DNA of 64,000 bases. It comes from Candidatus Nanopelagicales bacterium. Its GTDB lineage: Bacteria; Actinomycetota; Actinomycetes; S36-B12; GCA-2699445. A model generated the notes under the pieces. It was not told where the DNA came from and ran no database searches. It worked only from the letters and a program-made list of their open reading frames with translations. How positions within the stretch are numbered: position 1 is the first letter of the stretch; each line of letters starts with the position of its first letter. The stretch spans positions 239,071 to 303,070 of the forward strand of contig JBAOHO010000012.1 in the NCBI GenBank assembly GCA_037045355.1, given 5' to 3'. This document shows, in pieces, positions 1 to 64,000 of the stretch. A program made the translations under genes and the position numbers.

Positions 1-1148
1 GTGGGGCGATGATCGCCATGCGTAGCAGCCACTTCGATTGCGGAACGCGTCCCTTGCGGGCCGCCCACCAGCCGATGAGCGCAAACAGGGCGCCGAGCAT
101 TCCGAAGCCGATCATGAGGCGGAAACCCCAATAGGAGACCGGGATGTTCGGCGTGTAGGACTCGGGTGCCTGGCCGTACATCTCCTGCATCTGCGGCGTG
201 AATTCCTGTTGGTACTGCGCCTCGAGATTGTTGATGCCCTCGACGGTTCCGCTGAAGGATCCGGTGGCCAGGAACGAGCAGCGCACCGGGAATGTCGACG
301 CTGAAGATCGGTTGCGACCCGTCCAAAGTGCCGACGGTGAAGATGCTGAACGGAGCGGGAGTCGCGGTCTCGTACAGCGCCTCAGCGGCGGCCATCTTCA
401 TGGGCTGCTGCTGGACCATGATCTTCGCGTCCTGGTCACCGGACAGTCCGAGTGCGACGGCCGCGATGACGGCCACCAGAGCGCCGAGTTTCAGGGTGCT
501 GCGCGCCATGTCCGCGGACTTGTCCCGCATCAAGAGCCACAACGAGACGCCAGCCATGAGTGCACCGGCAGTAAGGAACGCTGCCGACACCGTGTGCAGC
601 CAGGCGATGATGGCGGTGTTCTGGAACAGGACCTCCGTAATGGACGTCATCTGCGCCCGGTTCTTCTCGGGGTTGAACTCGTAGCCGACCGGATGCTGCA
701 TGAAGGCGTTGGCGGCGAGGATCATGTAAGCGCTCAGCGCGGTCCCGATCGCGGCCAGCCAGATCGTCATCAGGTGGACCTTCTTCGGCAGCCGATCCCA
801 TCCGAAGATCCACAATCCAAGGAATGTCGACTCCAAGAAGAAGGTCAGCAACGCCTCGATCGCCAGTGGGGCACCGAAGATGTCTCCCACGAAACGGGAG
901 TAGTTGCTCCAGTTCATTCCGAACTGGAACTCCTGGACGATTCCCGTTACCACGCCCATCGCGAAGTTGATCAGGAACAACTTGCCGAAGAACTTCGTGG
1001 CCTTCAGCCACTTCTCGTTGCCCGTGCGCACCCACGCGGTCTGCAGCCCGGCGACGAGGAAAGACAAGCCGATGGTGATGGGGACGAAGAGGAAGTGGTA
1101 AACGGTCGTGATTCCGAACTGCCACCTGGCGATGTCGAGTGGATCCAC
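1..1148 (-). pseudogene. cydA: cytochrome bd ubiquinol oxidase subunit I, N-terminal ~380 codons (leaves window at position 1); frame broken near 276-280
   Basis: Own minus-strand translation from GTG 1148-1146 (aaggag upstream): VDPLDIARWQFGITTVYHFLFVPITIGLSFLVAG...QQQPMKMAAAEALYETATPAPFSIFTVG...FSVDIPGAL. It then continues in another frame as SFLATGSFSGTVEGINNLEAQYQQEF...YWGFRLMIGFGMLG. Absent from the ORF track because it runs off the edge. Confidence 0.85.
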
Positions 1149-1322
1149 AGGAACTCCTTGAGTTGCCGATGCCTTCGATCATGCCAATCCGCGCATTTCG
1201 GCGCCCCTGACATCGAGCTGCTCCTGCGGGATCCGCGCGAAAGTCGGGACCAAGGTCCCGGTTTAGTTCTCATCCGACGGCATTTCTGCTGCGGATTCCG
1301 AAGCAGTGGAGCGTGGGTGCGC

Positions 1323-1700
1323 TCAGGTCCCGGATGCCCGCGACAGCAGGTTGGCGAGCAGGCTCTCGGCTGAGTTCGGGTCGATCTGACGGGGATCGAA
1401 ACTGAAGTCGTGTTCGGTGCGCAGGTGATAGAACGCGCGCAACTCGGTCGATTCGATGACCTCGTCGATCCGGGCATGGCGCACGGCTTCCTGCTCGCTG
1501 ACCCCGGCAGCCAGGTCGGCGAGAGCTGCGGCGTCGATGTCCAGGAATCCGACGGACAGGATCTCGCGGTCATCCGTCAGTGAGAGCGCGTTGAAGACGC
1601 GGGCCGGAACCCCGAATCCCTGGTCGGCCTCCCACGCAGCGATGAAGTCGTCGAATGATGCGCCTTCTTTCAAACGTCGCCTGAACACGGCTACCAGCAT
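1323..1700 (-). CDS. small conserved hypothetical protein (125 aa), possibly a dimeric alpha/beta-barrel fold
   Basis: Internal ATG 1700 of ORF 1323..2141, preceded by aggagg. The product MLVAVFRRRLKEGASFDDFIAAWEADQGFG... looks protein-like, whereas the upstream 147 aa of the ORF is Arg/Pro-rich noise. Confidence 0.55.
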   Translation of the reverse strand: MLVAVFRRRLKEGASFDDFIAAWEADQGFGVPARVFNALSLTDDREILSVGFLDIDAAALADLAAGVSEQEAVRHARIDEVIESTELRAFYHLRTEHDFSFDPRQIDPNSAESLLANLLSRASGT

Positions 1701-1983
1701 CGTTACCTCCTGGCGCTCCTCGGGTTCCCGCCGCTCGGGTGCGGGTCCTGTCGCTCCCAGGGTCCCTGAACCGCTGGGACCTGACTGCATCCTGACCGCC
1801 AGCCGCGACTGATTCCTGCCGAGCCGCCCTGTCTGAGGGCGGAGCAGTCCTTCCTGAGGGCCGAGCAGCCTCTGAATGACGGTCGAGGAGTCCCTGCCTT
1901 GGGGCGGAGGAGTCCGCCTCCGGCGTTCTCGCCAACCGCTGCTTTTCGCTCCTGGGCTGCCGCGTGTGGAGCATGATGCAGTC

Positions 1984-3216
1984 ATGAAGATCATGACGCG
2001 GGTGATCCCTTGGCTGCTCCTCGTCGCCGGTGTCGCTGTCATCGTGTTCGCCGGTGTCTCCGGGGTGCGCTCTTTCGTCTCAGCGCTCCAGCCGGCCGCC
2101 GAATGGAACTCGCCGGGCACCCAGACGGTGACTCTCGACAAGGGGACGTGGGTCGTCTATCAGGCGGGTGCCATCTCCCCGCGCACCGGGCGTTCGCAAG
2201 AGTGGACGATCGACTGGCAGGACATCACGGTCACCGGACCGTCCGGTCCGGTCGCCACCAGTTGTGTCTACTGTTCCGGCTCGGAGACGCTCGGGGTGGG
2301 CGCAGTGACGTACCGAGGAGTCGTCCGTTTCGCGGCCGAGACTGCGGGTGACTACTCGATCACGACCGAGACCAGCGGCTCCCGCCTGGCCGTCGCCCAG
2401 TCGGCGTTCCGCACTGTGAGCGACACGTTCTCCGCGCTCATGTGGATGGGGGTGGGCGGCCTCTTGATCGCCGCGGGGATGGTGTGGCTCGTCGTCCTGT
2501 TGGTCCAGTACCTGTCGCGTCCCAAAGGCCCCCGCCCCGCGGACGGCCAAGCGGTACCGACCGGCGGCGCATATCCCGCACCCCCGCCGATGGACCCACG
2601 GTTCGCACCACCCACGCCGGTGGGACAACAGGCCTTAGGCGCAGGTACCCCAACCCGGATACCCGCCGCCCGCCGGGCAGCAGCCGACCATTCCATCCGA
2701 GCAATTCCCCAACCCCACCCGGCAATTCCCCAACCCCACCCGGCAATTCCCCAACCCCACCCGGGAGCACCGGACTACCGTCCGAGGGCGCCGTGCCCCC
2801 ATCCGATCCCACGGCTTCATCGCCCACCCCTGGCCCCGGCAGTGCGCCCGATTCGCCTCCCCCCGGCAATCGAAGTTCCTGACGGCGAATCAGAGCAGTT
2901 CGTCGGCAGCCACGGGGGACGAGTCCCGCAGGAAGTCCGCGCACCTTTGCGCTTCGGCGGTTTCGCCGATAGCGGCAGCCGCGAGACTCAGTTCGGCGAG
3001 GCAGAGAAGGAATCCCCGATTCGGTTCGTGCTCCCACGGGATCGGCCCATGGCCCCGCCAGCCGTTGCGGCGCAAGGCGTCGAGACCGCGGTGGTAGCCG
3101 ACCCGCGCGAAGGCGTACCACTCCAGCGACGCATCCGTTTCGCGAGCGGCCGCCGCCAGTGCCGCCCAAGCGGCACCCGATTCAGGATGAAGTCGCGCTG
3201 CGTCAGTGGCCGGTAG
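1984..3216 (+). CDS. membrane-anchored protein with Pro-rich C-terminal tail; 3' end unresolved (last ~330 nt is probably antisense shadow of 2890..3300)
   Basis: ATG 1984 gives MKIMTRVIPWLLLVAGVAVIVFAG (TM). A second TM, MWMGVGGLLIAAGMVWLVVLLV, is followed by a Pro-rich tail. Rare codons (tta, ata) appear in this frame after ~2625. An alternative frame stops at 2882, just before the convergent gene. Confidence 0.5.
   Translation: MKIMTRVIPWLLLVAGVAVIVFAGVSGVRSFVSALQPAAEWNSPGTQTVTLDKGTWVVYQAGAISPRTGRSQEWTIDWQDITVTGPSGPVATSCVYCSGSETLGVGAVTYRGVVRFAAETAGDYSITTETSGSRLAVAQSAFRTVSDTFSALMWMGVGGLLIAAGMVWLVVLLVQYLSRPKGPRPADGQAVPTGGAYPAPPPMDPRFAPPTPVGQQALGAGTPTRIPAARRAAADHSIRAIPQPHPAIPQPHPAIPQPHPGAPDYRPRAPCPHPIPRLHRPPLAPAVRPIRLPPAIEVPDGESEQFVGSHGGRVPQEVRAPLRFGGFADSGSRETQFGEAEKESPIRFVLPRDRPMAPPAVAAQGVETAVVADPREGVPLQRRIRFASGRRQCRPSGTRFRMKSRCVSGR
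2701..2763 (+). repeat. 3 x 21-bp perfect tandem repeat (gcaattccccaaccccacccg) in the Pro-rich tail region
   Basis: Read directly. It encodes AIPQPHP, QFPNPTR or NSPTPPG depending on frame. Confidence 0.95.
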
Positions 3217-3300
3217 ACCCTGAGCCAGCTCATCGGTCGCCGGGTCAGGGGGGAGCAAGGTCGGTTCTGGGCCACCGAGCAGGTCGGGATGATTCGTCAT
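2890..3300 (-). CDS. conserved actinobacterial protein, DUF3151-like
   Basis: 136-aa ORF MTNHPDLLGGPEPTLLPPDP...WYAFARVGYHRGLDALRRNGWRGHGPIPWEHEPNRGFLLCLAEL. The family assignment is from memory of this motif pattern. Confidence 0.65.
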   Translation of the reverse strand: MTNHPDLLGGPEPTLLPPDPATDELAQGLPATDAARLHPESGAAWAALAAAARETDASLEWYAFARVGYHRGLDALRRNGWRGHGPIPWEHEPNRGFLLCLAELSLAAAAIGETAEAQRCADFLRDSSPVAADELL

Positions 3301-3319
3301 GCCGACATGATGCCGCGGG

Positions 3320-4619
3320 TCAGCCGCCGCCGATGGATTCGAAGAGCTTCAGTGCCCGGGGAGTGTCCCACTTGACGGCCTGTTGCCCGTTTACCCAATA
3401 CGAATCCGACTCGATAGGCACAGCGGTCTGTTCGCCGAGCCCAGCGGAGATGAGCGCCATCGCGAAAGCCATTCGACCGTCCGCCACGACACCGGTGCCA
3501 TCGTCCACGGTCAGTGAAGACGCAGCCGCCCGGTCGACAGAGAACATCTTGAAAGGATTGAGGAAGGTGAGCGGGTTGGCGGTCTTGGCGGCGACCGCCT
3601 TGACGTACTCTTGCTGGCGCTCCGCGCGCCCGATGTCCCCCTTGGGGTCGGCGTACCGCATCCGGACATAGGCCAGAGCCGTCGGGCCGTCCATGACCTG
3701 GCAGCCCTTCTTCACGTCCAGTCCGGAGTTCTCGTCGTCGTAGTTGGCTGCGGGGCACATGGTCACGCCGCCCAGGGAGTCGGCGATGTCAGCCACCCCG
3801 AGCATGCCGATCTCGACATAGTGGTCGATGTGGACTCCGGTGGTGTTCTCGACGGTCTGGATCAGCAGTTGGGGACCGCCGAGGGCGTAGGCGGAGTTGA
3901 TCTTGCCCTCACCGTTGCCGGGTATCGGAACCCACGAGTCCCGCGGGATCGAGATGAGCGTGGGCGTGCCCAGGTTGGGGACGTGCAGCAGCATGATGGT
4001 GTCGGTGCGTTGACCGTCCGTGCTGCCGGTGTGAAGTTGCCGCTGTTGCTGCTTGGTGAGTTCCTCGCGGCCGTCGGACCCCACCAATAGGTAGTTGGAT
4101 CCCGCGGTATCCGCGATCTGGTCTGCGGGCATCGCGTTGATCTTGTTGACGTTCAACGCGAAGAAACCGACCAGGGCCACCACGTATACGAGTAGCGCGA
4201 CCAGAACGTAGAGCAGGATGCGCTTCGCTCGGCTGCGTCCGGATCGAGGCGGCCGCGCCGGACCACCGGGAGGGTCGAGCCGGACGGGTGGTAGGTGGCA
4301 CCCGACCCGGGGGTGTGGGCGGAGGCAGCACGGCGGTTGCCCCGGGATCAGGTCGCGGAGTCGGCGCTGTCACTGCGTGTGGATCGGGAGTTGATCCGTG
4401 CTGCACGGACGCGCGGGAGGACGGCGGGGGTGGTGTGTGGGGCGGGGTTTGCGGCGGCGGTGGGTCGCGGAACAGATCCGAGAAGTCCGAGAGCGCGGTG
4501 TCGCTGACCGTGTCATGGCGGGCCACCTGGCCCGCGCCCGGCGCCTGAGGGGTCGCTTCCGGACGCATGAATTGCTCGTACTCGGGCGGAACCGCGTTGG
4601 GGCGATCCGGCTCATTCAT
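3320..4619 (-). pseudogene. LytR-CpsA-Psr (LCP) family cell-wall glycopolymer ligase; N-terminal tail and TM/LCP domain lie in different frames
   Basis: ORF 3320..4183 has the LCP core (NYLLVGSDGRE...RTDTIMLLHVP...LISIPRDSWVPIPG...KINSAYALGGP). Its first canonical start (GTG 4183) falls inside the TM helix RILLYVLVALLVYVVALVGFF. That frame is closed by TGA 4372-4370. The Pro-rich cytoplasmic N-terminus MNEPDRPNAVPPEYEQF... (ATG 4619) is in another frame. Confidence 0.75.
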
Positions 4620-4883
4620 GGGTCAAGTGTGCCCCGGACCCCCGTCCCAAACACCCGTCCGCTCGACCGTGACCCGCTTGATACCTGGTGCCTGGGGCAG
4701 ACCGAGGACTCGGACAGGGGTGTCGTTGGAGCGTGCGGGCTCCTCAATCGCACCGGGGATGTTCGTTGGCGAGGGGATCGGCGGCCTAGTGGTGGTGTCA
4801 GTGAGATCACTGTCGGATCACGATTGCGCTGCATTCGAGTGACGGCGCTACGGAAGCCAGGGCCCCGCAGCCGATGCTCAAGC

Positions 4884-6515
4884 ATGGGGTTGTGGTCGTC
4901 GGGCGGGGTCTGTGTGTCCGCGGCATTGTCGGCTGCCCTGATCTTGGTATCGGCTGTTGGTCCTGCCAGCGCCGAAACCGCCTCCCCGTTCGAACCAGCC
5001 GTCACACAATCGGCAGTTGCTGCTCCTCTCGCGTCGGGGGAAGTTCCCGCTGCGCCGAGCGAGGTCCTCGCCGTGCCGAGCGAGGTCCTGGCCGTGCCTG
5101 GGGAGGTTCCCGCCGTGCCGGGGGAGAGGGGGGGTGAACCGTCCCCGAGCGCCCTCGATGAGGTTGCCGCTGGCGTTGCAGGCGGAGAGAAGATGCGACT
5201 GGTCGTCGTTCGGGCAGGTGCAGACGGTCCGGAGGTGACGACGCAACGGGTGGCCGACACGAACGACGCCCGGGGCATCGTCGCGGAGTTGGACGCTGAC
5301 GCGAATCTGCTGGCGGTCGGCGTCGATCAGCGCGTGCACACCGTCGGGACGACCGACCCGATGCGCGCCGACCAATGGGGTCTGACGGCGCTGGACGTCG
5401 AGACAGCGTGGCCGCTGGCGACCGGACGGGGCGTCACAGTCGCGGTTCTGGATTCCGGCGTGGACGCAAGCCACCCAGATCTCGCCGGGGCCCTGGTCCC
5501 CGGAACCAGCACTCGCGGCGGAGACCGATCAGCGCCCGACACCGACCCGAACGGCCATGGCACCCACGTGGCCGGGGTCATCGCCGCCCGAGCGAACAAC
5601 GGGCTGGGGGTGGCAGGAGTCGCCCCCGAGGCATCGATCATGCCGGTGAAAGTATTGGGCAGCGATGGCAGCGGCTGGCTGAGCGACGTCACCGAAGGCA
5701 TCGTCTGGGCCACCGATCACGGTGCCACTGTGATCAACCTCAGCCTGGGTGGCCCGGACGCAAGCGTCATGGCGCCGGCCGTGGAATATGCGCAGCGGCG
5801 TGGTGTCACAGTGGTTGCGGCAGCCGGCAACGACGCCAGCGCCGAGGCCTCGTACCCCGCGGCTCTGCCCGGCGTGGTGTCGGTGGCCGCCATCGGACAA
5901 CGCCTGGATCCGGCGCCGTTCTCCAACCGTGGTGAGACCATCGACTTCGCCGCTCCGGGTTCCGGGGTCCTGTCCACTGTCCCCGGTGGCTACGAGTCGA
6001 TGAGTGGCACGTCCATGGCCGCCCCCCACGTCTCCGGGGTCGTGGCGCTGGTCCGCTCCATCGCGCCTGGGGTGGATCCGGTCGCGATGCTGCAGGCAGG
6101 TGCTACTGATCTCGGTGCGCCGGGGCGTGACGACCGCTACGGCGACGGCGCGATCAACGCCGCCCGGTCGGTGGCGTCAGCGTGCCCCACATGCTCCGCC
6201 CCAGCTGATCCGGAGTCGGTGCCGCAGCGGGACGCCCCGGCGACCCCCGCCACGAAGAAGCAGTCGTTGAACAACAGCGTGAAACGCCTGCGCGTCGGCC
6301 GCACCGCCCTGCTTCCCAACCGGACTGATCAAGGACTGCCGATCCGGTCCTGGGACAACGTGACCCCCAGAACCTGTCGGTTGCTGCGGCGCGACGACGC
6401 GTTCAGAATCCGTGGACTCCATAGCGGGCGCTGCCGACTCAAGGTGACCGCCGCCGCCGGCTCCGGGTACAGCCCGTTCACGAGCGTGCTGTCGGTGCGG
6501 GTCACGGCCGCCTGA
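4884..6515 (+). CDS. secreted S8 family (subtilisin-like) serine peptidase
   Basis: Asp/His/Ser triad motifs VAVLDSGVD, HGTHVAGVIAA and GTSMAAPHVSG. The signal-like N-terminus MGLWSSGGVCVSAALSAALILVSAVGPASA starts at in-frame ATG 4884 of ORF 4398..6515. Confidence 0.88.
   Translation: MGLWSSGGVCVSAALSAALILVSAVGPASAETASPFEPAVTQSAVAAPLASGEVPAAPSEVLAVPSEVLAVPGEVPAVPGERGGEPSPSALDEVAAGVAGGEKMRLVVVRAGADGPEVTTQRVADTNDARGIVAELDADANLLAVGVDQRVHTVGTTDPMRADQWGLTALDVETAWPLATGRGVTVAVLDSGVDASHPDLAGALVPGTSTRGGDRSAPDTDPNGHGTHVAGVIAARANNGLGVAGVAPEASIMPVKVLGSDGSGWLSDVTEGIVWATDHGATVINLSLGGPDASVMAPAVEYAQRRGVTVVAAAGNDASAEASYPAALPGVVSVAAIGQRLDPAPFSNRGETIDFAAPGSGVLSTVPGGYESMSGTSMAAPHVSGVVALVRSIAPGVDPVAMLQAGATDLGAPGRDDRYGDGAINAARSVASACPTCSAPADPESVPQRDAPATPATKKQSLNNSVKRLRVGRTALLPNRTDQGLPIRSWDNVTPRTCRLLRRDDAFRIRGLHSGRCRLKVTAAAGSGYSPFTSVLSVRVTAA
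5040..5123 (+). repeat. 4 x 21-bp imperfect in-frame repeat (EVPAAPS/EVLAVPS/EVLAVPG/EVPAVPG) in the S8 propeptide region
   Basis: Read directly from the sequence. Confidence 0.85.
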
Positions 6516-6563
6516 TCACTGGTCGTATACGCTCCCAGAAACCCCGAGGGGCTGGGAGGCCGC

Positions 6564-7139
6564 ATGCTGTTGTCGGATCGGGACATCCGCGCCGAGGTGG
6601 CCGATGGCCGAGTCGCGATCGACCCCTTCAGCGAGGACATGATCCAGCCCTCCAGTGTCGATGTCCGGCTCGACAAGTACTTCCGGGTGTTCGAGAACCA
6701 CCGGTATCCCCACATCGATCCGGCAGAGGAACAGCCCGACCTGACCCGGCTCGTCGAAGCGGAAGCGGAAGAGCCCTTCATCCTGCATCCGGGCGAGTTT
6801 GTGCTCGCCTCGACGCTGGAAGTGGTCACCCTCCCCGACGATGTGGCAGGCCGGCTGGAGGGCAAGTCGAGTCTTGGCAGACTCGGCCTTCTGACCCATT
6901 CGACCGCAGGGTTCATCGACCCCGGTTTCAGTGGACACGTGACGCTCGAACTGTCGAATGTCGCCACCCTGCCGATCAAACTGTGGCCCGGAATGAAGAT
7001 CGGGCAACTGTGCCTGTTCCGCTTGTCGTCTCCCGCTGATCACCCGTATGGCTCACAGAGGTACGGATCGCGGTATCAGGGTCAACGTGGCCCGACACCC
7101 AGCCGTTCCCATCTGAATTTCCATCGCACGCCGGTCTGA
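6564..7139 (+). CDS. dcd: dCTP deaminase
   Basis: 191 aa: [12 protein letters not shown]...[11 protein letters not shown]...[35 protein letters not shown]...[14 protein letters not shown]. This is a typical Dcd sequence. Confidence 0.93.
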
Positions 7140-7281
7140 TCTGACGGCCGACACGACCGTCGGGCGCCTGTGCCCGGCACTGTCGCGGTACTACGATCGT
7201 GGAATCCGCCGTCCCGGCCTGGGTCGTTGTGGATGCGTAAGGATTCGGCGCCCGGCTGGTCCCAGATGCGAAGGAAGCCCC

Positions 7282-8268
7282 ATGAGCGACAGCGCCCCCC
7301 CTCCCGGCCCCCCGCCGCCCCCCGGCGGCGGCACACCTCCACCTCCCCCCGGCGGTGGGACCCCTCCTCCGCCTCCCGGCGGCGGGACACCTCCTCCGCC
7401 TCCCGGCGGTGGGACCCCTCCTCCGCCGCCCGGCGGCGGCACACCCCCACCTCCTCCGGGGGCCACTCCTCCTCCGCCCCCTTCGGGTTTCGGCGGCGGA
7501 GCCGCCCCCCCGCCCCCACCCGGTGGCGGTCAGCCCGGCGGGTTCCAAGCGGAAGCCAGTCGCTACTCCGTCAGTGACGCGTTCAACTACGGCTGGAAGA
7601 AGTTCCAGGAGAATCTCGGACCCTGGATCCTCGGACTGTTGATCCTGGGCTTGATCGTCATCGCGATCCAGTTCGTCTACCAGACGGTGATCGCTCGCCT
7701 GATCATCGGATCGACCGAGGCCACGATCGATCCGGTCACCGGTGAACTCGTGTTCACCAACAGCGGCTTCATCCCAGGGGGCTTCTTCGGCAGCCTCCTC
7801 GCCACGTTGGTGCTGATGATCCCCATCATCATTCTCGGCGTCATCGTCTCCGCGCAGTTCGTGCGTGGTGGCCTGGCGACGGCGACGGAGGGCAAGATCT
7901 CCCTCGGCAAGTTCTTCGAGATGCGCCTGATCGGCACCATCATCGTGGCGGGCCTGATCGTCGCCGTTCTCACGGCGGTGGGCGTTCTCGCCTGCTACAT
8001 CGGGGCGATCATCGTCTCGTTCTTCGTCCAGTTCTACGCGTACTACGTGCTCGATCGGGACGAGTCGGCCTGGCAGGCGGTGAAGTCGAGTTTCTCGTTC
8101 GTCAACCAGAACCTCGCGAACATCATCGTGCTGTTCCTGGCGAGCATGCTGGCGGTTCTCATCGGCGCGCTGCTGTGTGGCATCGGGCTGCTGGTGGCGT
8201 ACCCGGTTGTTCTCATCGCTCACGCCTACACCTTCCGCGTGCTGAACAACGAGCCCGTGGCGGCGTAG
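7282..8268 (+). CDS. polytopic membrane protein with Pro/Gly-rich repeat N-terminus (paralog 1)
   Basis: ATG 7282 follows gaagga. Five PGGGTPPPP repeats precede a ~210-aa multi-TM domain, YSVSDAFNYGWKKFQENLGPWIL...AHAYTFRVLNNEPVAA. Confidence 0.8.
   Translation: MSDSAPPPGPPPPPGGGTPPPPPGGGTPPPPPGGGTPPPPPGGGTPPPPPGGGTPPPPPGATPPPPPSGFGGGAAPPPPPGGGQPGGFQAEASRYSVSDAFNYGWKKFQENLGPWILGLLILGLIVIAIQFVYQTVIARLIIGSTEATIDPVTGELVFTNSGFIPGGFFGSLLATLVLMIPIIILGVIVSAQFVRGGLATATEGKISLGKFFEMRLIGTIIVAGLIVAVLTAVGVLACYIGAIIVSFFVQFYAYYVLDRDESAWQAVKSSFSFVNQNLANIIVLFLASMLAVLIGALLCGIGLLVAYPVVLIAHAYTFRVLNNEPVAA
7321..7455 (+). repeat. 5 x 27-bp in-frame tandem repeat encoding PGGGTPPPP
   Basis: Read directly. Copies differ mainly at synonymous positions. 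Confidence 0.9.
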
Positions 8269-8334
8269 GCAGGTAACCGCGACGGGCTCGTGCTGCAAGC
8301 AGGCGCAACCGTCGCGGATAGTCGGCCAGTAGCG

Positions 8335-8372
8335 ACAGCCCCCGGAGCGTGGTCTCCGGGGGCTGTTCGCTG
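8335..8372 (+). terminator. GC-rich hairpin terminator after paralog 1
   Basis: ACAGCCCCCGGAG / loop cgtggt / CTCCGGGGGCTGT (13-bp perfect stem), followed by a T-containing tail tcgctgttcg. Confidence 0.55.
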
Positions 8373-8465
8373 TTCGACACTTCACATCACGGTGATGGGT
8401 CCACGGATTCCGCAGAGTTCACTGCTACGTTCGACAGGTCCGAGAACTCATCCTGTTGGAGCGAT

Positions 8466-9443
8466 ATGAGCGACAGCACCCCTCCCCCCGGCCCCCCACC
8501 TCCTCCCGGCGGCGGTACCCCACCTCCCCCGCCATCCGGTGGAACTCCGCCTCCTCCCCCCGGCGGTGGTATCCCACCAACTCCGCCCCCTCCTCCCGGC
8601 GGCACTCCTCCTCCCGGCGGGGCAGCACCGCCTCCACCGCCCTCAGGGTTCGGAGGTGGGGCCCCGCCGCCTCCGCCTGCCGGCGGCCATCCCGGCGGGT
8701 TCCAGCCTGAGACGAGCCGATACTCCGTCAGTGACGCGTTCAACTACGGCTGGACGAAGTTCCAGCAGAACCTGGGTCCGTGGATCCTCGCGTGCTTGAT
8801 CGCACTGGTGGTGCCCGTCGTGCTCAGCATCGTGTACTTCGTATTGCTGATCCCGATCGTTTCGGCCAACACCGTTCCGATCGAGACCCAGTCCGGGACG
8901 ATCACGTACACGACAAACACGGCAGGCGGCATCGGCCTGACGATCATCACGCTGCTGTTCGCTGTGGCCTTCGCACTACTGGGGTGGATCATCACGGCTC
9001 AGTTCGTTCGCGGTGCCCTGGCGAATGTGACGAACGGAAAGATCGAACTCGGCATCTTCTTCAAGTGGCAGTTCATCGGTGTGATCATCCTGGCGTCACT
9101 GATTCTCGCCGTGATCCAGCTGGTGCTGGGGATCATTGGGATCGTTCCCATCATCGGATGGATCGTTCAGTTCATCGGATCGATCATCGTGGCGTTCTTC
9201 GCGCAGTTCTACGCGTACTTCGTGTTGGATCGCCAGCAGCGCGCCTGGGAATCGATCAAGTCGAGCTTCGCCTTTGTGAACCAGAACTTGGCGAACATCA
9301 TCATCTTGTTCCTCGCGAGCATGGTGGCGCTGTTCATCGGGGCGATCCTGTGTGGCATCGGACTGTTCGTGGCCATCCCGGTCACGATCATCGCCCACGC
9401 CTACACGTTCCGGGTACTGAACCGCGAGCCCGTAGCGGCCTGA
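8466..9443 (+). CDS. polytopic membrane protein with Pro/Gly-rich N-terminus (paralog 2)
   Basis: In-frame ATG 8466 (MSDSTPPPGPPPPPGGGTPPPPP...) of ORF 8349..9443. The membrane domain closely parallels 7282..8268 (YSVSDAFNYGWTKFQQNLGPWIL...AHAYTFRVLNREPVAA). Confidence 0.8.
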   Translation: MSDSTPPPGPPPPPGGGTPPPPPSGGTPPPPPGGGIPPTPPPPPGGTPPPGGAAPPPPPSGFGGGAPPPPPAGGHPGGFQPETSRYSVSDAFNYGWTKFQQNLGPWILACLIALVVPVVLSIVYFVLLIPIVSANTVPIETQSGTITYTTNTAGGIGLTIITLLFAVAFALLGWIITAQFVRGALANVTNGKIELGIFFKWQFIGVIILASLILAVIQLVLGIIGIVPIIGWIVQFIGSIIVAFFAQFYAYFVLDRQQRAWESIKSSFAFVNQNLANIIILFLASMVALFIGAILCGIGLFVAIPVTIIAHAYTFRVLNREPVAA

Positions 9444-9454
9444 GAGCGATCACC

Positions 9455-9497
9455 GAGGTGTGGCCCCCAGCGTTCGGCTGGGGGCCACACCTCTTTC
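9455..9497 (+). terminator. rho-independent-type terminator after paralog 2
   Basis: GAGGTGTGGCCCCCA / loop gcgttcggc / TGGGGGCCACACCTC (15-bp perfect stem), followed by tttcc. Confidence 0.65.
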
Positions 9498-9575
9498 CGG
9501 CGATCCTCCCGCGATTCTCCGGCGATCCTTCCGCGATTCTCCGGCGATCGGGCTCCGGCGATCGTTCGGTCGGGC
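9497..9575. repeat. intergenic tandem repeat, ~22-bp unit ccggcGATCct(c/t)ccgcgattct, 2 full plus 2 truncated copies, one GATC per copy
   Basis: Read directly. GATC at 9502, 9524, 9546 and 9560. Confidence 0.9.
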
Positions 9576-9578
9576 GCT

Positions 9579-9677
9579 GACGACCGTTCGTGTCGGTTCC
9601 CCGAGGACGTTCGTGTCCGTTCCCCGAGGACGTTCGTGTCCGTTCCCCGAGGACGTTCGTGTCCGTTCCCCGAGGAG
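9579..9677 (+). repeat. intergenic/leader tandem repeat, 23-bp unit gaggacgttcgtgtccgttcccc, ~4.3 copies; each unit has GAGGA-N5-GTG
   Basis: Units at 9603-9625, 9626-9648 and 9649-9671. A degenerate copy lies at 9579-9602 and a partial gaggag at 9672-9677. Confidence 0.92.
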
Positions 9678-9684
9678 TAGTCCG

Positions 9685-10185
9685 TTGACTGCTGGTCCGG
9701 GTTACGGTGGACGCGTGCAGACCGAGCAGACCTTGAGCACCCGACGTGCCCTGCTGATGGGCGGTGGTGCCGTCGCAGCCGCGGGAGTGCTCCTCTGGGT
9801 GCCTGATCTGCTGGGCGTTTCGGTTCTTCCCGCCTGTCCTTTCCGCCTGATGACGGGGTGGGACTGTCCCTTCTGCGGCGGGACGCGAGCGACTCGGGCT
9901 CTGGTGACCGGTGATCTGTCGACTGCAGCCGACTTCAACGTCCTGGTCCCGGTCATGGCGCTGGCCGGCGTCGTTGTCGCCGCTTGGTGGCTGCTGGCTC
10001 AGCGAGCAGGCCCGAGTGTCGCCGGGTCCAGCCCGCAAGACGGACGCAGGGCCTCGGTGTCCTTCGAACCCGTCAGGTCAGTGCTCGGCGCCAGGGTTTT
10101 CTGGTTCGTCGTGTTGGCTGTTTTTCTGGTCTTCTGGGTGTTGCGCAACCTGCCGGCGTTCTCGTACTTGAACTCAACTGGTTGA
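9685..10185 (+). CDS. DUF2752-like membrane protein (CPF..TGWDCPFCGGTRA motif); start uncertain (TTG 9685, or in-frame GTG 9613 or GTG 9715)
   Basis: ORF 9460..10185. Motif LPACPFRLMTGWDCPFCGGTRATRAL plus 3-4 TM segments. TTG 9685 has gaggag 7 nt upstream. Confidence 0.65.
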   Translation: MTAGPGYGGRVQTEQTLSTRRALLMGGGAVAAAGVLLWVPDLLGVSVLPACPFRLMTGWDCPFCGGTRATRALVTGDLSTAADFNVLVPVMALAGVVVAAWWLLAQRAGPSVAGSSPQDGRRASVSFEPVRSVLGARVFWFVVLAVFLVFWVLRNLPAFSYLNSTG

Positions 10186-10220
10186 GGTCCTGAGCGGTCG
10201 CAGTTTCCCCGCTGGCCAGG

Positions 10221-13200
10221 TCAACTGGTCAGACGTACCGAGTCGCTCACCAACCGTTGGTGCGGGGCTTGCGCAGGCAGTACCGCGCGGTACCGTCCCG
10301 CGGGCTGGTTGATCACGACGGTGTCCGCCTTGCCTCGAGTCTTGGTGGTGGTCACGGTGCGCCAGCCGTTCCCCGTCTGCTTCTGGATCTGGACGCGGTA
10401 GTCCGCCTTCTTCTTGTCGGGATTGACATTGACCTTGATCCGGGAGGCACCGGCGTACTGGCGGGTGGCTTGCCCGGTCGAGTCGCCGACGGCCTCGGCT
10501 GTCACCAGTGCCGGCTGGAACGGGTAGGTGCCCCAAGTCTTGTCGACCTTGCCGTCGCTGTAGATCAGTTCGTTGTAGGGATACAGCCCCCACTGCACGC
10601 AGTCGGGATTGGTCGGATACTTCGTGCTGAGCCCGGATCCGGTCTTCTTGAACTGGAAGCCGCAGCCCGTCTGGCTCAGAGAGTTGATGTCGATCGACCC
10701 CAGCGACGGTGGTGGGTTCAGTGTCGGTTGACCACCAGGTGGTGTGGGCTTGGACGGCATCATCAGCGCCGGATCGCCGCCGGTCAGGTAGAACTTCTCA
10801 TCAGTGGGATCAATGGCCGGCGGGATCTTGCACTTCAAAGGCGTGAGAACGCTGCAACCCTCTCCCCAGTCGAGACGCGGGAACACGTACCACGTCTGGA
10901 TGTCGTTCTGGAACGGGTTCTTGGCGCTGTGAGTCTTCTGCTTGTCGCCACAGTCGCTGGGCAGCCCATTGCCGGTGAACCTGTCGTTGGTGAACTCCAA
11001 CAAGGACCCGCCCACCAGTTGTGGCTGCGCTGTCTTGCCGCCCACATCGTCGGTGAACGGGAAGGTGAGCACGTTCAGGTGATCCGCCGCCTGGAAGGCG
11101 GAGTTCACCTGCGGGTTGGGGTTCGCGATACCCGTCGCCACCGGCGTCCAGTAGGCGGCCATGTCCGCCCCGCCGGCGCAGAACGACTCCTGGAACGCAG
11201 CGTTCGCCTGTGACAGCACGATCTGATCGGCGGTACCTGACGCCATCAGCAAGGGCATGTCCTTCGGGAAGGAGTTCGACTTCCCCTGCTGGATGGTTGG
11301 TGTCATCTTGGCGAAGATCTTGCTCCAGTTGTAGAAGGCCTCCTGATTGGCAGGATCGTTCGGGTCCTTCATGAACGGGGTTCCCGGAGCACTGGCCCCG
11401 TTGGGGTAGAACTCGGCACTCGCCGCGAACGCCTGCGTGGTGCAGTAGTCGAAGTACTTGAGTGCATTGGCCATGCCCGCTTGCGACAGCACATTGTTCT
11501 TCAGCGCCCAGCCGCCGAGGTAGCCGGCCCAGGTCTGGATCACCTCGGGGCCGAGGACCCAGTTGGCTTGCTGGTTCCACAACGTGTTGACGAGCTGGTT
11601 GATGTCGGTGGCGGGTGCGACGGCCATCACGCCCAGGAGGCGTTGCGCCGTTCTCTTGTACAGATCGTCGGCCTTGATCCCCGACCACAGAGCAGCGTGA
11701 CCGCCCTGGCTGTGACCCATGACCACGAACCGGTTGCCGGCCTGCGGAACTCCGGGCCAGCCGCGGCCCGCCTTGCGGTCCGTGTGCAGGGCCTCGACGG
11801 CGAAGAACACGTCCCGGGCCTCCTGGGGGCCCACGATGTAGGTCTTCTGGTTCCCCGTGGGTCCGTTCACGGCGATTCCCAAGTAGTCGGGCATGACGAC
11901 GATGTAGCCCTTGGCGAGCATCTGGTCCAGGAAGAAGATCATGTCCGTGACGTTGATCTCCATACCTCCGGGTCCGGTGCCACCGCCGGGCATCGGGATC
12001 CGCTCGGTGCCGCGGGACACCGAGCACTGATCCGACTGCCCGAGAGTCGGGTGCGCCCAGGCGACGATCGGAGCGTCGTTGGCAACGTTGGGGGGCACCA
12101 TCAGGAGTGCTGTCGCAGCCTCCGGTGGTCCTTTCACGGAGCCGTCGCCGGTGCTGTCTGGAACCCACCGCTCGGTGGTGTACATGACCCGGTACTGGCG
12201 CCCGGGAATCTTGCAGTCGGACTGGGGGATGGCCGGATCCGTCACACAGGTCGGTGGGCCGGCAGCGGGGTTGCCGATCGGGGGCAGGATGAGCGGACCC
12301 TTGGACTTGTCGATCGGATTGGGGAGCGCGAGCTTCGGGTAGTTCATCGGGAACTCTTGCGCCTTGACCATCACTCCGGGCTGGTCCGGCAGGTTCACGG
12401 GCACGTTGTAGAGGGCATCGCCGGCGTCGCTGAACGCGATGTCGACGGGAGTGGACTGCACATCGCTGCTGTCCACCACCACGCGAAGCCTCGCAGTGCC
12501 GTCGTCGGGGACGCTCAACTGGGCAGTTCCGTTGCCCTTGTCGTTGGTCCGGGTGGCGCTGCCGGGAAGGTCATCCCACCCGGAGTCCCGCTTGCGCTGA
12601 ATATGGACCGCGACCGACTTGTTCGGGTCGACATTGACTGCGACGTCGTACTTGCGGTCCACCTGCAACGGTGAACCTGAGGGCCAGGTGGCTGCGACGG
12701 AGTTCACCTTCGGGTCCGGTTGAGGATTGGGACCAGGGCCGGGATCGGGGCCAGGACCGGGGTTGGGGTCGGGGTCGGGGTTCGGACCCGGGCCTGGCCC
12801 AGGTGTGGGGTCACGCCGGACCGTGATGTCCAGCGTTGCGCTCTTCTGTTTGCCGCTCGTCACCCGCAGGCGGTTGTCGCCGACCTTGGTGAGCTTCGTC
12901 GACAGCGTGGCCTTGCCCTTCTTGCTGGTCGACTTCTTCTGGACCAGGCGCCACTTCTTGCTGTCCGGTTTGCGCAGCTTCAAGGCGACCGGCGCCTTCT
13001 TCTTCGGCTTCACCCACGTGGTCACCTTGACGGTCCCGCCGTCCTTGACCTTGCTCTTGTTGGCCTTGGCCGTGACCTTCTTGACCCTGGCTTTCGCCTG
13101 AATCTGCCTCACCGCTTGTTCCTGGTTCCCAGCGGCCGCTTTCTGGGTCATGAGCTCATGGATCGCCGCCACCGGATCGGTGCTGCTGGTGGGCGCCGGT

Positions 13201-13325
13201 GCGGCCCCCGCCGGCACTCGCGCTGCCGGCACGATCAGCAGTGACGCGACGGTTCCCGTGATCAGCGTTCGCAACATCGACAACCCCAGACTCCTGGCGG
13301 ACAACACCAGAAGTGTGCTCACCAC
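10221..13325 (-). CDS. large secreted LIP-family (secretory lipase-like) alpha/beta hydrolase with N-terminal Ig-like/Pro-rich regions
   Basis: 1034-aa ORF. Signal-like MLRTLITGTVASLLIVPAARVPAGA (alternative start ATG 13277), a PGPGPNPDPDP linker, the nucleophile elbow VVMGHSQGGHAALW, and YIVVMPDYLGIAVNG. Confidence 0.75.
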   Translation of the reverse strand: MVSTLLVLSARSLGLSMLRTLITGTVASLLIVPAARVPAGAAPAPTSSTDPVAAIHELMTQKAAAGNQEQAVRQIQAKARVKKVTAKANKSKVKDGGTVKVTTWVKPKKKAPVALKLRKPDSKKWRLVQKKSTSKKGKATLSTKLTKVGDNRLRVTSGKQKSATLDITVRRDPTPGPGPGPNPDPDPNPGPGPDPGPGPNPQPDPKVNSVAATWPSGSPLQVDRKYDVAVNVDPNKSVAVHIQRKRDSGWDDLPGSATRTNDKGNGTAQLSVPDDGTARLRVVVDSSDVQSTPVDIAFSDAGDALYNVPVNLPDQPGVMVKAQEFPMNYPKLALPNPIDKSKGPLILPPIGNPAAGPPTCVTDPAIPQSDCKIPGRQYRVMYTTERWVPDSTGDGSVKGPPEAATALLMVPPNVANDAPIVAWAHPTLGQSDQCSVSRGTERIPMPGGGTGPGGMEINVTDMIFFLDQMLAKGYIVVMPDYLGIAVNGPTGNQKTYIVGPQEARDVFFAVEALHTDRKAGRGWPGVPQAGNRFVVMGHSQGGHAALWSGIKADDLYKRTAQRLLGVMAVAPATDINQLVNTLWNQQANWVLGPEVIQTWAGYLGGWALKNNVLSQAGMANALKYFDYCTTQAFAASAEFYPNGASAPGTPFMKDPNDPANQEAFYNWSKIFAKMTPTIQQGKSNSFPKDMPLLMASGTADQIVLSQANAAFQESFCAGGADMAAYWTPVATGIANPNPQVNSAFQAADHLNVLTFPFTDDVGGKTAQPQLVGGSLLEFTNDRFTGNGLPSDCGDKQKTHSAKNPFQNDIQTWYVFPRLDWGEGCSVLTPLKCKIPPAIDPTDEKFYLTGGDPALMMPSKPTPPGGQPTLNPPPSLGSIDINSLSQTGCGFQFKKTGSGLSTKYPTNPDCVQWGLYPYNELIYSDGKVDKTWGTYPFQPALVTAEAVGDSTGQATRQYAGASRIKVNVNPDKKKADYRVQIQKQTGNGWRTVTTTKTRGKADTVVINQPAGRYRAVLPAQAPHQRLVSDSVRLTS

Positions 13326-13445
13326 CTGAGGCGGTGTCTCGCCGAGCGGTGGATCGCGTCAGTTCGTCGTGGACGCCGCCAGCGGCTGAGTGCCCCCGGA
13401 ACGACTTGCACTCACGATGACAGAAGAGGGACGCAGCGGTCGGAC

Positions 13446-15674
13446 TCAGCGTTTGACGGAGTCGAGCATCAACGAGGCCAGGTCGACGACTTCGACGTCC
13501 TCCGCCGCCCCTTCTTGCTGGCGCACGGTCACCCCGTCGTTGAGCATGACCGAACAGAACGGGCAGGCCACTGCGACCTTGGTCGCCCCCGTCCCGATGG
13601 CTTCGTCGGCGCGGTTCTGATTGACCCTCGTGCCGAGGGTCTCCTCCATCCACATGCGCGCACCCCCGGCGCCGCAGCAGAACGATTTCTCACCCGAGCG
13701 CTCCATCTCGACGAGGCTCGCGCCGGGCAGTGACTCCAGCAACGCCCGCGGCGGTGTGTACACCTGGTTGTGACGCCCCAGGTAGCACGGGTCGTGATAG
13801 GTCACGGTGTCGTCCACGCGGTTCACCGGCACCAACTTGTTCTCGTAGACCAGGGCGTGCAGCAGCTGCGAGTAGTGCACGACCTCGTAGTTGCCACCGA
13901 ACTCGGGGTACTCGCGGCCCAATGTGTTGAGACAGTGAGGGCAGGTGACGACGATCTTCTTGGCACCGACCTCGTTGAGGACCTCGATGTTCTGCACCGC
14001 TTGCATGTAGAACAGGGGCTCGTTGCCGGCGCGGCGGGCAGCGTCACCGGTGCAGGACTCCCCGTCGCCGAGCACCATGAACTCGACACCCGCTGTGTGG
14101 AGCAACTCGGCGACTGCCTTGGTCGTCTCCTTGGCGCGGTCCTCGTAGGCACCGGCGCAGCCGACCCAGAACAGGTACTCGACATCGTCGGGGATCGTGT
14201 CCTCGCCGTCGGCTCCGAACACTCGAACCGGGAAGTCGACCTCGTCGATCCAGGCGTTACGCACATTGGCGTTCATGCCCCACGGGTTGCCCTTGTTCTC
14301 GAGGTTCTTGAACAGGCCATTGAGTTCGGAGGGGAACTCCGTCTGGATCATCACCTGGTGGCGGCGCATGTCCACGAAGTGGTCGATGTGCTCGATATCC
14401 ACCGGGCACTGGTTCACACACGCGCCACACGTGGTGCACGACCACAGTGCGTCGGTGTCGATGACTGGTCCTTCATGGGAACGGTGCCCGGCGGCGTCGT
14501 AGCCGTCGGTCGCGCGTAGTGGATCGAAGTCGCGAGGTCCGACCAACTCGCGCTGGGCTTCGTTCTGGACGTTCTCCGGCATCCTGGCCAGGACGTCCTC
14601 GTCGATCTCGCCGAGTTCCGGGTTCTTGCCGTCGTTGGCTTTCTGCGCCGCCAGCACGTAGGGCGCTTTAGTGAACGCGTGATCACGCAGATTCATGATC
14701 ATGAGCTTGGGTGACAGCGGCTTCTCCGTGTTCCACGCCGGGCACTGGGACTGGCACCGGCCGCACTCAGTGCACGTGGCCATGTCCAGCAGGCCTTTCC
14801 AGGTGAAGTCCTCAACTCGGCCCACGCCGTAGGTGGCGTCGTCGGGCGGATCCTCGAGGTCGAGGCGTTGCCCGTCGGAGTACATCGGGAGAAGCGGCCC
14901 CAGGGCGTCAGGCCGCCGTGAGGCGCCCACGTTGATCGGGGCAGTGAAGATGTGCAGATGTTTGCTGTTGAGCACGATCAACAGGAACGCGAGGATGACA
15001 CCGACGTGCAGCCACAGACCGATGGTCTCGAGCCATGCGTTGGTGACCGCACCCAGGGGGGCGAGCAGTGATGCGACCGCCTGCGAGACGAAGGCCCCGG
15101 TCATGCCGGCCGCCGCGGCGTCCCCCGCGTAGTCCTCGATGTTGATTTTCGCGCCGCGGTAGAGAGCCAGCGTGAGGATGACCAGCAGGATCATCCCCAG
15201 GACCAGCCAGGCGCCCGAGGTGTGGGAACCGTAGAAGCGGGACCAGCGACCGCGTTCCTTGGGCTGGTTGCGCAGCCGGATGATGAGGAAGATCACGACA
15301 CCCACGAAGACGAGCAGGATGAACAGGTCCTCGAGGAAGCGGATCACGGGCCAGGTACCGATGAACGGGAACGCGAATCCGTGGATGAAGAGTTCGAAGA
15401 CGGCCTCGACAACGGTGATGCCGAGGATCAGGAAGCCGGCGAACACGAAGACATGGGCGATGCCGGGGACCGTCCACTTGAGTAGCTTCTTCTGTCCGAG
15501 AACCTCGGTCGCCTCGGCTTCGAGCCGGGTCGGGACCTCGCTGGTACGTCCGACCGCGGGCTGACCGGAGCGGATCAGGCTGGTCAGGAACCAAGCACGT
15601 TTGGCGGCGAAGATGGCCGCAACGACGATGATGACGATTCCGATGCCGGCCCTCAGCGCCAACGACGGTTCCAT
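13446..15674 (-). CDS. membrane-bound (Fe-S)-binding / CCG-domain reductase (heterodisulfide-reductase-like, Rv0338c type)
   Basis: ATG 15674 follows gggagggg. N-terminal TM domain, two 4Fe-4S motifs (CTECGRCQSQCP, CTTCGACVNQCP), and CCG-like motifs (WVGCAGAY, VVTCPHCLNTL, CCGAGG, VACPFC). The upstream 148 aa of ORF 13446..16118 is noise-like. Confidence 0.85.
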   Translation of the reverse strand: MEPSLALRAGIGIVIIVVAAIFAAKRAWFLTSLIRSGQPAVGRTSEVPTRLEAEATEVLGQKKLLKWTVPGIAHVFVFAGFLILGITVVEAVFELFIHGFAFPFIGTWPVIRFLEDLFILLVFVGVVIFLIIRLRNQPKERGRWSRFYGSHTSGAWLVLGMILLVILTLALYRGAKINIEDYAGDAAAAGMTGAFVSQAVASLLAPLGAVTNAWLETIGLWLHVGVILAFLLIVLNSKHLHIFTAPINVGASRRPDALGPLLPMYSDGQRLDLEDPPDDATYGVGRVEDFTWKGLLDMATCTECGRCQSQCPAWNTEKPLSPKLMIMNLRDHAFTKAPYVLAAQKANDGKNPELGEIDEDVLARMPENVQNEAQRELVGPRDFDPLRATDGYDAAGHRSHEGPVIDTDALWSCTTCGACVNQCPVDIEHIDHFVDMRRHQVMIQTEFPSELNGLFKNLENKGNPWGMNANVRNAWIDEVDFPVRVFGADGEDTIPDDVEYLFWVGCAGAYEDRAKETTKAVAELLHTAGVEFMVLGDGESCTGDAARRAGNEPLFYMQAVQNIEVLNEVGAKKIVVTCPHCLNTLGREYPEFGGNYEVVHYSQLLHALVYENKLVPVNRVDDTVTYHDPCYLGRHNQVYTPPRALLESLPGASLVEMERSGEKSFCCGAGGARMWMEETLGTRVNQNRADEAIGTGATKVAVACPFCSVMLNDGVTVRQQEGAAEDVEVVDLASLMLDSVKR

Positions 15675-15856
15675 GACCCCTCCCAGGAGTTCGGGGGCGG
15701 GCCCGCGGCGGTATCGATGTGGGTCCAGCCGCGCTGCACACCCGCTCTCGATCCTACCGGCCGGTAACTTCACCTGGGCAGCGCACGCCTTGTGACGTTG
15801 GGCACCGGACGGTGACGGTGGCACCGGGTTTCTCGCCTGCGCCATCACCGTCTCGA

Positions 15857-15930
15857 CCGAAGCCGACCCGAAGCCGACCCGAAGCCGACCCGAAGCCGAC
15901 CCGAAGTCGACCCGAGGTCGACCCGACCGA
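15857..15930. repeat. ~6 x 12-bp tandem repeat (ccgaagccgacc) in a divergent promoter region
   Basis: Read directly: four perfect copies, then ccgaagtcgacc and cgaggtcgaccc variants. Confidence 0.9.
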
Positions 15931-16034
15931 TCCGGGTGCCTACGAACGAAGCCGCCGCGACAAGCCCGGTGAGCGAATGCTTCGATGACAGTGGTTCCAT
16001 GAAGGTGTACGCCTATTGCATCGGAGGCCGGCGC

Positions 16035-17379
16035 GTGTCTCGTCGTTTCTTCACCTTGTCTGCTGTTCCGGTCGCCGCGTTGGCGTTGATGGCCGGCGTC
16101 ATGCAGGTCCCTGCCCAATCAGCTCCGGCTCTTCCCGCAGCGGATGACTCGGCCCTCGCGCCACCGACCATCGTCGGTTTGGGCGACTCGTACATGTCGG
16201 GTGAGGGTGTCATGTACGCCAACAAGAACTTCTCGTCGTCGAAGCGCAGCGGCGACTGGTCGATGTGGCAGACGGCCGCGGGAGCCATCGGCGGCGATAT
16301 CGGAACACCCGACGACCCCACGGCGGTGGGCAACAGATGGCTGTCGGTCTTCGGAGATGCCACCGGGTACAAGCCGTACCCGCCGAATTCGAACCGCGAG
16401 TCCATTCCGTTGTGCGATCGCAGTTATGCAGCCGCGATGCACATCGGACGCGGCTGGCTGTCGGAGAATCTCGCTTGCTCCGGGGCGATCCTGACCACCG
16501 TTCCCAAGACCAAAGAAGGGCTCTTCAAGCCGGGCATCGACTTCGCGGATCTGGTGAATCCGGCGCCCTATGTACCGGTCGGCCAGGGTCAGGCCCTCAT
16601 GCTCCAGGAATACGCCACAGACAACCGCAACGTTGACGTCGTGGCCCTGTCGATCGGCGGCAACGACTTCGGATTCGGGGCGTTGGCCAAGGTCTGTGTC
16701 ACGGATTTCTTGAAGCCGTGGCCATTCCGGCAGAAGTGCTCGAGCGATCCAGATGCGGCCAAGATCGTGAAGGAGGGCATCCCCAAGGCGAAGGCAGCCG
16801 TCAAGGCCTCCGTCGAGAACGTCACCAAGGCCATGGACCGCGCCGGATACGACCAGACCGCGTGGAAGCTCGTTTACCAAAAGCCACCACTTCCCATCGG
16901 CACTGCCGCCCAGACCTACCCCTACTCCGAATCCGGCTACAGCCGGCAGGACATCGGGGGATGCCCGTTCTACGACGCCGATCTGGACTGGATCGTCAAG
17001 GACGTGTATCCCGATCTTGTGGACGCGATGAGGGACGGCTTGAAACAAGCGAAGTCATCGCTCGGCGAGACCCAAGTAGTGATCCTGGACACGACCGACA
17101 CCTTCAAGCGCCACAAACTGTGCGGCAAGGACACCATCGGTGCCTTGAACTACTCCACCGGCCAGGCCGGGATGGAGCCGAAGTGGCAGGACGACAACGG
17201 CATCAAGACGGAGTGGGTGACCCCCATCAAGCTGTTCGGCGGTGCGATCGGCGGCAACCTCTACCAGCAGCAGATGCCGCTGCACCCCAACTTCTGGGGT
17301 CAGCGCGCACTGTCCGACTGCATGGACCTGGCGAGACGTGTCGCACCTCGATCAGGCCTCGCCGGAGGATCACAGCTGA
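16035..17379 (+). CDS. secreted SGNH/GDSL hydrolase; C-terminus reconstructed across a probable 1-nt frameshift near 17334 (the raw ORF runs on to 17642)
   Basis: GTG 16035 follows ggagg. Signal VSRRFFTLSAVPVAALALMAGVMQVPAQSAP, the GLGDSYMSGEG block, and a C-terminal LHPNFWGQ block. After 17334 the raw frame uses rare codons, while the +1 frame is GC3-rich and stops at TGA 17377-17379. Confidence 0.75.
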
Positions 17380-18738
17380 CGACTCAGCCACCAGGACCGC
17401 GCCATCGCGGGCCTCGGCCGGGCTCCCCAGTACCGGGCCAGGCGTTCTTTCGCCAACGGCCAGCGCTGGCCAACACGGGTCGCTTCGGACGCACCGACGA
17501 GACGAATAGTGTCGTGGACACGCCGGGTTGCTGCATCGAGTGCCTGGTCGTCCTCACCCCAGAAGTAGACGGACCACGGGTTGGCAACCAGGTCCCGGGT
17601 GGGCACGACGGTGTTGCCCACCTTGGGTTTCTTGATCCATAGGAGGAATCCGGGCATTGTCTCCACGGCGTCGATGCCGTCGATGCGTGCGATCTTGTCG
17701 CGCCTCGTGGCGGTCCCGTTGATCGCCACGATGGGGTGGCTGTCATAGCGCGCGACGTCGAGCGCCGGGTCCTCCGTGCGATCGAGGTTCACGTAGTCAT
17801 CCACGGCGAGATCGATCAGGTCCACGCCGAATTGCCAGGAGTCGGTCGCCACGATCTTCTCGCCGCCGAGGCGTGTGGCGACCTCGATCAAGACATGGTC
17901 CTCGATCGTCGATCTTGGCTTCGAGGTGGAACGGACTGCAGCGGAGATCCAATGCAGTGAGGACTCGCGCGGCGTAGTCCGTCAGGGTGGCCGACGCCGG
18001 ATGATTCCGGGGGATGGTGCGCGATCCAACCTCGACGTTCTCCTTACCGTTCACGTCGCGTCTGTCATAGACGCCGATCCCGGTCACCATGGGACGCCCA
18101 GTCGAGTCGCACTGGCCGTTCACCCAGTACTCGGAACCGCCCACGAACTCCTCGACCAAGGTGGGTGCCGCATGGTGTGCGAAGTAGGCGTGCACGGCTT
18201 GTTCATCGAGAGGGTCCGCGGCGAAGAAGGCGACACCCCGGTTGCCGGAACCGGCATCGGGCTTCAGCACGAACCGACGCACCCCGGTCGCTCGCACCCA
18301 GTCTGAGACCTCTCTCGCGTTCGACACGGACGCCACCTGGTTCAGCCGGATCGTAGGATCAGCCGCTCTGATGAACGCTTTGACAGCCCGCTTGCTGTCG
18401 ACCACTGTCAGCACCGGCTGCTCTGCCCATCCGACACCCAGTTCGCGGGCGAGCCGAACGAGCGGCGCCACGGCTCCCTCGTCGTGCGGGAGCGCCGCGA
18501 CAACGTCGTGGCGTCGGCGCAGCAGCGGGGCGAGTGCCTCGATCCCCGCAGTGGGCACCATGTAGTGCGCCGCGATCGCGCGGGAGTTCAAGACCGCCTG
18601 CCTGGGCTGCCTGATCAGCCGGGTGCGCCAATCGGAGTGAAGGGCGACAGTTCGGATGCCGTGCTCTTCGTACAAGCGCTCGATGAAGCGGTCCGCGTAG
18701 AACTGGTACGGATTCAGAAGCACGGCTTCGCGCGACAC
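17370..18738 (-). pseudogene. ATP-grasp domain protein, frame broken near 17889-17892
   Basis: ORF 17797..18738 ends ...SPFHLEAKIDDRGPCL. The sequence then continues in another frame (ORF 17370..17891) as (L)IEVATRLGGEKIVATDSW... A single extra base restores PCLIEVATRLGG, the typical ATP-grasp C-terminal motif. Confidence 0.78.
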
Positions 18739-18739
18739 G

Positions 18740-20092
18740 TCAGCCCTCGCACTGCCGCAAGTGGCGCCGCTCGACGATGCGACGGTACCCGCCGACGGCC
18801 GACGGTTGGCGGCGCCACCCGTCGATCCAGACGTGCTCCTGATCCGGCGTCCAGGTCAGGGTGTGCACCCCCGCAGGTTGCCAGTCGCTTCGTGGGACGT
18901 CGTCAGGATCCAGTCGCGTCAGAGGTTCGCCGTAGACGGTTCCGGACCAATCTGTGTCCGGCACGACACCCAAGCGCAGTCCATACCCGCCGGCGCAGTC
19001 TTGGACCGCGCGAACCCCCCGCAATGGGTCGCGAGTTCCCCCTCCCCGCGCGGACGTGATGTCCACATAGGTAGCGCAGGGGTCTCGCACCCAGCGATCC
19101 TCTTCATAGATGTGCTCGACGTAGTTGGTGTCCGGGCCGGTCATCGCATCTGTACTGATCAGTCGGTCGGGAGTCCCATCCGAACGAAACACCACGACCG
19201 GATCGGCCATGTGCGGAGGTAGCGCCGAGAGGTCGGAGCAGACCCGCCACGGGTCCCCGAGACTGTCGAAGGTCAGGATCGGGTTGGCGGCAGCACAGGT
19301 CTCGACAGTGGCGAGCCACCGACCTCCGACGAACTGGACTTGCGGGTAGGAGAGGTGATGGGGGGTCGTGTACACGACCGGCCCACGCTGGAGGATTCCG
19401 TCGAGCCACCGCAGGGCACGGATGTGTCCCCGCCCGGTCTTGCGATCGAGTTCCTCCAAGAACAGCCAGCACTGTCCGTCATGAGAGACCACGGTCGGAT
19501 CAGCCCAGAAGAACGAAGGCGGCGGGGAGTGCCACTCGAGTCGACCCGACAACTGCCGCCGTTCGATCAGGTGATCGAGTGTCCTCGCCGGCAGTCGGGC
19601 GACTCCCCATTGCCGATAGGTCATCGCAGCCCGGACGACGCGACCGGCGAGGGCGATGTTCGCCCGTAGATCCGCCGTCCGTGCGTTGGGGGGACCAATC
19701 GGCCGCCGGTCGACGGCAGGGCGGGGCACGGTCGAGTCGGACAGGGCCATCTCGATGAGGGGGCCCGCCGACGAGAGCGCCACTGCGACGGTGCTGACGA
19801 TGCTGCGGCGGACATCGGTGACACCGGCAGCGAGAATCTGATCGCCGCTGCGAAGTTGCAGTTGGACCGGCTCCCGGTGGGCCACGGCGTGGACGATCCA
19901 TTGCGACTGGTTCACAGGGTCACCGGCGGCATCCGTGAAGCGCCACTCCGAGTTGCCGCGCGACGCCGAGTCGGTGACGGTCAGGTCCGCCTGCCCCCGG
20001 GTGACTTCGATCCCGCCATACCCACCACGATGGAGGTACTCGGTGGCCGCGCTCGCCCAACAGCCGATCGTGTCGCTGAGTTGGAGCCTCAC
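18740..20092 (-). CDS. hypothetical protein, possibly of the family annotated as glucosamine inositolphosphorylceramide transferase-like; co-transcribed with the ATP-grasp gene
   Basis: 450-aa ORF. Its stop TGA 18742-18740 abuts the ATP-grasp GTG at 18738. The motif FFWADPTVVSHDGQCWLFLEE is recalled from that family (weak assignment). Confidence 0.55.
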   Translation of the reverse strand: MRLQLSDTIGCWASAATEYLHRGGYGGIEVTRGQADLTVTDSASRGNSEWRFTDAAGDPVNQSQWIVHAVAHREPVQLQLRSGDQILAAGVTDVRRSIVSTVAVALSSAGPLIEMALSDSTVPRPAVDRRPIGPPNARTADLRANIALAGRVVRAAMTYRQWGVARLPARTLDHLIERRQLSGRLEWHSPPPSFFWADPTVVSHDGQCWLFLEELDRKTGRGHIRALRWLDGILQRGPVVYTTPHHLSYPQVQFVGGRWLATVETCAAANPILTFDSLGDPWRVCSDLSALPPHMADPVVVFRSDGTPDRLISTDAMTGPDTNYVEHIYEEDRWVRDPCATYVDITSARGGGTRDPLRGVRAVQDCAGGYGLRLGVVPDTDWSGTVYGEPLTRLDPDDVPRSDWQPAGVHTLTWTPDQEHVWIDGWRRQPSAVGGYRRIVERRHLRQCEG

Positions 20093-20346
20093 GCGTTCCC
20101 CGATCGATCACCCCCGGCAGGCACACCGGTGGCTTGATCCTTGCGCCATCCTCGGGGTGGCACAAGCGAGTTGCGGCTGAGTTCGAACCGGGTAGAGCAG
20201 ATTTCAGCCGGGCTATCACTCTGCTCACACAACGAGTCACCCTGCGTATTTGTTGCCTCCCAGAATGCCCCGATGTCGGCGCTTCCGGGCAGGAGTTACC
20301 CGGACTCACGGGCATAGCGACCCGGCCGCGGCCCGCGGGTAGTGTG

Positions 20347-20403
20347 CAACAGGGGCCCGATGGGGCAACAGGGGCCCGATGGAGCAACAGGGGCCCGATG
20401 GGG
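20347..20403 (+). repeat. 3 x 19-bp tandem repeat (caacaggggcccgatgg[g/a]g), each unit carrying GGGG-N4-ATG, immediately 5' of the CDS at 20411
   Basis: ATGs at 20360, 20379 and 20398 fall in three different frames. Confidence 0.92.
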
Positions 20404-20410
20404 AGGGTGG

Positions 20411-21826
20411 ATGAGCCGGCGCAGCCTGAGCATTGTTATTGCCGTAGTCCTCGTGGCCGGGTTGCTGGCGGGAGCCGCGTTGCTCTTGCGGCAGACAGCT
20501 GAGAGCCATGCCGCTGTGCTATTGCCGACGGGTTCGCTGTGGCGATACGACGACAGCGGAAAACCTTTGGACGTGGCCTGGCGACAGGCCGACTTCGACG
20601 ACTCCCGCTGGCCGGTGGCTCCCGCCCCCTTCGGCTACGGCCAGGAAACCGCGACGGAAATCTCCTACGGGGCCGACCCCAAGCGCAAGCACATCACCAC
20701 GTACTTCCGCACGGGTTTCCAGGTTCCGGAAGGCGTCGCCGGTGTAGAGCTCCGGATTCGTAGGGACGATGGGGCGGTGGTCTACCTCAACGGCAGCGAG
20801 GTCCTGCGCACCGGCATGCCGCAAGGTGAAGTCACAGCGTCAGTCGCCGCCCGCAACGCACCGGACGAAGGGCAGACCTGGGTCAGCGCGGAACTCCCTG
20901 CGGACGTCGTGGCACCGGGGCCCAACACGGTCGCCGTCGAGGTCCATCAGTCCGCCCGCGACTCCAGTGACCTCCTCTTCGATCTCGAGATACTCGCCCT
21001 GGACGAGGCTCCCCCCGCCGACTCCCCGATCCCACCGGGCGCAACGCGCGTCCTGGCCGCCGGGGACATCGGCGAGTGCGGGGGGGCCGCCCCCGAGACC
21101 TCGGAGATCCTTGAGGCTGTCGGCGGACCATTCTTGGCGCTCGGCGATATCGCCTACCCGAAGGGTGCGCCGGAGGACTACAAGGAGTGCTACGACCCCT
21201 ACTACGGGCAGTTCAAGGACCGGACCCGCCCGGTTCCGGGTAATCACGACTACATGACCGACGACGGTCGCCCCTACTTCGACTACTTCGGCGCCACGGC
21301 AGGGACGCAGGAGGAATCCTGGTACTCCCAGGACATCGGCTCGTGGCACATCGTGCACCTGAACTCCAACTGCGAGTACATCGGTGGCTGCGACGAGAAC
21401 TCCCCGCAGTACCGCTGGCTGGAGCAGGACTTGGTCGAGTCCGACACCGCCTGCCTGGCCGCCATCTGGCATCACCCGCGCTACAGCAGCAGCGAATACG
21501 GCGATAACGACGAGGTCGCGCCCTTGTTCACCGCACTCGTGGACGCCGGCGGGGACTTTGTGCTGAACGGGCACGCCCACTTCTACGAGCGGTACCCGCG
21601 GATGTCCGGCACCGGCACTCCGGCTGAGTCAGGCATGCGGGAGTTCATCGTCGGGACCGGTGGTGCCAATCTGTATCCGTTCGCGACCGTCAACCCTGCC
21701 TCGGAGGTCAGGTGGAATCAGGGGCACGGAGTGCTGCAGCTGGACCTGAAAACAGACGGCTACGACTGGCGCTTCATCCCCACCGACAGCGCGATCGTCG
21801 TCGACAGCGGCACCGACGCGTGCTGA
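20411..21826 (+). CDS. secreted metallophosphoesterase (calcineurin-like) with N-terminal carbohydrate-binding-like domain
   Basis: ATG 20411 follows gggagggtgg. Signal anchor MSRRSLSIVIAVVLVAGLLAGAALLL. Motifs LAAGDIGEC, LALGDIAYP, VPGNHDY, WHHPRYSS and LNGHAHFYER. Confidence 0.85.
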   Translation: MSRRSLSIVIAVVLVAGLLAGAALLLRQTAESHAAVLLPTGSLWRYDDSGKPLDVAWRQADFDDSRWPVAPAPFGYGQETATEISYGADPKRKHITTYFRTGFQVPEGVAGVELRIRRDDGAVVYLNGSEVLRTGMPQGEVTASVAARNAPDEGQTWVSAELPADVVAPGPNTVAVEVHQSARDSSDLLFDLEILALDEAPPADSPIPPGATRVLAAGDIGECGGAAPETSEILEAVGGPFLALGDIAYPKGAPEDYKECYDPYYGQFKDRTRPVPGNHDYMTDDGRPYFDYFGATAGTQEESWYSQDIGSWHIVHLNSNCEYIGGCDENSPQYRWLEQDLVESDTACLAAIWHHPRYSSSEYGDNDEVAPLFTALVDAGGDFVLNGHAHFYERYPRMSGTGTPAESGMREFIVGTGGANLYPFATVNPASEVRWNQGHGVLQLDLKTDGYDWRFIPTDSAIVVDSGTDAC

Positions 21827-21842
21827 GCGCCGGCCTGGCCGA

Positions 21843-23606
21843 CTACTTGCCCCGCCTCGCCTTGGCGCTCGCGGACTTCGTCGCGGCCCGTTTGGCCTTC
21901 GCGGTCGTGCGAGCTGTGCCCTGCGCTGTCGCTGTCTGACCGCGCTTCAGGGTGGTGACCGTCACGGTTGTACTCGCCGGACTCGTCCCGACTGTGTTGC
22001 GTGCTCGCACGCTGAAGGAGTACTTGGTCGAGGCCCGCAGACCAGAGTCGGTGAAACCGGTGCTCGCCGTCGTGCCGACCTTCTTCGAGTTCCGATAGAC
22101 GAGGTAGCTGGTGGCCCCGCTGGACGCTGACCACGTGAGCTTCACCGAACTGGAGCTCGGTGCGAATCCCTGGAGGCCGGTCGGCGCGGCTGGGATCACG
22201 GGCGTGGGCTGGGTCGGGGTGGGGGTCGCTGTTGTGGGATTCGGCGTCGGTGTCGCTGTGGTGGGATCCGGTGTTGGCGTCGGGGTCGCGGTCGTGGGAT
22301 CAGGAGTCGGCGTCGGTGTCGCCGTCGGGGGATCCGGTGTTGGCGTCGGCGTGATCTGAGTCGGTGTCGAGGTCGGAGTTGAAGTCGGAGTTGGAGTCGG
22401 GGTGGTGGGGGCGCCGCAGATACCGCTGACGGCACACTTCATGGCGAAGTAGGCGGGTTTGGGCGTGAAGTCCCGCTGGAGCAAACCCCAGTTGTCCTCC
22501 TGCTGATCGCCGGTCGCCTTGTTCCAGTCGTTGTACCAAAACGATGCCTCGACCTGGGGGTACGAGCCCAGCAGGTTCTGCATGGCCAGAAGATTGTCGG
22601 CTTGTTCCGCCTCGGTGACGCCTCGCTTCCAGTTGGGGACCGGCGCGGTGTAGGCGGATTCGTCGTGACTGGACCAGCCGTATTCCGTGGCCCAGATCTT
22701 CTTGGCACCGTCACCGTGTGCCTGCATCAGTGAGATCAGGTTCGGGATGTTGCACGGGTAGTACTCGCGGTATTTCGACTCACAGGCGGTCACTGGTTGG
22801 TCTGCCACCCCGATGTAGGGATGGATGCCGAGAGCGTCGTAGTGACCCGCACCACCATTGTCGTAGAAGCCCTGATACCACGAGGTCTTGACATAGGTCG
22901 GAGCCCCGGCGACGACCGTCACCGCGGGGGCAACAGCCTTGATCTTCGAGTAGGCATCCTTCACGAGGCTGGTGTAGGTGGCGACGGACGTGTTGGCCAG
23001 GAACTCCGGCAGATCAGGTTCGTTCCACAGTTCCATCCCGACCAGCGACGAACTCCACCGCTTGGCGGCCCAAGCAGCAGCATCGCCGTACTCGGCAGCG
23101 CTGCGGGGCACGCCGTTCTTCTCCGAAGTCCCCGTCGACCATTGGGGGGCCCAGTAGAAGACAATCAGGGCTTTCATGCCGCGATCGGTGATCTCTTTCA
23201 GTCGGGCGTCGATCCGGGGAACAGCCCATCCGAGGTCGTATCCACCGTTGGTAGCCGAGGGCAGATTGGGTTGGATCTGCGCCCACGCCACGTCCAATCG
23301 CACATGTTGGACACCGGCCGCGGCAAGGCTGTCGAGGATCCGGGCCCGAGTGGCGTCCGTGTAGTCGCTCCACAGCCCGTGGTATTGGACACCGGCGATG
23401 GGTGTCTTGGCCGTCGGGGCGGTGAAAGACGGATCACCAACCTGCCAGGCAACGGGCGTCGGACCGGCCGCACCCGCTGGAGGAGCCACCATCGTCAAAC
23501 CGACCACGGCGAACACGGCCACCCCGGTCAATGTCAGCTTGCGAATCAACGCCAACTGGCGAAGAAGTGCCAGCTTGCGAAGAAGTGCACCCGTCGATGT
23601 CATCAC
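21843..23606 (-). CDS. secreted clan GH-A (GH5-like) glycoside hydrolase with Pro/Thr linker and C-terminal fibronectin type III domain
   Basis: MELWNEPD (acid/base) and WATEYGW (nucleophile) motifs. TPTPTPDP(T/P)TATP linker repeats. FN3-like PTGLQGFAPSSSSVKLTWSASSGATSYLVYRN... Confidence 0.8.
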   Translation of the reverse strand: MMTSTGALLRKLALLRQLALIRKLTLTGVAVFAVVGLTMVAPPAGAAGPTPVAWQVGDPSFTAPTAKTPIAGVQYHGLWSDYTDATRARILDSLAAAGVQHVRLDVAWAQIQPNLPSATNGGYDLGWAVPRIDARLKEITDRGMKALIVFYWAPQWSTGTSEKNGVPRSAAEYGDAAAWAAKRWSSSLVGMELWNEPDLPEFLANTSVATYTSLVKDAYSKIKAVAPAVTVVAGAPTYVKTSWYQGFYDNGGAGHYDALGIHPYIGVADQPVTACESKYREYYPCNIPNLISLMQAHGDGAKKIWATEYGWSSHDESAYTAPVPNWKRGVTEAEQADNLLAMQNLLGSYPQVEASFWYNDWNKATGDQQEDNWGLLQRDFTPKPAYFAMKCAVSGICGAPTTPTPTPTSTPTSTPTQITPTPTPDPPTATPTPTPDPTTATPTPTPDPTTATPTPNPTTATPTPTQPTPVIPAAPTGLQGFAPSSSSVKLTWSASSGATSYLVYRNSKKVGTTASTGFTDSGLRASTKYSFSVRARNTVGTSPASTTVTVTTLKRGQTATAQGTARTTAKAKRAATKSASAKARRGK

Positions 23607-23674
23607 CTGACGGCCATCGGCTGAACTCAGCGTTTACTTGAGCGCCCCATCCGATCGGGTTTCGGAACTCAGCG

Positions 23675-24808
23675 TCATCCGGTGCCGACGACAGGCCGGC
23701 GACTGCCACCCGCCGCCGCGATGACCTCCGCCAGCCGGATCATCTCCGTATCGAAGTTGTGGAATTCCGCCACGAAGTCCGCTGCCCGTCGGCCCTCCGC
23801 TGCCGCATCGATGTCACCACTCAGTCGGGCCGCGATTGCGTCGGCCAGCGCTTGCGGATCATCGACCGGAACGACGGCGCCGCCGTCTGAGGCTTCGACC
23901 ACCTCGCTACCGGACACGTCGGTCACCACCAGGCTGCGACCGCTGGCCATGGCTTCGAGCATGCTCAGGGACAGCCCCTCCCAGCGTGACGGCAGGACCG
24001 CGATATCCGCCGCCGCCAGGTAGGGGCGCGGATCGCGCGAGGCACCGGGGAACAGCACACCGGGTCCAGCGGATTGCCTCACGCTCTCGAGGTCGGGTCC
24101 GTCGCCGACCAACACAAGCGTCGCGTCGCCGACCCGTTGTCTGACGATCGGCCAGGCGGAGACCAGGACATCCTGACCCTTCTGGCGCGAGAACCTCCCG
24201 ACGCACACTGCGATGGGCCCATCCGGCAGCCCCAGCTCGCTACGGGCGCTGTCCTTGTCAGCGGGAGTCGCGGGAACCCAGCCCGGCGGAACAGGGTTGT
24301 GGACCACCTCGATCGGCACGGTAATGGACCGACGGACGGCCTCCTCGGCCTCGCCATCACCTACCGCGACCACCGTGGTGGTCCAGCGTGCGGCGAACCG
24401 CTCCCAGCCGACTGCGATGGGCTGTGCCGGTCGCGGGAGCGCCAGGTGTGGCCACGCGTGTGGCACATACACGGTGGGCAGTTCACCGCGCAGCGTCGCC
24501 CGCACGACCAGCCCGGCCTTCGCGGAGTGCGCCACCACCACGTCCGGGGCGATCTGAGTCACGAGTTGGCGCAGTCGCCGCGACTCGCGACGCAGGCCTT
24601 TGATCGGGTTGCGCTGCGCCGGCCAACGGTGGGTGGTCACACCGTGATGTGGACTTGGGTTCGGGCACGCCGCATGCACGTCCCAGCCATGATCGCCTTG
24701 ATACTCCGCAGCGGCCCAGGCGTACCGGGGAACCCCGGCCTCGATCGGCTGCCACACATGCAGAACCCGAAGCGGGTCGGCGAACGGAGTGTCCGGCGCG
24801 CCCGTCAT
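23675..24808 (-). CDS. glycosyltransferase family 4 (GT-B, GT1-type)
   Basis: ATG 24808 overlaps the stop of the upstream gene (ATGA). LRVLHVWQPIEAGVPRY..., and a C-terminal EGLSLSMLEAMASGRSLVVTD motif (EX7E type). Confidence 0.85.
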   Translation of the reverse strand: MTGAPDTPFADPLRVLHVWQPIEAGVPRYAWAAAEYQGDHGWDVHAACPNPSPHHGVTTHRWPAQRNPIKGLRRESRRLRQLVTQIAPDVVVAHSAKAGLVVRATLRGELPTVYVPHAWPHLALPRPAQPIAVGWERFAARWTTTVVAVGDGEAEEAVRRSITVPIEVVHNPVPPGWVPATPADKDSARSELGLPDGPIAVCVGRFSRQKGQDVLVSAWPIVRQRVGDATLVLVGDGPDLESVRQSAGPGVLFPGASRDPRPYLAAADIAVLPSRWEGLSLSMLEAMASGRSLVVTDVSGSEVVEASDGGAVVPVDDPQALADAIAARLSGDIDAAAEGRRAADFVAEFHNFDTEMIRLAEVIAAAGGSRRPVVGTG

Positions 24809-26262
24809 CCGGAGCCCTTCATGAAGGCCGTCAGGGTTCGCAGCATGATCTTGAGGTCCAGCCACAGAGTCCAGTTCTGGATGTAATAGTTGTCGTAGCG
24901 CGCACGCTCCTCGATCGAGGTGTCCCCGCGCAGGCCGTGGATCTGCGCCCAACCGGTCAAACCGCACGGCACCCGATGCCGCGCGTCATAGCGGGCGTAA
25001 CGATCCGAGAACTCGTCGACGAAGTGAGGTCGTTCCGGCCTGGGCCCGACGAGGCTCATGTCCCCCCGGAAGATGTTCCACAGTTGGGGAAGCTCATCGA
25101 GCGACGACCGGCGCAGGAACTTGCCGAACCAGGACAGTCGATCGTCATGCTTGACGTTCCAGTTGGTGGCGCTCTCCGTCTCGCTGGCCGGGCGGAGACT
25201 GCGGAACTTCAACAGTTCGAACTCCACGTCATCGATTCCCACCCGGTGCTGCCGGAAGAGAACTCCGGGTCCGTCCACGATGCGATTGATGAGTGCCAGA
25301 AGAAGGAGCAACGGCGACAGCAGCAAGAGCGCGAGTACCGGACACCGTGATATCGATCGCTCTCTTGAGCCACCAGGTGGGGGAGCGGAATGGCGCTCGA
25401 TGGAGATGCTGCAAGGGGATCCCGTCTATTTCATCCGAGGCGCCGCGCTGCGCCGTCAGCTCGAACAGTCGGGGCACGATGTACATGCTCACCTCGGCCC
25501 GATCACACGTCTGGATGATCGGAACCAACTGGTCTTCGGGAGCGACCGTGAAGGCGATGATGACCTGATCGACACGCTCGTCGGACACGATGGTCGCCAT
25601 ATTCTCGGATGGGCCGAGATTGGAGGCGGGCAGCGCCGAATCGGGCAGCGCTGGGTCGCTGTCCACGTAACCGACCAGGGTGCACCCGTACGACCCATCG
25701 GTCACCATGTAGACCCCGAGATCCCGGGCCACCTGACCCGCTCCCAGGATCACCGTTCGTTCTCTTAGATGCCCCCGACGGCGCAGTTCGCGAACGAGCC
25801 AGTAGGTAGCAGTACGGACGACCACCACCAGCACCACGAGCGACGGCGAGGAAGATCTGATCCCGGCCGCCCAGGAGAGATTGTGTGATGAGCGCCAGGA
25901 TCGCCGCACTGGCGGCTCCCGCAACGATCGTGGCGGCCACAAGGCGCGGCAGGTCGTCGAGTACGTGGAGTGACATCTTCATCTGGTACTGACGCGCCAG
26001 CACGCAGTGCGACGATCAAGACCACACCCGTGATGATCTCGTACCACGGCGGATCGGAGACCGACGTCAGATACGCCAGGACGATGGCCAGCAGATCTCC
26101 CACCAGCAGGATCTGCCTGCTGCGCGTGCGGCTCCGGCGGTGGGGGACGGCCGGACCCGAGGGCGCATCGCTCCCCTTCGGCCCGGAGATCACATCATCG
26201 TCTCGCACATCGTCGCGCACCCTCCGATTGTGGCTCGTGCGGCCTGACGCTCGCTCCGTCAC
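24805..26262 (-). pseudogene. polyprenyl-phosphate glycosyl-1-phosphate transferase (bacterial sugar transferase, WbaP/EpsL type), split over four frames
   Basis: Consecutive pieces: MTERASG...EIITGVVLIVAL | (V)LARQYQMKMSLHVLDDLPRLVAATIV...DQIFLAV | LVVLVVVVRTATYWLVRELRRRG...TVILGAG...WWLKRAIDITVSG | VLALLLLSPLLLLLALINRIVDGPGVLFRQHRVG...DELPQLWNIFRGDMSLVGPRP. Junctions lie near 26004, 25841 and 25339. Confidence 0.85.
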
Positions 26263-26512
26263 CCTACTGACGGGGCTCCCAGGGGAGCGCTGAACTTGTG
26301 ATTCCCGTCACAAATCTATTCCCACCGCGTGCTGAGGCTTTCGGTCAATATATCGATGCGATACATTGACTCGACACGTTGGTGAGATACGTCGACTGAA
26401 TATGTCGGAACGATCGAACCGGACGATGTATCCGGCAGCGTTAGGCATTCCTATCACTGCCTCCCGCCGCGGGACGCACCGACCCGCGGTCCGACTGCGA
26501 AGGAGGGACGGC

Positions 26513-27124
26513 ATGGCGAAGCGCTCCGGCGTCCTGGAGTTCGCGGTGTTGGGCCTGCTGCAGGACAACCCCATGCACGGTTACGAGCTCCGCAAGCGAC
26601 TCAACGGAGTACTCGGGACGTTCCGTGCGATCTCATACGGATCGCTGTACCCGTGCCTGAAGGACCTGCTGCGTCAGGGGCTCATCGAGGAAGAGCGACC
26701 GATCGGTACCCCGGAGGGGGCGCCGGCACTGTCTGGCCGGCGCGCCAAGGTGGTCTACCGCTTGACGGCCGACGGCAAGGATCGCTTCGCGGAACTGCTC
26801 GACGACAGTGGCCCGCAGGCGTGGGAGGACGACCGCTTCGGAGTCCATCTGGCATTCTTCGGGCGGACCAACGCCGATGTGCGTATGCGTATCTTGCAGG
26901 GCCGCCGCTCGCGACTCGAGGAACGCCTGGCCACTCTGCGCGGATCCATGACCCGCTCCCGCGAGCGAGTGGACACCTACACGCTGCAACTTCAACAGCA
27001 CGGCCTCGACTCCGTCGAGCGAGAGGTCAGTTGGTTGCGAGAACTGATCGAGAACGAAGAGACACATGGCGCATCCAGCGCCGTCACCACCAACCCGGAC
27101 AACGGGCACAACGCCCGCCGGTGA
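26513..27124 (+). CDS. PadR family transcriptional regulator
   Basis: ATG 26513 follows aggaggg. FAVLGLLQDNPMHGYELRKRLNGVLGTFRAISYGSLYPCLKDLLRQGLI is a PadR winged helix. It sits directly upstream of ino1, as in mycobacteria. Confidence 0.88.
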   Translation: MAKRSGVLEFAVLGLLQDNPMHGYELRKRLNGVLGTFRAISYGSLYPCLKDLLRQGLIEEERPIGTPEGAPALSGRRAKVVYRLTADGKDRFAELLDDSGPQAWEDDRFGVHLAFFGRTNADVRMRILQGRRSRLEERLATLRGSMTRSRERVDTYTLQLQQHGLDSVEREVSWLRELIENEETHGASSAVTTNPDNGHNARR

Positions 27125-27142
27125 ACGAAGGAGAGTACGACG

Positions 27143-28222
27143 ATGGGATCCATCCGCGTCGCGATCGTCGGCGTCGGTAACTGCGCCTCGTCCCTGGTCC
27201 AGGGCGTGGAGTACTACCGCAACGCCGACCCGGAGTCCCGGGTGCCGGGGCTGATGCATGTGCAGTTCGGCGACTACCACGTGAATGACATCGACTTCGT
27301 CGCCGCGTTCGACGTCGACGCGAAGAAGGTCGGGCAGGACCTGGCCCACGCCATCTTCGCCAGCGAGAACAACACGATCAAGATCAGTGACGTCCCGCCC
27401 AGCGGTGTCACCGTTCAGCGCGGCCCGACCCTGGATGGTCTGGGCAAGTACTACATGCAGACCATCACCGAAGCCGCCGACGAACCCGTCGATGTGGTGG
27501 CGGCGCTGCGCGAAGCCCGCGTGGATGTGATGGTGTGCTACCTGCCCGTGGGATCCGAGGAAGCCGCGAAGTTCTACGCACAGTGCGCGATCGACGCGGG
27601 TGTGGCGTTCGTGAACGCACTGCCGGTGTTCATCGCGGGCACGCCCGAGTGGGCCCAGAAGTTCACCGATGCCGGCGTCCCGATCGTGGGCGACGACATC
27701 AAGAGCCAGATCGGCGCCACGATCACCCACCGGGTGCTGACCAAACTGTTCGAGGACCGGGGCGTCACCGTCGACCGCACTTACCAGTTGAACGTCGGCG
27801 GCAACATGGACTTCAAGAACATGCTCGAGCGCGAGCGACTGGAGTCGAAGAAGATCTCCAAGACCCAGTCCGTGACCTCGCAGATGTCGCGGGACATCGG
27901 ATCGCGCAACGTCCACATCGGGCCCAGCGACTACGTCGAGTGGCTCGACGACCGCAAGTGGGCGTTCATCCGCCTGGAGGGTCGCAACTTCGGTGATGTG
28001 CCGCTCAGCCTGGAGTACAAACTCGAGGTGTGGGACTCCCCCAACAGCGCCGGGATCATCATCGACGCCCTGCGCGCAGCGAAGATCGCCAAGGACCGCG
28101 GCATCGGTGGCCCGATCCTGAGCGCATCGAGTTACTTCATGAAGTCCCCGCCGGTGCAGTACACCGATGATGAGGCCAAGACGGCTGTCGAGGCCTTCAT
28201 CGCCGGCGATATCGAGCGCTGA
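27143..28222 (+). CDS. ino1: inositol-3-phosphate synthase
   Basis: 359 aa: [29 protein letters not shown]...[36 protein letters not shown]...[12 protein letters not shown]. This is a typical actinobacterial Ino1. Confidence 0.93.
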
Positions 28223-28386
28223 GGCCCTCCAGTACGGAGTGGAATGCGCTCACCGCGCCATATCCGGCGGGGTGAGCAGTCCGGCTGGCGGGAACGCCGC
28301 ACAAGCCGCGTGATGGCGCGAGATGGCGTGAGATGGCGCGAAGTGCTCGGCAGGGGTGTGGTCGATCCCGTTCAGCCGGCTGAGAC

Positions 28387-29658
28387 TCAGCCCGGGCGAC
28401 CGGCGATGCCACCGCGGGTGGGAGCCGGTTCCGGGGCCGTCTCGTGCTCGATCGGTGGGTGCGTGCGGGCGACCCAGGCGGCATAGCGCCCAGCCAGGGG
28501 TCCGGCGCTGATGCCGTGTGCGAAGACACTGATCAGCACGGTCACCGCGAGGGTGCCGATGACATCGGTGATCAGCGGTGCGGAGTCGCCCAGGTCCTCG
28601 ATGGCGAGGATCGCGAAGATGACGGTCGCGAGCCCGCGCGGCCCGAACCAGCCGAAGAAAGCGACCGTCTGCCACCGGAATCCCGTGCCCCACAGGCTGA
28701 TCCAGACCGGGACCATGCGCAGAACGGTGAGGATCAACAGGGCCATGACCACCCACTGCCAACGGATCCCGAACTCGACCACCAGCAGTACGAGGCCACC
28801 GCCCATGAACCACACGGCCAGACTGAAGAGGTCCGTGATCAGTTGCAGCAACTGACTGCTTTCGGGCTCGGCTCGCAAGGTGCTGGAGGCGCCACCGAAG
28901 ATGAGACCACCGACGAAGGCTGCGATGAAGACATTGCCCCCGGTCATGGTGGCGAGCCCGAGCAACAGCAGAGGCAGGGCGAACACAGCGATTTCGCGGC
29001 TGTCGACCGAACTCCACTGGAACTCCCGGGAACGATCCGTGAGCCACCCACCCGCCAATCCGACGACGACGGCGAGACCCAGGCCGACGGCCACCGGAAT
29101 CACGCCGATGCCGAACAGGGAAGGGTCCTCGCTGGGCTCAGCCGCGATGGCGGCCAGTGCCAGGAGGACCAGCGGAGTCGCAAGACCGTCGTTGAGTCCG
29201 CTCTCCACGTTGAGGGCTCGGCGAACGCGGACCGGGACGGACGGGTTGAGCACCGTCGGCGCCCCGAGTCCGGCATCCGTGGGAGTGGCGGCCGCTGCGA
29301 GTAGCAGCGCTCCGGCCACGCCGACAGCCGGCAGCAGCCACAGAGCAGTGCCCAGGGTCGCGACGAGGGCCAGCGGAAACCCGATGGCGAGCAATCGCAG
29401 CGGCAACCCGTAGTCACGCACCAACCCGGACAACTGCACGGTGGCAGCGTCATGAAACAACACCATGACCAGCGTCACCTCGGCCATGAGGTGCACCCAA
29501 CTGAGGTCGATCGACGCCAGACCGCTCAGCCGGAACACGACAGCCCCGACGACGAGAGCGATCATCGGAGCGGTGATGTTCCAGTTCAGCGATCGCTGAG
29601 CCGTCAGGGCGTAGAGCAGGATCAACCCCGCGACAAGTGCGAGCGCGAGGTCCGGCAT
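28387..29658 (-). CDS. cation:proton antiporter (Na+/H+ exchanger family)
   Basis: 423-aa polytopic ORF with about 11-12 hydrophobic segments, ESGLNDGLATPLVLLALA (typical CPA1 motif) and WFGPRGLATVIF. Confidence 0.85.
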   Translation of the reverse strand: MPDLALALVAGLILLYALTAQRSLNWNITAPMIALVVGAVVFRLSGLASIDLSWVHLMAEVTLVMVLFHDAATVQLSGLVRDYGLPLRLLAIGFPLALVATLGTALWLLPAVGVAGALLLAAAATPTDAGLGAPTVLNPSVPVRVRRALNVESGLNDGLATPLVLLALAAIAAEPSEDPSLFGIGVIPVAVGLGLAVVVGLAGGWLTDRSREFQWSSVDSREIAVFALPLLLLGLATMTGGNVFIAAFVGGLIFGGASSTLRAEPESSQLLQLITDLFSLAVWFMGGGLVLLVVEFGIRWQWVVMALLILTVLRMVPVWISLWGTGFRWQTVAFFGWFGPRGLATVIFAILAIEDLGDSAPLITDVIGTLAVTVLISVFAHGISAGPLAGRYAAWVARTHPPIEHETAPEPAPTRGGIAGRPG

Positions 29659-29774
29659 GACCGCAGCGTAATGATCCGGTCGCGTGATTTGTACGGATGT
29701 CTTGCGGGAAGCGGGTGACTCGGTGTGTCCTTCTCCCTATGGCTCTTCTTTCCCCTATGAGTTCTCTATTCCCC

Positions 29775-30761
29775 ATGACTCGTATCGTGACCCGAACGGG
29801 GACACTCACGGCCTTGGCCGCTTCATCGCTTGCGCTTGGCCTCATCGGGGTCCCGTCGGCAACCGCTGTTCCGGCAGCGCCCACCAGTCCGGCGGCGAAG
29901 GCGGCCAAGATCCAGAAGTTGGTCGTCGCGACGCGAACCGACGGGGATGCCCGCCTGGTGCTGACGGGCAAAGGGAGGGGAGTGAAGAAGGCGCGAGTGA
30001 CGATTGGGGGCGCCAAGTACCAACTGCGTAAGGCGAAGGCGACCGCGAAAGCCCGGCGCACAGGGTTCACGCTGGCTTCCTCGTGGCGCGAAGGCTCTGC
30101 AGCGATTCAGCTGCGTGACTCATTCGGGAGTACCGCAACCGTCGCACTCTCGACGAAGACCGGACTCGTCCGCGAGCGGGTTGAGGTCGAACCCGCGGGC
30201 ACCGATGGGGGCGGCGGGGCAACCAACCCCGGGACGCCACCCACCGACCCTGGAACCCCCGCGCCGGACCCGGGTGGAGGTGCGGACAACGGCGGCGGTG
30301 GTTCAACGCCCGCCCCATTGTTCGCGGCGCCGAGCAGCGACTTGATCGGCCCCGACGCGGTAGCGGCGCTCCAACCGTACTTCCTGGACTCACGCTTCAC
30401 GGATTGCCCGGCCGGCTGGGGCAGCGGCAGCTGCGCGGTCGAGACGCGATACTCCCACATGTCCGATGGCCGGCAGTTCTACTGCCGCCTGACCAATGCA
30501 TCAGGCCCGGACATCAACTCGGTCGGCACGATCGTCGGCATCCTCGGGGCGGAGTTCAAGACGGACGGCTCGTGGGCGGTCACGTACGTCATGGACTCCT
30601 ACGGCAACCCGACTCATTACACCTGGCGGGTTGCCTCCGACGGTTCCGTGACCGGCGAGTACTGGGGTCCCGGCAGGGATCCGAACACAACAACCGGTGA
30701 GCCCATCACGGGCCTTCAGTGGGTGCGCGGGGGGCTGCCCTGCGACCAATGGACTCCGTGA
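29775..30761 (+). CDS. secreted hypothetical protein (signal peptide, Gly/Pro linker, Cys-containing C-terminal domain)
   Basis: In-frame ATG 29775: MTRIVTRTGTLTALAASSLALGLIGVPSATAVPA. I did not recognise any family. Confidence 0.6.
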   Translation: MTRIVTRTGTLTALAASSLALGLIGVPSATAVPAAPTSPAAKAAKIQKLVVATRTDGDARLVLTGKGRGVKKARVTIGGAKYQLRKAKATAKARRTGFTLASSWREGSAAIQLRDSFGSTATVALSTKTGLVRERVEVEPAGTDGGGGATNPGTPPTDPGTPAPDPGGGADNGGGGSTPAPLFAAPSSDLIGPDAVAALQPYFLDSRFTDCPAGWGSGSCAVETRYSHMSDGRQFYCRLTNASGPDINSVGTIVGILGAEFKTDGSWAVTYVMDSYGNPTHYTWRVASDGSVTGEYWGPGRDPNTTTGEPITGLQWVRGGLPCDQWTP

Positions 30762-30857
30762 CCTGCCCGCAACGTTGGCGCTCGCCCCACCGAGGCTGGC
30801 ACCCACTCCAGCGGACGAGTAGCCGCTTCGAGGTGCAGTGTGGGCTCGAGTCAGAGG

Positions 30858-30995
30858 TCAGCTGCGGTCGAACCAGTTGCGGCTGATCCCGATCAGCGCA
30901 CCGATGGCCGCCAGCAGACTGACCCACACCGGGTTCTCGGTGAAGTAGGCGACGAGCAGTCCGACCAGGACACCGACGGCAATGCCCACTCCCAT
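30858..30995 (-). CDS. possible small two-TM membrane protein (45 aa)
   Basis: Internal ATG of ORF 30858..31091: MGVGIAVGVLVGLLVAYFTENPVWVSLLAAIGALIGISRNWFDRS. Support is hydrophobicity and GC3 bias only. Confidence 0.35.
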   Translation of the reverse strand: MGVGIAVGVLVGLLVAYFTENPVWVSLLAAIGALIGISRNWFDRS

Positions 30996-31280
30996 GCTGC
31001 GGCCGTCGAATCCGTTCACGCGCCCGACCCTACCCCGGAAGCGCCGATCCCCCGGCTCGCTCCGCGCCACCAGGGCAGTGCCCTGGCACACGAGCCCATG
31101 GACCCCACGAGCCCATGGACCCCACGAGCGGAGCAGGATCCTCGCATCCGGGACCGGCGTGGCCCATCAACCAAGCGCCGAGGCGTGGTCAGCCCGGCAG
31201 ACCACGTGCCGGACCGGTCGGCGCATGGCACGGTAGCGTCAGGCGTGGCCACGGCAGCGCGTCCCCCCATCTGGGACCTC

Positions 31281-32540
31281 ATGCACAATCGCGGCTTCCT
31301 GAAACTGTTCGGCACTCGTCTGACCGGTTCGGTCGGGGACGGCATCCTGCAAGCAGCGTTGGCGACGTTCGTCCTGTTCTCTCCCGAACGCCAGCCGACT
31401 CCGCTGGCGATCGCGGCGTCGTTCGGCATCCTGCTGTTGCCCTACTCGTTCATCGGCCCCTTCGCAGGCGTCTTCCTGGACCGGTGGCGGCGGCGGCAGG
31501 TACTGGTCTTCGCCAACTGGCTGCGCGCCGTGACGACGGTCGGTGTGATCCTCGTCGTCGCGACCGGACGCGTCGGCGTGGAGTTGGGCCTGATCGTCCT
31601 GGCGACCCTCGGCCTGGGGCGGTTCGTGTTGTCCGGGTTGTCTGCGGCCCTGCCCCATGTCGTACCGCAGCGGCAACTTGTGACGGCGAACTCCCTGGCA
31701 CCGACCGCCGGGACCGTCGTGTACGGCATCGGGGCTCTGGTGGGGATCGGGATCCGCGGGCTCGCCGGAGGTGGAGACCAGGGCATCCGATGGGTCCTGA
31801 TCAGCGCTGCCGTGGTCTACGTGGCCGCCGGGCTGATCCCACTGAGTCTGCGGGCGGACCAACTCGGACCGACCGGCGACCGACCTGGGCAGACATTCGC
31901 GGGAGTCGCCCGCGGGTTCGTCGATGGATTCTCGGTGTTGCGCTCCGACGCTGCCTCCTGGCGGGCGGTCACCGTGGTGTTGCTCAACAGGCTCGCGTTC
32001 GGCTCGTTGACCGTGCTCCTCCTGCTGGTGCTCCGCAACACGCTCAATCCGCCGACGGACGCCGACTCGGCGTTGGCCGACTTCGCGATCGTCGCAGGGG
32101 CAGCCACCGTCGGAGCCCTGGGAGCGGCGCTGATCACACCGAGCATCACGCGGCGGCTGGGCACCATCCGGTGGACGACGATCACGCTGGTCATCAGCGG
32201 GATCGCCGCCCCGGTGCTGCTCTTCCCGGTGACGATGCCCGCACTGACCGCGGCCGGGTTCGTCCTGGGGTTGACCCAGCAGGCCGCCAAGATCGGCGGC
32301 GACACGACACTGCAGCGGCGCATCAGCGACGACCACCTCGGGCGGGTCTTCTCGTTGTACGACGTCGGAGTCAACGTGGCCCTCGTGGCCGGGGCCCTGC
32401 TCGTCGCCGTCACTGCGCCCCCGAGCGGAGTCTCCATCATCGGATTCCTCGCTCTTGGAATGTTCTACCTCGTCATCGCTGCCTGGTACCGCCGCACCCG
32501 CGAGGATGCTCCGGCTGGAAGGAACACCTCGACCACCTAA
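31281..32540 (+). CDS. MFS transporter
   Basis: In-frame ATG 31281: MHNRGFLKLFGTRLTGSVGDGILQAALATFVLF..., GPFAGVFLDRWRRRQVL (MFS loop 2-3 motif), and about 12 TM segments. Confidence 0.82.
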   Translation: MHNRGFLKLFGTRLTGSVGDGILQAALATFVLFSPERQPTPLAIAASFGILLLPYSFIGPFAGVFLDRWRRRQVLVFANWLRAVTTVGVILVVATGRVGVELGLIVLATLGLGRFVLSGLSAALPHVVPQRQLVTANSLAPTAGTVVYGIGALVGIGIRGLAGGGDQGIRWVLISAAVVYVAAGLIPLSLRADQLGPTGDRPGQTFAGVARGFVDGFSVLRSDAASWRAVTVVLLNRLAFGSLTVLLLLVLRNTLNPPTDADSALADFAIVAGAATVGALGAALITPSITRRLGTIRWTTITLVISGIAAPVLLFPVTMPALTAAGFVLGLTQQAAKIGGDTTLQRRISDDHLGRVFSLYDVGVNVALVAGALLVAVTAPPSGVSIIGFLALGMFYLVIAAWYRRTREDAPAGRNTSTT

Positions 32541-32559
32541 TCCGACGCGGGTGGAACGC

Positions 32560-32585
32560 GGTGCCTCGCAGTAGAAAGAGGCACC
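32560..32585. terminator. hairpin between convergent MFS and cca genes
   Basis: GGTGCCTC / loop gcagtagaaa / GAGGCACC. No clear U-tract. Confidence 0.35.
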
Positions 32586-32650
32586 CGAACCGTGCCTGCG
32601 GACCCCGGGGGACGATCTCGTCCGAGTCGCGCGGGACGACATGACTTCGG

Positions 32651-34099
32651 CTACTGATCGTCCTCCTGGCGAGCCGCCCACCATTCAGTGAGTTCTTTCG
32701 TGGCCGCCTGCGGTCCGATCGGGCCGCGGTCCAGACGCAGGTCGAGCAAGAACTTGTACGCCTGACCGACCTCGCGTCCCGGGCCGATGCCGAGCACCGA
32801 CATGATCTGGTTGCCATCCAACTCGGGGCGGATGGCTGACAGTTCCTCAGCCGCCGCCAGTCGGTCGATGCGCTCTTCCAATGAGTCGTACGAACGTTGC
32901 AGGGCTCGGGCGCGGCGCTGATTGCGGGTGGTGCAGTCGGCGCGGGTCAGCTTGTGCAGGCGCGGCAACAAGTCGCCGGCGTCGCGCACATAGCGGCGCA
33001 CCGCCGAGTCGGTCCACTCCCCGCTGCCGTAGCCATGGAATCGCAGGTGCAGTTCCACGAGCCGAGAAACATCGTCGATCTCGGTCTTCGCGAAGTGCAG
33101 TGCCCGCAGACGTTTCGCGGCCATGCGGGCGCCCACGACCTCGTGGTGGTGGAACGACACGCCGCCCCCGGACTCATGGCGTCGGGTGCGTGGTTTGCCG
33201 ATGTCATGCAGCACTGCTGCCAGGCGGAGCGTCAAGTCCGGGCCCCCGTCCTCGAGTTGGATAGCCTGCTCGAGGACCGTGAGACTGTGCTCGTAGACAT
33301 CCTTGTGTCGGTGATGCTCGTCGATCTCGAGTTGGAGTGCGGGCAACTCCGGCAGCATCACGGCGGCCAGCCCCGATTCGGTCAGGACCGCCAGCCCTCG
33401 GCGGGGAAACTCCCCCAGGAGCAAACGCACCAACTCGTCGCGGATACGTTCGGGTGACACGATCTGCAGGCGATCGGCCATCTGGGAGATCGCCGCATAT
33501 GTGTCTGGCTCGATGGACACCCCCAACTGGGACACGAACCGGGCGGCTCGCATCATCCGTAGCGGATCATCCCGGAACGAATCGGTGGGACGTCCCGGCG
33601 TGCGCAACCGCCCCGCGGCCAGGTCGATCAGGCCGCGGTGCTCATCGACGAAGCGCAGCTCTGGAAGTCGGATCGCCATGGCGTTGATGGTGAAGTCGCG
33701 CCTCATCAGGTCGCCGGACAACGTGGTGCCGAATGTGACGTCAGGTTTGCGCGTCTCGCCGTCATACACGTCGGCGCGGTAAGTGGTGATCTCGAAGGCT
33801 CGATCTCCTTTGCGGGCGCCAACCGTGCCCCACCGGATTCCGACGTCCCACACCGTGTCCGCCCAGCCGGAGAGCAGCGCAACGGTGTCCTGCGGAGGGG
33901 CATCGGTGGCGAGATCGATATCGACGTCAGCCATGTCGCCACTGACGGAGTCACGGACACAGCCCCCCACGGCGGACAACTCGAACCCAGCCGCAGCGAA
34001 CCGCTCCCCCAGTGCCACGATTCGCGGCTCGGAGTCAACCAGTCGCTGCACCGCCTGCTCCTGGACGGCCACCAGCGGTGCGGGCAGAGAGGTGGTCAC
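32651..34099 (-). CDS. cca: CCA tRNA nucleotidyltransferase / poly(A) polymerase family with HD domain
   Basis: 482 aa: VGGCVRDSV...DIDLAT, RRDFTINAMA, and the HD region HRHKDVYEHSLTVL...AAVLHDIGKP. Position next to the NUDIX gene matches the mycobacterial pcnA-mutT4 arrangement. Confidence 0.9.
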   Translation of the reverse strand: MTTSLPAPLVAVQEQAVQRLVDSEPRIVALGERFAAAGFELSAVGGCVRDSVSGDMADVDIDLATDAPPQDTVALLSGWADTVWDVGIRWGTVGARKGDRAFEITTYRADVYDGETRKPDVTFGTTLSGDLMRRDFTINAMAIRLPELRFVDEHRGLIDLAAGRLRTPGRPTDSFRDDPLRMMRAARFVSQLGVSIEPDTYAAISQMADRLQIVSPERIRDELVRLLLGEFPRRGLAVLTESGLAAVMLPELPALQLEIDEHHRHKDVYEHSLTVLEQAIQLEDGGPDLTLRLAAVLHDIGKPRTRRHESGGGVSFHHHEVVGARMAAKRLRALHFAKTEIDDVSRLVELHLRFHGYGSGEWTDSAVRRYVRDAGDLLPRLHKLTRADCTTRNQRRARALQRSYDSLEERIDRLAAAEELSAIRPELDGNQIMSVLGIGPGREVGQAYKFLLDLRLDRGPIGPQAATKELTEWWAARQEDDQ

Positions 34100-34192
34100 C
34101 GGCCCAGGGTAGGCGACCTTGCCGGACTGGTGACGGTCAGTCGTCCCGGCCGACGTGGGGCTCGGGTTGTGAACCGCCTCGGGTTTGGGGCC

Positions 34193-35170
34193 CTACTGGG
34201 GCATGGGGCCTGACTCAGGCATCGGGAGGCTGAACAATCGGTTGTCGAGTTCGACTCGCCGCGCCAGCCCGAGCACCCGCAGGATTCGGGCGTCGCGCGG
34301 GGTGAGCATGTACTCGTCCCGGAACAGTTGCCGCAGGCGCCGATCCTTGCCGCGGCGTTGAGCCCGGGCCGACTCACGGCGGAATCGCTCCGTTTGCCGA
34401 CGGCGACGCTTTGTGGTGTGGCCGACCATGTCCGCCCGATCTTCGCGTCCGGACCATTTGGCCAGCCACCCGGTATAGGTGCCGGCGTCGTAGTGCAGGA
34501 CTCTCAGGTCCCGAGCAACCACTGTCGTGAACGTGGCTGCCTCGAGCATGGCCGGCGGCGGCCCGTGGATGCGGATGTACGGCACTGAACCGTCCAGGCA
34601 CACCAGGGCCTTGCCCTTGGTGTGACCGCGGAAGTACTTGCCGCGCCGGAACGGGGACCGAACACCCAACCGCTGCGCCAAGGCGATGCGGTCTGTGCGG
34701 TTCTCCTTGAACAACGTGAACTCGCGGAACGGATCAACCGAGTCCAGCCGGGGTGGCACGGCCTCCATCGGCATCATCTGCACGTGTGAGACGCCCGCCA
34801 CCAACTCCTGCTCCAACGCGGACCGGACATCACCAGGCGCCCAGATCAGCTCGTCGCTGTCGATGTGGGCCACCCAGTCGAGGTCGGCGGGAGCCATGAC
34901 GTTCATCAGGTGCCACATGATTGCGTGCTGCTTCTCCGGGACAAGCTCCGGAAGCCGGGTGACGCCCGGCCGTAGCGACTCCCGCCATAGGTTGTCGTCG
35001 CAGGGAATGGCCTGGACTCTCGGCTGCCCGGCAAGGGCGGCGATCGCCGGATCCTCGGGGTCGTCGAAGTAGATGACCATGCGGTCGATCCCGATATTGA
35101 GGTGGTAGGCCACCCACTCGGTCAGAATCTCAACGGGGGCTCGGACCAGCGAGGCCGTGCCGATGCGCAT
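34193..35170 (-). CDS. glycosyltransferase family 2/92-like protein
   Basis: Internal ATG 35170 (MRIGTASLVRAPVEILTEWVAYHLNIGIDRMVIYFDDPEDP...HIDSDELIW). The longer ORF start at 35323 would overlap the divergent NUDIX gene. Confidence 0.65.
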   Translation of the reverse strand: MRIGTASLVRAPVEILTEWVAYHLNIGIDRMVIYFDDPEDPAIAALAGQPRVQAIPCDDNLWRESLRPGVTRLPELVPEKQHAIMWHLMNVMAPADLDWVAHIDSDELIWAPGDVRSALEQELVAGVSHVQMMPMEAVPPRLDSVDPFREFTLFKENRTDRIALAQRLGVRSPFRRGKYFRGHTKGKALVCLDGSVPYIRIHGPPPAMLEAATFTTVVARDLRVLHYDAGTYTGWLAKWSGREDRADMVGHTTKRRRRQTERFRRESARAQRRGKDRRLRQLFRDEYMLTPRDARILRVLGLARRVELDNRLFSLPMPESGPMPQ

Positions 35171-35294
35171 GCCCAGCCTCCACCCCTCGGCGCCGAACCT
35201 CGCCAGTCGTTCGCCGAATCTGGCCAGACGCCGAACCTCGCCAGTGTAGGACTCCACGCAGTCACGGGGACCCCGCGGCAGCAGCAGGACGGTT

Positions 35295-35810
35295 ATGGTG
35301 GATTTCATGTCCGAGCGGCGCACTCATTCCCGCCCCGCCGGACCACCCCGGCCCCGTACGCGACCACCCCGGCGCGTGCGCACCGTCGACGAGGTCAGCG
35401 CCGGGGGATTGGTCGTGGATCGCCTCGATCCCGCGGCACAGGCGCTGCTGATCTCCCGGTTCGATCGACGCGGGCGGCTGATCTGGTCGTTTCCCAAGGG
35501 TCACGTGGAACCGGGTGAGACCGAGGCCCAGACAGCTGTCCGCGAAGTGGGCGAGGAGACGGGCATCACCGCCGAGGTTGTCGAACGGTTGGGGGACATC
35601 GACTTCTGGTTCATGGCGGATGGGCGTCGGATCCACAAGACCGTCCACCACTTCCTGATGGTCAGCCGCGGTGGCCAACTGTGTGCCGACGACCCCGAGG
35701 TTGAGTCGGTCGAGTGGGTCCCCATCTCCGCGGTCCCCGGACGGCTCGCCTACTCCGACGAACGGGCGCTGCTCGCTAAGGCCCGTGAACGACTGTCGGA
35801 ACTGGCGTAG
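35295..35810 (+). CDS. NUDIX hydrolase (MutT4-like)
   Basis: Nudix box GHVEPGETEAQTAVREVGEETGI. The start is ATG 35295 or ATG 35307. Confidence 0.88.
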   Translation: MVDFMSERRTHSRPAGPPRPRTRPPRRVRTVDEVSAGGLVVDRLDPAAQALLISRFDRRGRLIWSFPKGHVEPGETEAQTAVREVGEETGITAEVVERLGDIDFWFMADGRRIHKTVHHFLMVSRGGQLCADDPEVESVEWVPISAVPGRLAYSDERALLAKARERLSELA

Positions 35811-37901
35811 GTGCGCGCGATCCGCCGGGCCGTGCCGGTCGTGCTGATCTGGGGGGCGCTGCTCCCCAGCTTTCTGCTGCCCATCTTTCTGCTGTCTGGT
35901 GCACCTGCGGCAGTTGCCGCGGACGAGCCCGCCGAAGTCCTCATCGAGTCGGTCGCGCCGGGGATTCCCGACGAGAAGGCGACGCTGCGGATTTCGGGTC
36001 GCGTGGCCAACACCGGCGACACCGATCTTGCGTTCCCCGAGGTTCAACTGCGGTTGTCCCCATTGCCCTTGAACAGTCGGGGTGAGGTCACCGAGGTCCT
36101 CAACGGATCCACCGACCGCACCGGCAACCCCATCCCGTTCACCCTGACTCCCATCGGCGAGACCCTCGAAGTCGGCCAGCAGGCACAGTTCAGGTTGACG
36201 GTTCCCTTCGCCGATCTGCCCTTGGACCCGGGCGGATCCGGGGTGTACGCGGTGTTCGTCGAACTGCTGTCCGGTGGGTTCACCGTCATCCAATCCGGGA
36301 CGGTCCTCCCCTGGTTCGGGTCGGACGCCGACTTCACCGCATCCGAACTTGCCTGGGTGTGGCCCATCGCCCAACAGCCGGCGATCGCTGCCGATGAACT
36401 GGTGCTGGACCCATCCCTACCCGGGGAATACGCCGCCGGCGGGCGGCTGGGACGGCTGCTGACCCTGGGCCAAGACCGACCTGTCTCCTGGCTGGTCGAC
36501 ACCAGCGTCCTGGAAGCGGCCCGGTCCATGGCCGACGGCTATCAGGTGGTCGGACCCGACGGACCGGAACCCGGTGACCAGACGGACAGCGCCGCCGAAT
36601 TCGCCCGCCGACTACAGCAACTGCTCACTGACGCCCAGGTCGCGGAGTCTCAGTTCGCGTTGGCTGACGCGGACGCGTTGCAACGCGCAGGCCTCGAACC
36701 GTTCGTCGTACGCAGCGCATCGCTGCCGGCAGTCGTCTCCGGTGGCGCAGCCCGCGCGTCGGACGCCGGGGTCCTGTTCCTGGCACCTGGCGGCAACAGC
36801 GATCGTGCGACATTGCAGACCCTCACCGATGCGGGGGTGCGGCGGGCCCTGCTCGGCGATCAGGTCTTCCCCCCCGATCCGCCCACTGCTTTCACCCCGT
36901 CGGGGATCACATCGATGACCGTGGGTGGCACGAAACTCGATGTACTGCTTGCCGACCGACTACTCGGCCGCATCCTCAACCGACCGCTCGCCACCGCGGC
37001 AGAGCGCTCCCGGGCCCGTCAGGAGTTCCTGGCCGACACCGCGATGATCACCTTGGAACTCCCCGGCGAATCGCGCAGCGTCGTGGCGGTCCCCCCGATG
37101 CTGTGGGATCCCCCCGAGTCATGGCTCACCGCCCTCGTGGGCACTCTCGACAAGGCGCCGTGGATTCAGTTGGTTGGACTCGACTCGGTCGCGGCCGCCC
37201 CCGCGGTTCCGCGCATCGATCTGGGCTACTCCGATGTCGCCCGGCGCAAGGAACTCCCCCTTGACTACACCCGTCGGCTGGGCGAGCTCGACACCGAACT
37301 CGATCGGCTGTCGCGGATCGTCATCGACCCGGCGGGGTATGGGGAGTCGTTCCGACTGGCGCTGCAGCGCGCCGGGTCAGCCGTGTGGCGCGATGAGCCG
37401 GCTGCTCGTAATGCGCTGCTGGAGACCATCGACCGCCAACTCCAAGAGCAGAAGGACAAGGTACGGGTGGTGTCGGCGGGGACTGTGACGCTCGCCGGCG
37501 ACAGCGGAGTCGTTCCGCTGACCATCGCCAACGATCTGGACCGACCGGTGTCGGTCGGGGTCCAACTGGCGACCGAGAACCCCATCACCTTGCAGTACAC
37601 CCCGCCAGATCCGGTCCGCATCGAGGCCAAGGAGAAGGTCGGGCTCGAGGTCCCGGTGCGGGTGGTGGGGAGTCAGACCATGCCCGTCGACGTGCTGCTG
37701 ACCGACCGAGACGGTGAGTTGTACGACGACTCCGCGACCATCGAGTTGCGCTCGACCGCTGCCACCCGGATCGCGACGGTCGTCGTCGGAGTGGGTGGGG
37801 TTGCACTGGTGATCCTGACGGGACTGAACCTCGTCCGCCGTCGTCGCACCCGCCTACGGACCAATGACCCAGAACCCCAGCGGCAGGACGAGCGTGTCTG
37901 A
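35811..37901 (+). CDS. conserved secreted/membrane-anchored protein, Rv3909/DUF6049-like
   Basis: 696-aa ORF starting at the GTG directly after the NUDIX stop. It has an N-terminal signal and a C-terminal TM (IATVVVGVGGVALVILTGLNLV). Its position between the NUDIX gene and murJ matches mycobacterial synteny. Confidence 0.75.
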   Translation: MRAIRRAVPVVLIWGALLPSFLLPIFLLSGAPAAVAADEPAEVLIESVAPGIPDEKATLRISGRVANTGDTDLAFPEVQLRLSPLPLNSRGEVTEVLNGSTDRTGNPIPFTLTPIGETLEVGQQAQFRLTVPFADLPLDPGGSGVYAVFVELLSGGFTVIQSGTVLPWFGSDADFTASELAWVWPIAQQPAIAADELVLDPSLPGEYAAGGRLGRLLTLGQDRPVSWLVDTSVLEAARSMADGYQVVGPDGPEPGDQTDSAAEFARRLQQLLTDAQVAESQFALADADALQRAGLEPFVVRSASLPAVVSGGAARASDAGVLFLAPGGNSDRATLQTLTDAGVRRALLGDQVFPPDPPTAFTPSGITSMTVGGTKLDVLLADRLLGRILNRPLATAAERSRARQEFLADTAMITLELPGESRSVVAVPPMLWDPPESWLTALVGTLDKAPWIQLVGLDSVAAAPAVPRIDLGYSDVARRKELPLDYTRRLGELDTELDRLSRIVIDPAGYGESFRLALQRAGSAVWRDEPAARNALLETIDRQLQEQKDKVRVVSAGTVTLAGDSGVVPLTIANDLDRPVSVGVQLATENPITLQYTPPDPVRIEAKEKVGLEVPVRVVGSQTMPVDVLLTDRDGELYDDSATIELRSTAATRIATVVVGVGGVALVILTGLNLVRRRRTRLRTNDPEPQRQDERV

Positions 37902-39618
37902 CTTCGACGCGTCGCAGCGGCCCACTGCGGACTTCGAGCCAGACGATATCCGCGATCAGCGCGAGGCCGATCTGGCGCAGCGAGCTCAGGTCGGCCTGCT
38001 GCGTAACAGCGCTGTGATGGCCACCGGTTCGATCATCTCGCGCGTCACGGGGATCCTGCGCAACGCCAGCCTGACTGCGGCGCTGGGTCTGACGATCACC
38101 GCAGACGCGTTCGCGTTGGGAAACTCCCTGCCGGACATCGTCTACGTCTTGGTGATCGGCGGCGCGTTGAACGCCATCTTCGTGCCCCAGTTGGTACGCA
38201 GGATGAAGGAGGACGCCGACGGTGGCCAGGGCTATACCGATTCGCTGATCTCCGCGACCTCGGTGCTCCTGCTCATCGTGACGACGGCCTCCGTATTGTT
38301 CGCGCCACTGATCGTGTCCTTGTACGCCACGAGCGAGTACACGCAGGGTCAGGTCGATCTCGCCGTGGCGTTCGCGCGGTATTGCCTGCCCCAGATCTTC
38401 TTCTTCGGCCTCTACACGATGCTCAGTCAGGTCCTCAACGCCCGCGGACGGTTCGGCATGCCGATGTTCGCGCCCATCTTCAACAACCTCGTGGCCATCG
38501 CCACCTACGTGTCGTTCGTCGTCGTATTCGGTGCCGAGGTGGCCTCGGACGGCGAACTGTCCGGTGGCGAGACTGCCTGGCTCGGGGTCGGCACCACCGC
38601 CGGGATCGCTGCCCAGGCCCTGATCCTCGTCCCGGTCATGATGCGCTCCGGCTACCGGTTTCACTTCTCGCGCAAGTGGCGCGGGATGGGTCTGGGCAAA
38701 GCCGGTCGGCTCGCCGGTTGGACCATCGGGCTCGTGGCCGTGACCCAGGCGGCATTCGTCGTGATCACCCGTTTGGCGACCGCGGCGAACGTCAACGCCG
38801 CCGAAGCGGGGACGCCTCCGGCCGGGCTGGCTACCTACACCAATGCCTACCTGGTGTTCATGATCCCTCACGGCATCGTGACTGTGTCCCTCGTGACCGC
38901 ACAGCTGCCTGGCCTGTCCCGGCTTATCCACGAAGGCCATCGGCGAGCAGCAGGTCGGGACGTCGGACACACCATGCGGTTGACGGCCGCGGCCATCGCA
39001 CCGCTCGCGGGGGCGTTACTCCTGGGCGCTCAGCCGCTGGCCGCGTTGCTCTTCAACTACGGCGCCGGGAGTGCGGAACAGGCAGCACAGTTGGCGAGTG
39101 TCATCTCGATCTTCATGGTGGGACTGTTGCCCTTCACCTTGTACTACGTGCTCCAACGCGGGTGGTACGCGTGCGAGGACACCCGGACCCCGTTCTTGTT
39201 CGCGGTGCTCATGAATGTGTGTTTCGTGGCGTTCGCGCTCTTCCTGTTTCCCCGAGCAGAACCCGGCGGACCTCAGGTTCAGGCGTTGGCACTGGCGTAC
39301 TCGGTGGCCAACATCATCACGTTCGCTGTGGCCTGGCCTGCGTTGCGCAACACCTTGGGATTCCTCGACTCAGGGCGCACAGCCCTTGCCCTGCTCCGCA
39401 TCGTGCCGGCGGTTGTGATCGCGATGGTCCTCACCACCTGGGTTCCGCTGTTCAACGTGTTCGAGCCCGGTGACAGCAAGATGACGGCACTTGTCGACCT
39501 GATCGTGGGCTCTGCTGTCGTCGTACTCGGATACTTGGTCCTGACGTGGGCGCTTCGTGTCGCTGAGGTTCGAGAACTGCTTTCATGGGTGGGTGGAGTT
39601 GCCCGTCGCAGCCGTTGA
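37864..39618 (+). CDS. murJ: lipid II flippase MurJ (MviN)
   Basis: 584 aa: LLRNSAVMATGSIISRVTGILRN..., FALGNSLPDIVYVLVIGGALNAIFVPQLV, about 14 TM segments. Confidence 0.92.
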   Translation: MTQNPSGRTSVSDFDASQRPTADFEPDDIRDQREADLAQRAQVGLLRNSAVMATGSIISRVTGILRNASLTAALGLTITADAFALGNSLPDIVYVLVIGGALNAIFVPQLVRRMKEDADGGQGYTDSLISATSVLLLIVTTASVLFAPLIVSLYATSEYTQGQVDLAVAFARYCLPQIFFFGLYTMLSQVLNARGRFGMPMFAPIFNNLVAIATYVSFVVVFGAEVASDGELSGGETAWLGVGTTAGIAAQALILVPVMMRSGYRFHFSRKWRGMGLGKAGRLAGWTIGLVAVTQAAFVVITRLATAANVNAAEAGTPPAGLATYTNAYLVFMIPHGIVTVSLVTAQLPGLSRLIHEGHRRAAGRDVGHTMRLTAAAIAPLAGALLLGAQPLAALLFNYGAGSAEQAAQLASVISIFMVGLLPFTLYYVLQRGWYACEDTRTPFLFAVLMNVCFVAFALFLFPRAEPGGPQVQALALAYSVANIITFAVAWPALRNTLGFLDSGRTALALLRIVPAVVIAMVLTTWVPLFNVFEPGDSKMTALVDLIVGSAVVVLGYLVLTWALRVAEVRELLSWVGGVARRSR

Positions 39619-39661
39619 GCACCGTCTCAAGCCGTCGTTCCCGCACTCCGATCCCCCAGTC

Positions 39662-40063
39662 ATGGGCCCGAGCGACCGATGCGTCGACAGCGGCGGAATC
39701 GTGTTGGGGTGGTTGCTCAAGATCGTCGCGATCCTCCTGATCCTCGGTCTGGCCGCCTACGATCTGGTCGTTATCGCCGTCGCCAAGGTCACGACCACCG
39801 ATGACACCTCGTTCATCGCTCGCGGAGCGTCCGAGGCCATCGTGCTGCGCAACGCAACCGCCGAGGAAGCCGTCCTGGTGGCCAAGGAGCGCGCCAAGTC
39901 GCGCGGAGTCAAACTCGGCGGCGACGACATCACCATCGACTCCGAAGGATCTGTCACCGTGTCTGTTCACCGAACCGCGGACACCTTGTTCGTCAGCCGG
40001 ATCGGTCCACTGCAGCAGTTCGGTGAAGTCGACGAGACCTACACCACCCGCGCCACCGAATAG
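39662..40063 (+). CDS. small membrane-anchored hypothetical protein
   Basis: In-frame ATG 39662 of ORF 39557..40063, with one TM (VLGWLLKIVAILLILGLAAYDLVVIAV) and a soluble tail. The start is uncertain. Confidence 0.5.
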   Translation: MGPSDRCVDSGGIVLGWLLKIVAILLILGLAAYDLVVIAVAKVTTTDDTSFIARGASEAIVLRNATAEEAVLVAKERAKSRGVKLGGDDITIDSEGSVTVSVHRTADTLFVSRIGPLQQFGEVDETYTTRATE

Positions 40064-40146
40064 CCCCACCCGCGCCACCGAATAGCACCACCCCCGCCAC
40101 CGAATAGCCCCGCCACCGAAAAGCCCCACCCGCGCCACGCCTATCA
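40042..40146 (+). repeat. tandem ~22-bp repeat copying the last codons plus TAG stop of the preceding CDS (c[a/c]ccacccgcgccaccgaaTAG x3, then degenerate copies)
   Basis: Units at 40042-40063, 40064-40085 and 40086-40107, then ccccgccaccgaaaag and ccccacccgcgccacgcc. Confidence 0.9.
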
Positions 40147-40315
40147 CCCCACCGCGTCCCACCCGCACCCCGCACCCCGGCGGACTGACACCACCTGGGC
40201 CCTGGCGATGGCCCTGGACCCGGTCACTCGAACCGCCGCAGTAGGCGCTGAGAATGACGGCAGCCCACGGTGTGCTGGGCACCTGTCGGCGCTGCTGTGA
40301 CGTAACCTGCTGGGT

Positions 40316-41755
40316 GTGACAGATCGGACCGACGCGGGCCTTGCCGGGCGCCCCATCGGCCGATACGTGCTCAATGATCTAGTGGCCGAAAAGGCCGGTA
40401 CCACTGTGTGGCGCGCGACAGATCCTGCCCTGCGCAGGCCAGTGAGCGCCCGCCTCATCCCCTTGGACCATCCCCGGGTTGCCGACCTTCGCGCGGCCGC
40501 CCAACACGCAGCCAGTGTGCAGGACCGCCGGGTGGTCCGGATGCTGGATGTCGTCGAGACCGACGACTACCTGGCGATCATCTCCGAATGGATCCCCGGC
40601 AACTCCTGGCCCGAACTGCTCACGGAACGGTGGAGTCCGCAGGAAGCAACAGTCGTGGCCCTCGAAGTGGCCAAAGCTCTCGAGGCCGCCCACGCCGTGG
40701 GCGTCACCCACGGCCGCCTGCGACCCGATTCGGTGATGATCACCGACAACCAAGAGGTACGGCTGCGCGGCTTGGGGATCGACGCTGTCCTCCTCGGGGC
40801 GGACCCATCGGTCGATCCCCGCCGGGCCGACATCGAAGGCGTCGGATCCCTGCTGTACGCCGGACTGACCCGTCGGTGGCCCAGCGCCGACGGGGAGCCG
40901 ACGGACGGACTGCCCCCGGCCCCCCTCTCGCATGGGGTCCCCCAGCCTCCCTCAACAGTCGCCCCCGACGTCCCCGCCAGCCTCGACCGAATCATCGCCC
41001 GCTGTCGGGCGGCCCGGGGCTCCGCCGCCAAGAGGTCCGACTCCTTCACCGAGATGGGGGAATGTGTCGATGCGCTGGAGCGGGCGTTCACGGCAGTGCC
41101 GCATGAGGACTCCGATACCGAGTTCACCACCGACCAGGACTCGGCCACCGACAGGCTCGTCGGGCGGGTCAGCACCCTTGCCGTCGGAGTACTGGCCGTC
41201 GCCGGGCTGGTCTTGCTCGGTTGGCAACTCGTCACCAACCTTGCTTCCGAACCCGACACCGCCCTGCAAGCCGCCGTTCCGCTTGACGCGCTGCCACCCG
41301 TCGAAACTCCCGCCCCCGAGTCCCCGTTCGCAATCGTCGGTGCGGAAGACTTCGATCCGGCAGGCGACCGCTTCGAAGGAGGTCGAACAGCGCGGAAGGC
41401 GATCGATCGGAAGCGTGGCACGGCGTGGTACACCGACTCCTACAGCAGCCCCGACCTGAACGGCAAAGGTGGAGTGGGACTGCTCCTCGACCTCGGCGCG
41501 GTGCGCCCCGTGCGGGCGATCAACCTGCGTCTCGTAGGAACCGGCAGCGACTTCGAGATCCGCACCGCCCAGGAGCGTCCGCGTCGACTCTCCGACTTCC
41601 GCCGGATCGTTTCGGTGAAGGGTGCGGGTGACGCCATCAAGGTTCGGACCCCCAAAGCCCGCAATGCCCGGTTCGTCCTCGTCTGGCTGACGCGGCTGCC
41701 TTTCGACGGCAGCTACTACACCGGCGGCGTGCGCGACGTCAAAGTCGTCGGCTGA
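40316..41755 (+). CDS. Ser/Thr protein kinase-like pseudokinase with TM and extracellular domain (counterpart of the C-terminal part of mycobacterial MviN)
   Basis: Kinase fold (YLAIISEWIPGNSW...ALEAAHAVGVTHGRLRPDSVMI), but it has VSARLI instead of VAIK and HGRLRP instead of HRDLKP. One TM (LAVGVLAVAGLVLLGW). Confidence 0.78.
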   Translation: MTDRTDAGLAGRPIGRYVLNDLVAEKAGTTVWRATDPALRRPVSARLIPLDHPRVADLRAAAQHAASVQDRRVVRMLDVVETDDYLAIISEWIPGNSWPELLTERWSPQEATVVALEVAKALEAAHAVGVTHGRLRPDSVMITDNQEVRLRGLGIDAVLLGADPSVDPRRADIEGVGSLLYAGLTRRWPSADGEPTDGLPPAPLSHGVPQPPSTVAPDVPASLDRIIARCRAARGSAAKRSDSFTEMGECVDALERAFTAVPHEDSDTEFTTDQDSATDRLVGRVSTLAVGVLAVAGLVLLGWQLVTNLASEPDTALQAAVPLDALPPVETPAPESPFAIVGAEDFDPAGDRFEGGRTARKAIDRKRGTAWYTDSYSSPDLNGKGGVGLLLDLGAVRPVRAINLRLVGTGSDFEIRTAQERPRRLSDFRRIVSVKGAGDAIKVRTPKARNARFVLVWLTRLPFDGSYYTGGVRDVKVVG

Positions 41756-41776
41756 CCCAGATACCATCCAAGCGCC

Positions 41777-42379
41777 ATGACCGACGCCACGATCTCGGGC
41801 CGCCCGGAGTCCGACGAGGAACTCCTCGCAGCCCACGTCGCCGGCGAACCACGTGCGTTCGACGAACTGGTGCGTCGGCACGGCGACCGGATGTGGGCCG
41901 TTGCCCTGCGCACGTGTCGGGATCCCGAGGAAGCCTCCGACGCGGTCCAAGATGCGTTCATCTCCGCGTTTCGCCGCGCCGACACATTCCGGGGGACGGC
42001 TAAGGTCAGCACCTGGCTGCACCGGATCGTCGTCAACGCATGCCTCGACCGACTGCGAGCGAAGAAGGTGCGCCCAACAGTCGCGCTTCCCGAGGAAGCT
42101 CCGGACGCCGGTGTCCCGGATCACCGCGATCCGATCGACGAACACACCACCCGGCTGACGGTCCTGGGAGCCCTCGCGCAGTTGCCGGCGGACCAGCGAG
42201 TGGCCATCACGTTGGTGGATCTCGAGGGATGGTCCGTGGACGACGCCTCCGACGTCCTCCAGTGTCCCCCGGGCACCGTGAAAAGCCGATGCCACCGCGG
42301 TCGAGCCCGATTGGCCCAGTTGCTGCGGAACCAGCCCGCTGCATCGGGCGTCCCACCATCGGGAGGTGACCAGGAGTGA
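41777..42379 (+). CDS. sigM: ECF RNA polymerase sigma factor, SigM-like by synteny
   Basis: Region 2 (FDELVRRHGDRMWAVALRTCRDPEEASDAVQDAFISAF) and region 4 (LPADQRVAITLVDLEGWSVDDASDVLQCPPGTVKSRCHRGRARL). It lies between the murJ/pseudokinase genes and trxB, as in mycobacteria. Confidence 0.85.
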   Translation: MTDATISGRPESDEELLAAHVAGEPRAFDELVRRHGDRMWAVALRTCRDPEEASDAVQDAFISAFRRADTFRGTAKVSTWLHRIVVNACLDRLRAKKVRPTVALPEEAPDAGVPDHRDPIDEHTTRLTVLGALAQLPADQRVAITLVDLEGWSVDDASDVLQCPPGTVKSRCHRGRARLAQLLRNQPAASGVPPSGGDQE

Positions 42380-43225
42380 GGTCTGTCGACGACGGCTTCT
42401 CCCCCGAGGACGAAGAGTCCCCCGAGGACGAAGAATCCCCCCAGGACGAAGAATCCCCCGGGGCCCCCACGGGCGCGGAGTCCCACCAAGGCGCGGAGTC
42501 CCCCGCAGGCGCGAGCCCGGAATCACCATTCACCAGTGAGGCGCGGATCCGGGAACTGCTTGGCGGCCCAACCCCGCCCGCAGATGCCGACCGCCGTTCG
42601 CGAACGCATCCTGGCTGCATTGGCGGCCGAACCCCAGCCCGACTTCACGGCAACCCCTGGCAACAACAAGGCCGCCGGTGGGGCCACTGGCGGGTCCAAT
42701 GGCAAGGCATGGTGGACATTTGCGGCGGTGGCGGCAGCCTTTGTGCTCCTCGTGGGCGTCGTGTTCCTGCCGCGGTCCTCCGAACCCCCGGCCACCACCA
42801 TCGCGGGCGAGCAGGCGCCCTCCGTGGGCGATGATCACAAGGTCGCCACTGACGTGTCGTGCGGAGGGCAGCCCCTGACCTACGAGTCGGGAACCAGGTA
42901 TGTCCCGGCATCGTTCACTGACCAGGCCCAGGATCTGGCGGCCTACTGTTCGGCGGAGGCCCGCTCGCCAGTATCCACTCAGAACCAGGTGCGACCCGCC
43001 GAACCCACTCGTGACCCAGTTCCGGCGATGAGCCCCGGTCTGGCCCTGAGATCCATGCGGTGCGTGATCGAGGCAGCACCCACAGCAGATGTCATGGTCG
43101 TCGATCGTGGGTACTACGGCACGGACCCGGCGACGATCGCAGTCGTCGGACCACCCAGTCGGGCGCTCGTCATCGACTGCCAGGACCAGCCCGAACGGGT
43201 CGTTGCCGAGGTGGGTCTGGACTGA
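42376..43225 (+). CDS. anti-sigma factor (anti-SigM-like), probably frameshifted near 42567-42569 (alternative: independent start at GTG 42536 or ATG 42584)
   Basis: GTG 42376 overlaps the sigM stop (GTGA). The acidic N-terminus ...[15 protein letters not shown] is in one frame. [21 protein letters not shown], a TM ([20 protein letters not shown]) and an extracytoplasmic domain are in ORF 42536..43225. Confidence 0.6.
42399..42452 (+). repeat. 3 x 18-bp in-frame repeat ([18 protein letters not shown])
   Basis: Read directly. Confidence 0.85.
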
Positions 43226-43245
43226 CGCCCGTCAGTCCCTTTCGC
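43219..43245 (+). terminator. hairpin overlapping the anti-sigma stop codon
   Basis: GGACTGAC / gccc / GTCAGTCC, followed by ctttcg. Confidence 0.4.
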
Positions 43246-43263
43246 AAAGTCCATTCCTCCTTC

Positions 43264-43335
43264 CTCGGGTCCTTGGGCTTTCTCGGTTCCTTGAGCTTTC
43301 TCGGGTCCTTCGGCTTTCTCGGTTCCTTGAGTTTG
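43264..43335. repeat. 4 x 18-bp intergenic tandem repeat (ctcgg[g/t]tccttg[g/a]gcttt)
   Basis: Units at 43264, 43282, 43300 and 43318. All reading frames are open, so coding cannot be excluded. Confidence 0.85.
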
Positions 43336-43422
43336 GGCTTTTCCTGGTTCGCCTGGGATCCTCGGTGGGTCCTCCTCGGATCTCCTCTCTGAACCTGATT
43401 CCCCCGGGACGATCCGCGGGGC

Positions 43423-43448
43423 GGAATGATCCCCGGAGCCGCTTCGTT
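43423..43448 (+). promoter_or_regulatory. SigR/SigH-type (redox-stress ECF) promoter upstream of trxB-trxA
   Basis: GGAAT (43423-43427), an 18-nt spacer, then GTT (43446-43448). This matches the GGAAT-N18-GTT consensus and lies 46 nt upstream of the trxB GTG. Confidence 0.6.
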
Positions 43449-43493
43449 GCACGCCATGGGTACCCTCTGTCGGTACGCCCGGGAAGGACCATC

Positions 43494-44430
43494 GTGACCG
43501 ATATCCGCAACGTCATCATCGTCGGCTCTGGACCGGCCGGATACACGGCGGCGGTCTACGCCGCCCGGGCGCAGTTGCAGCCACTGGTCTTCGAGGGGGC
43601 CGTGACCGCCGGTGGAGCGTTGATGAACACCACCGAGGTCGAGAACTTCCCCGGTTTTGCCGAGGGCATCATGGGTCCGGAACTCATGTCCCAAATGAAG
43701 CTGCAGGCCGAGCGATTCGGCGCCGATCTCATCACCGATGACGTCACCGACATCCGGGTGGACGGTGACATCAAGACCGTCGTCGACGGTGCCGGTCAGG
43801 AACATCGCGCCCGGGCACTGATCCTGGCCATGGGATCGGGATATCGCGAGATCGGCCTACCCGACGAGAAGCGCTTGAGCGGGCACGGGGTGTCCTGGTG
43901 CGCCACGTGCGACGGATTCTTCTTCCGCAACCAGCACATAGCCGTGGTGGGCGGCGGCGACTCGGCCATGGAGGAAGCCACCTTCCTCACCCGGTTCGCC
44001 GACAAGGTCACAGTGATCCATCGGCGCGACTGAACTGCGCGCCAGCAAGATCATGGCCGAGCGGGCGCTGGCTGATCCCAAGATCGAGTTCGCGTGGAAC
44101 AGCACGGTGACGGCGCTGCACGGCGACGACAAGTTGACCGGCGTGACGCTGGAGGACACCGTCACCGGACAGCGGCGAGAACTGACGGTGAGTGGTCTGT
44201 TCATCGCGATTGGTCACGATCCTCGCTCGGAGTTGGTCAAGGGCCAGATCGAACTCGACGGGGAGGGCTACGTGATCGTGGACCACCCCTCGACCCGCAC
44301 CAACGTCGCCGGCGTCTTCGCGTGCGGGGATGTGGTCGATCACACGTATCGCCAGGCCATCACCGCCGCGGGTACCGGGTGCTCCGCCGCACTCGACGCC
44401 GAGCGATTCCTGGCCGACCTGGGAATGTGA
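43494..44430 (+). pseudogene. trxB: thioredoxin-disulfide reductase interrupted by one extra T at 44031 (likely sequence error)
   Basis: GTG 43494 follows gggaagga. [20 protein letters not shown], redox [20 protein letters not shown], ...VTVIHRRD then TGA. Deleting t44031 gives HRRDELRASKIMAERAL... and joins ORF 44053..44430 (GLFIAIGH, FACGDVVD). Confidence 0.9.
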
Positions 44431-44504
44431 CGGCCACGCCGCCACCCGCACCGAATCTCGCACCGTAGGGTGAGGGCTACACCACAGGAGAAACTGGAGA
44501 AATC

Positions 44505-44831
44505 GTGGGAGCACACACGAAGGCAGTAACCGACGCCTCGTTCGTCGAGGATGTCCTGCAGGCGGACAAGACCGTCCTGGTGGATTTCTGGGCCGAATGG
44601 TGCGGCCCCTGCCGCATGGTCGCGCCGATCCTCGACGAGATCGCAGCGGAACACGGCGACAAGCTGAGCATCGTCAAACTGAACGTCGACGAGAACCCAC
44701 AGACCGCGGCCAGCTACGGGGTCGTCAGTATCCCGACCCTGAACGTGTACTCCGGTGGCCAGGTCGTCAAGCAGATCGTCGGGGCGAAACCCAAGCAGGC
44801 ACTGCTGAAGGACCTAGCCGAGTTCCTGTGA
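44505..44831 (+). CDS. trxA: thioredoxin
   Basis: 108 aa with VLVDFWAEWCGPCRMVAPILDEIA. Confidence 0.93.
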   Translation: MGAHTKAVTDASFVEDVLQADKTVLVDFWAEWCGPCRMVAPILDEIAAEHGDKLSIVKLNVDENPQTAASYGVVSIPTLNVYSGGQVVKQIVGAKPKQALLKDLAEFL

Positions 44832-44858
44832 CGCTCAGCTATCTCGGGGCTTGCTGAG

Positions 44859-46010
44859 GTGACCGGCTTCAAGTTGGGCGACCGGGGGCCCGCGGTCGCC
44901 GAAGTTCGTGCTCGCCTGGCCCGACTGGGGCTGCTCCCCGGATCTCAGTACGCCGAACAGCGCGCCGGTGAGGACCCGCTGCGTTCAGGGATGAGCACCC
45001 AACCCGGGGAACCCTGGCAGTGGCAGACCACCGCGCTCGCGAGCGCGGAATTCGACGAAACCGTCGAGAGCGCCGTCCGGACGTTCCAGGAGCAGCGCGG
45101 GATCACCGTCGATGGGGTCGTGGGGCCCGAGACCTTCCGCCGCCTCGAAGAGGCCCGCTGGCAGCTCGGCGACCGCATACTCTCCTACGCCGCCGCGCAT
45201 CCGACCGTCGGCGAGGACGTCCTGGACCTTCAGAAGCGGCTGAACGCCATGGGATTCTCGTGCGGTCGCGAGGACGGGCATCTGGGGCCCAACACTGACG
45301 CGGGGATCCGTGAGTTCCAGCGCAACACCGGCATCCGATCGGACGGCGTGTGCGGTCCCGCGACGTTCCGGGCGCTCGGCCGACTGCGTCGCACGGTAGG
45401 GCGGCACTCCGGTCACGCCGTCCGGGAACGGTACTCATTGCACGACATCCGGACGGGCGTGCGCGGCAAGGTCGTGATCATCGACCCGGCGACCGGAACC
45501 GACGCACCCACCCAGGCCGACATCTGCGGTGACCTTGCGGCGCGGATCGAAGGTCGCCTGACCGCGCTCGGCACCCAGGTACTGATCACTCGATCCCTGG
45601 CGGTCCCGGGTCCAGACCATACCGACGACTCCACCGCGAATCTCGCGAACGATGTCGGAGCCGACCTGGTACTCAACCTGACTGTGGTGAACGACCCCGA
45701 CGCGGGAGCGGGCACCGCGACCTACTTCTACGGCCGCGACGACACGTCCTTCTCCGTACCCGGCCAACTGGCTGCCACCTTGCTGCTGGACGGGATCGTC
45801 GACCACACCGATCTGGACAACAGGTCCCGACATGCCCGCACATGGGATCTGCTGCGGTTGACCCGGATGCCGGCCGTGCGCATCGAGTGCGGCAACCTCG
45901 CGGCCGACCGCGACGCCAGCCGTCTGTCCGACCCGGTCTTCGTCGACTCCCTCGCGCGCGCCATCGCGGATTCGGTCGAGCGGTTCTTCTCACCGGAACA
46001 CGTCCTGTAG
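44859..46010 (+). CDS. cwlM: CwlM-like N-acetylmuramoyl-L-alanine amidase-domain protein with two peptidoglycan-binding domains
   Basis: Two PG_binding_1-like repeats (GDRGPAVAEVRARLARLGLL; VRTFQEQRGITVDGVVGPETFRRL; IREFQRNTGIRSDGVCGPATFRAL) and an Amidase_3-like C-terminus. Synteny after trxA. Confidence 0.85.
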   Translation: MTGFKLGDRGPAVAEVRARLARLGLLPGSQYAEQRAGEDPLRSGMSTQPGEPWQWQTTALASAEFDETVESAVRTFQEQRGITVDGVVGPETFRRLEEARWQLGDRILSYAAAHPTVGEDVLDLQKRLNAMGFSCGREDGHLGPNTDAGIREFQRNTGIRSDGVCGPATFRALGRLRRTVGRHSGHAVRERYSLHDIRTGVRGKVVIIDPATGTDAPTQADICGDLAARIEGRLTALGTQVLITRSLAVPGPDHTDDSTANLANDVGADLVLNLTVVNDPDAGAGTATYFYGRDDTSFSVPGQLAATLLLDGIVDHTDLDNRSRHARTWDLLRLTRMPAVRIECGNLAADRDASRLSDPVFVDSLARAIADSVERFFSPEHVL

Positions 46011-46041
46011 CTCAGCCCGGCTGGAGTCTTCGTCGAAAGTC

Positions 46042-46191
46042 TCACCGCCCGAGGCGCTGATGCTCCAGGTCGTCGCGATACGGCGATACCGGGTGCGCCC
46101 GCAGTAATGACGCGAGGAAGCCCACCAGGCCACCCGCCAGGAACGCGATCACGACCCACCTGGTGGTTCGACTTTGGTTTCCAGGGGACAT
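46042..46191 (-). CDS. possible small membrane protein (49 aa), below the ORF-track size cutoff
   Basis: Own translation: MSPGNQSRTTRWVVIAFLAGGLVGFLASLLRAHPVSPYRDDLEHQRLGR. It has strong GC3 bias and one TM. Confidence 0.35.
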   Translation of the reverse strand: MSPGNQSRTTRWVVIAFLAGGLVGFLASLLRAHPVSPYRDDLEHQRLGR

Positions 46192-46245
46192 TCAGGCATC
46201 GTAGAACGTCGCCCGCTGCATGTTCGCCCGGCCGTGAGGAGTCCC

Positions 46246-47550
46246 GTGTCCCTGGATCGCCCCGGTTCGCGTCTGGATCCTTGGATCGGCGCGTACGCCG
46301 AGCGTGCGGCCGGTATGACCGCCTCCGAGATTCGGGCCCTGTTCTCGGTGGCCTCGCGGCCTGAGGTCGTGTCGCTGGCCGGTGGGATGCCTTACGTGGA
46401 GGCATTGCCACTCGACGATCTGGCCGACACCGTCGCGCGCCTGATCCGAGAGCGCGGAGCCACCGCGCTGCAGTACGGCTCAGGACAAGGAGACGTGATC
46501 CTGCGCGAACAGATCCTCGACGTCATGTCGGATGTCGGCGTGATCGCACACCCCGACGATGTCATCGTGACCACCGGCTCGCAGATGGCGCTCGACCTTG
46601 TGGTGCGCGTGTTCTGCAACCCCGGTGACGTCGTGTTGGTCGAGGCTCCGAGCTATGTGGGGGCGCTCGGCATCTTCCGGTCCTACGAAGTCGACGTCGT
46701 CCACGTTCCGATGGACGACCAGGGCCTGGTGCCGGAGGCGTTGGCCGAGGCGATCACCGCGGTGCGGGCCTCCGGCCGCACGCCCAAGATGATCTATACG
46801 ATCCCGTCGTTCCACAATCCGGCCGGCATCACCCAGCCCGCGCAACGCCGCAAGGAGGTCCTCGACGTCGCGATTCGGGAGAACCTCCTGGTGCTCGAAG
46901 ACGATCCGTACGCCCTACTCGGATTCGATGGAACTGTTCCCCGGGCGATGCGCGCGGATGACTCCGAACAGGTCGTCTACCTGGGTTCGTTTTCGAAGAC
47001 CCTCGCGTCCGGTTTGCGGGTCGGGTGGGCAGTCGCGCCCCATGGGGTGCGCGAGAAGCTGGTGCTGGCCGCTGAGGCAGCGGTGTTGTGTCCCTCCAAC
47101 TTCACCCAGGGAATTGTGTCGGAGTTCCTCGCCACCCAACCGTGGCGCCGGCAGGTCGACGTGTTCCGGGGTGTGTATCGGGAGCGCCGTGATGCCCTGC
47201 TGGAGACGCTGACCGCGCAGATGCCTCCCGGCACCACCTGGACCGAGCCGGCGGGCGGCTTCTATTCGTGGCTGACTTTGCCCGAGGGTCTCGATGCGAC
47301 TGCCATGTTGCCGCGCGCGGTGAGTGCGCTGGTCGCCTACGTCCCTGGGACCGGGTTCTTCACGGACGGACAGGGTCGACGCAACCTGAGGCTGTCGTAC
47401 TGCTATCCCGAGCCGGACCGGATCCGCGAGGGCGTGCGGCGGCTGGCCACGGTCATGGAGGCCGAGTTGGAGATCGGACAGACGTTCGGGACTGCTTCGA
47501 CGCTGCACCACCCCAGCGGCAGCGACACGCCGGGCCCCGATCTGGCCTGA
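46246..47550 (+). CDS. PLP-dependent aminotransferase (class I/II fold)
   Basis: In-frame GTG 46246 follows gaggag. ...VSLAGGMPYVEALP..., YGSGQG, and the SFSKTLASGLRVGW PLP-lysine motif. Confidence 0.85.
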   Translation: MSLDRPGSRLDPWIGAYAERAAGMTASEIRALFSVASRPEVVSLAGGMPYVEALPLDDLADTVARLIRERGATALQYGSGQGDVILREQILDVMSDVGVIAHPDDVIVTTGSQMALDLVVRVFCNPGDVVLVEAPSYVGALGIFRSYEVDVVHVPMDDQGLVPEALAEAITAVRASGRTPKMIYTIPSFHNPAGITQPAQRRKEVLDVAIRENLLVLEDDPYALLGFDGTVPRAMRADDSEQVVYLGSFSKTLASGLRVGWAVAPHGVREKLVLAAEAAVLCPSNFTQGIVSEFLATQPWRRQVDVFRGVYRERRDALLETLTAQMPPGTTWTEPAGGFYSWLTLPEGLDATAMLPRAVSALVAYVPGTGFFTDGQGRRNLRLSYCYPEPDRIREGVRRLATVMEAELEIGQTFGTASTLHHPSGSDTPGPDLA

Positions 47551-47672
47551 TACCCGGCGATCACGGGCCGGTCTCCGCACTGATCAGTTGCCATCCCGAA
47601 TCGGGGCCCGGGTGAATCCCTGATCCGATCCGGGGGCCGGATCGCCGGGGGGTCAGTGACACAATCGGCGTC

Positions 47673-48632
47673 ATGCCCGACTCCTCGCCGACCGTTCTGG
47701 TCCTGTGCGGGGGCCTGTCCCCCGAACGTGACGTGTCCATCCGGTCTGGCCGCCGCGTGGCCGAGGCCCTGCGTGGTCAAGGGATGGCGGTCACCGTCTC
47801 AGATGTCGACGCCCAACTGTTGGGCAAGCTGAACGACGGGCCCCCCGACTGTGTGCTCCCGTTGTTGCATGGCGCTGCGGGGGAGGACGGCGCCTTGGCC
47901 GATGTCCTCACCACTTTCGGTCTGCCCTACGTCGGCTCCCCGCCCGACGCCACCCGTATCGCCTTCGACAAGAGTGTGGCCAAGGCCGCGCTCCGACGGT
48001 GGGAGTTGGCGACCCCGGGGTCCGTGGCGCTGCCCCACACGATGTTCCGCGAACTGGGTGCGAACCAGCTTCTCGAGCGGGTCGTCGAGCGTCTGGGGCT
48101 GCCCTTGGTGGTCAAGCCCACGCGGGGGGGCTCATCGCTCGGGGCGGCTGTCGTGCACGACCCATCCGAACTCCCGGCCGCGATGGTGGGAGCGTTCGCC
48201 TACGGCGACGTGGCGCTGATCGAGCAGTGTGTCGTCGGCACCGAGGTGGCCGTGTCCATCATCGACACCGAGTCCGGTCCGATCGCGCTGCCCCCAGTCG
48301 AGATCGTTCCCGATGGTGGGTTCTACGACTACAACGCCCGGTACACGGCCGGGCTGACCGAGTTCTTCTGCCCCGCGCGGATCAGCGAACCCGTGTCCCG
48401 CGCGGCCTGCGATCTGGCACTCGAGGTCCACCGCCGGATCGGCCTGAGGGACTACTCGCGGGTCGACCTGATGATCGATGCATCCGATCGACCGACCTTC
48501 CTGGAGGTCAACATGGCTCCCGGAATGACGGAGACATCGTTGTTCCCGCAGGCGCTCGACGCAGCCTCGCGGGACCTGGGAACAGTCTTCGCCGCCTTGG
48601 TCCGCACCGCGATTGCCCGCGGTTCCCGATAA
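47673..48632 (+). CDS. ddl: D-alanine--D-alanine ligase
   Basis: 319 aa: VLVLCGGLSPERDVSIRSG..., LPLLHGAAGEDGALADVLTTFGLPYVGS, VVKPTRGGSSLG, LEVNMAPGMTETSLFP. Confidence 0.92.
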   Translation: MPDSSPTVLVLCGGLSPERDVSIRSGRRVAEALRGQGMAVTVSDVDAQLLGKLNDGPPDCVLPLLHGAAGEDGALADVLTTFGLPYVGSPPDATRIAFDKSVAKAALRRWELATPGSVALPHTMFRELGANQLLERVVERLGLPLVVKPTRGGSSLGAAVVHDPSELPAAMVGAFAYGDVALIEQCVVGTEVAVSIIDTESGPIALPPVEIVPDGGFYDYNARYTAGLTEFFCPARISEPVSRAACDLALEVHRRIGLRDYSRVDLMIDASDRPTFLEVNMAPGMTETSLFPQALDAASRDLGTVFAALVRTAIARGSR

Positions 48633-48669
48633 CTGCCTGCGGACCGCGCCATGGGGGATCTCTGCGGGT

Positions 48670-49638
48670 TCAGTCCCGGGGCTCGGTGAGGATCTGGTCG
48701 ACGATGCGCGCCAGGTCATCGACGCCGCCGAACTCCACGACGATGCGGCCCTTGCCCGACCCGCCTTCGATTCGGACCCGCGTCTCGAGCCGGTCCGCCA
48801 AGCGGTCCGCCGCCTCGCGGTACTCCACGGGGGTTCGGGTCTTGCGGGAGCGACGCTTCTTGGCGTCGGGGGCAGCGTCATCGACCAGCACGAGCTCCTC
48901 GACGGCGCGCACGCTCAGCCCCTCAGCGACGACGCGCATGGCCAGTTGTTCCATCCGATCGGCATCACCGGCTGCCAGGATCGCCCGTGCGTGTCCGGCA
49001 CTCAGCACCCCGGCCGCGACCCGACGCTGAACTGTCGGAGGCAACTTGAGCAAGCGCAAAGTGTTGGCCACCTGCGGACGCGAGCGCCCCACCCGCTGCG
49101 CCAACTCCTCCTGGGTACAGTCGAAGTCGGACATGAGCTGGGAGTAGGCAGCCGCCTCCTCGAGAGGATTCAACTGGACCCGGTGGAGGTTCTCCAGCAG
49201 CGCATCGCGCAGCATGACGTCGTCATCGGTCTGACGGATCAGGGCCGGGATCCGGGTGAGGCCGGCCAATCGCCCGGCGCGCAAGCGACGCTCGCCCGCG
49301 ACGAGTTCGAAGCCTTGCTCGGCTGGGCGCACCACGATCGGTTGGAGCAGCCCGACCGTGGTGATGCTCTGCACGAGTTCGCTGATCGCGTCGTCGTCGA
49401 AGACCTGCCGTGGTTGCCGCGGGTTGGGGACGACCTGATCGAGGGGGATCTCTCGGTACTGCAGTCCCGCCGCCGACTCGGTCATCGGCTCCTCACGCAC
49501 TGCCGGGGGCGTTGGACGTAGGTCGATGACCTTCTCGGTCGCTGGTGTCGATCCCTCGGCGACCACGACTGGCACCGAGACTCCTCCGCTCGGGATCAGC
49601 GCCCCGAGGCCCTTTCCGAGTCCGCGTCGTTGTGTCAT
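48670..49638 (-). CDS. parB: chromosome partitioning protein ParB
   Basis: In-frame ATG 49638: MTQRRGLGKGLGALIP..., NPRQPRQVFD, GLLQPIVVRP, ELVAGERRLRA. Confidence 0.93.
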   Translation of the reverse strand: MTQRRGLGKGLGALIPSGGVSVPVVVAEGSTPATEKVIDLRPTPPAVREEPMTESAAGLQYREIPLDQVVPNPRQPRQVFDDDAISELVQSITTVGLLQPIVVRPAEQGFELVAGERRLRAGRLAGLTRIPALIRQTDDDVMLRDALLENLHRVQLNPLEEAAAYSQLMSDFDCTQEELAQRVGRSRPQVANTLRLLKLPPTVQRRVAAGVLSAGHARAILAAGDADRMEQLAMRVVAEGLSVRAVEELVLVDDAAPDAKKRRSRKTRTPVEYREAADRLADRLETRVRIEGGSGKGRIVVEFGGVDDLARIVDQILTEPRD

Positions 49639-49751
49639 GTTCTTCCCTTCGTCCCGGGGCGTTCTGTTGTGTCGTCGCGAGTCGTGTGGCCGTTCGTGCT
49701 CTGTCCGGATGCCCGCATCATGAGCGAGGAGCGTCCGTTTAATCCGGTATG

Positions 49752-50852
49752 TCATGGAATGTTCGTAATGTCTGTTACATGGGTGTCAGGGACGTCCGCC
49801 TCAGCGACCGGTTCTGCGGTATCGGACGCTATGGACTCGTCGGCGGACGCGGACCGGGCCGCACTCTCGACCGTCACCGGCGATTGTCCGGTCGCGAACT
49901 CTCGGGCTGCGGCCAGGTACGCGCGCGCACCCGGGGACTGAGGGTCGTACTGGAGCACCGTCTGACCGTAGGACGGAGCCTCGCTGACCCGCACCGTGCG
50001 CGGGATGGTCGTGTCGAGGACTCGATCAGGGAAGTGTGTGCGGACCTCGTCGGCGACCTGAGGCGCCAGCTTTGTACGGCCGTCGTACATCGTCAATAGG
50101 ATCCCGGTAATTGTCAGGCCGGGGTTCAAGTGCTCCTGGATCAGACCGATGGTGCCCAACAGGTGCGACAACCCCTCGAGTGCGTAGTACTCACTCTGCA
50201 GGGGAATCAGGACCTCTTGCGCGGCGACCAAGGCGTTGAGGGTCAGCAGCCCCAGGCTGGGTGGACAGTCGATGATGACGTAGTCAAGGCGATCGTGTGC
50301 GGTCTCGTGCTCGGAGAGGTAGGTCTGCACCGCTTTGTGCAGCCGGTTCTCGCGCGCGACCTGGCTCACCAACTCGATCTCGGCGCCGGCCAGGTCGACT
50401 GACGCGGGCACTCCCCAGAGTTCCGGCAGACCCGGAACTACCTGAACAGCGTCCAGTAGTGACTTGCCCCCCACGAGCACCTCATACGTACCGGTGACAC
50501 CGGACTCATGGGGCAGATCCAAGGCGGTGGAGGCGTTGCCCTGCGGATCCATGTCGATCACCAGAACGCGTTGTCCCAGCAATGTCAGGGCCGCTGCCAG
50601 ATTGACGGCAGTCGTTGTCTTGCCGACACCGCCCTTCTGATTGGCGACCGCGACGAGGCGAGTACCTGCCGGCCGAGGCAGAGGTTCGGATTCAGTCAGA
50701 CCGAGGGCCTTGATCATGCGTTGCCGGGCGATCACCTCCGGGTCGGGCTGCGGTAGCGGTGTTTCACGTGAAACAGTCGGAGTTTCGTCAGACACGGGCA
50801 CTGGAGCCACGCATGTTCCCAGCGGGGGAACCACTTCCCACGTTCCAGCCAC
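49752..50852 (-). CDS. parA: chromosome partitioning ATPase ParA (Soj) with N-terminal extension
   Basis: VAVANQKGGVGKTTTAVNLAA (deviant Walker A). The N-terminal extension contains VSRET, which is encoded by the parS palindrome, as in mycobacterial ParA. Confidence 0.92.
   Translation of the reverse strand: MAGTWEVVPPLGTCVAPVPVSDETPTVSRETPLPQPDPEVIARQRMIKALGLTESEPLPRPAGTRLVAVANQKGGVGKTTTAVNLAAALTLLGQRVLVIDMDPQGNASTALDLPHESGVTGTYEVLVGGKSLLDAVQVVPGLPELWGVPASVDLAGAEIELVSQVARENRLHKAVQTYLSEHETAHDRLDYVIIDCPPSLGLLTLNALVAAQEVLIPLQSEYYALEGLSHLLGTIGLIQEHLNPGLTITGILLTMYDGRTKLAPQVADEVRTHFPDRVLDTTIPRTVRVSEAPSYGQTVLQYDPQSPGARAYLAAAREFATGQSPVTVESAARSASADESIASDTAEPVAEADVPDTHVTDITNIP
50760..50775. promoter_or_regulatory. 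parS: parS site (perfect TGTTTCACGTGAAACA)
   Basis: Exact 16-bp palindrome matching the ParB-binding consensus, inside the parA 5' coding region. Confidence 0.9.
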
Positions 50853-50893
50853 AGCACCCTCCCGGTCGAGATTCCCGGCGTCGAGAGTTCAGG

Positions 50894-51499
50894 TTAGGTG
50901 CTGCGGACGTGATACCGAACGACTGTCGTCGGCGGGTTGACAATCTCGCCACCCACCTGGAGGACCTCAGGATCGGTCAGGCCCAACCGGTCGGCCACCT
51001 CCGCGGCCGCTGCCACCTCTTGGGCAGCCATCCGACCCTTGAAAGCCACGACCGTCCCCCGGGTCAGTGGCGCCAACCAGGGCAGAAGTCGGGGCAGTGG
51101 CGCCACGGCACGGGCTGTTGCTACGTCGAACTCACCGGTCGGCAGATCTTCGGCGCGGGAACGCACCACCGAGACGCGGGCCCCCAACCCCAGGTGCGCA
51201 ACGAGTTCGGACAAGAAGGTGGCCCGGCGTTGGAGGGACTCCACGCACGAGACCCTCAGATCGGGACGGGCGACCGCCCAGACCACCCCGGGCAACCCGG
51301 CTCCGGATCCCACATCCACCACACGCGCGGATGCCGGGACCAAGGTGTTGTCCCACGCCACGACCGCGCAGTTGAGGATGTGCCGATCCCACAGGCGGTC
51401 TGCCTCACGGGGACCGATCAGTCCCCGTTCTATGCCGGGACCGGCGAGGAACTGCTCGAGCTCGCGCAGCCCTTCTGTTTCACGTGAAACAGCGCTCAC
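50894..51499 (-). CDS. rsmG: 16S rRNA (guanine527-N7)-methyltransferase RsmG (GidB)
   Basis: 201 aa: RLWDRHILNCAVV..., VVDVGSGAGLPGVVWAVARPDL. The GTG start overlaps the jag stop (GTGA). Confidence 0.9.
   Translation of the reverse strand: MSAVSRETEGLRELEQFLAGPGIERGLIGPREADRLWDRHILNCAVVAWDNTLVPASARVVDVGSGAGLPGVVWAVARPDLRVSCVESLQRRATFLSELVAHLGLGARVSVVRSRAEDLPTGEFDVATARAVAPLPRLLPWLAPLTRGTVVAFKGRMAAQEVAAAAEVADRLGLTDPEVLQVGGEIVNPPTTVVRYHVRST
51476..51491. promoter_or_regulatory. parS: parS site (perfect TGTTTCACGTGAAACA)
   Basis: Second exact copy, inside rsmG codons 3-8 (again encoding VSRET). Confidence 0.9.
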
Positions 51500-52287
51500 G
51501 CCGGCGTGATCACCACGTAGCGATTCGGGTCGGTGCCTTCGCTCTCGCTGGCCAGGCCCGCCGCAGCGACAGCGTCGTGCACCACCTTCCGCTCGAACGC
51601 GCTCATAGCGGGCATCCGCACCGGCTGCGCACTGTCACGAGCTTCCGTGATCGCATCCTGGGCCTGTCTCGTCAGCTCGGCGCGTCGGGTGGCGCGATGT
51701 CCGGCGATGTCGAGCATCAGCCGCGACCGGTGACCGGTTTCTCGGGCGACTGCGAGTCGGGTCAGGTCCTGCAGCGCCGTCAGGACCTTCCCGCGATCGC
51801 CGACCAGATGGGCCAAGTCGCCCTCGTTCACCTCGATCACCGCAACAGCCGGCCGGTCGTTCTCGACGCTGATGTCGATATCGCCGTCCAGGTCGGCGAT
51901 ATCCAGCAGGCCCTCGAGGTAATCGGCGGCCACCTCGCCCTCATCCACCAACTCGGTACTGTCGTCCGACTCGGCGCCCTGGTCCGACACGGCCGCCTGG
52001 TCCGGCTGTGCGGTCCCCGCTGCAGCCTCAGGCTCGCCCTCCGAATCCGCGCCGCCGGACTGCGCAACCGCGTCGTCCCCGATCGCCTCACTGCCCGACT
52101 CAGCGTGCCCGGGACCGGCGGACTCCGAAGGTTCGTGATCCACAACGGGCACGGTTCCGCCGCTGGGAGTGTCCGGAGTACTCGCGCTGTCCGGACCGTT
52201 TGGACCGTCTGGACTGTCTGAATTGTCAGAGTTATCCGGAATATCCCCTTGGTGAACTGGGGAAGTTTCGTGGGCTTCCTGGGTCAT
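51496..52287 (-). CDS. jag: Jag/KhpB-type R3H domain RNA-binding protein with acidic low-complexity N-terminus
   Basis: C-terminal KH/R3H region: LVGDRGKVLTALQDLTRLAV... and MSAFERKVVHDAVAAAGLASESEGTDPNRYVVI. Position between yidC and rsmG. Confidence 0.85.
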   Translation of the reverse strand: MTQEAHETSPVHQGDIPDNSDNSDSPDGPNGPDSASTPDTPSGGTVPVVDHEPSESAGPGHAESGSEAIGDDAVAQSGGADSEGEPEAAAGTAQPDQAAVSDQGAESDDSTELVDEGEVAADYLEGLLDIADLDGDIDISVENDRPAVAVIEVNEGDLAHLVGDRGKVLTALQDLTRLAVARETGHRSRLMLDIAGHRATRRAELTRQAQDAITEARDSAQPVRMPAMSAFERKVVHDAVAAAGLASESEGTDPNRYVVITPA

Positions 52288-52295
52288 GGTGTCTC

Positions 52296-53267
52296 CTAGT
52301 TGCTGCTGGAGGTCTGGTCGGGCGAGGCGCCGGGGCCCCGTTTGCGTTGACTGCGCGACTGCCGCTTGGGCTGCGCTCGTTTCACAGGTGCCGCGGGCGG
52401 GGGGGCCAAGGCCTCCTCCACGGTGGCGATCTCGCCGCGCTTCACGGCTTTGCGTGCCTCTTTCTCAGCCTTGCGGGCTTCCCATGCCTCGTAGGCGGGG
52501 GTGTTCGGTTGGGGGTTGTTGCGGATCACGTAGAACTGCTGCCCCATCGACCACAGGTTCGTGGTGAACCAGTAGATGAGGACACCCACGGGGAAGTTGA
52601 TGCCCCCGATGGCGAACATGAACGGGAAGACGTAGAGCAGGATCTTCTGCTGGCGCACGATCGGGTTGTCGTCGGACATGTTCTTCACGATCAACTGGCG
52701 TTGGGTGAGGAACGTCGTCGCCGTCATGGCGATGATCAGGATGACGGTCAGAATGCGGGTGTTAATGGGGTTCGGGGTCTCGGCCGCGCCGAGGAACGTC
52801 CCGTACAACGGGACCCCGAAGATGGTCGCCTCACGCGCTTGCTGAAACAGGTCCGCGTACTGCTCCCACTTGAACACCCCCTCGGGAGTGTTCGTGGCGA
52901 TACCCTGCAGCACACTGAACAGCGCGAAGAAGATCGGCATCTGCAGCAGGATCGGCAGGCAGGACGACAAGGGGTTGGTACCGGTTTCCCGGTACAGCTT
53001 CATCATCTCCTGCGACTGGCGCTCTCGGTCGCCGGCGTACTTCTTCTGGATTTCCTTGATCTGCGGCTGGATCAGCTGCATGTTGCGCTGAGCCTTGATC
53101 TGCTTGACGAACAGCGGGATCAGCAGAATCCGGATGACGACGACGAGACCGACGATCGACAGCGCCCAGGCCCATCCGCTCGCCTCTCCGAAGATGGCGC
53201 CGAACAGGCTGTGGAACTGGACGAGGATCCACGAGACGGCAGTGCGCAGCCAGTCCAGTATGAACAC
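52296..53267 (-). CDS. yidC: membrane protein insertase YidC
   Basis: 323 aa: ILLIPLFVKQIKAQRNMQLIQPQIKEIQKKYAGDRERQSQEMMKLYRETGTNPLSSCLPILLQMPIFFALF. Confidence 0.93.
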   Translation of the reverse strand: MFILDWLRTAVSWILVQFHSLFGAIFGEASGWAWALSIVGLVVVIRILLIPLFVKQIKAQRNMQLIQPQIKEIQKKYAGDRERQSQEMMKLYRETGTNPLSSCLPILLQMPIFFALFSVLQGIATNTPEGVFKWEQYADLFQQAREATIFGVPLYGTFLGAAETPNPINTRILTVILIIAMTATTFLTQRQLIVKNMSDDNPIVRQQKILLYVFPFMFAIGGINFPVGVLIYWFTTNLWSMGQQFYVIRNNPQPNTPAYEAWEARKAEKEARKAVKRGEIATVEEALAPPPAAPVKRAQPKRQSRSQRKRGPGASPDQTSSSN

Positions 53268-53371
53268 GGGCGAACTCCAGGCGAGCAGGGTGTGCCGTCC
53301 AGTGTGACTGCCGAATGAAGGAGACGGTGACCCGGGGTCACCCCTCGCCGCTCAGCGACCGGACGTCAGGG

Positions 53372-54514
53372 TCACGACGATGTTCCCTGACCCACCGGGG
53401 CCGGGTCAACTCCCGCCACAGCAGCCTCGCCGTGAACCTGCGAGTCTTTCGTCCGCGACGTCCACCAGGCGACGATCCACCCGGTCACCGCCAGCACGGC
53501 AGCCGCCACCAGCATCGCCTGGAGGGGCACCACCAGCACCGACAAGACCACCGCGATCACGCCGATCAAGAGCGCGCTGAAAACGGGGTGCCGCCAGAAT
53601 CCGGGGGGACCGGCAGGAGTATCCGCGTACGCCTGCAAGGCGCTGTACACGCTGCGGTACTGCACCACAGCGGACGCCACAACAACCAGCGAGAGCACCA
53701 CACACAACACAGCACCTGGCAGCAGCGACCCGAACCCGACGTAGCCTGCGACGATCGCCAGCGAGAACGACGGCAGCGACATCGACCCGCCATTGAACGA
53801 CAGCAATGCCACGAGGGCCACCAGCATGAGCACACCCGTCACGATGGTTCCCGCCACGATGGACCCACCCTCGCTGCGGATCTCCCGCAGTGCCGGGTTC
53901 GAGGCGGCCAGCACGAAGGTAACCAAACAGGACAGCCACGCTCCAGTGGACTGGGCGGCCGGCACGAGTGGATCAGCCAGAGTTGCGGGTGCACCCGCTA
54001 TTCCCCCGATTGCGACCAGCACGAGGAACAAGACCAGCGCAATGACCGTTCCGGTGGAGACGATGCCCCGCTGCGCCGCCCCTCCGATCGCCGCGGCGAC
54101 CGCGGCGACTGCGATGACGACCGCCACCGCCTCAGGACTGAGCAGTTCGAGAGGAGCCACGGCGCTGGCGCCCCAGCGCACCACCCCTGATCCCAGGACC
54201 ACCGCGACCGCGGCGGCACAAAGCATCTGCCACCCCGCCGCGACCCAGTGATCCCGCGGCAACGTCAGGCTCGCTGGTCCGATCAGGGACGCGAGCATGC
54301 CGAGAACCACCGATACGGTCATGGCGAGGGCCGTGGTCAGGGTCCACCCACCGGCCGCGAAGAACGTTCCGGATACCGCGACCACCGGCAAACCGGCCAT
54401 GAACGTGCGCATCCAAGTGCGCGGTACGGTCTGCTTGCCCGTGAGTCCGACGAGGGCCACCACTCCCATGGCCACTGCGATCAACGCGCTGATCATGCCG
54501 TCACCACCCCACAC
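53372..54514 (-). CDS. polytopic membrane protein of unknown function (about 11-12 TM), inserted between yidC and yidD
   Basis: 380-aa Ala/Val/Leu/Gly-rich ORF. Its start overlaps the end of the upstream lipase-like gene. I did not recognise any family. Confidence 0.65.
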   Translation of the reverse strand: MWGGDGMISALIAVAMGVVALVGLTGKQTVPRTWMRTFMAGLPVVAVSGTFFAAGGWTLTTALAMTVSVVLGMLASLIGPASLTLPRDHWVAAGWQMLCAAAVAVVLGSGVVRWGASAVAPLELLSPEAVAVVIAVAAVAAAIGGAAQRGIVSTGTVIALVLFLVLVAIGGIAGAPATLADPLVPAAQSTGAWLSCLVTFVLAASNPALREIRSEGGSIVAGTIVTGVLMLVALVALLSFNGGSMSLPSFSLAIVAGYVGFGSLLPGAVLCVVLSLVVVASAVVQYRSVYSALQAYADTPAGPPGFWRHPVFSALLIGVIAVVLSVLVVPLQAMLVAAAVLAVTGWIVAWWTSRTKDSQVHGEAAVAGVDPAPVGQGTSS

Positions 54515-55800
54515 AATCGCCGGTCACCGGTTCTCCCGCGAATCGCTCCGCGAACCAATCGAGATACTGACTGCGAGCGGTGTACTGCACCGACCGGTGC
54601 ACGTCGTTGGGGAACTCCTGCAGTTGTATCGAGTTTCCGAGAGCGCAACCCTGGATGGCCATCGCGCGGCTCAACTGCGGTACGACGCTGGTGTCGGCGG
54701 CTCCCTGCTGGACCAAGATCGGGATCGACGTCGTCCCCAGCAACGGTTGCTCCATCGCTGGGATCTTGGCCACGCTCAGTGGCACCGAACGATTGAAGTA
54801 GGTGTGGAAGGTCTGGTCGAGAGCCTTCAACTGGGCGCCTTGGCACAGGTCGTACGCCGCAGGGATGTCCGTCATTCCCTGCGGGGTGTACCAGTACTCC
54901 GGTTTCGACAACTCGGGGAAGGTCGCGTTCCACGACGCCGTCAGGTCCGTGAGGTACCCACTGCGCGGGGTGGGGCCGTCGTCACCTGTGGAGCCGAGCA
55001 GAGCTCTGAATCGCCGCCGGGAACGGGGGCACTCCACCGGGAGCCTGCGCAATCGACCCGCGGATCGCCAACTCGGGAGCGTAGTCCGGTGCCATGTCGG
55101 CGGTCGTCAGCGCGACGAATCCCCCTTCGCTGTGCCCGAGGACCCCGAGGCTGCCGCTGTCGAGCATCTGGGGTCGGAATTCGAGCGCAGCGCGCAGACT
55201 GTCGAGCACGTCGTAGGACTGCTTACGCAGCAGGTACGTGTAGGTGCCGGGTGCGCCCATTCCCTCGTAGTCCGTGGCCACAACGGCGTAACCGGCGCCG
55301 ACCATGGGACTCATCAACGTCCGCCAGTACTCGTTGCCAGCGGTCTCATTGGTGAACGGGGCCTGCGACATGCCGCAGGACCGGCCCACGCCTGTGGTGC
55401 CGTGCGCGAAGGCGACCAGGGGATACCGGCTCCCGGTCGGCGGTGGTGTGGTGGGCTCCAGATAGAGCCCCGAGATGGTGATCGGATCGCCCGCGTTGTT
55501 GCGCGACAAGTACAGCAACCGCCATGCGGACACTCCCTCAGGAGCGTCTTTGATCGGCTCGGAGCGCAGCACTGTCCCTGGCGGCTCGTCCGGCAAAGTG
55601 TCCGGCGGGTCGTAGAAGGACGTCGGCTCCACACCTTTGGCGGCGCTGAACGGGGTTTGGGTGGCTGCTGTGGTGTTCCCGCCCGCCAGGGTTTGGTCCG
55701 GTGTCCCGGCGGTGAGGTTGAGCAGGACGGCTGCCAGTACCGTCACCACCGCGACGACGAGAACAGTGAGCACCTTGTGATGCGGCTGCATGCCCGGCAT
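54501..55800 (-). pseudogene. LIP-family/alpha-beta hydrolase (secretory lipase-like), frame broken near 55005
   Basis: ORF 54982..55800 has a signal anchor, PLVAFAHGTTG, GYAVVATDYEGMG, and the GVLGHSEGGFVAL nucleophile elbow, ending ...PFPAAIQ. It continues in ORF 54501..55052 as ALLGSTGDDGPTPRSGYLTDL... One extra base explains the break. Confidence 0.75.
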
Positions 55801-55858
55801 TGTTGCGGCTCACCGAGTGGTTAGCGCGGTGAACGGGATCGGAAACTCCGCTCAGCCG

Positions 55859-56335
55859 CTACCGCGGACGGGTGGCTGCTTCGCCTCCTGGATCGGCCTC
55901 CACCTCGCGTGCGGTTCCGTCGGGGTTCACCGGTGAACGCCATTGGCCCCGGCGGGGCACTTGGTCGATCCCGCCCTTGTTCCAGGGATTGCAGCGCACC
56001 AGGCGGCCCGCGGTGAGTAGGGAACCCTTCGCAGCCCCGTGACGGTGAATGGCGCGGACCCCGTACTCCGAACAGCAGGGATACAGCCGGCACGAGGGGG
56101 CCAGCAGCGGCGAGATAAGCCGCTGGTAGATGCGGATCACCCCGAGCAGCATCATGCGCACCGGCCATCCGATCACCCACAGCGCTCTGGTGACCCCCTG
56201 CCGCAACCGCAACCCGACCGATGTCGACTCCACCGACGAAGACGCGCCCGAGCCCCTCGACAGCGACGCTACGGGCGCTGACTTCGCCCTCCGGTCATGA
56301 CTGTCTGCCTGCGGGAGCCGATCGGGTGCGGTCAT
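55859..56335 (-). CDS. yidD: membrane protein insertion efficiency factor YidD (extended form)
   Basis: Core IRIYQRLISPLLAPSCRLYPCCSEYGVRAIHRHGAAKGSLLTAGRLVRCNPW. ATG 56335 overlaps the rnpA stop (ATGA). Confidence 0.88.
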   Translation of the reverse strand: MTAPDRLPQADSHDRRAKSAPVASLSRGSGASSSVESTSVGLRLRQGVTRALWVIGWPVRMMLLGVIRIYQRLISPLLAPSCRLYPCCSEYGVRAIHRHGAAKGSLLTAGRLVRCNPWNKGGIDQVPRRGQWRSPVNPDGTAREVEADPGGEAATRPR

Positions 56336-56748
56336 GAGTGTGGTCCGCCGGCCGCTCGGCGGATGATGTTGTGGACATCGTCGCGCAGTGCGGAGTCACG
56401 CTCAGCGGCGCCCGGCAGGGCCCGCAGCACGAGAACAGAGCCAGGGGGCAGGGTCGACACCGAGTCCCGCGCAGCGTGGCGCAAGATCCTGCTCACCCGA
56501 TGTCGGGTTACGGAGTTGCCGATCCGCTTCGAGACGACGAGTCCGACCAGTGCTGGCTCCGCGTCTGTTCGGGTCCTGCCGCCGGTTCCGATTGCGGTGT
56601 CGGTTCCGATTGCGGTGTCGGCTCTGGGTGCGGTGTCGGCTCTGGGTGCATAGTGCCCGAGCAGTGGCCCGGACCGGATCCGTCGACCGGTCCGGATGGT
56701 GGCGGCGAACTCTCGACTGCTGACCAGGCGGTGCCGCCGCGGCAGCAT
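56332..56748 (-). CDS. rnpA: ribonuclease P protein component
   Basis: In-frame ATG 56748: MLPRRHRLVSSREFAATIRTGRR..., LVVSKRIGNSVTRHRVSRILRHA. It lies 11 nt downstream of rpmH and contains an internal repeat insertion. Confidence 0.88.
   Translation of the reverse strand: MLPRRHRLVSSREFAATIRTGRRIRSGPLLGHYAPRADTAPRADTAIGTDTAIGTGGRTRTDAEPALVGLVVSKRIGNSVTRHRVSRILRHAARDSVSTLPPGSVLVLRALPGAAERDSALRDDVHNIIRRAAGGPHS
56584..56655 (-). repeat. 4 x 18-bp in-frame tandem repeats inside rnpA (2 x ggttccgattgcggtgtc, 2 x ggctctgggtgcggtgtc-like)
   Basis: Encodes APRADT APRADT AIGTDT AIGTGG on the minus strand. Confidence 0.88.
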
Positions 56749-56759
56749 GATGGTGTGGG

Positions 56760-56897
56760 TCAGGCCGTCAGCTTGGCGCGGCCACGCGAGCGACGGGAGT
56801 TGACGATGGAGCGCCCCGCGCGGGTGCGCATTCTCAAACGGAATCCGTGCTTCTTCGCACGACGCCGATTGTTCGGCTGGAAGGTGCGCTTCGACAT
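56760..56897 (-). CDS. rpmH: 50S ribosomal protein L34
   Basis: [45 protein letters not shown] (45 aa), the C-terminal part of ORF 56760..57293. Confidence 0.95.
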
Positions 56898-57347
56898 GGT
56901 GGGACTCCCGGAAAGACGCGGTGGGGTCGCGAGCCTGCGCCCGGCGACGCCCCAACGGTACGGACCCGACCCGATTCCGGTCAAACTGCGGGCGTATCCG
57001 TCACCCCACGACGTGCTCGGATCCGTGCATCCGGGCTCGGCCCGAGCTCGTCGCGACACCGAACCCGAGGCCGCTCCTGAACGGCATCGAAGCCCCGTTT
57101 CAGCAGCGATGCACCCACGGAATGTGGGCCGAACTCCCGACACCTGGGCCCCTCGGGCAATGGTGTCCGGGAAAGATAGGGCGATTCCGGTCACTGGTGA
57201 ACGGGACACGCCGAAGCGGTCCCCCAGTTCCAGGAAAAAATGGGGATCTGCCTTGACGCGACCGGGGCTGCTGCGACTAAGGTCACACCGCACTGGAGGG
57301 GAAATCTTCGCAGCGTCACGCCGTTGGGGGCGGGTGCTGCGGCGACT

Positions 57348-57379
57348 CTATCCACAGCCTGTGAATACTGTTGTGAATC
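57348..57379. promoter_or_regulatory. cluster of three DnaA-box-like 9-mers just upstream of dnaA
   Basis: cTATCCACA (57348-57356), TGTGAATA (57360-57367, reverse complement TATTCACA), and TGTGAAT (57372-57378). Confidence 0.55.
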
Positions 57380-57414
57380 GTTATTCGCCGGCCGGATATC
57401 GCGAGGGGCTATGA

Positions 57415-58932
57415 ATGGGCATGACGGATCTGAACGCGATCTGGCCGGAGGTACTGACCGAGATCACAGGTCCGGATGTCACTCCACATCAACGAGCGAT
57501 CCTGGCGCTCACCTGCCCGGTAGGGGTCGTCGGCCACACCGTCGTCGTGGCGGTTCCGAACGACTTCACCCGTGACGCGGTCGAGACCCGGCACCGTGGG
57601 CCGTTGTCCGACAGTCTCGGGCGCCACATGGGCCAACGAGTCCAACTGGCGCTGACGGTCGATCCGGATCTAGCGCCCGGACCCGACGAAGCCACTACCG
57701 ACGTCGTCGCTGATGCCACTTACGCCGCAGCCACCGAGACCGCTCCGGCACGCACCGGTGTCACCACGATCCCCGAGACCCCCCGGGTCTCACTGACCGG
57801 CGGCCCCATCAACCAACCCGCCGAGCGCACCGTCATCGAGCCGGTTCGCCCCGGCAGCGGCGGCCCCGGAACCCCTCGCCTCGAAGAAAGCCGGCTGAAC
57901 CCGCGCTACACGTTCGACACTTTCGTCATCGGTTCGAGCAACCGATTCGCCCACGCCGCTGCCGTGGCAGCCGCCGAACAGCCCGCCCGCGCCTACAACC
58001 CACTGGTGATCTACGGGGAGAGTGGGCTGGGTAAGACCCACCTGCTGCATGCGATCGGCCACTACACGCGTGAGATGTACTCCGGGACCCGCGTGCGTTA
58101 CGTGTCCAGCGAAGAGTTCACCAACGAGTTCATCAACTCGATCCGCGACGACAAGGCCGCCGTGTTCCAGCGCCGGTACCGCGACGTCGACCTCCTCCTC
58201 GTCGATGACATCCAGTTCCTGTCGGGCAAGGTCCAGACGCAGGAGGAGTTCTTCCACACGTTCAACACGCTGCACAACAACAGCAAGCAGATCGTGGTCA
58301 CGTGCGACATCCACCCGCGGCAGCTGCCCGACTTCGAAGACCGGATGCGGTCGCGATTCGAGTGGGGCTTGATCACCGACGTTCAGCCCCCGGACCTCGA
58401 AACCCGGATCGCGATCCTGCGCAAGAAGACCAACCAGGAGGGCATGAACGTCGCCGACAACGTGCTCGAGTACATCGCCGACCGGATCTCCAGCAACATC
58501 CGCGAACTCGAGGGCTCCCTGATCCGGGTCACGGCGTTCGCCAGTCTCAACAACTCCCCGGTCGACCTCGATCTTGCCCAGGACGTGCTGAAGGACTTGA
58601 TCACCGATCAGTCCCGCCCTGAGATCTCCGCCGGGCTGATCATGTCCGAGGCCGCCCAGTACTACGGATTCACCATCGAGGACCTGTGTGGGCCCTCGCG
58701 CAGCCGGAATCTTGTGGTCGCCCGGCAGGTGGCCATGTACCTGTGTCGGGAGTTGACCGATCTGTCATTCCCCAAGGTCGGCCAGGAGTTCGGGGGTCGG
58801 GACCACACCACGGTCATGCACGCCGAACGCAAGATCCGCAAGGAGATCGCCCAGCGGCGCAGTCTGTACAACCAGGTCGCCGACCTGACCCAGCGCATCA
58901 AGTCCGAGGCCCGGGCCAACCGCAGCTTCTGA
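57415..58932 (+). CDS. dnaA: chromosomal replication initiator protein DnaA
   Basis: 505 aa: NPLVIYGESGLGKTHLLHAIG, LLLVDDIQFLSGK, IRELEGSLIRV, and the C-terminal DNA-binding VARQVAMYLCRELTDLSFPKVGQEFGGRDHTTVMHA. Confidence 0.96.
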   Translation: MGMTDLNAIWPEVLTEITGPDVTPHQRAILALTCPVGVVGHTVVVAVPNDFTRDAVETRHRGPLSDSLGRHMGQRVQLALTVDPDLAPGPDEATTDVVADATYAAATETAPARTGVTTIPETPRVSLTGGPINQPAERTVIEPVRPGSGGPGTPRLEESRLNPRYTFDTFVIGSSNRFAHAAAVAAAEQPARAYNPLVIYGESGLGKTHLLHAIGHYTREMYSGTRVRYVSSEEFTNEFINSIRDDKAAVFQRRYRDVDLLLVDDIQFLSGKVQTQEEFFHTFNTLHNNSKQIVVTCDIHPRQLPDFEDRMRSRFEWGLITDVQPPDLETRIAILRKKTNQEGMNVADNVLEYIADRISSNIRELEGSLIRVTAFASLNNSPVDLDLAQDVLKDLITDQSRPEISAGLIMSEAAQYYGFTIEDLCGPSRSRNLVVARQVAMYLCRELTDLSFPKVGQEFGGRDHTTVMHAERKIRKEIAQRRSLYNQVADLTQRIKSEARANRSF

Positions 58933-59825
58933 CCGTCCCGCGAGCCGGTCCGGCGCTGCCGGCGGGCCGCTCTTCTCGACGGCGTCCTCGCTCACTGAGC
59001 TCTTCTCCTGTCTCGACCGCTCTTCTCCTGTCTCGACCGCTCTTCTGCGTGTCTCGGCGAGGTTCTGCTGTCCTCTCGACGAGGTCCTTCTGTCCCTCTC
59101 GGTGGGCTGTCAAGGTGTCGCTTGGCCCTTGCAGAGTGTTTACACGCCGGATGTTTGGCTGTTACGCCCATCGGTTAGACAGGGGCCATGAACGTCCCCG
59201 CCGTGTCCGCCGCCATCATCGCCGCCGCAGCGGCCGGGGCCTTGGCAGCGGCGGCTGAAACCGCGATCGTCCGCTCGTGGGACCGCCGGATCGAAGACCT
59301 CTACCGGTGATTCCCAATGCTCACGGCTCCAAGAAATCCTTACTGCTGTCGCCCTTCGTTCCATCGTTCGGGGGCCCGTCATTTGAACGCTCGGGGCCCA
59401 CTTCATGTTGATACGTTCGGGGGCCCGTCATTTGATCGTTCAAGGAACTGTGCAACGGATGTGCACCGCCGGGGGATCGACATGATTGTCATTCCGGATC
59501 GTGCGGGACAACCACAAGTCGTCTGACCGTTCGTCCCCGGTCATCAACAGATACACCCGACTCACCCACACCCCCTGCGGATCACGGCGCGCCGGGCCCC
59601 CGCTGCAACACCGGGATATCCACACTGTCCCCAGTACCTACGATGACGACTACTCCTCTCCATTCATCCAGTGAAGAACCATCTTGGTGTGTGTGGACAA
59701 GCTCCGGTCTTCTGTTCAAGCGACTTGGTGGAAGGGGCTGCAACGGGCCATCCACCGACCAGCGCAGATGGTCCCTGCGCACCGATGCGTATGTCAGGAT
59801 TAGCCACTGATGTCCGGGAGGGCCA
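58933..59825. other. oriC: probable oriC (dnaA-dnaN intergenic region)
   Basis: 893-bp non-coding gap. Perfect DnaA box TGTGGACAA (reverse complement TTGTCCACA) at 59692-59700, aTATCCACA at 59616-59624, and weaker boxes at 59562 and 59509. Locally A+T-richer stretches at 59380-59450 and 59660-59690. A 22-bp direct repeat at 59365 and 59414. Confidence 0.75.
58999..59058. repeat. 3 x 20-bp tandem repeat (gctcttctcctgtctcgacc), followed by two diverged ~22-bp copies to ~59102
   Basis: Read directly, immediately downstream of the dnaA stop. Confidence 0.88.
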
Positions 59826-60938
59826 ATGAAGATCCGCGTCGAGCAGGAGGATCTCGCAGAAGCAGTCGCATGGGCGGCTCGCACGCTGCCGACTCGTCCT
59901 ACCAGCCCGGTGTTGACCGGGGTCCGCCTCAGCGGCGAAGGTGACCGGGTCCAGCTGTCGGCGTTCGATCTGGAAGTTTCCGCCAAAGCCGATGTTGCCG
60001 CTGTCATCGACGAACCAGGTGTCGCCATCGTCAACGGCCGGCTGCTCTCCGAGATCGCGAAGGCGCTGCCGGCCCAACCCGTGGAACTTGGTCTGGAGGG
60101 CAGCCGCGTCACGGTTCGCTGTGGTCGCTCGTCATTCGGACTCCCCACCTTGCCAGTCGAGGACTATCCGCAACTTCCTGAACTCCCTCCCCACGCGGGA
60201 CAAGTCGCCGCAGCTGACTTCGCGGAAGCTGTGGGACAGGTGGCCATCGCCTCCAGTCGCGACGACACCCTTCCAGTCCTCACCGGGATCCGGGTCGAGT
60301 TGTCCTCCGACACCATGCGGCTCGCCGCCACCGATCGCTACCGACTGGCTGTCCGCGACATCCCCTGGCAGCCCAGCGGCGGCGGATCCGACCATTTCGC
60401 ACTGGTGAAGGGCCGGCAACTGGCCGACCTCGCTCGTTCCCTCGGACACTCCGATTCGGTACAGATCGCTCTTGGCGAAGGTGACGACGGCCGAATCGGC
60501 TTCGGGGTCGACGGGCGCGAACTTGTCACAAGACTGCTCGGCGGGGACTTCCCCCGCTATGAGCAGTTGCTCCCCACCGAGTCGCACACCCTCGCACGCG
60601 TCGACACTGCCGCGTTGGCCGAGGCCGTCAAGCGGGTCAAACTCGTCGCTGCGGAGCGGACCACTCCCATCAAACTGAACTTCAGCGACGGTGAGGTCAT
60701 GTTGAGCGCAGGCGCGTTCGATGACGCCCAGGCCATGGAGTCCTTGGAGTGTTCCATGGACGGAGACAGCCTCGAGATCGCCTTCAACCCCGACTACCTG
60801 CTGGATGGCCTGGGGGCCATCGGCGACGCGGAGACGACGCTGTCGTTCACCACGGCCGCCAAGCCCGCCGTACTGAGCCCCGGGGGCGACGCCGCTGATT
60901 ACAAGTACCTGCTGATGCCGGTGCGCCTGAGTAGCTGA
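59826..60938 (+). CDS. dnaN: DNA polymerase III subunit beta
   Basis: 370 aa: MKIRVEQEDLAEAVAWAARTLPTRP..., ATDRYRLA, and the C-terminal YLLMPVRL. RBS gggaggg. Confidence 0.95.
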   Translation: MKIRVEQEDLAEAVAWAARTLPTRPTSPVLTGVRLSGEGDRVQLSAFDLEVSAKADVAAVIDEPGVAIVNGRLLSEIAKALPAQPVELGLEGSRVTVRCGRSSFGLPTLPVEDYPQLPELPPHAGQVAAADFAEAVGQVAIASSRDDTLPVLTGIRVELSSDTMRLAATDRYRLAVRDIPWQPSGGGSDHFALVKGRQLADLARSLGHSDSVQIALGEGDDGRIGFGVDGRELVTRLLGGDFPRYEQLLPTESHTLARVDTAALAEAVKRVKLVAAERTTPIKLNFSDGEVMLSAGAFDDAQAMESLECSMDGDSLEIAFNPDYLLDGLGAIGDAETTLSFTTAAKPAVLSPGGDAADYKYLLMPVRLSS

Positions 60939-60942
60939 CCCG

Positions 60943-62073
60943 ATGTGGGTCAAGCGCCTGCACCTGGTTGATTTCCGCTCATATGACGAGATCGACCTGG
61001 CCCTCGATCCCGGTGCGGTCGTCCTGTTGGGCCCCAACGGTCAAGGGAAGACCAACATCGTCGAGGCGATCGCCTACTGCGCTGCGCTGGACAGTCACCG
61101 GGTTCACGGCGATGCGGCTTTGGTGCGCTCCGGCGCTGAGCGGGCCGTCATCCGGATGACCGTCGTCGTGGGGGACCGGGAGACCACGGTCGAACTGCAA
61201 CTGAATCCGGGAAAGTCGAATCGGGTCCAGATCAACGGCCAACCCGTCACCCGCAACCGCGATGTCGTAGGGACGGTTCGCTGTTCACTGTTCGCCCCTG
61301 AGCATCTGCGCCTGGTCAAAGGCGATCCTGCCGATCGCCGCCGCTTCCTCGACTCCGTCATGGTCCAGGTCGCTCCCCGCTACATCGCCGTACGCGCCGA
61401 CTTCGAGCGGGTGCTCAAGCAGCGCAACGCCGCCCTGCGCAGCCTCGCCTCCGCGCCCGGCTCCGAGGCGGAGGCGGTACTGACGGCTTGGGACGACCGT
61501 TACGTGCCGATCGCGGCCGAACTGACGTGGGGCCGCATCAACGCGGTGCGGCAACTCGCTGACGTCGTGGCGGATTCGTATCGCCGGATCAGTCCGGCTG
61601 CCGACCAGGTCGAGGTCGAGTACGAGTCGTCGGTGGCCGAATCCCGCCGGTGGGACTCCAAGGACGTGTTGGCCGCCGACCTGCAACAGGAACTTGCGGT
61701 GCGACACCGCGACGAGGTGCGCCGGGGAGTCACGCTGGTCGGCCCCCACCGTGACGACATGGCGCTGTCCCTGAACGGCCACGCGGCCCGGGGCTACGCC
61801 AGTCACGGTGAGGCGTGGTCGCTGGCGCTGGCGCTGCAACTGGCGTCGTTTCACGTGCTGCACCGCATTGCGGACGACCCTCCCGTGCTGGTCCTCGACG
61901 ATGTCTTCGCCGAACTCGACGAGAAGCGCCGTGACCGCCTGCTCGACGCAGTTGCTGATGCCGAACAGGTCCTCGTCACCGCGGCCGTGCCGGCCGATGT
62001 CCCGGCCCGGTTGAACGCCCAGATCATCACTGTCAGCAAGGACAGCGGACTGTCCCAACTCTCAATGCCGTAG
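60943..62073 (+). CDS. recF: DNA replication/repair protein RecF
   Basis: MWVKRLHLVDFRSY..., Walker A GPNGQGKTN, signature SHGEAWSLALALQLA, Walker B VLVLDDVFAELD. Confidence 0.94.
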   Translation: MWVKRLHLVDFRSYDEIDLALDPGAVVLLGPNGQGKTNIVEAIAYCAALDSHRVHGDAALVRSGAERAVIRMTVVVGDRETTVELQLNPGKSNRVQINGQPVTRNRDVVGTVRCSLFAPEHLRLVKGDPADRRRFLDSVMVQVAPRYIAVRADFERVLKQRNAALRSLASAPGSEAEAVLTAWDDRYVPIAAELTWGRINAVRQLADVVADSYRRISPAADQVEVEYESSVAESRRWDSKDVLAADLQQELAVRHRDEVRRGVTLVGPHRDDMALSLNGHAARGYASHGEAWSLALALQLASFHVLHRIADDPPVLVLDDVFAELDEKRRDRLLDAVADAEQVLVTAAVPADVPARLNAQIITVSKDSGLSQLSMP

Positions 62074-62519
62074 TACACCGGACCCCGCCTCATTCCCGTC
62101 ATCCCGCGATCCCGCTTCCCGCCATCCCGCTGTCCCACCACAGCCCTCTCTCCCGCCAAATACGGCTGGATTTCGTCCTCGGTTGGCGGGTTCACGTCAT
62201 TCCAGCGGCGAACTCGGTGCGCTCAGGGAACTCGGGGAAATCGGTGCGCTTGGTGGACTCGATGGGTAGCCCGGGCCCCTGGTCGCGCTGCACCGCCGAG
62301 GAGGCATGAGGTCAGGGTCGAGCTCGGCACGTCCGGCCCGAATCCCGCCACCGGGTGCCTCAATCACGCCGTACGCGGCAAGGTACGAGCAGCGCGACGG
62401 GCGGCGCGATGCGAGCGCGGCGACGGGAAGCGCGACGAGGCCGCGAGTAGACGCCAAGAGAGCGCGACGGGGAGCGAGACGGGCAGCCAGACGAGGGTGC
62501 GACGAGAGCGAGACGAGAC

Positions 62520-63053
62520 ATGGTCGCAGCTGACGAGCAGTCGGACCGGACGCGTATTCTGGCGGCCATGAGTACCGACCCCGCGCTGGCCGCTCTGGCT
62601 CGGGTCCGGATGGCGACATCGAACCGAGCCAAGGAGCGGTACCGGCCGGTTGTCAGTCCGACGTTGAGTTCCGCGGTCCCCGACGATCGGGACCCGCAAC
62701 TGCTGGGTCGCTGCGTCGACACGTGGGTCCGCGGTAACGGCTACGGTCACGAGATCGCCGTCGCGGGCCTGGCCGATCGATGGCAGGCGATCGTGGGTCC
62801 CCAGGTGGCCGACCACGTGTCCGTGCAAGGTTTTACCCCGGGGCCCCGCGGTGGCGAGCTGATCATCGTGGCCGACGCGGCCGAGTGGGCGGTGCAGCTG
62901 AAGTACCTCGTGCCCAAGATCCAACAACGCATCGATGAGGAGCTGGGCGCCGGTGTCGTGACGAACGTGATCGTGCGAGGACCCGGACGGACCACCACGG
63001 GGGGGTGGCGGGTGCGCACCGGTCGACGCAGCCCGCGCCTCAATTCCACCTGA
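62520..63053 (+). CDS. DUF721 domain protein (Rv0004/DciA-like)
   Basis: 177 aa: WQAIVGPQVADHVSVQGFTPGPRGGELIIVADAAEWAVQLKYLVPKIQQRIDEELG. Conserved position between recF and gyrB. The start is uncertain (ATG 62520 or 62568). Confidence 0.78.
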   Translation: MVAADEQSDRTRILAAMSTDPALAALARVRMATSNRAKERYRPVVSPTLSSAVPDDRDPQLLGRCVDTWVRGNGYGHEIAVAGLADRWQAIVGPQVADHVSVQGFTPGPRGGELIIVADAAEWAVQLKYLVPKIQQRIDEELGAGVVTNVIVRGPGRTTTGGWRVRTGRRSPRLNST

Positions 63054-63191
63054 TCCCGCGATTCGTCCACCTGATCTCACGATCGTCCACCTGATCCCGC
63101 GATTCGTCTGATTGATCCAAAGATCCTCGGCCTGATCCAAAGATCGACTGACCGGTCCAAAGATCGGATCGACCGACTGATCGGAAGATCG
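63045..63191. repeat. 7-unit, 20-21-bp periodic repeat array extremely rich in GATC (12 sites)
   Basis: Units start at 63045, 63066, 63086, 63107, 63127, 63147 and 63167. GATC at 63052, 63073, 63081, 63093, 63114, 63122, 63134, 63142, 63162, 63167, 63179 and 63187. Confidence 0.93.
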
Positions 63192-63363
63192 CGCCTCTTA
63201 CGATGGCGGGCCCTTCCTGTGTGGGGGGGATCAAGGACGGGGGTCGATCCCCGGAAATCGCCCTTCTCGGCCCGTCGCGTGCAGGGGTCGGTCAGCAAAC
63301 ACGGTAAACTGTGGGTCTGCCGCACTCCGATCTGGGGTGTTCCCACCCGAAGGAGATCAGCCT

Positions 63364-64000
63364 GTGTCCTACGACGCCAGTGCGATCACTGTCCTCGAAG
63401 GTCTGGAAGCCGTCCGCAAACGGCCCGGCATGTACATCGGCTCCACCGGTGAGCGGGGGCTGCACCACCTGGTCTACGAAGTCGTCGACAACGCCGTCGA
63501 CGAGGCCATGGCCGGCTACTGCGACCGCATCGACGTCACCCTTCTCGCCGATGGCGGGGTCCGCGTGGTCGACAACGGCCGGGGCATCCCGGTGGACATC
63601 CAGGAGAGCGAAGGCCGCCCCGCGGTCGAGGTGGTCCTGACCGTCCTCCACGCGGGCGGCAAGTTCGGAGGCGGGGGCTACTCGGTCTCCGGCGGCCTGC
63701 ACGGAGTCGGTGTCTCGGTGGTCAACGCCTTGTCGACCAGACTCGATGTCGAGGTTCGCCGCGACGGCTCCCATTGGCAGCAGAGTTTCGACGTGGGAGT
63801 TCCCGCGGCGGATCTTGTAAAGGGCGAGCCGACCGCGGAGACCGGGACAAGCATCACGTTCTGGGCCGACCCCGACGTCTTCGAGACCACCCGCTACGAC
63901 TTCGAAACCCTGTCTCGTCGCTTCCAGGAGATGGCCTTCCTCAACAAGGGCCTCACCATCGCCCTGCACGACGAGCGTGAGCATGCGGCCCCTGACCCCG
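63364..64000 (+). CDS. gyrB: DNA gyrase subunit B, N-terminal 212 codons (continues beyond window)
   Basis: Own translation from GTG 63364 (gaaggaga upstream): [52 protein letters not shown]...[34 protein letters not shown]. Not in the ORF track because it leaves the window. Confidence 0.95.

Follow-up and report, generated by a model that had tools for sequence, protein, structure and literature searches.

Many unrelated genes appear to be interrupted in a stretch of 64,000 nucleotides from a Candidatus Nanopelagicales bacterium (hereafter the window, meaning the whole of the DNA that was analysed), which raises the question of whether these genes are decaying, are read through by recoding, or are broken only in the record. 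Our comparison with related assemblies indicates that the extra bases are very probably consensus errors of a metagenome-derived assembly that merged very similar strains, and that the organism's own genes are probably intact. The interruptions are almost certainly neither gene decay nor recoding, and not a real biological feature. We favour this interpretation because the insertions are private to this record, fall on polymorphic sites, are uniformly +1 and break essential genes. The preliminary description of the window had also leaned towards consensus insertion errors over decay, and the same observations support it there.

Single-base insertions in the window

Nucleotide alignment of the window with same-genus genomes and with 56 loci of independent same-species assemblies reveals 12 single-base insertions in the 60,285 bases compared. 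Eleven of them break genes, with one each in cydA, trxB and the genes for LCP, ATP-grasp, an anti-sigma factor and a LIP hydrolase, two in the gene for a Pro-rich membrane protein and three in that for a sugar transferase, while the twelfth only clips the end of parA:

278..279, minus strand: cydA (cytochrome bd subunit I), one extra base; window CGA-GC-AGC, conspecifics CGA-C-AGC or CGA-G-AGC (2 contigs each)
2631..2637, plus strand: Pro-rich membrane protein gene (about 1984-2882), one extra base; window CAGGCCTTAGGC (12 nt)
2699..2700, plus strand: Pro-rich membrane protein gene, second extra base; window CC-GA-GC, alleles CC-A-GC and CC-G-GC (3 contigs each)
4290..4293, minus strand: LytR_cpsA_psr (LCP) gene, 3320-4619 (Pfam), one extra base; window GG-TA-GG, conspecifics GG-A-GG (6 contigs) or GG-T-GG (1 contig)
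17889..17893, minus strand: ATP-grasp (L-amino-acid-ligase-like) gene, 17370-18738, one extra base (Pfam, same-genus alignment and one conspecific contig)
25334..25337 (25336), minus strand: polyprenyl-phosphate sugar transferase gene (24805 to about 26210), one extra base; window GAG-T-ACC, GAGACC in 18 conspecific contigs
25841..25844 (25843/4), minus strand: sugar transferase gene, second extra base; window GCG-AC-GGC, conspecifics GCG-A-GGC (16 contigs) or GCG-C-GGC (3 contigs)
26003, minus strand: sugar transferase gene, third extra base; window GCA-C-GCA, GCAGCA in 19 contigs
42559..42560, plus strand: anti-sigma factor gene, 42376-43225, one extra T (T to TT); 10 conspecific contigs lack it
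44029..44031, plus strand: trxB, 43500-44430, one extra base; window GCG-ACT-GAA, conspecifics GCG-AC-GAA (Asp, 4 contigs) or GCG-CT-GAA (Ala, 9 contigs)
49754..49755, minus strand: last codons of parA, one extra base; window GTC-ATGG-AAT, alleles GTC-TGG, GTC-ACG and GTC-CGT
55003, minus strand: LIP-family secreted hydrolase gene, 54501-55800, one extra base; window CAGA-G-CTC, CAGACTC in 10 contigs

The recurrent single-base frameshifts in unrelated genes that had been described from the window are thus recovered by a codon-usage decoder, by pieces of single genes matching Pfam models, and as one extra base in the conspecific alignments. The decoder finds same-strand frame switches at almost every coordinate listed in the preliminary description. 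The pieces of cydA fall on profile positions 1-300 and then 275-346 of one model, and those of the LIP gene on 13-106 and then 215-284 of another; the sugar transferase splits into CoA_binding_3 followed by Bac_transf, and the ATP-grasp gene into ATP-grasp_4 followed by a weak LAL_C2 match. Downstream pieces of the broken genes retain full codon bias and conservation. In conspecifics the corresponding genes are unbroken, with 291-298 aa for the Pro-rich membrane protein, 432 aa for LCP, 466 aa for the sugar transferase (at least 12 contigs), 276-294 aa for the anti-sigma factor and 432 aa for the LIP hydrolase, and the ATP-grasp gene is open in the one conspecific contig found to lack its extra base. 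The extra base of cydA is also seen in the same-genus alignment. In trxB the insertion creates an in-frame TGA, and in parA it alters a variable C-terminal tail.

Nearly all of the junctions listed previously hold (cydA, LCP, ATP-grasp, the three in the sugar transferase, anti-sigma factor, trxB and LIP), and the Pro-rich membrane protein, which had been put forward as a possible further case, carries two insertions, at 2631-2637 and 2699/2700. The parA insertion at 49754/5 was missing from that list.

The SGNH hydrolase junction near 17334, also listed as a one-base frameshift, has to be removed, as comparison with a conspecific contig places a structural breakpoint there:

17334..17335, no strand assigned: SGNH hydrolase gene, structural breakpoint

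The 3' 1,087 bp of this gene, containing three Ig-like repeats, is in place in the conspecific contig and is found at G000 C12:121244-122329, where a Wzz-like gene precedes it. The breakpoint is apparently one end of a 134-kb inversion, real or misassembled. The query of the SGNH search was the composite, joined SGNH-repeat protein. The Wzz-like protein had no relatives in metagenome contigs, and the second inversion breakpoint had no DNA match in genome contigs, in searches that possibly left out records of or near the source genome.

Comparison with orthologous loci, which had been proposed as a check, gives a uniform result. All 12 insertions are missing from every conspecific contig covering the site (1-19 contigs per site, 99-99.9% identity); these contigs come from many samples and assemblers, and a second MAG among them spans 11 of the 12 sites. 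The congeners lack the extra base at all 8 sites where they were compared. The direction of the events is equally uniform, with no frame-breaking single-base deletion in the 60,285 compared bases of the window; the sole deletion peculiar to the window falls between genes, in a C run at 20259. As had been remarked for many of the junctions, the extra base is mostly not in a homopolymer: by the conspecific alignment at least 10 of the 12 lie outside one, and only the anti-sigma factor site (42560, TT) clearly lengthens a run, the site at 2631-2637 being ambiguous.

Two population alleles at the insertion sites

Seven of the 12 insertion sites hold, side by side in the window, two alleles of the population as represented by conspecific contigs. 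Polymorphic positions make up 1.09% of positions among these contigs, and the probability of finding at least 7 of 12 insertions on them by chance is about 1e-9 to 3e-8. The pattern is most easily read in trxB, in which the two allele codons are GAC and GCT and the window carries GACT. Searching with the composite read-through protein retrieves an unbroken TrxB of 311 aa that matches the window read-through exactly and occurs as two alleles, HRRDELR and HRRAELR. A second trxB copy was looked for in the genome and none was found, so that the gene is single-copy. In the Pro-rich membrane protein gene, CAGGCCTTAGGC combines two alleles of 11 nt, CAGGCTTTGGC and CAGCCTCAGGC.

Presumably, wherever the strains carry different bases at one position or at two neighbouring ones, consensus building wrote both alleles in succession, neither being chosen. 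Such tandem writing would add exactly one base and shift the frame. The step responsible may have been a software operation, for example polishing by partial-order alignment in which reads of several strains were applied to long-read contigs, and the use of long reads is itself presumed. On a fine scale the window alternates between haplotypes found in other assemblies, and polymorphism near the insertion sites is roughly double the average for the window. The clustering of the insertions in envelope and accessory genes, previously thought also to fit genuine pseudogenisation, is explained by this roughly twofold local polymorphism.

A comparable effect has been described in long-read assembly, in which collapsing allelic variants into one consensus introduces spurious INDELs and makes genes look frameshifted (Cosentino et al. 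2021, PMC8445201). There, too, the consensus gains a base where neighbouring allelic variants are collapsed, and the ORFs that this truncates are full length in each haplotype. That case is a diploid eukaryote, whereas here the mixture probably consists of bacterial strains within a metagenome; moreover, the window is uniformly +1 and other assemblies directly display both parental alleles.

The alternative that comes nearest is that random insertions from noisy long reads survived correction where coverage was thin, independently of strain mixing. The remaining 5 of the 12 sites, which show a single allele among the sampled conspecific contigs, would be consistent with it, although the contigs sampled for several of them had been selected because the affected protein, or one next to it, matched exactly, which makes a second allele less likely to be seen. 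The bunching of errors in single genes (the sugar transferase gene and glmS have three each) also points in this direction. However, random errors would not be expected to hit strain-variable positions precisely and carry both alleles at 7 sites, to be always +1 with zero frame-breaking deletions, or to insert bases outside homopolymers, and we regard this explanation as unlikely. Homopolymer indels are discussed for Nanopore/454-type consensus sequences, and microdiversity lowers MAG quality (Sereika et al. 2022, PMC9262707). Frameshifted genes in MAGs are common to that situation and ours; the two differ in the position of at least 10 of the 12 sites outside homopolymers and in the lack of frame-breaking deletions here.

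Breaks across the genome and the case for real mutations

The genome was also screened by tblastn with ORFs of relatives, followed by a codon-usage filter against high-GC shadow frames. Across the genome, some 240 kb of orthologous coding DNA contained about 25 breaks, 23 of them clean +1 and two resembling paired +1, and the same screen of three relatives, over about 230 kb, returned no such breaks. Long conserved genes had been described as intact, which holds inside the window but not genome-wide, because rpoC, rplB, gyrA, glmS (three breaks in one gene) and rplI are broken. The atpA gene, an initial candidate, was a false positive, since its query ORF included the end of the upstream atpH. 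A one-sided pattern like that of the window is seen in another genome, G007, of the same family.

Real mutations in a strain whose lineage is undergoing pseudogenisation could account for the affected envelope and accessory genes, a class that is readily lost in bacteria. Genuine decay, as in Mycobacterium leprae or host-restricted genomes, likewise leaves many unrelated genes interrupted by frameshifts, but it spares essential genes, mixes deletions, insertions and stops, and is common to close relatives. Here, in contrast, rpoC, rplB, gyrA, glmS and the only trxB are also broken, the +1 events are not mixed with deletions or larger indels, and the insertions are shared with no other assembly of the species. 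There is no sign of selection, as essential single-copy genes (rpoC, rplB, gyrA, rplI, glmS and trxB) are broken like any other, and both pieces of each of these stay highly conserved, with codon bias fully kept in the downstream pieces. Decay is therefore a very improbable account of the insertions.

The constant sign of the events and the otherwise perfect conservation of the interrupted genes would also suit real extra bases that are bypassed by +1 ribosomal frameshifting, four-base decoding or transcript editing, but this is scarcely credible: the junctions have no codon or motif in common (by eye, an in-frame CGG is not a signal shared by the cydA, trxB and LIP junctions), all 44 of 44 tRNAs found have ordinary three-base anticodons, every insertion is missing from strains more than 99% identical, and an immediate stop codon arises at several sites. 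Equally far-fetched would be a combination in which templated inter-strain recombination deposited the donor allele beside the resident one, so that the bases are real in one strain, and full-length RpoC, RplB, GyrA and TrxB are made by signal-independent +1 recoding or removal of single bases from transcripts.

Implications for use of the genome

With the insertions taken as consensus errors from merged strains, their biological weight is small and their weight for users of the genome is larger. The genome is a species representative, and extrapolation predicts 300-650 such errors genome-wide. These would inflate pseudogene counts, lower completeness estimates, split proteins in databases and suggest a false loss of trxB, rpoC or gyrA. 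The pattern also offers a simple and checkable diagnostic for other metagenome-derived genomes, in which an insertion exactly at a strain-variable site, composed of both alleles in tandem, would point to this class of error.

Single-base insertions in the window

The window occupies C12:239071-303070 of a 3.31-Mb actinobacterial genome (G000; 30 contigs, 66% G+C, estimated completeness 95%), and extends across the origin region of the chromosome (trxB-trxA, parAB, gidB, yidC, rnpA, dnaA and dnaN). The closest named relatives of its TrxB are Nocardioidaceae, at ~80% identity.

The window was decoded into coding frames by a codon-usage model trained on the long ORFs of G000. Same-strand frame changes without a gene boundary appear at 275/276, 17907/8, 25335/6, 25840/1, 26003/4, 44018/9 and 55002/3, coinciding with or adjoining the coordinates of the preliminary description. 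The flanking pieces match consecutive parts of Pfam profiles: 1-300 and then 275-346 of one family for cydA, 13-106 and then 215-284 of one family for the LIP hydrolase, CoA_binding_3 (55-175) and then Bac_transf (10-178) for the sugar transferase, and ATP-grasp_4 followed by a weak match to LAL_C2 for the ATP-grasp protein. Alignment with four same-genus genomes demonstrates that the window is one base longer at each resolvable junction.

A search with the TrxB read-through recovered intact proteins of 311 aa from other assemblies, at 99.7-100% identity. These matches led to 56 conspecific loci in two other genome records and in metagenome assemblies of short reads; wastewater was the source of many. 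Their identity to the window is 99-99.9%, and together they span 60,285 of the 64,000 positions. The affected genes are intact throughout these loci. Against them the window has the following private insertions.

One-base insertions private to the window, with the intact product in conspecific assemblies and, where at least two alleles were sampled, the population alleles and the window sequence
278/9: cydA; intact, 476 aa; population C or G, window GC
2631-37: Pro-rich membrane protein gene (2634); population two 11-nt alleles, window a 12-nt blend
2699/2700: Pro-rich membrane protein gene (2700); population A or G, window GA
4290-93: LCP; intact, 432 aa; population A or T, window TA
17893: ATP-grasp; frame open in the sole conspecific contig covering it
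25336: sugar transferase; intact, 466 aa
25843/4: sugar transferase (25844); population A or C, window AC
26003: sugar transferase
42560: anti-sigma factor; intact, 276-294 aa
44029-31: trxB; intact, 311 aa; population GAC (Asp) or GCT (Ala), window GACT
49754/5: parA end; population TGG, ACG or CGT, window ATGG
55003: LIP hydrolase; intact, 432 aa

No private frame-breaking deletions were found in the 60,285 bases compared, and the remaining indels are net in-frame changes in short-repeat copy number, low-complexity Pro-rich differences, or intergenic. Frame decoding, Pfam matches, and same-genus and conspecific alignments thus confirm the recurrent single-base frameshifts across unrelated genes that the preliminary description had proposed. 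Its remark that the extra base often lies outside homopolymers also holds, as at least 10 of the 12 inserted bases lack an identical neighbour, and the Pro-rich membrane protein gene, named there as a possible further case, carries two insertions.

Alleles in tandem and strain variation

At 7 of the 12 sites, two or more alleles occur among other assemblies and stand adjacent to one another in the window. Both trxB alleles are also found at the protein level (P0001 and P0002). Because 1.09% of positions are polymorphic among the conspecific contigs, chance coincidence at seven or more of the 12 sites has P ~2e-9 to 3e-8. A single allele was sampled at the other five sites, for several of which the choice of contigs had required an exact match to the broken gene or a neighbour, biasing against a second allele. 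Sequence lying within 150 nt of a site is about twice as polymorphic as the window on average.

The window alternates often between haplotypes represented by contig pairs. In 1-17000 and 35200-54400 the haplotype switches every few hundred bases, one comparison giving 46 changes across 187 diagnostic sites. Such a pattern is compatible with a blended consensus; recombination between strains would give a similar picture.

The copy number of short tandem repeats differs from one conspecific assembly to another at 43277-43305, 2697-2750, 15857, 31089, 40044 and 42400-42460; among these repeats are units of 17-22 nt, one of 18 nt upstream of trxB, and a coding one close to the anti-sigma gene start. 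Strains differ in the C-terminal end of ParA (49740-49790), which reads ...DIPDIPD* or ...NIRDIPDQTDAPRS*, and ParB is called with different starts, giving 271 or 322 aa. Between yidD and yidC, a membrane protein of 374 aa is encoded together with the LIP-family hydrolase at 53372-55800; this insertion into the usual rnpA-yidD-yidC block is common to 10 of 10 conspecific contigs examined, with the hydrolase intact at 432 aa.

A breakpoint in the SGNH hydrolase gene

The junction at ~17334, previously listed as a one-base frameshift of an SGNH hydrolase, is not one. At 17334/5 the conspecific contig L071 continues with 1,087 bp that complete the SGNH domain and add three Ig-like repeats. In G000 this segment lies inverted at C12:121244-122329 (99.8% identical), where its reading frame is continuous with that of a Wzz-like membrane protein before it and with further repeats after it; the 732-aa fusion (P0122) was found solely on the contig of G000 itself. 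In the congener G004, SGNH domain, segment and repeats form a single 961-aa ORF, and in the congener G003 the Wzz-like gene extends only a little beyond its second membrane span, facing the ATP-grasp gene. From these congener arrangements, G000 appears to differ by a ~134 kb inversion (C12 ~122330-256404) with both breakpoints intragenic, in window 17334-17335 and C12:120715-122886, which cuts the hydrolase domain off from its tail of Ig-like repeats.

A third arrangement, in L071 and P0121 (a complete 910-aa protein of another assembly), joins SGNH domain and segment to 15 nt of the Wzz-like gene end and the ATP-grasp side. Two further conspecific contigs end at or within ~10 nt of 17334/5. 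The G000 arrangement may be a genuine strain variant or recurrent rearrangement, or a misassembly.

Frame breaks across the genome and their origin

ORFs with good codon usage from 744 kb of relatives were compared with the whole of G000 by tblastn. Orthologous coding DNA covered ~240 kb and yielded 26 candidate frame breaks, 23 of them in the +1 direction; two (glmS and an aldehyde dehydrogenase) resemble two +1 steps near each other, and one, atpA, was a false positive. Three-frame translation showed each of rpoC, rplB, gyrA, rplI and glmS (three times) to be broken. No second trxB copy was found in G000, where the best match other than trxB itself has 30% identity, and its 44 tRNAs, identified by ARAGORN, all have ordinary anticodons. 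A reciprocal screen of ~230 kb of the relatives G004, G016 and G020 found no frame breaks; G007, another species-representative genome of the family, shows four breaks of +1 type (L017-L020) over the ~28 kb of coding sequence compared, and may carry the same kind of consensus error. Scaling from these rates, we infer ~300-650 such errors in the whole of G000.

To our knowledge, no cell can do without RpoC, RplB and GyrA, nor would genuine decay proceed exclusively by +1 events or place two population alleles in tandem. We therefore attribute the breaks to consensus errors in the record, which would arise where co-assembled strains differ. The preference of the preliminary description for consensus insertion errors over pseudogenisation is thereby supported, and refined to sites of strain difference. 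The responsible program and the use of long reads are inferred from how contiguous the assembly is and what type of error it contains. The insertions belong to the same error class as the INDELs of collapsed alleles in long-read assembly, where close variants displace read alignments and ORFs are truncated (PMC8445201), and microdiversity is known to lower the quality of MAGs (PMC9262707). The frame breaks of the window are almost certainly no biological feature of the organism.

Follow-up and report, generated by a model that had tools for sequence, protein, structure and literature searches.

The 64,000-nucleotide stretch of DNA analysed here (the window) carries a gene for a DUF2752 protein that is preceded by a tandem array of 23-bp units, and the question raised by this locus is whether the array switches the expression of the gene or is a product of repeat mutation with no part in it. 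An earlier note on this DNA had suggested a slipped-strand or uORF translational switch, on the ground that each unit would carry a Shine-Dalgarno (SD) sequence followed by GTG in a period that is not a multiple of 3. The observations collected below favour a different reading, namely that the array is probably a young, slippage-generated VNTR lodged in the spacer that runs from a 3′ hairpin to a conserved leaderless promoter, and that its SD and GTG combination is incidental.

Tandem Repeats Finder (TRF) resolves the array as 4.0 copies of the unit CGTTCGTGTCCGTTCCCCGAGGA at 9585-9676 (98% matches, score 177), with the single mismatch among the four copies located in the first. A pattern search that allowed at most one mismatch returned 4 matches in the 64-kb window against 0 in 100 shuffles, and the repeat is far beyond chance; both analyses bear out the description of a 23-bp tandem repeat 5′ of the DUF2752 gene in the earlier note. 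The same search recovered no further copies outside the array in the 64-kb window, and the exact unit gave 0 matches and no extra alleles in JGI metagenome contigs. With head-to-tail copies of a unit in the range of ~10-100 bp, the array has the general form of a VNTR (minisatellite). It is flanked on its 3′ side by a partial, diverged fifth copy, GTAGTCCGTT, recognized by reading the sequence at 9677-9686, and on its 5′ side by a degenerate unit 0, which overlaps a 19-nt insertion specific to the window and appears as a 19-nt deletion relative to the window in other contigs; the aligner sets this gap at ~9550 and its exact span is approximate. The array showed neither a periodic nor an unusually stable RNA fold (z -0.73), an inverted-repeat search found no palindrome or inverted repeat inside it, and Rfam gave no match, with only two chance-level matches at a permissive threshold. 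The features of the locus and of the wider window are collected in Table 1.

Table 1. Coordinates of features at the DUF2752 locus and elsewhere in the window, with distances counted from the G of GTG 9715 as +1
Feature	Position	Strand	Relative to GTG 9715	Basis or remark
Upstream gene, proline-rich membrane protein, 325 aa	8466-9443	+		ORF list; stop TGA 9441-9443
Perfect hairpin, 17-bp arms, 5-nt loop, then TTTCC	9455-9493	+	-260 to -222	Inverted-repeat search, fold
First variable array, 11/22-bp units TCCGGCGATCC / TCCCGCGATTC	9496-9564	+	-219 to -151	TRF; 6 GCGATY units in the window
Degenerate unit 0 of the 23-bp repeat, CGTTCGGTCGGGCGCTGACGAC, 22 nt	9563-9584	+		TRF row 9548-9663, period 23
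23-bp array	9585-9676	+	-130 to -39 (approximate, from the predicted start)	4 units in the window, 2-4 among strains
GAGGAG (9672-9677), 7 nt, TTG 9685	9672-9687	+		166-aa start in some gene callers
GGTTACGGT with predicted -10 hexamer TACGGT (9703-9708)	9700-9708	+	-12 to -7 (hexamer)	Invariant as GGTTAnnnT in seven species
DUF2752 CDS	9715-10185	+	+1 (GTG)	GTG 9715, 156 aa + TGA; Pfam DUF2752, E 9e-16
Array	15857-15926			Intergenic, frame-specific GC3 flat
Array	20346-20403			Intergenic, frame-specific GC3 flat
Array	28307-28341			Intergenic, frame-specific GC3 flat
Array	40044-40179			Intergenic, frame-specific GC3 flat
dnaA	57415-58932			Pfam
Arrays in a gap of ~890 bp after dnaA	58999-59101			Intergenic, frame-specific GC3 flat
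dnaN	59826-60938			Assigned by position and size only
recF	60943-62073			Pfam
Array	62094-62140			Intergenic, frame-specific GC3 flat
Array	62386-62518			Intergenic, frame-specific GC3 flat
DciA-family gene	62520-63053			Pfam
Array	63045-63191			Intergenic, frame-specific GC3 flat

The start codons within the repeat are as the earlier note described them, with one exception. GTG codons stand at 9590, 9613, 9636 and 9659, and the motif GAGGA-N5 precedes the last three, but the first is preceded by GACGAC and lacks GAGGA, and the claim of an SD in every unit holds to that extent only. The frames and short ORFs assigned to GTG 9613, 9636 and 9659 proved correct: the first shares the frame of the DUF2752 ORF, the second opens a 14-codon uORF ending at TAG 9678, and the third opens a 9-codon uORF with a stop (TGA 9686-9688) that overlaps TTG 9685. 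In addition, GTG 9590 opens a 32-codon ORF in the frame of GTG 9659. When random 23-mers drawn from the window were tandemized, 7.5% placed an SD tetramer 6-17 nt upstream of a start codon, while the strict combination of GAGGA and a start codon arose in 0.75%, such that the occurrence of SD and GTG within the unit is unremarkable under the loose definition and only mildly unusual under the strict one. The window holds ~11 arrays with a period that is not a multiple of 3, which on two strands amount to ~22 trials, and none of the other ten yields the combination; with this many opportunities to yield one case, the case observed is not significant.

Public gene calls place the start of the DUF2752 gene at three codons, TTG 9685 (166 aa), GTG 9715 (156 aa) and ATG 9757 (142 aa). 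On comparative grounds GTG 9715 is most likely the true start. The N-termini of homologues align at this codon or within 3 residues of it, the equivalent GTG is the start of P0002, the protein of the closest relative, and 156-aa forms (P0079, P0081) are called by both the NCBI and JGI callers. The GC3 value is 0.76 from 9715 on, 0.40 for 9685-9714 and 0.53 for 9613-9714, and this last stretch, with its GC3 at non-coding level, bears no coding signature. The form called from TTG 9685 (P0001) is found on many wastewater and activated-sludge metagenome contigs; the TTG is not conserved as a start in relatives, and it is probably the repeat-derived GAGGAG that draws RBS-based callers to it. ATG 9757 was rejected as a start since the closest relative has CTG in its place. 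A literature search on DUF2752 returned no papers.

The start codon of the gene lies in a conserved setting. An alignment of seven species, comprising the window and six relatives (L013, L015, L016, L017, L108 and L111), leaves G26, G27, T28, T29, A30 and T34 invariant within an otherwise unconserved spacer. The start codon of the relatives is found ~46-49 codons before a TGxDCPxC motif and is preceded by GGTTA(C/G)(C/G)(G/C)T; in 7/7 species a TANNNT hexamer ends 6-8 nt before the ATG or GTG, and in 7/7 no SD precedes the conserved start. Of the transcription start sites (TSSs) mapped in Mycobacterium smegmatis, 79% have ANNNT at -6 to -13, where the genome background is 9.7%; TANNNT is the stronger of the two forms, and leaderless transcripts make up 24% of the total (PMC6448022). 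The DUF2752 gene displays the sequence arrangement that defines a leaderless gene, namely TANNNT/ANNNT at -6 to -13, a purine at +1 and no SD, and the conserved spacing of -10 and start codon is the predicted signature of an actinobacterial leaderless mRNA. Transcription would accordingly begin at GTG 9715, downstream of the array, and because of this predicted position the array would lie outside the DUF2752 mRNA. A scan of 9000-10400 for sigma-70 promoter and terminator consensus sequences found nothing, although actinobacterial promoters and U-poor terminators escape such a scan. TTGACT (9685-9690) was considered as a -35 element and rejected, as 12 bp from the conserved -10 is too close. 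Elsewhere in the window, a near copy of the DUF2752 -10 motif, GGTTATGGTGGA, is found at 35291-35302; it contains TATGGT, adjoins a tandem array (35191-35246) near the start of a plus-strand ORF (35250-35810), and may be another leaderless promoter.

With the start placed, the effect of copy number can be followed by reconstruction. Alleles of 1-6 units were rebuilt and the frames of their GTGs and distances to GTG 9715 were compared. Since the array is anchored to the gene on its 3′ side, these distances are independent of the number of units: -56 (the 9-codon uORF), -79 (the 14-codon uORF), -102 (in frame) and -125 (the 32-codon uORF). Gain or loss of units only adds or removes distal GTGs, and each GTG that is retained keeps its frame, contrary to the expectation of the earlier note that a change of one unit would alter which start is in frame. 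The sole feature that depends on copy number is an in-frame GTG with GAGGA upstream, which requires at least 4 units; a 3-unit allele has GACGAC before its in-frame GTG, and a 2-unit allele has no in-frame GTG. Nor would a promoter be disturbed, as the 23-bp array ends at -39, 26 bp before the -10 hexamer and outside the -35/-10 spacer. A shift of frame or of -35/-10 spacing with each unit, the mark of a phase-variable locus, is absent from the 23-bp array.

On its other side, the spacer is bounded by the upstream gene, which is paralogous to the gene at 7282-8268, has a GC3 of 0.79, is called as 325 or 326 aa in near-identical contigs and gave no Pfam match reaching threshold. Both paralogues contain in-frame repeats of 27/54 bp that encode PPPPPGGGT (7308-7481 and 8492-8635), and strains differ there by 27 or 54 bp, plus 3 bp at ~8606. 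The hairpin, which begins 12 nt after the stop codon, recurs in the same place in four species with 7/15 pairs kept through changes on both sides, and was missed by the terminator scan owing to its short T run; from its sequence and position it is a putative terminator or 3′-end hairpin of the upstream gene. A hairpin with compensatory changes after the upstream stop implies that the DUF2752 gene is probably transcribed from a promoter of its own, and its short U run (UUU) also makes read-through from the upstream gene possible, which would place the array in an mRNA.

Between the hairpin and the 23-bp array lies the 11-bp array, for which per-contig counts range from 3 to at least 8 units in other strains; the related species L013 has a single similar stretch, TCCGCATCGAT. 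Exact copies of the 11-mer TCCCGCGATYC are also present in two further intergenic regions, one at 62102 and the other at 63054/63095, against an estimated ~0.3 matches by chance, a weak hint of shared repeat seeds. ANNNT is present in every junction of the 23-bp units (GACGTT) and in every 11-bp unit (GATCCT/GATTCT), and the arrays could conceivably contain weak promoters.

Comparison with related species suggests that the arrays are young and lineage-specific. L013/L014, the closest related species, shares its gene order with the window at 62% protein identity, and its spacer consists of the equivalent hairpin and ~50 nt. Both arrays are absent from it and from five further species, as is any equivalent of the uORFs, SD or TTG 9685 upstream of DUF2752 in 6/6 related species; a uORF conserved with its gene, as uORF control would lead one to expect, was found in none of L013, L015, L016, L017, L108 and L111. 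A scan of genome contigs with the DUF2752 alignment returned relatives at 52% identity or less only.

Among close strains, the copy number varies. The comparison set consisted of 17 distinct, near-identical wastewater or activated-sludge metagenome contigs with identical flanks, and contains 4 units in eight contigs (L001, L004, L005, L006, L009, L011, L096 and L099), 3 in six (L002, L003, L007, L008, L012 and L097) and 2 in three (L010, L095 and L101), counts that derive from short-read metagenome assemblies in which repeat miscounts are possible. Copy number thus differs between close genomes with conserved flanks, as is typical of VNTRs, and the strain comparison advised by the earlier note has a positive outcome. 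That note had also held that an invariant copy number together with a TSS downstream of the repeats would tell against a switch; the latter is now predicted from the conserved -10, but the former is not the case. Each of the 2-, 3- and 4-copy states is found with two distinct 11-bp-array haplotypes, and therefore copy-number change has recurred. In a 17-kb comparison, almost all multi-base indels between strains fall in tandem arrays (~1824, 2699, 7363, 8606, 9550, 9596 and 15857), the exception being a small cluster at 4705-4793 where TRF found no array. Between 9.6 and 17.3 kb, where the strains have ~0 SNPs, differences persist in the 23-bp array and in the 11-bp array at 15857, from which it follows that the arrays mutate much faster than single bases.

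Two further observations came from these alignments. When positions 1-17333 of the window were compared with the long contigs L098-L101, SNP density was 0.5-4% per kb to the left of ~9571 and essentially zero at 9.6-17.3 kb; this step near the VNTR, found in 4/4 of these contigs, could be a recombination boundary or reflect a recent sweep of the segment to its right. Single-base insertions at ~279, 2637, 2699 and 4293, in contexts that are not homopolymers, set the window apart from all other contigs, and the longest window ORF for a LytR_cpsA_psr gene of 432 aa in other contigs is 3320-4369 (350 codons), which suggests frameshifts in the window, either from sequencing errors or as real pseudogenes.

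The locus is not alone in its repeats. In the window, nine or more intergenic regions contain arrays whose period, between 10 and 25 bp, is not a multiple of 3 (9496-9676 and the further arrays of Table 1), and one more such array, at 31089, lies inside ORF 30762-32540, has a GC3 signal that is not flat, and was among the ~11 of the chance test. On the 64-kb window alone, intergenic tandem arrays seem unusually dense for a bacterium, and the presence of short arrays in so many intergenic regions favours a mutational origin over a locus-specific function. The 11-bp array at 15857-15926 occupies a divergent spacer upstream of an Fe-S/CCG oxidoreductase gene and has two units fewer in L101. Several of the others fall within the chromosomal replication origin region (57415-63200), which includes, downstream of dciA at 63045-63191, a dense repeat cluster rich in GATC and in the DnaA-box-like TCGTCCACC.

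Taken together, these features suggest the following course of events. Replication slippage would have produced the 23-bp and 11-bp arrays as young and lineage-specific additions to the non-coding stretch that separates the 3′-end hairpin behind the upstream gene from the DUF2752 promoter. TACGGT (9703-9708) would drive a leaderless DUF2752 mRNA with the G of GTG 9715 as its first base, leaving the 23-bp array at about -39 to -130, outside that mRNA, with its GAGGA-N5-GTG incidental. A change of copy number would then only lengthen or shorten the region upstream of the promoter, and because -35/-10 spacing and frames would be untouched, little effect on expression, if any, is expected. The repeat and its polymorphism are observed, as are its absence from relatives and the conserved hairpin and -10/start arrangement; from these we infer slippage as the mechanism, GTG 9715 as the start of transcription and a lack of function for the array.

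A regulatory role at the level of transcription, the likeliest of the alternatives, is doubtful. The arrays would here serve as direct repeats bound by a regulator upstream of the -35, or as a spacer whose length changes promoter output, and would place DUF2752 transcription under contingency control at the level of the population. The region -39 to -130 is where activators commonly bind, CGTTC recurs every 10 or 13 bp in the array, the arrays vary recurrently, and TCCCGCGATYC is repeated in two other intergenic regions, all of which would suit such a role. Operators would, however, be expected to persist in orthologous promoters, none of which contains the arrays, and the candidate half-sites are not enriched, CGTTC-N5-CGTTC giving 9 matches in the window against 7.7 expected, with 4 of them within the array. 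Furthermore, a period of 23 bp does not stay in phase with the DNA helix, the array offers no palindrome or inverted repeat, and similar arrays of unrelated sequence in many intergenic regions speak of a mutational habit and not of specific operators. PHO-box-like GTTC direct repeats were considered and rejected, given that the spacing of 10/13 bp is off the 11-bp register, the half-site is not enriched and the relatives lack them. It is unlikely that the array belongs to a set of many contingency VNTRs and that its copy number tunes the leaderless DUF2752 promoter and, on read-through transcripts, determines the presence of an SD-led in-frame GTG (with 4 or more units only) and of up to 3 decoy uORFs. 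Were this so, heritable and rapidly reversible expression variants would arise from 23-bp units and not from the usual tracts of 1-8 bp.

A translational role of the kind envisaged in the earlier note is very unlikely. The array would need to lie in a transcribed leader, by read-through of the hairpin or from a promoter upstream, for its SD and GTG units to act as uORFs; the 9-codon uORF, with TGA 9686 over TTG 9685, could then couple translation into the 166-aa form, with at least 4 units GTG 9613 would add an N-terminal extension of 34 residues relative to GTG 9715, and copy number would tune how many decoy or extended starts exist. The presence of GAGGA-N5-GTG in three units, the rarity of the strict combination among random units, the TTGA overlap at 9685 and the weak U tract of the hairpin are in keeping with this proposal, as is GAGGAG-N7-TTG 9685, a good ribosome-binding site that some callers use. 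The variability of copy number, with an SD-led in-frame GTG only at 4 or more units, likewise agrees with it, and the variability is the part of the slipped-strand or uORF proposal that is supported. The switch itself is not supported: frames are left unchanged by gain or loss of units, the conserved leaderless-type -10 is downstream of the array, 6/6 related species are without the uORF, SD and TTG, the GC3 of 9613-9714 is non-coding, the sigma-70 consensus scan gave no promoter upstream, and homologues have no N-terminal extension. Finally, it is highly improbable that the copy-number differences are short-read assembly artefacts of a truly invariant array, for although every comparison sequence is a metagenome contig and several come from SPAdes-type assemblies (by their record names) whose largest k may fall below the perfect repeat length, collapse is unlikely in contigs whose record names imply k127 or k141, k-mers that exceed the 46-92 bp array, and these show both 4 copies (L001, L004 and L099) and 2 copies (L010 and L101), the same alleles are reproduced in contigs of different samples, and the array at 15857 and the in-frame coding repeats also vary in the same contigs.

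If the preferred reading of a slippage-generated VNTR upstream of a leaderless promoter is true, the locus and its neighbours would provide fast-evolving typing markers for an uncultured activated-sludge actinomycete with identical flanks, the practical value of which would be modest, and would matter for gene regulation only if expression changes with copy number. Two further points would follow. A repeat can create a convincing SD and start codon that mislead gene callers, a warning for annotation, and the pairing of GGTTAnnnT with a start codon yields a testable prediction of leaderless DUF2752 mRNA in several uncultured actinobacterial species.

Several known systems invite comparison. The leader peptides that are known to control genes are conserved with their gene and encoded in a mapped leader. 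The present locus resembles them in its SD-led short ORFs upstream of a gene, one of which overlaps a possible start, but these uORFs are by-products of a repeat that is absent from relatives and probably lie upstream of the TSS. Phase-variable tracts of Neisseria, Haemophilus and Bordetella lie within a reading frame or between -35 and -10, so that a change in unit number moves the frame or alters the spacing, and their units are usually of 1-8 bp. The likeness to them, which underlay the mechanism of the earlier note, is that of slipped-strand changes in repeat number beside a gene start, whereas the window array ends 39 bp before the start and no frame or spacer depends on its copy number. 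Leaderless mRNAs of Actinobacteria have been treated by Cortes 2013, Shell 2015 and Martini 2019. The DUF2752 arrangement in all seven species is like that of such mRNAs (PMC6448022), with the qualification that the TSS is here predicted and that the likeness concerns the gene and not the repeat.

A parallel among Actinobacteria is offered by the MIRUs of M. tuberculosis, a dispersed family of ~40-50 loci with units of 40-100 bp (PMC3184786, PMC3635867; summarising Supply et al. 1997) that lie inside operons, are transcribed polycistronically and overlap the flanking genes at both ends (PMC3184786). As with MIRU-VNTRs, the 23-bp array is an actinobacterial intergenic repeat that is polymorphic in very close strains and mutates at a rate far above that of point mutations, and in both the short ORFs within the repeat may end over the start of the following gene, here TGA 9686 with TTG 9685. 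In contrast, the unit of the window is 23 bp and unique to its locus, and neither its size nor its distribution is that of the dispersed family. The array follows a conserved hairpin and precedes a conserved promoter, with the hairpin and 141 nt between it and the upstream stop, which it does not overlap; the overlap is confined to the 3′ side, at a TTG that is not a conserved start. Neither a MIRU nor a classical phase-variation tract, the locus is a bacterial intergenic VNTR of a well-known kind.
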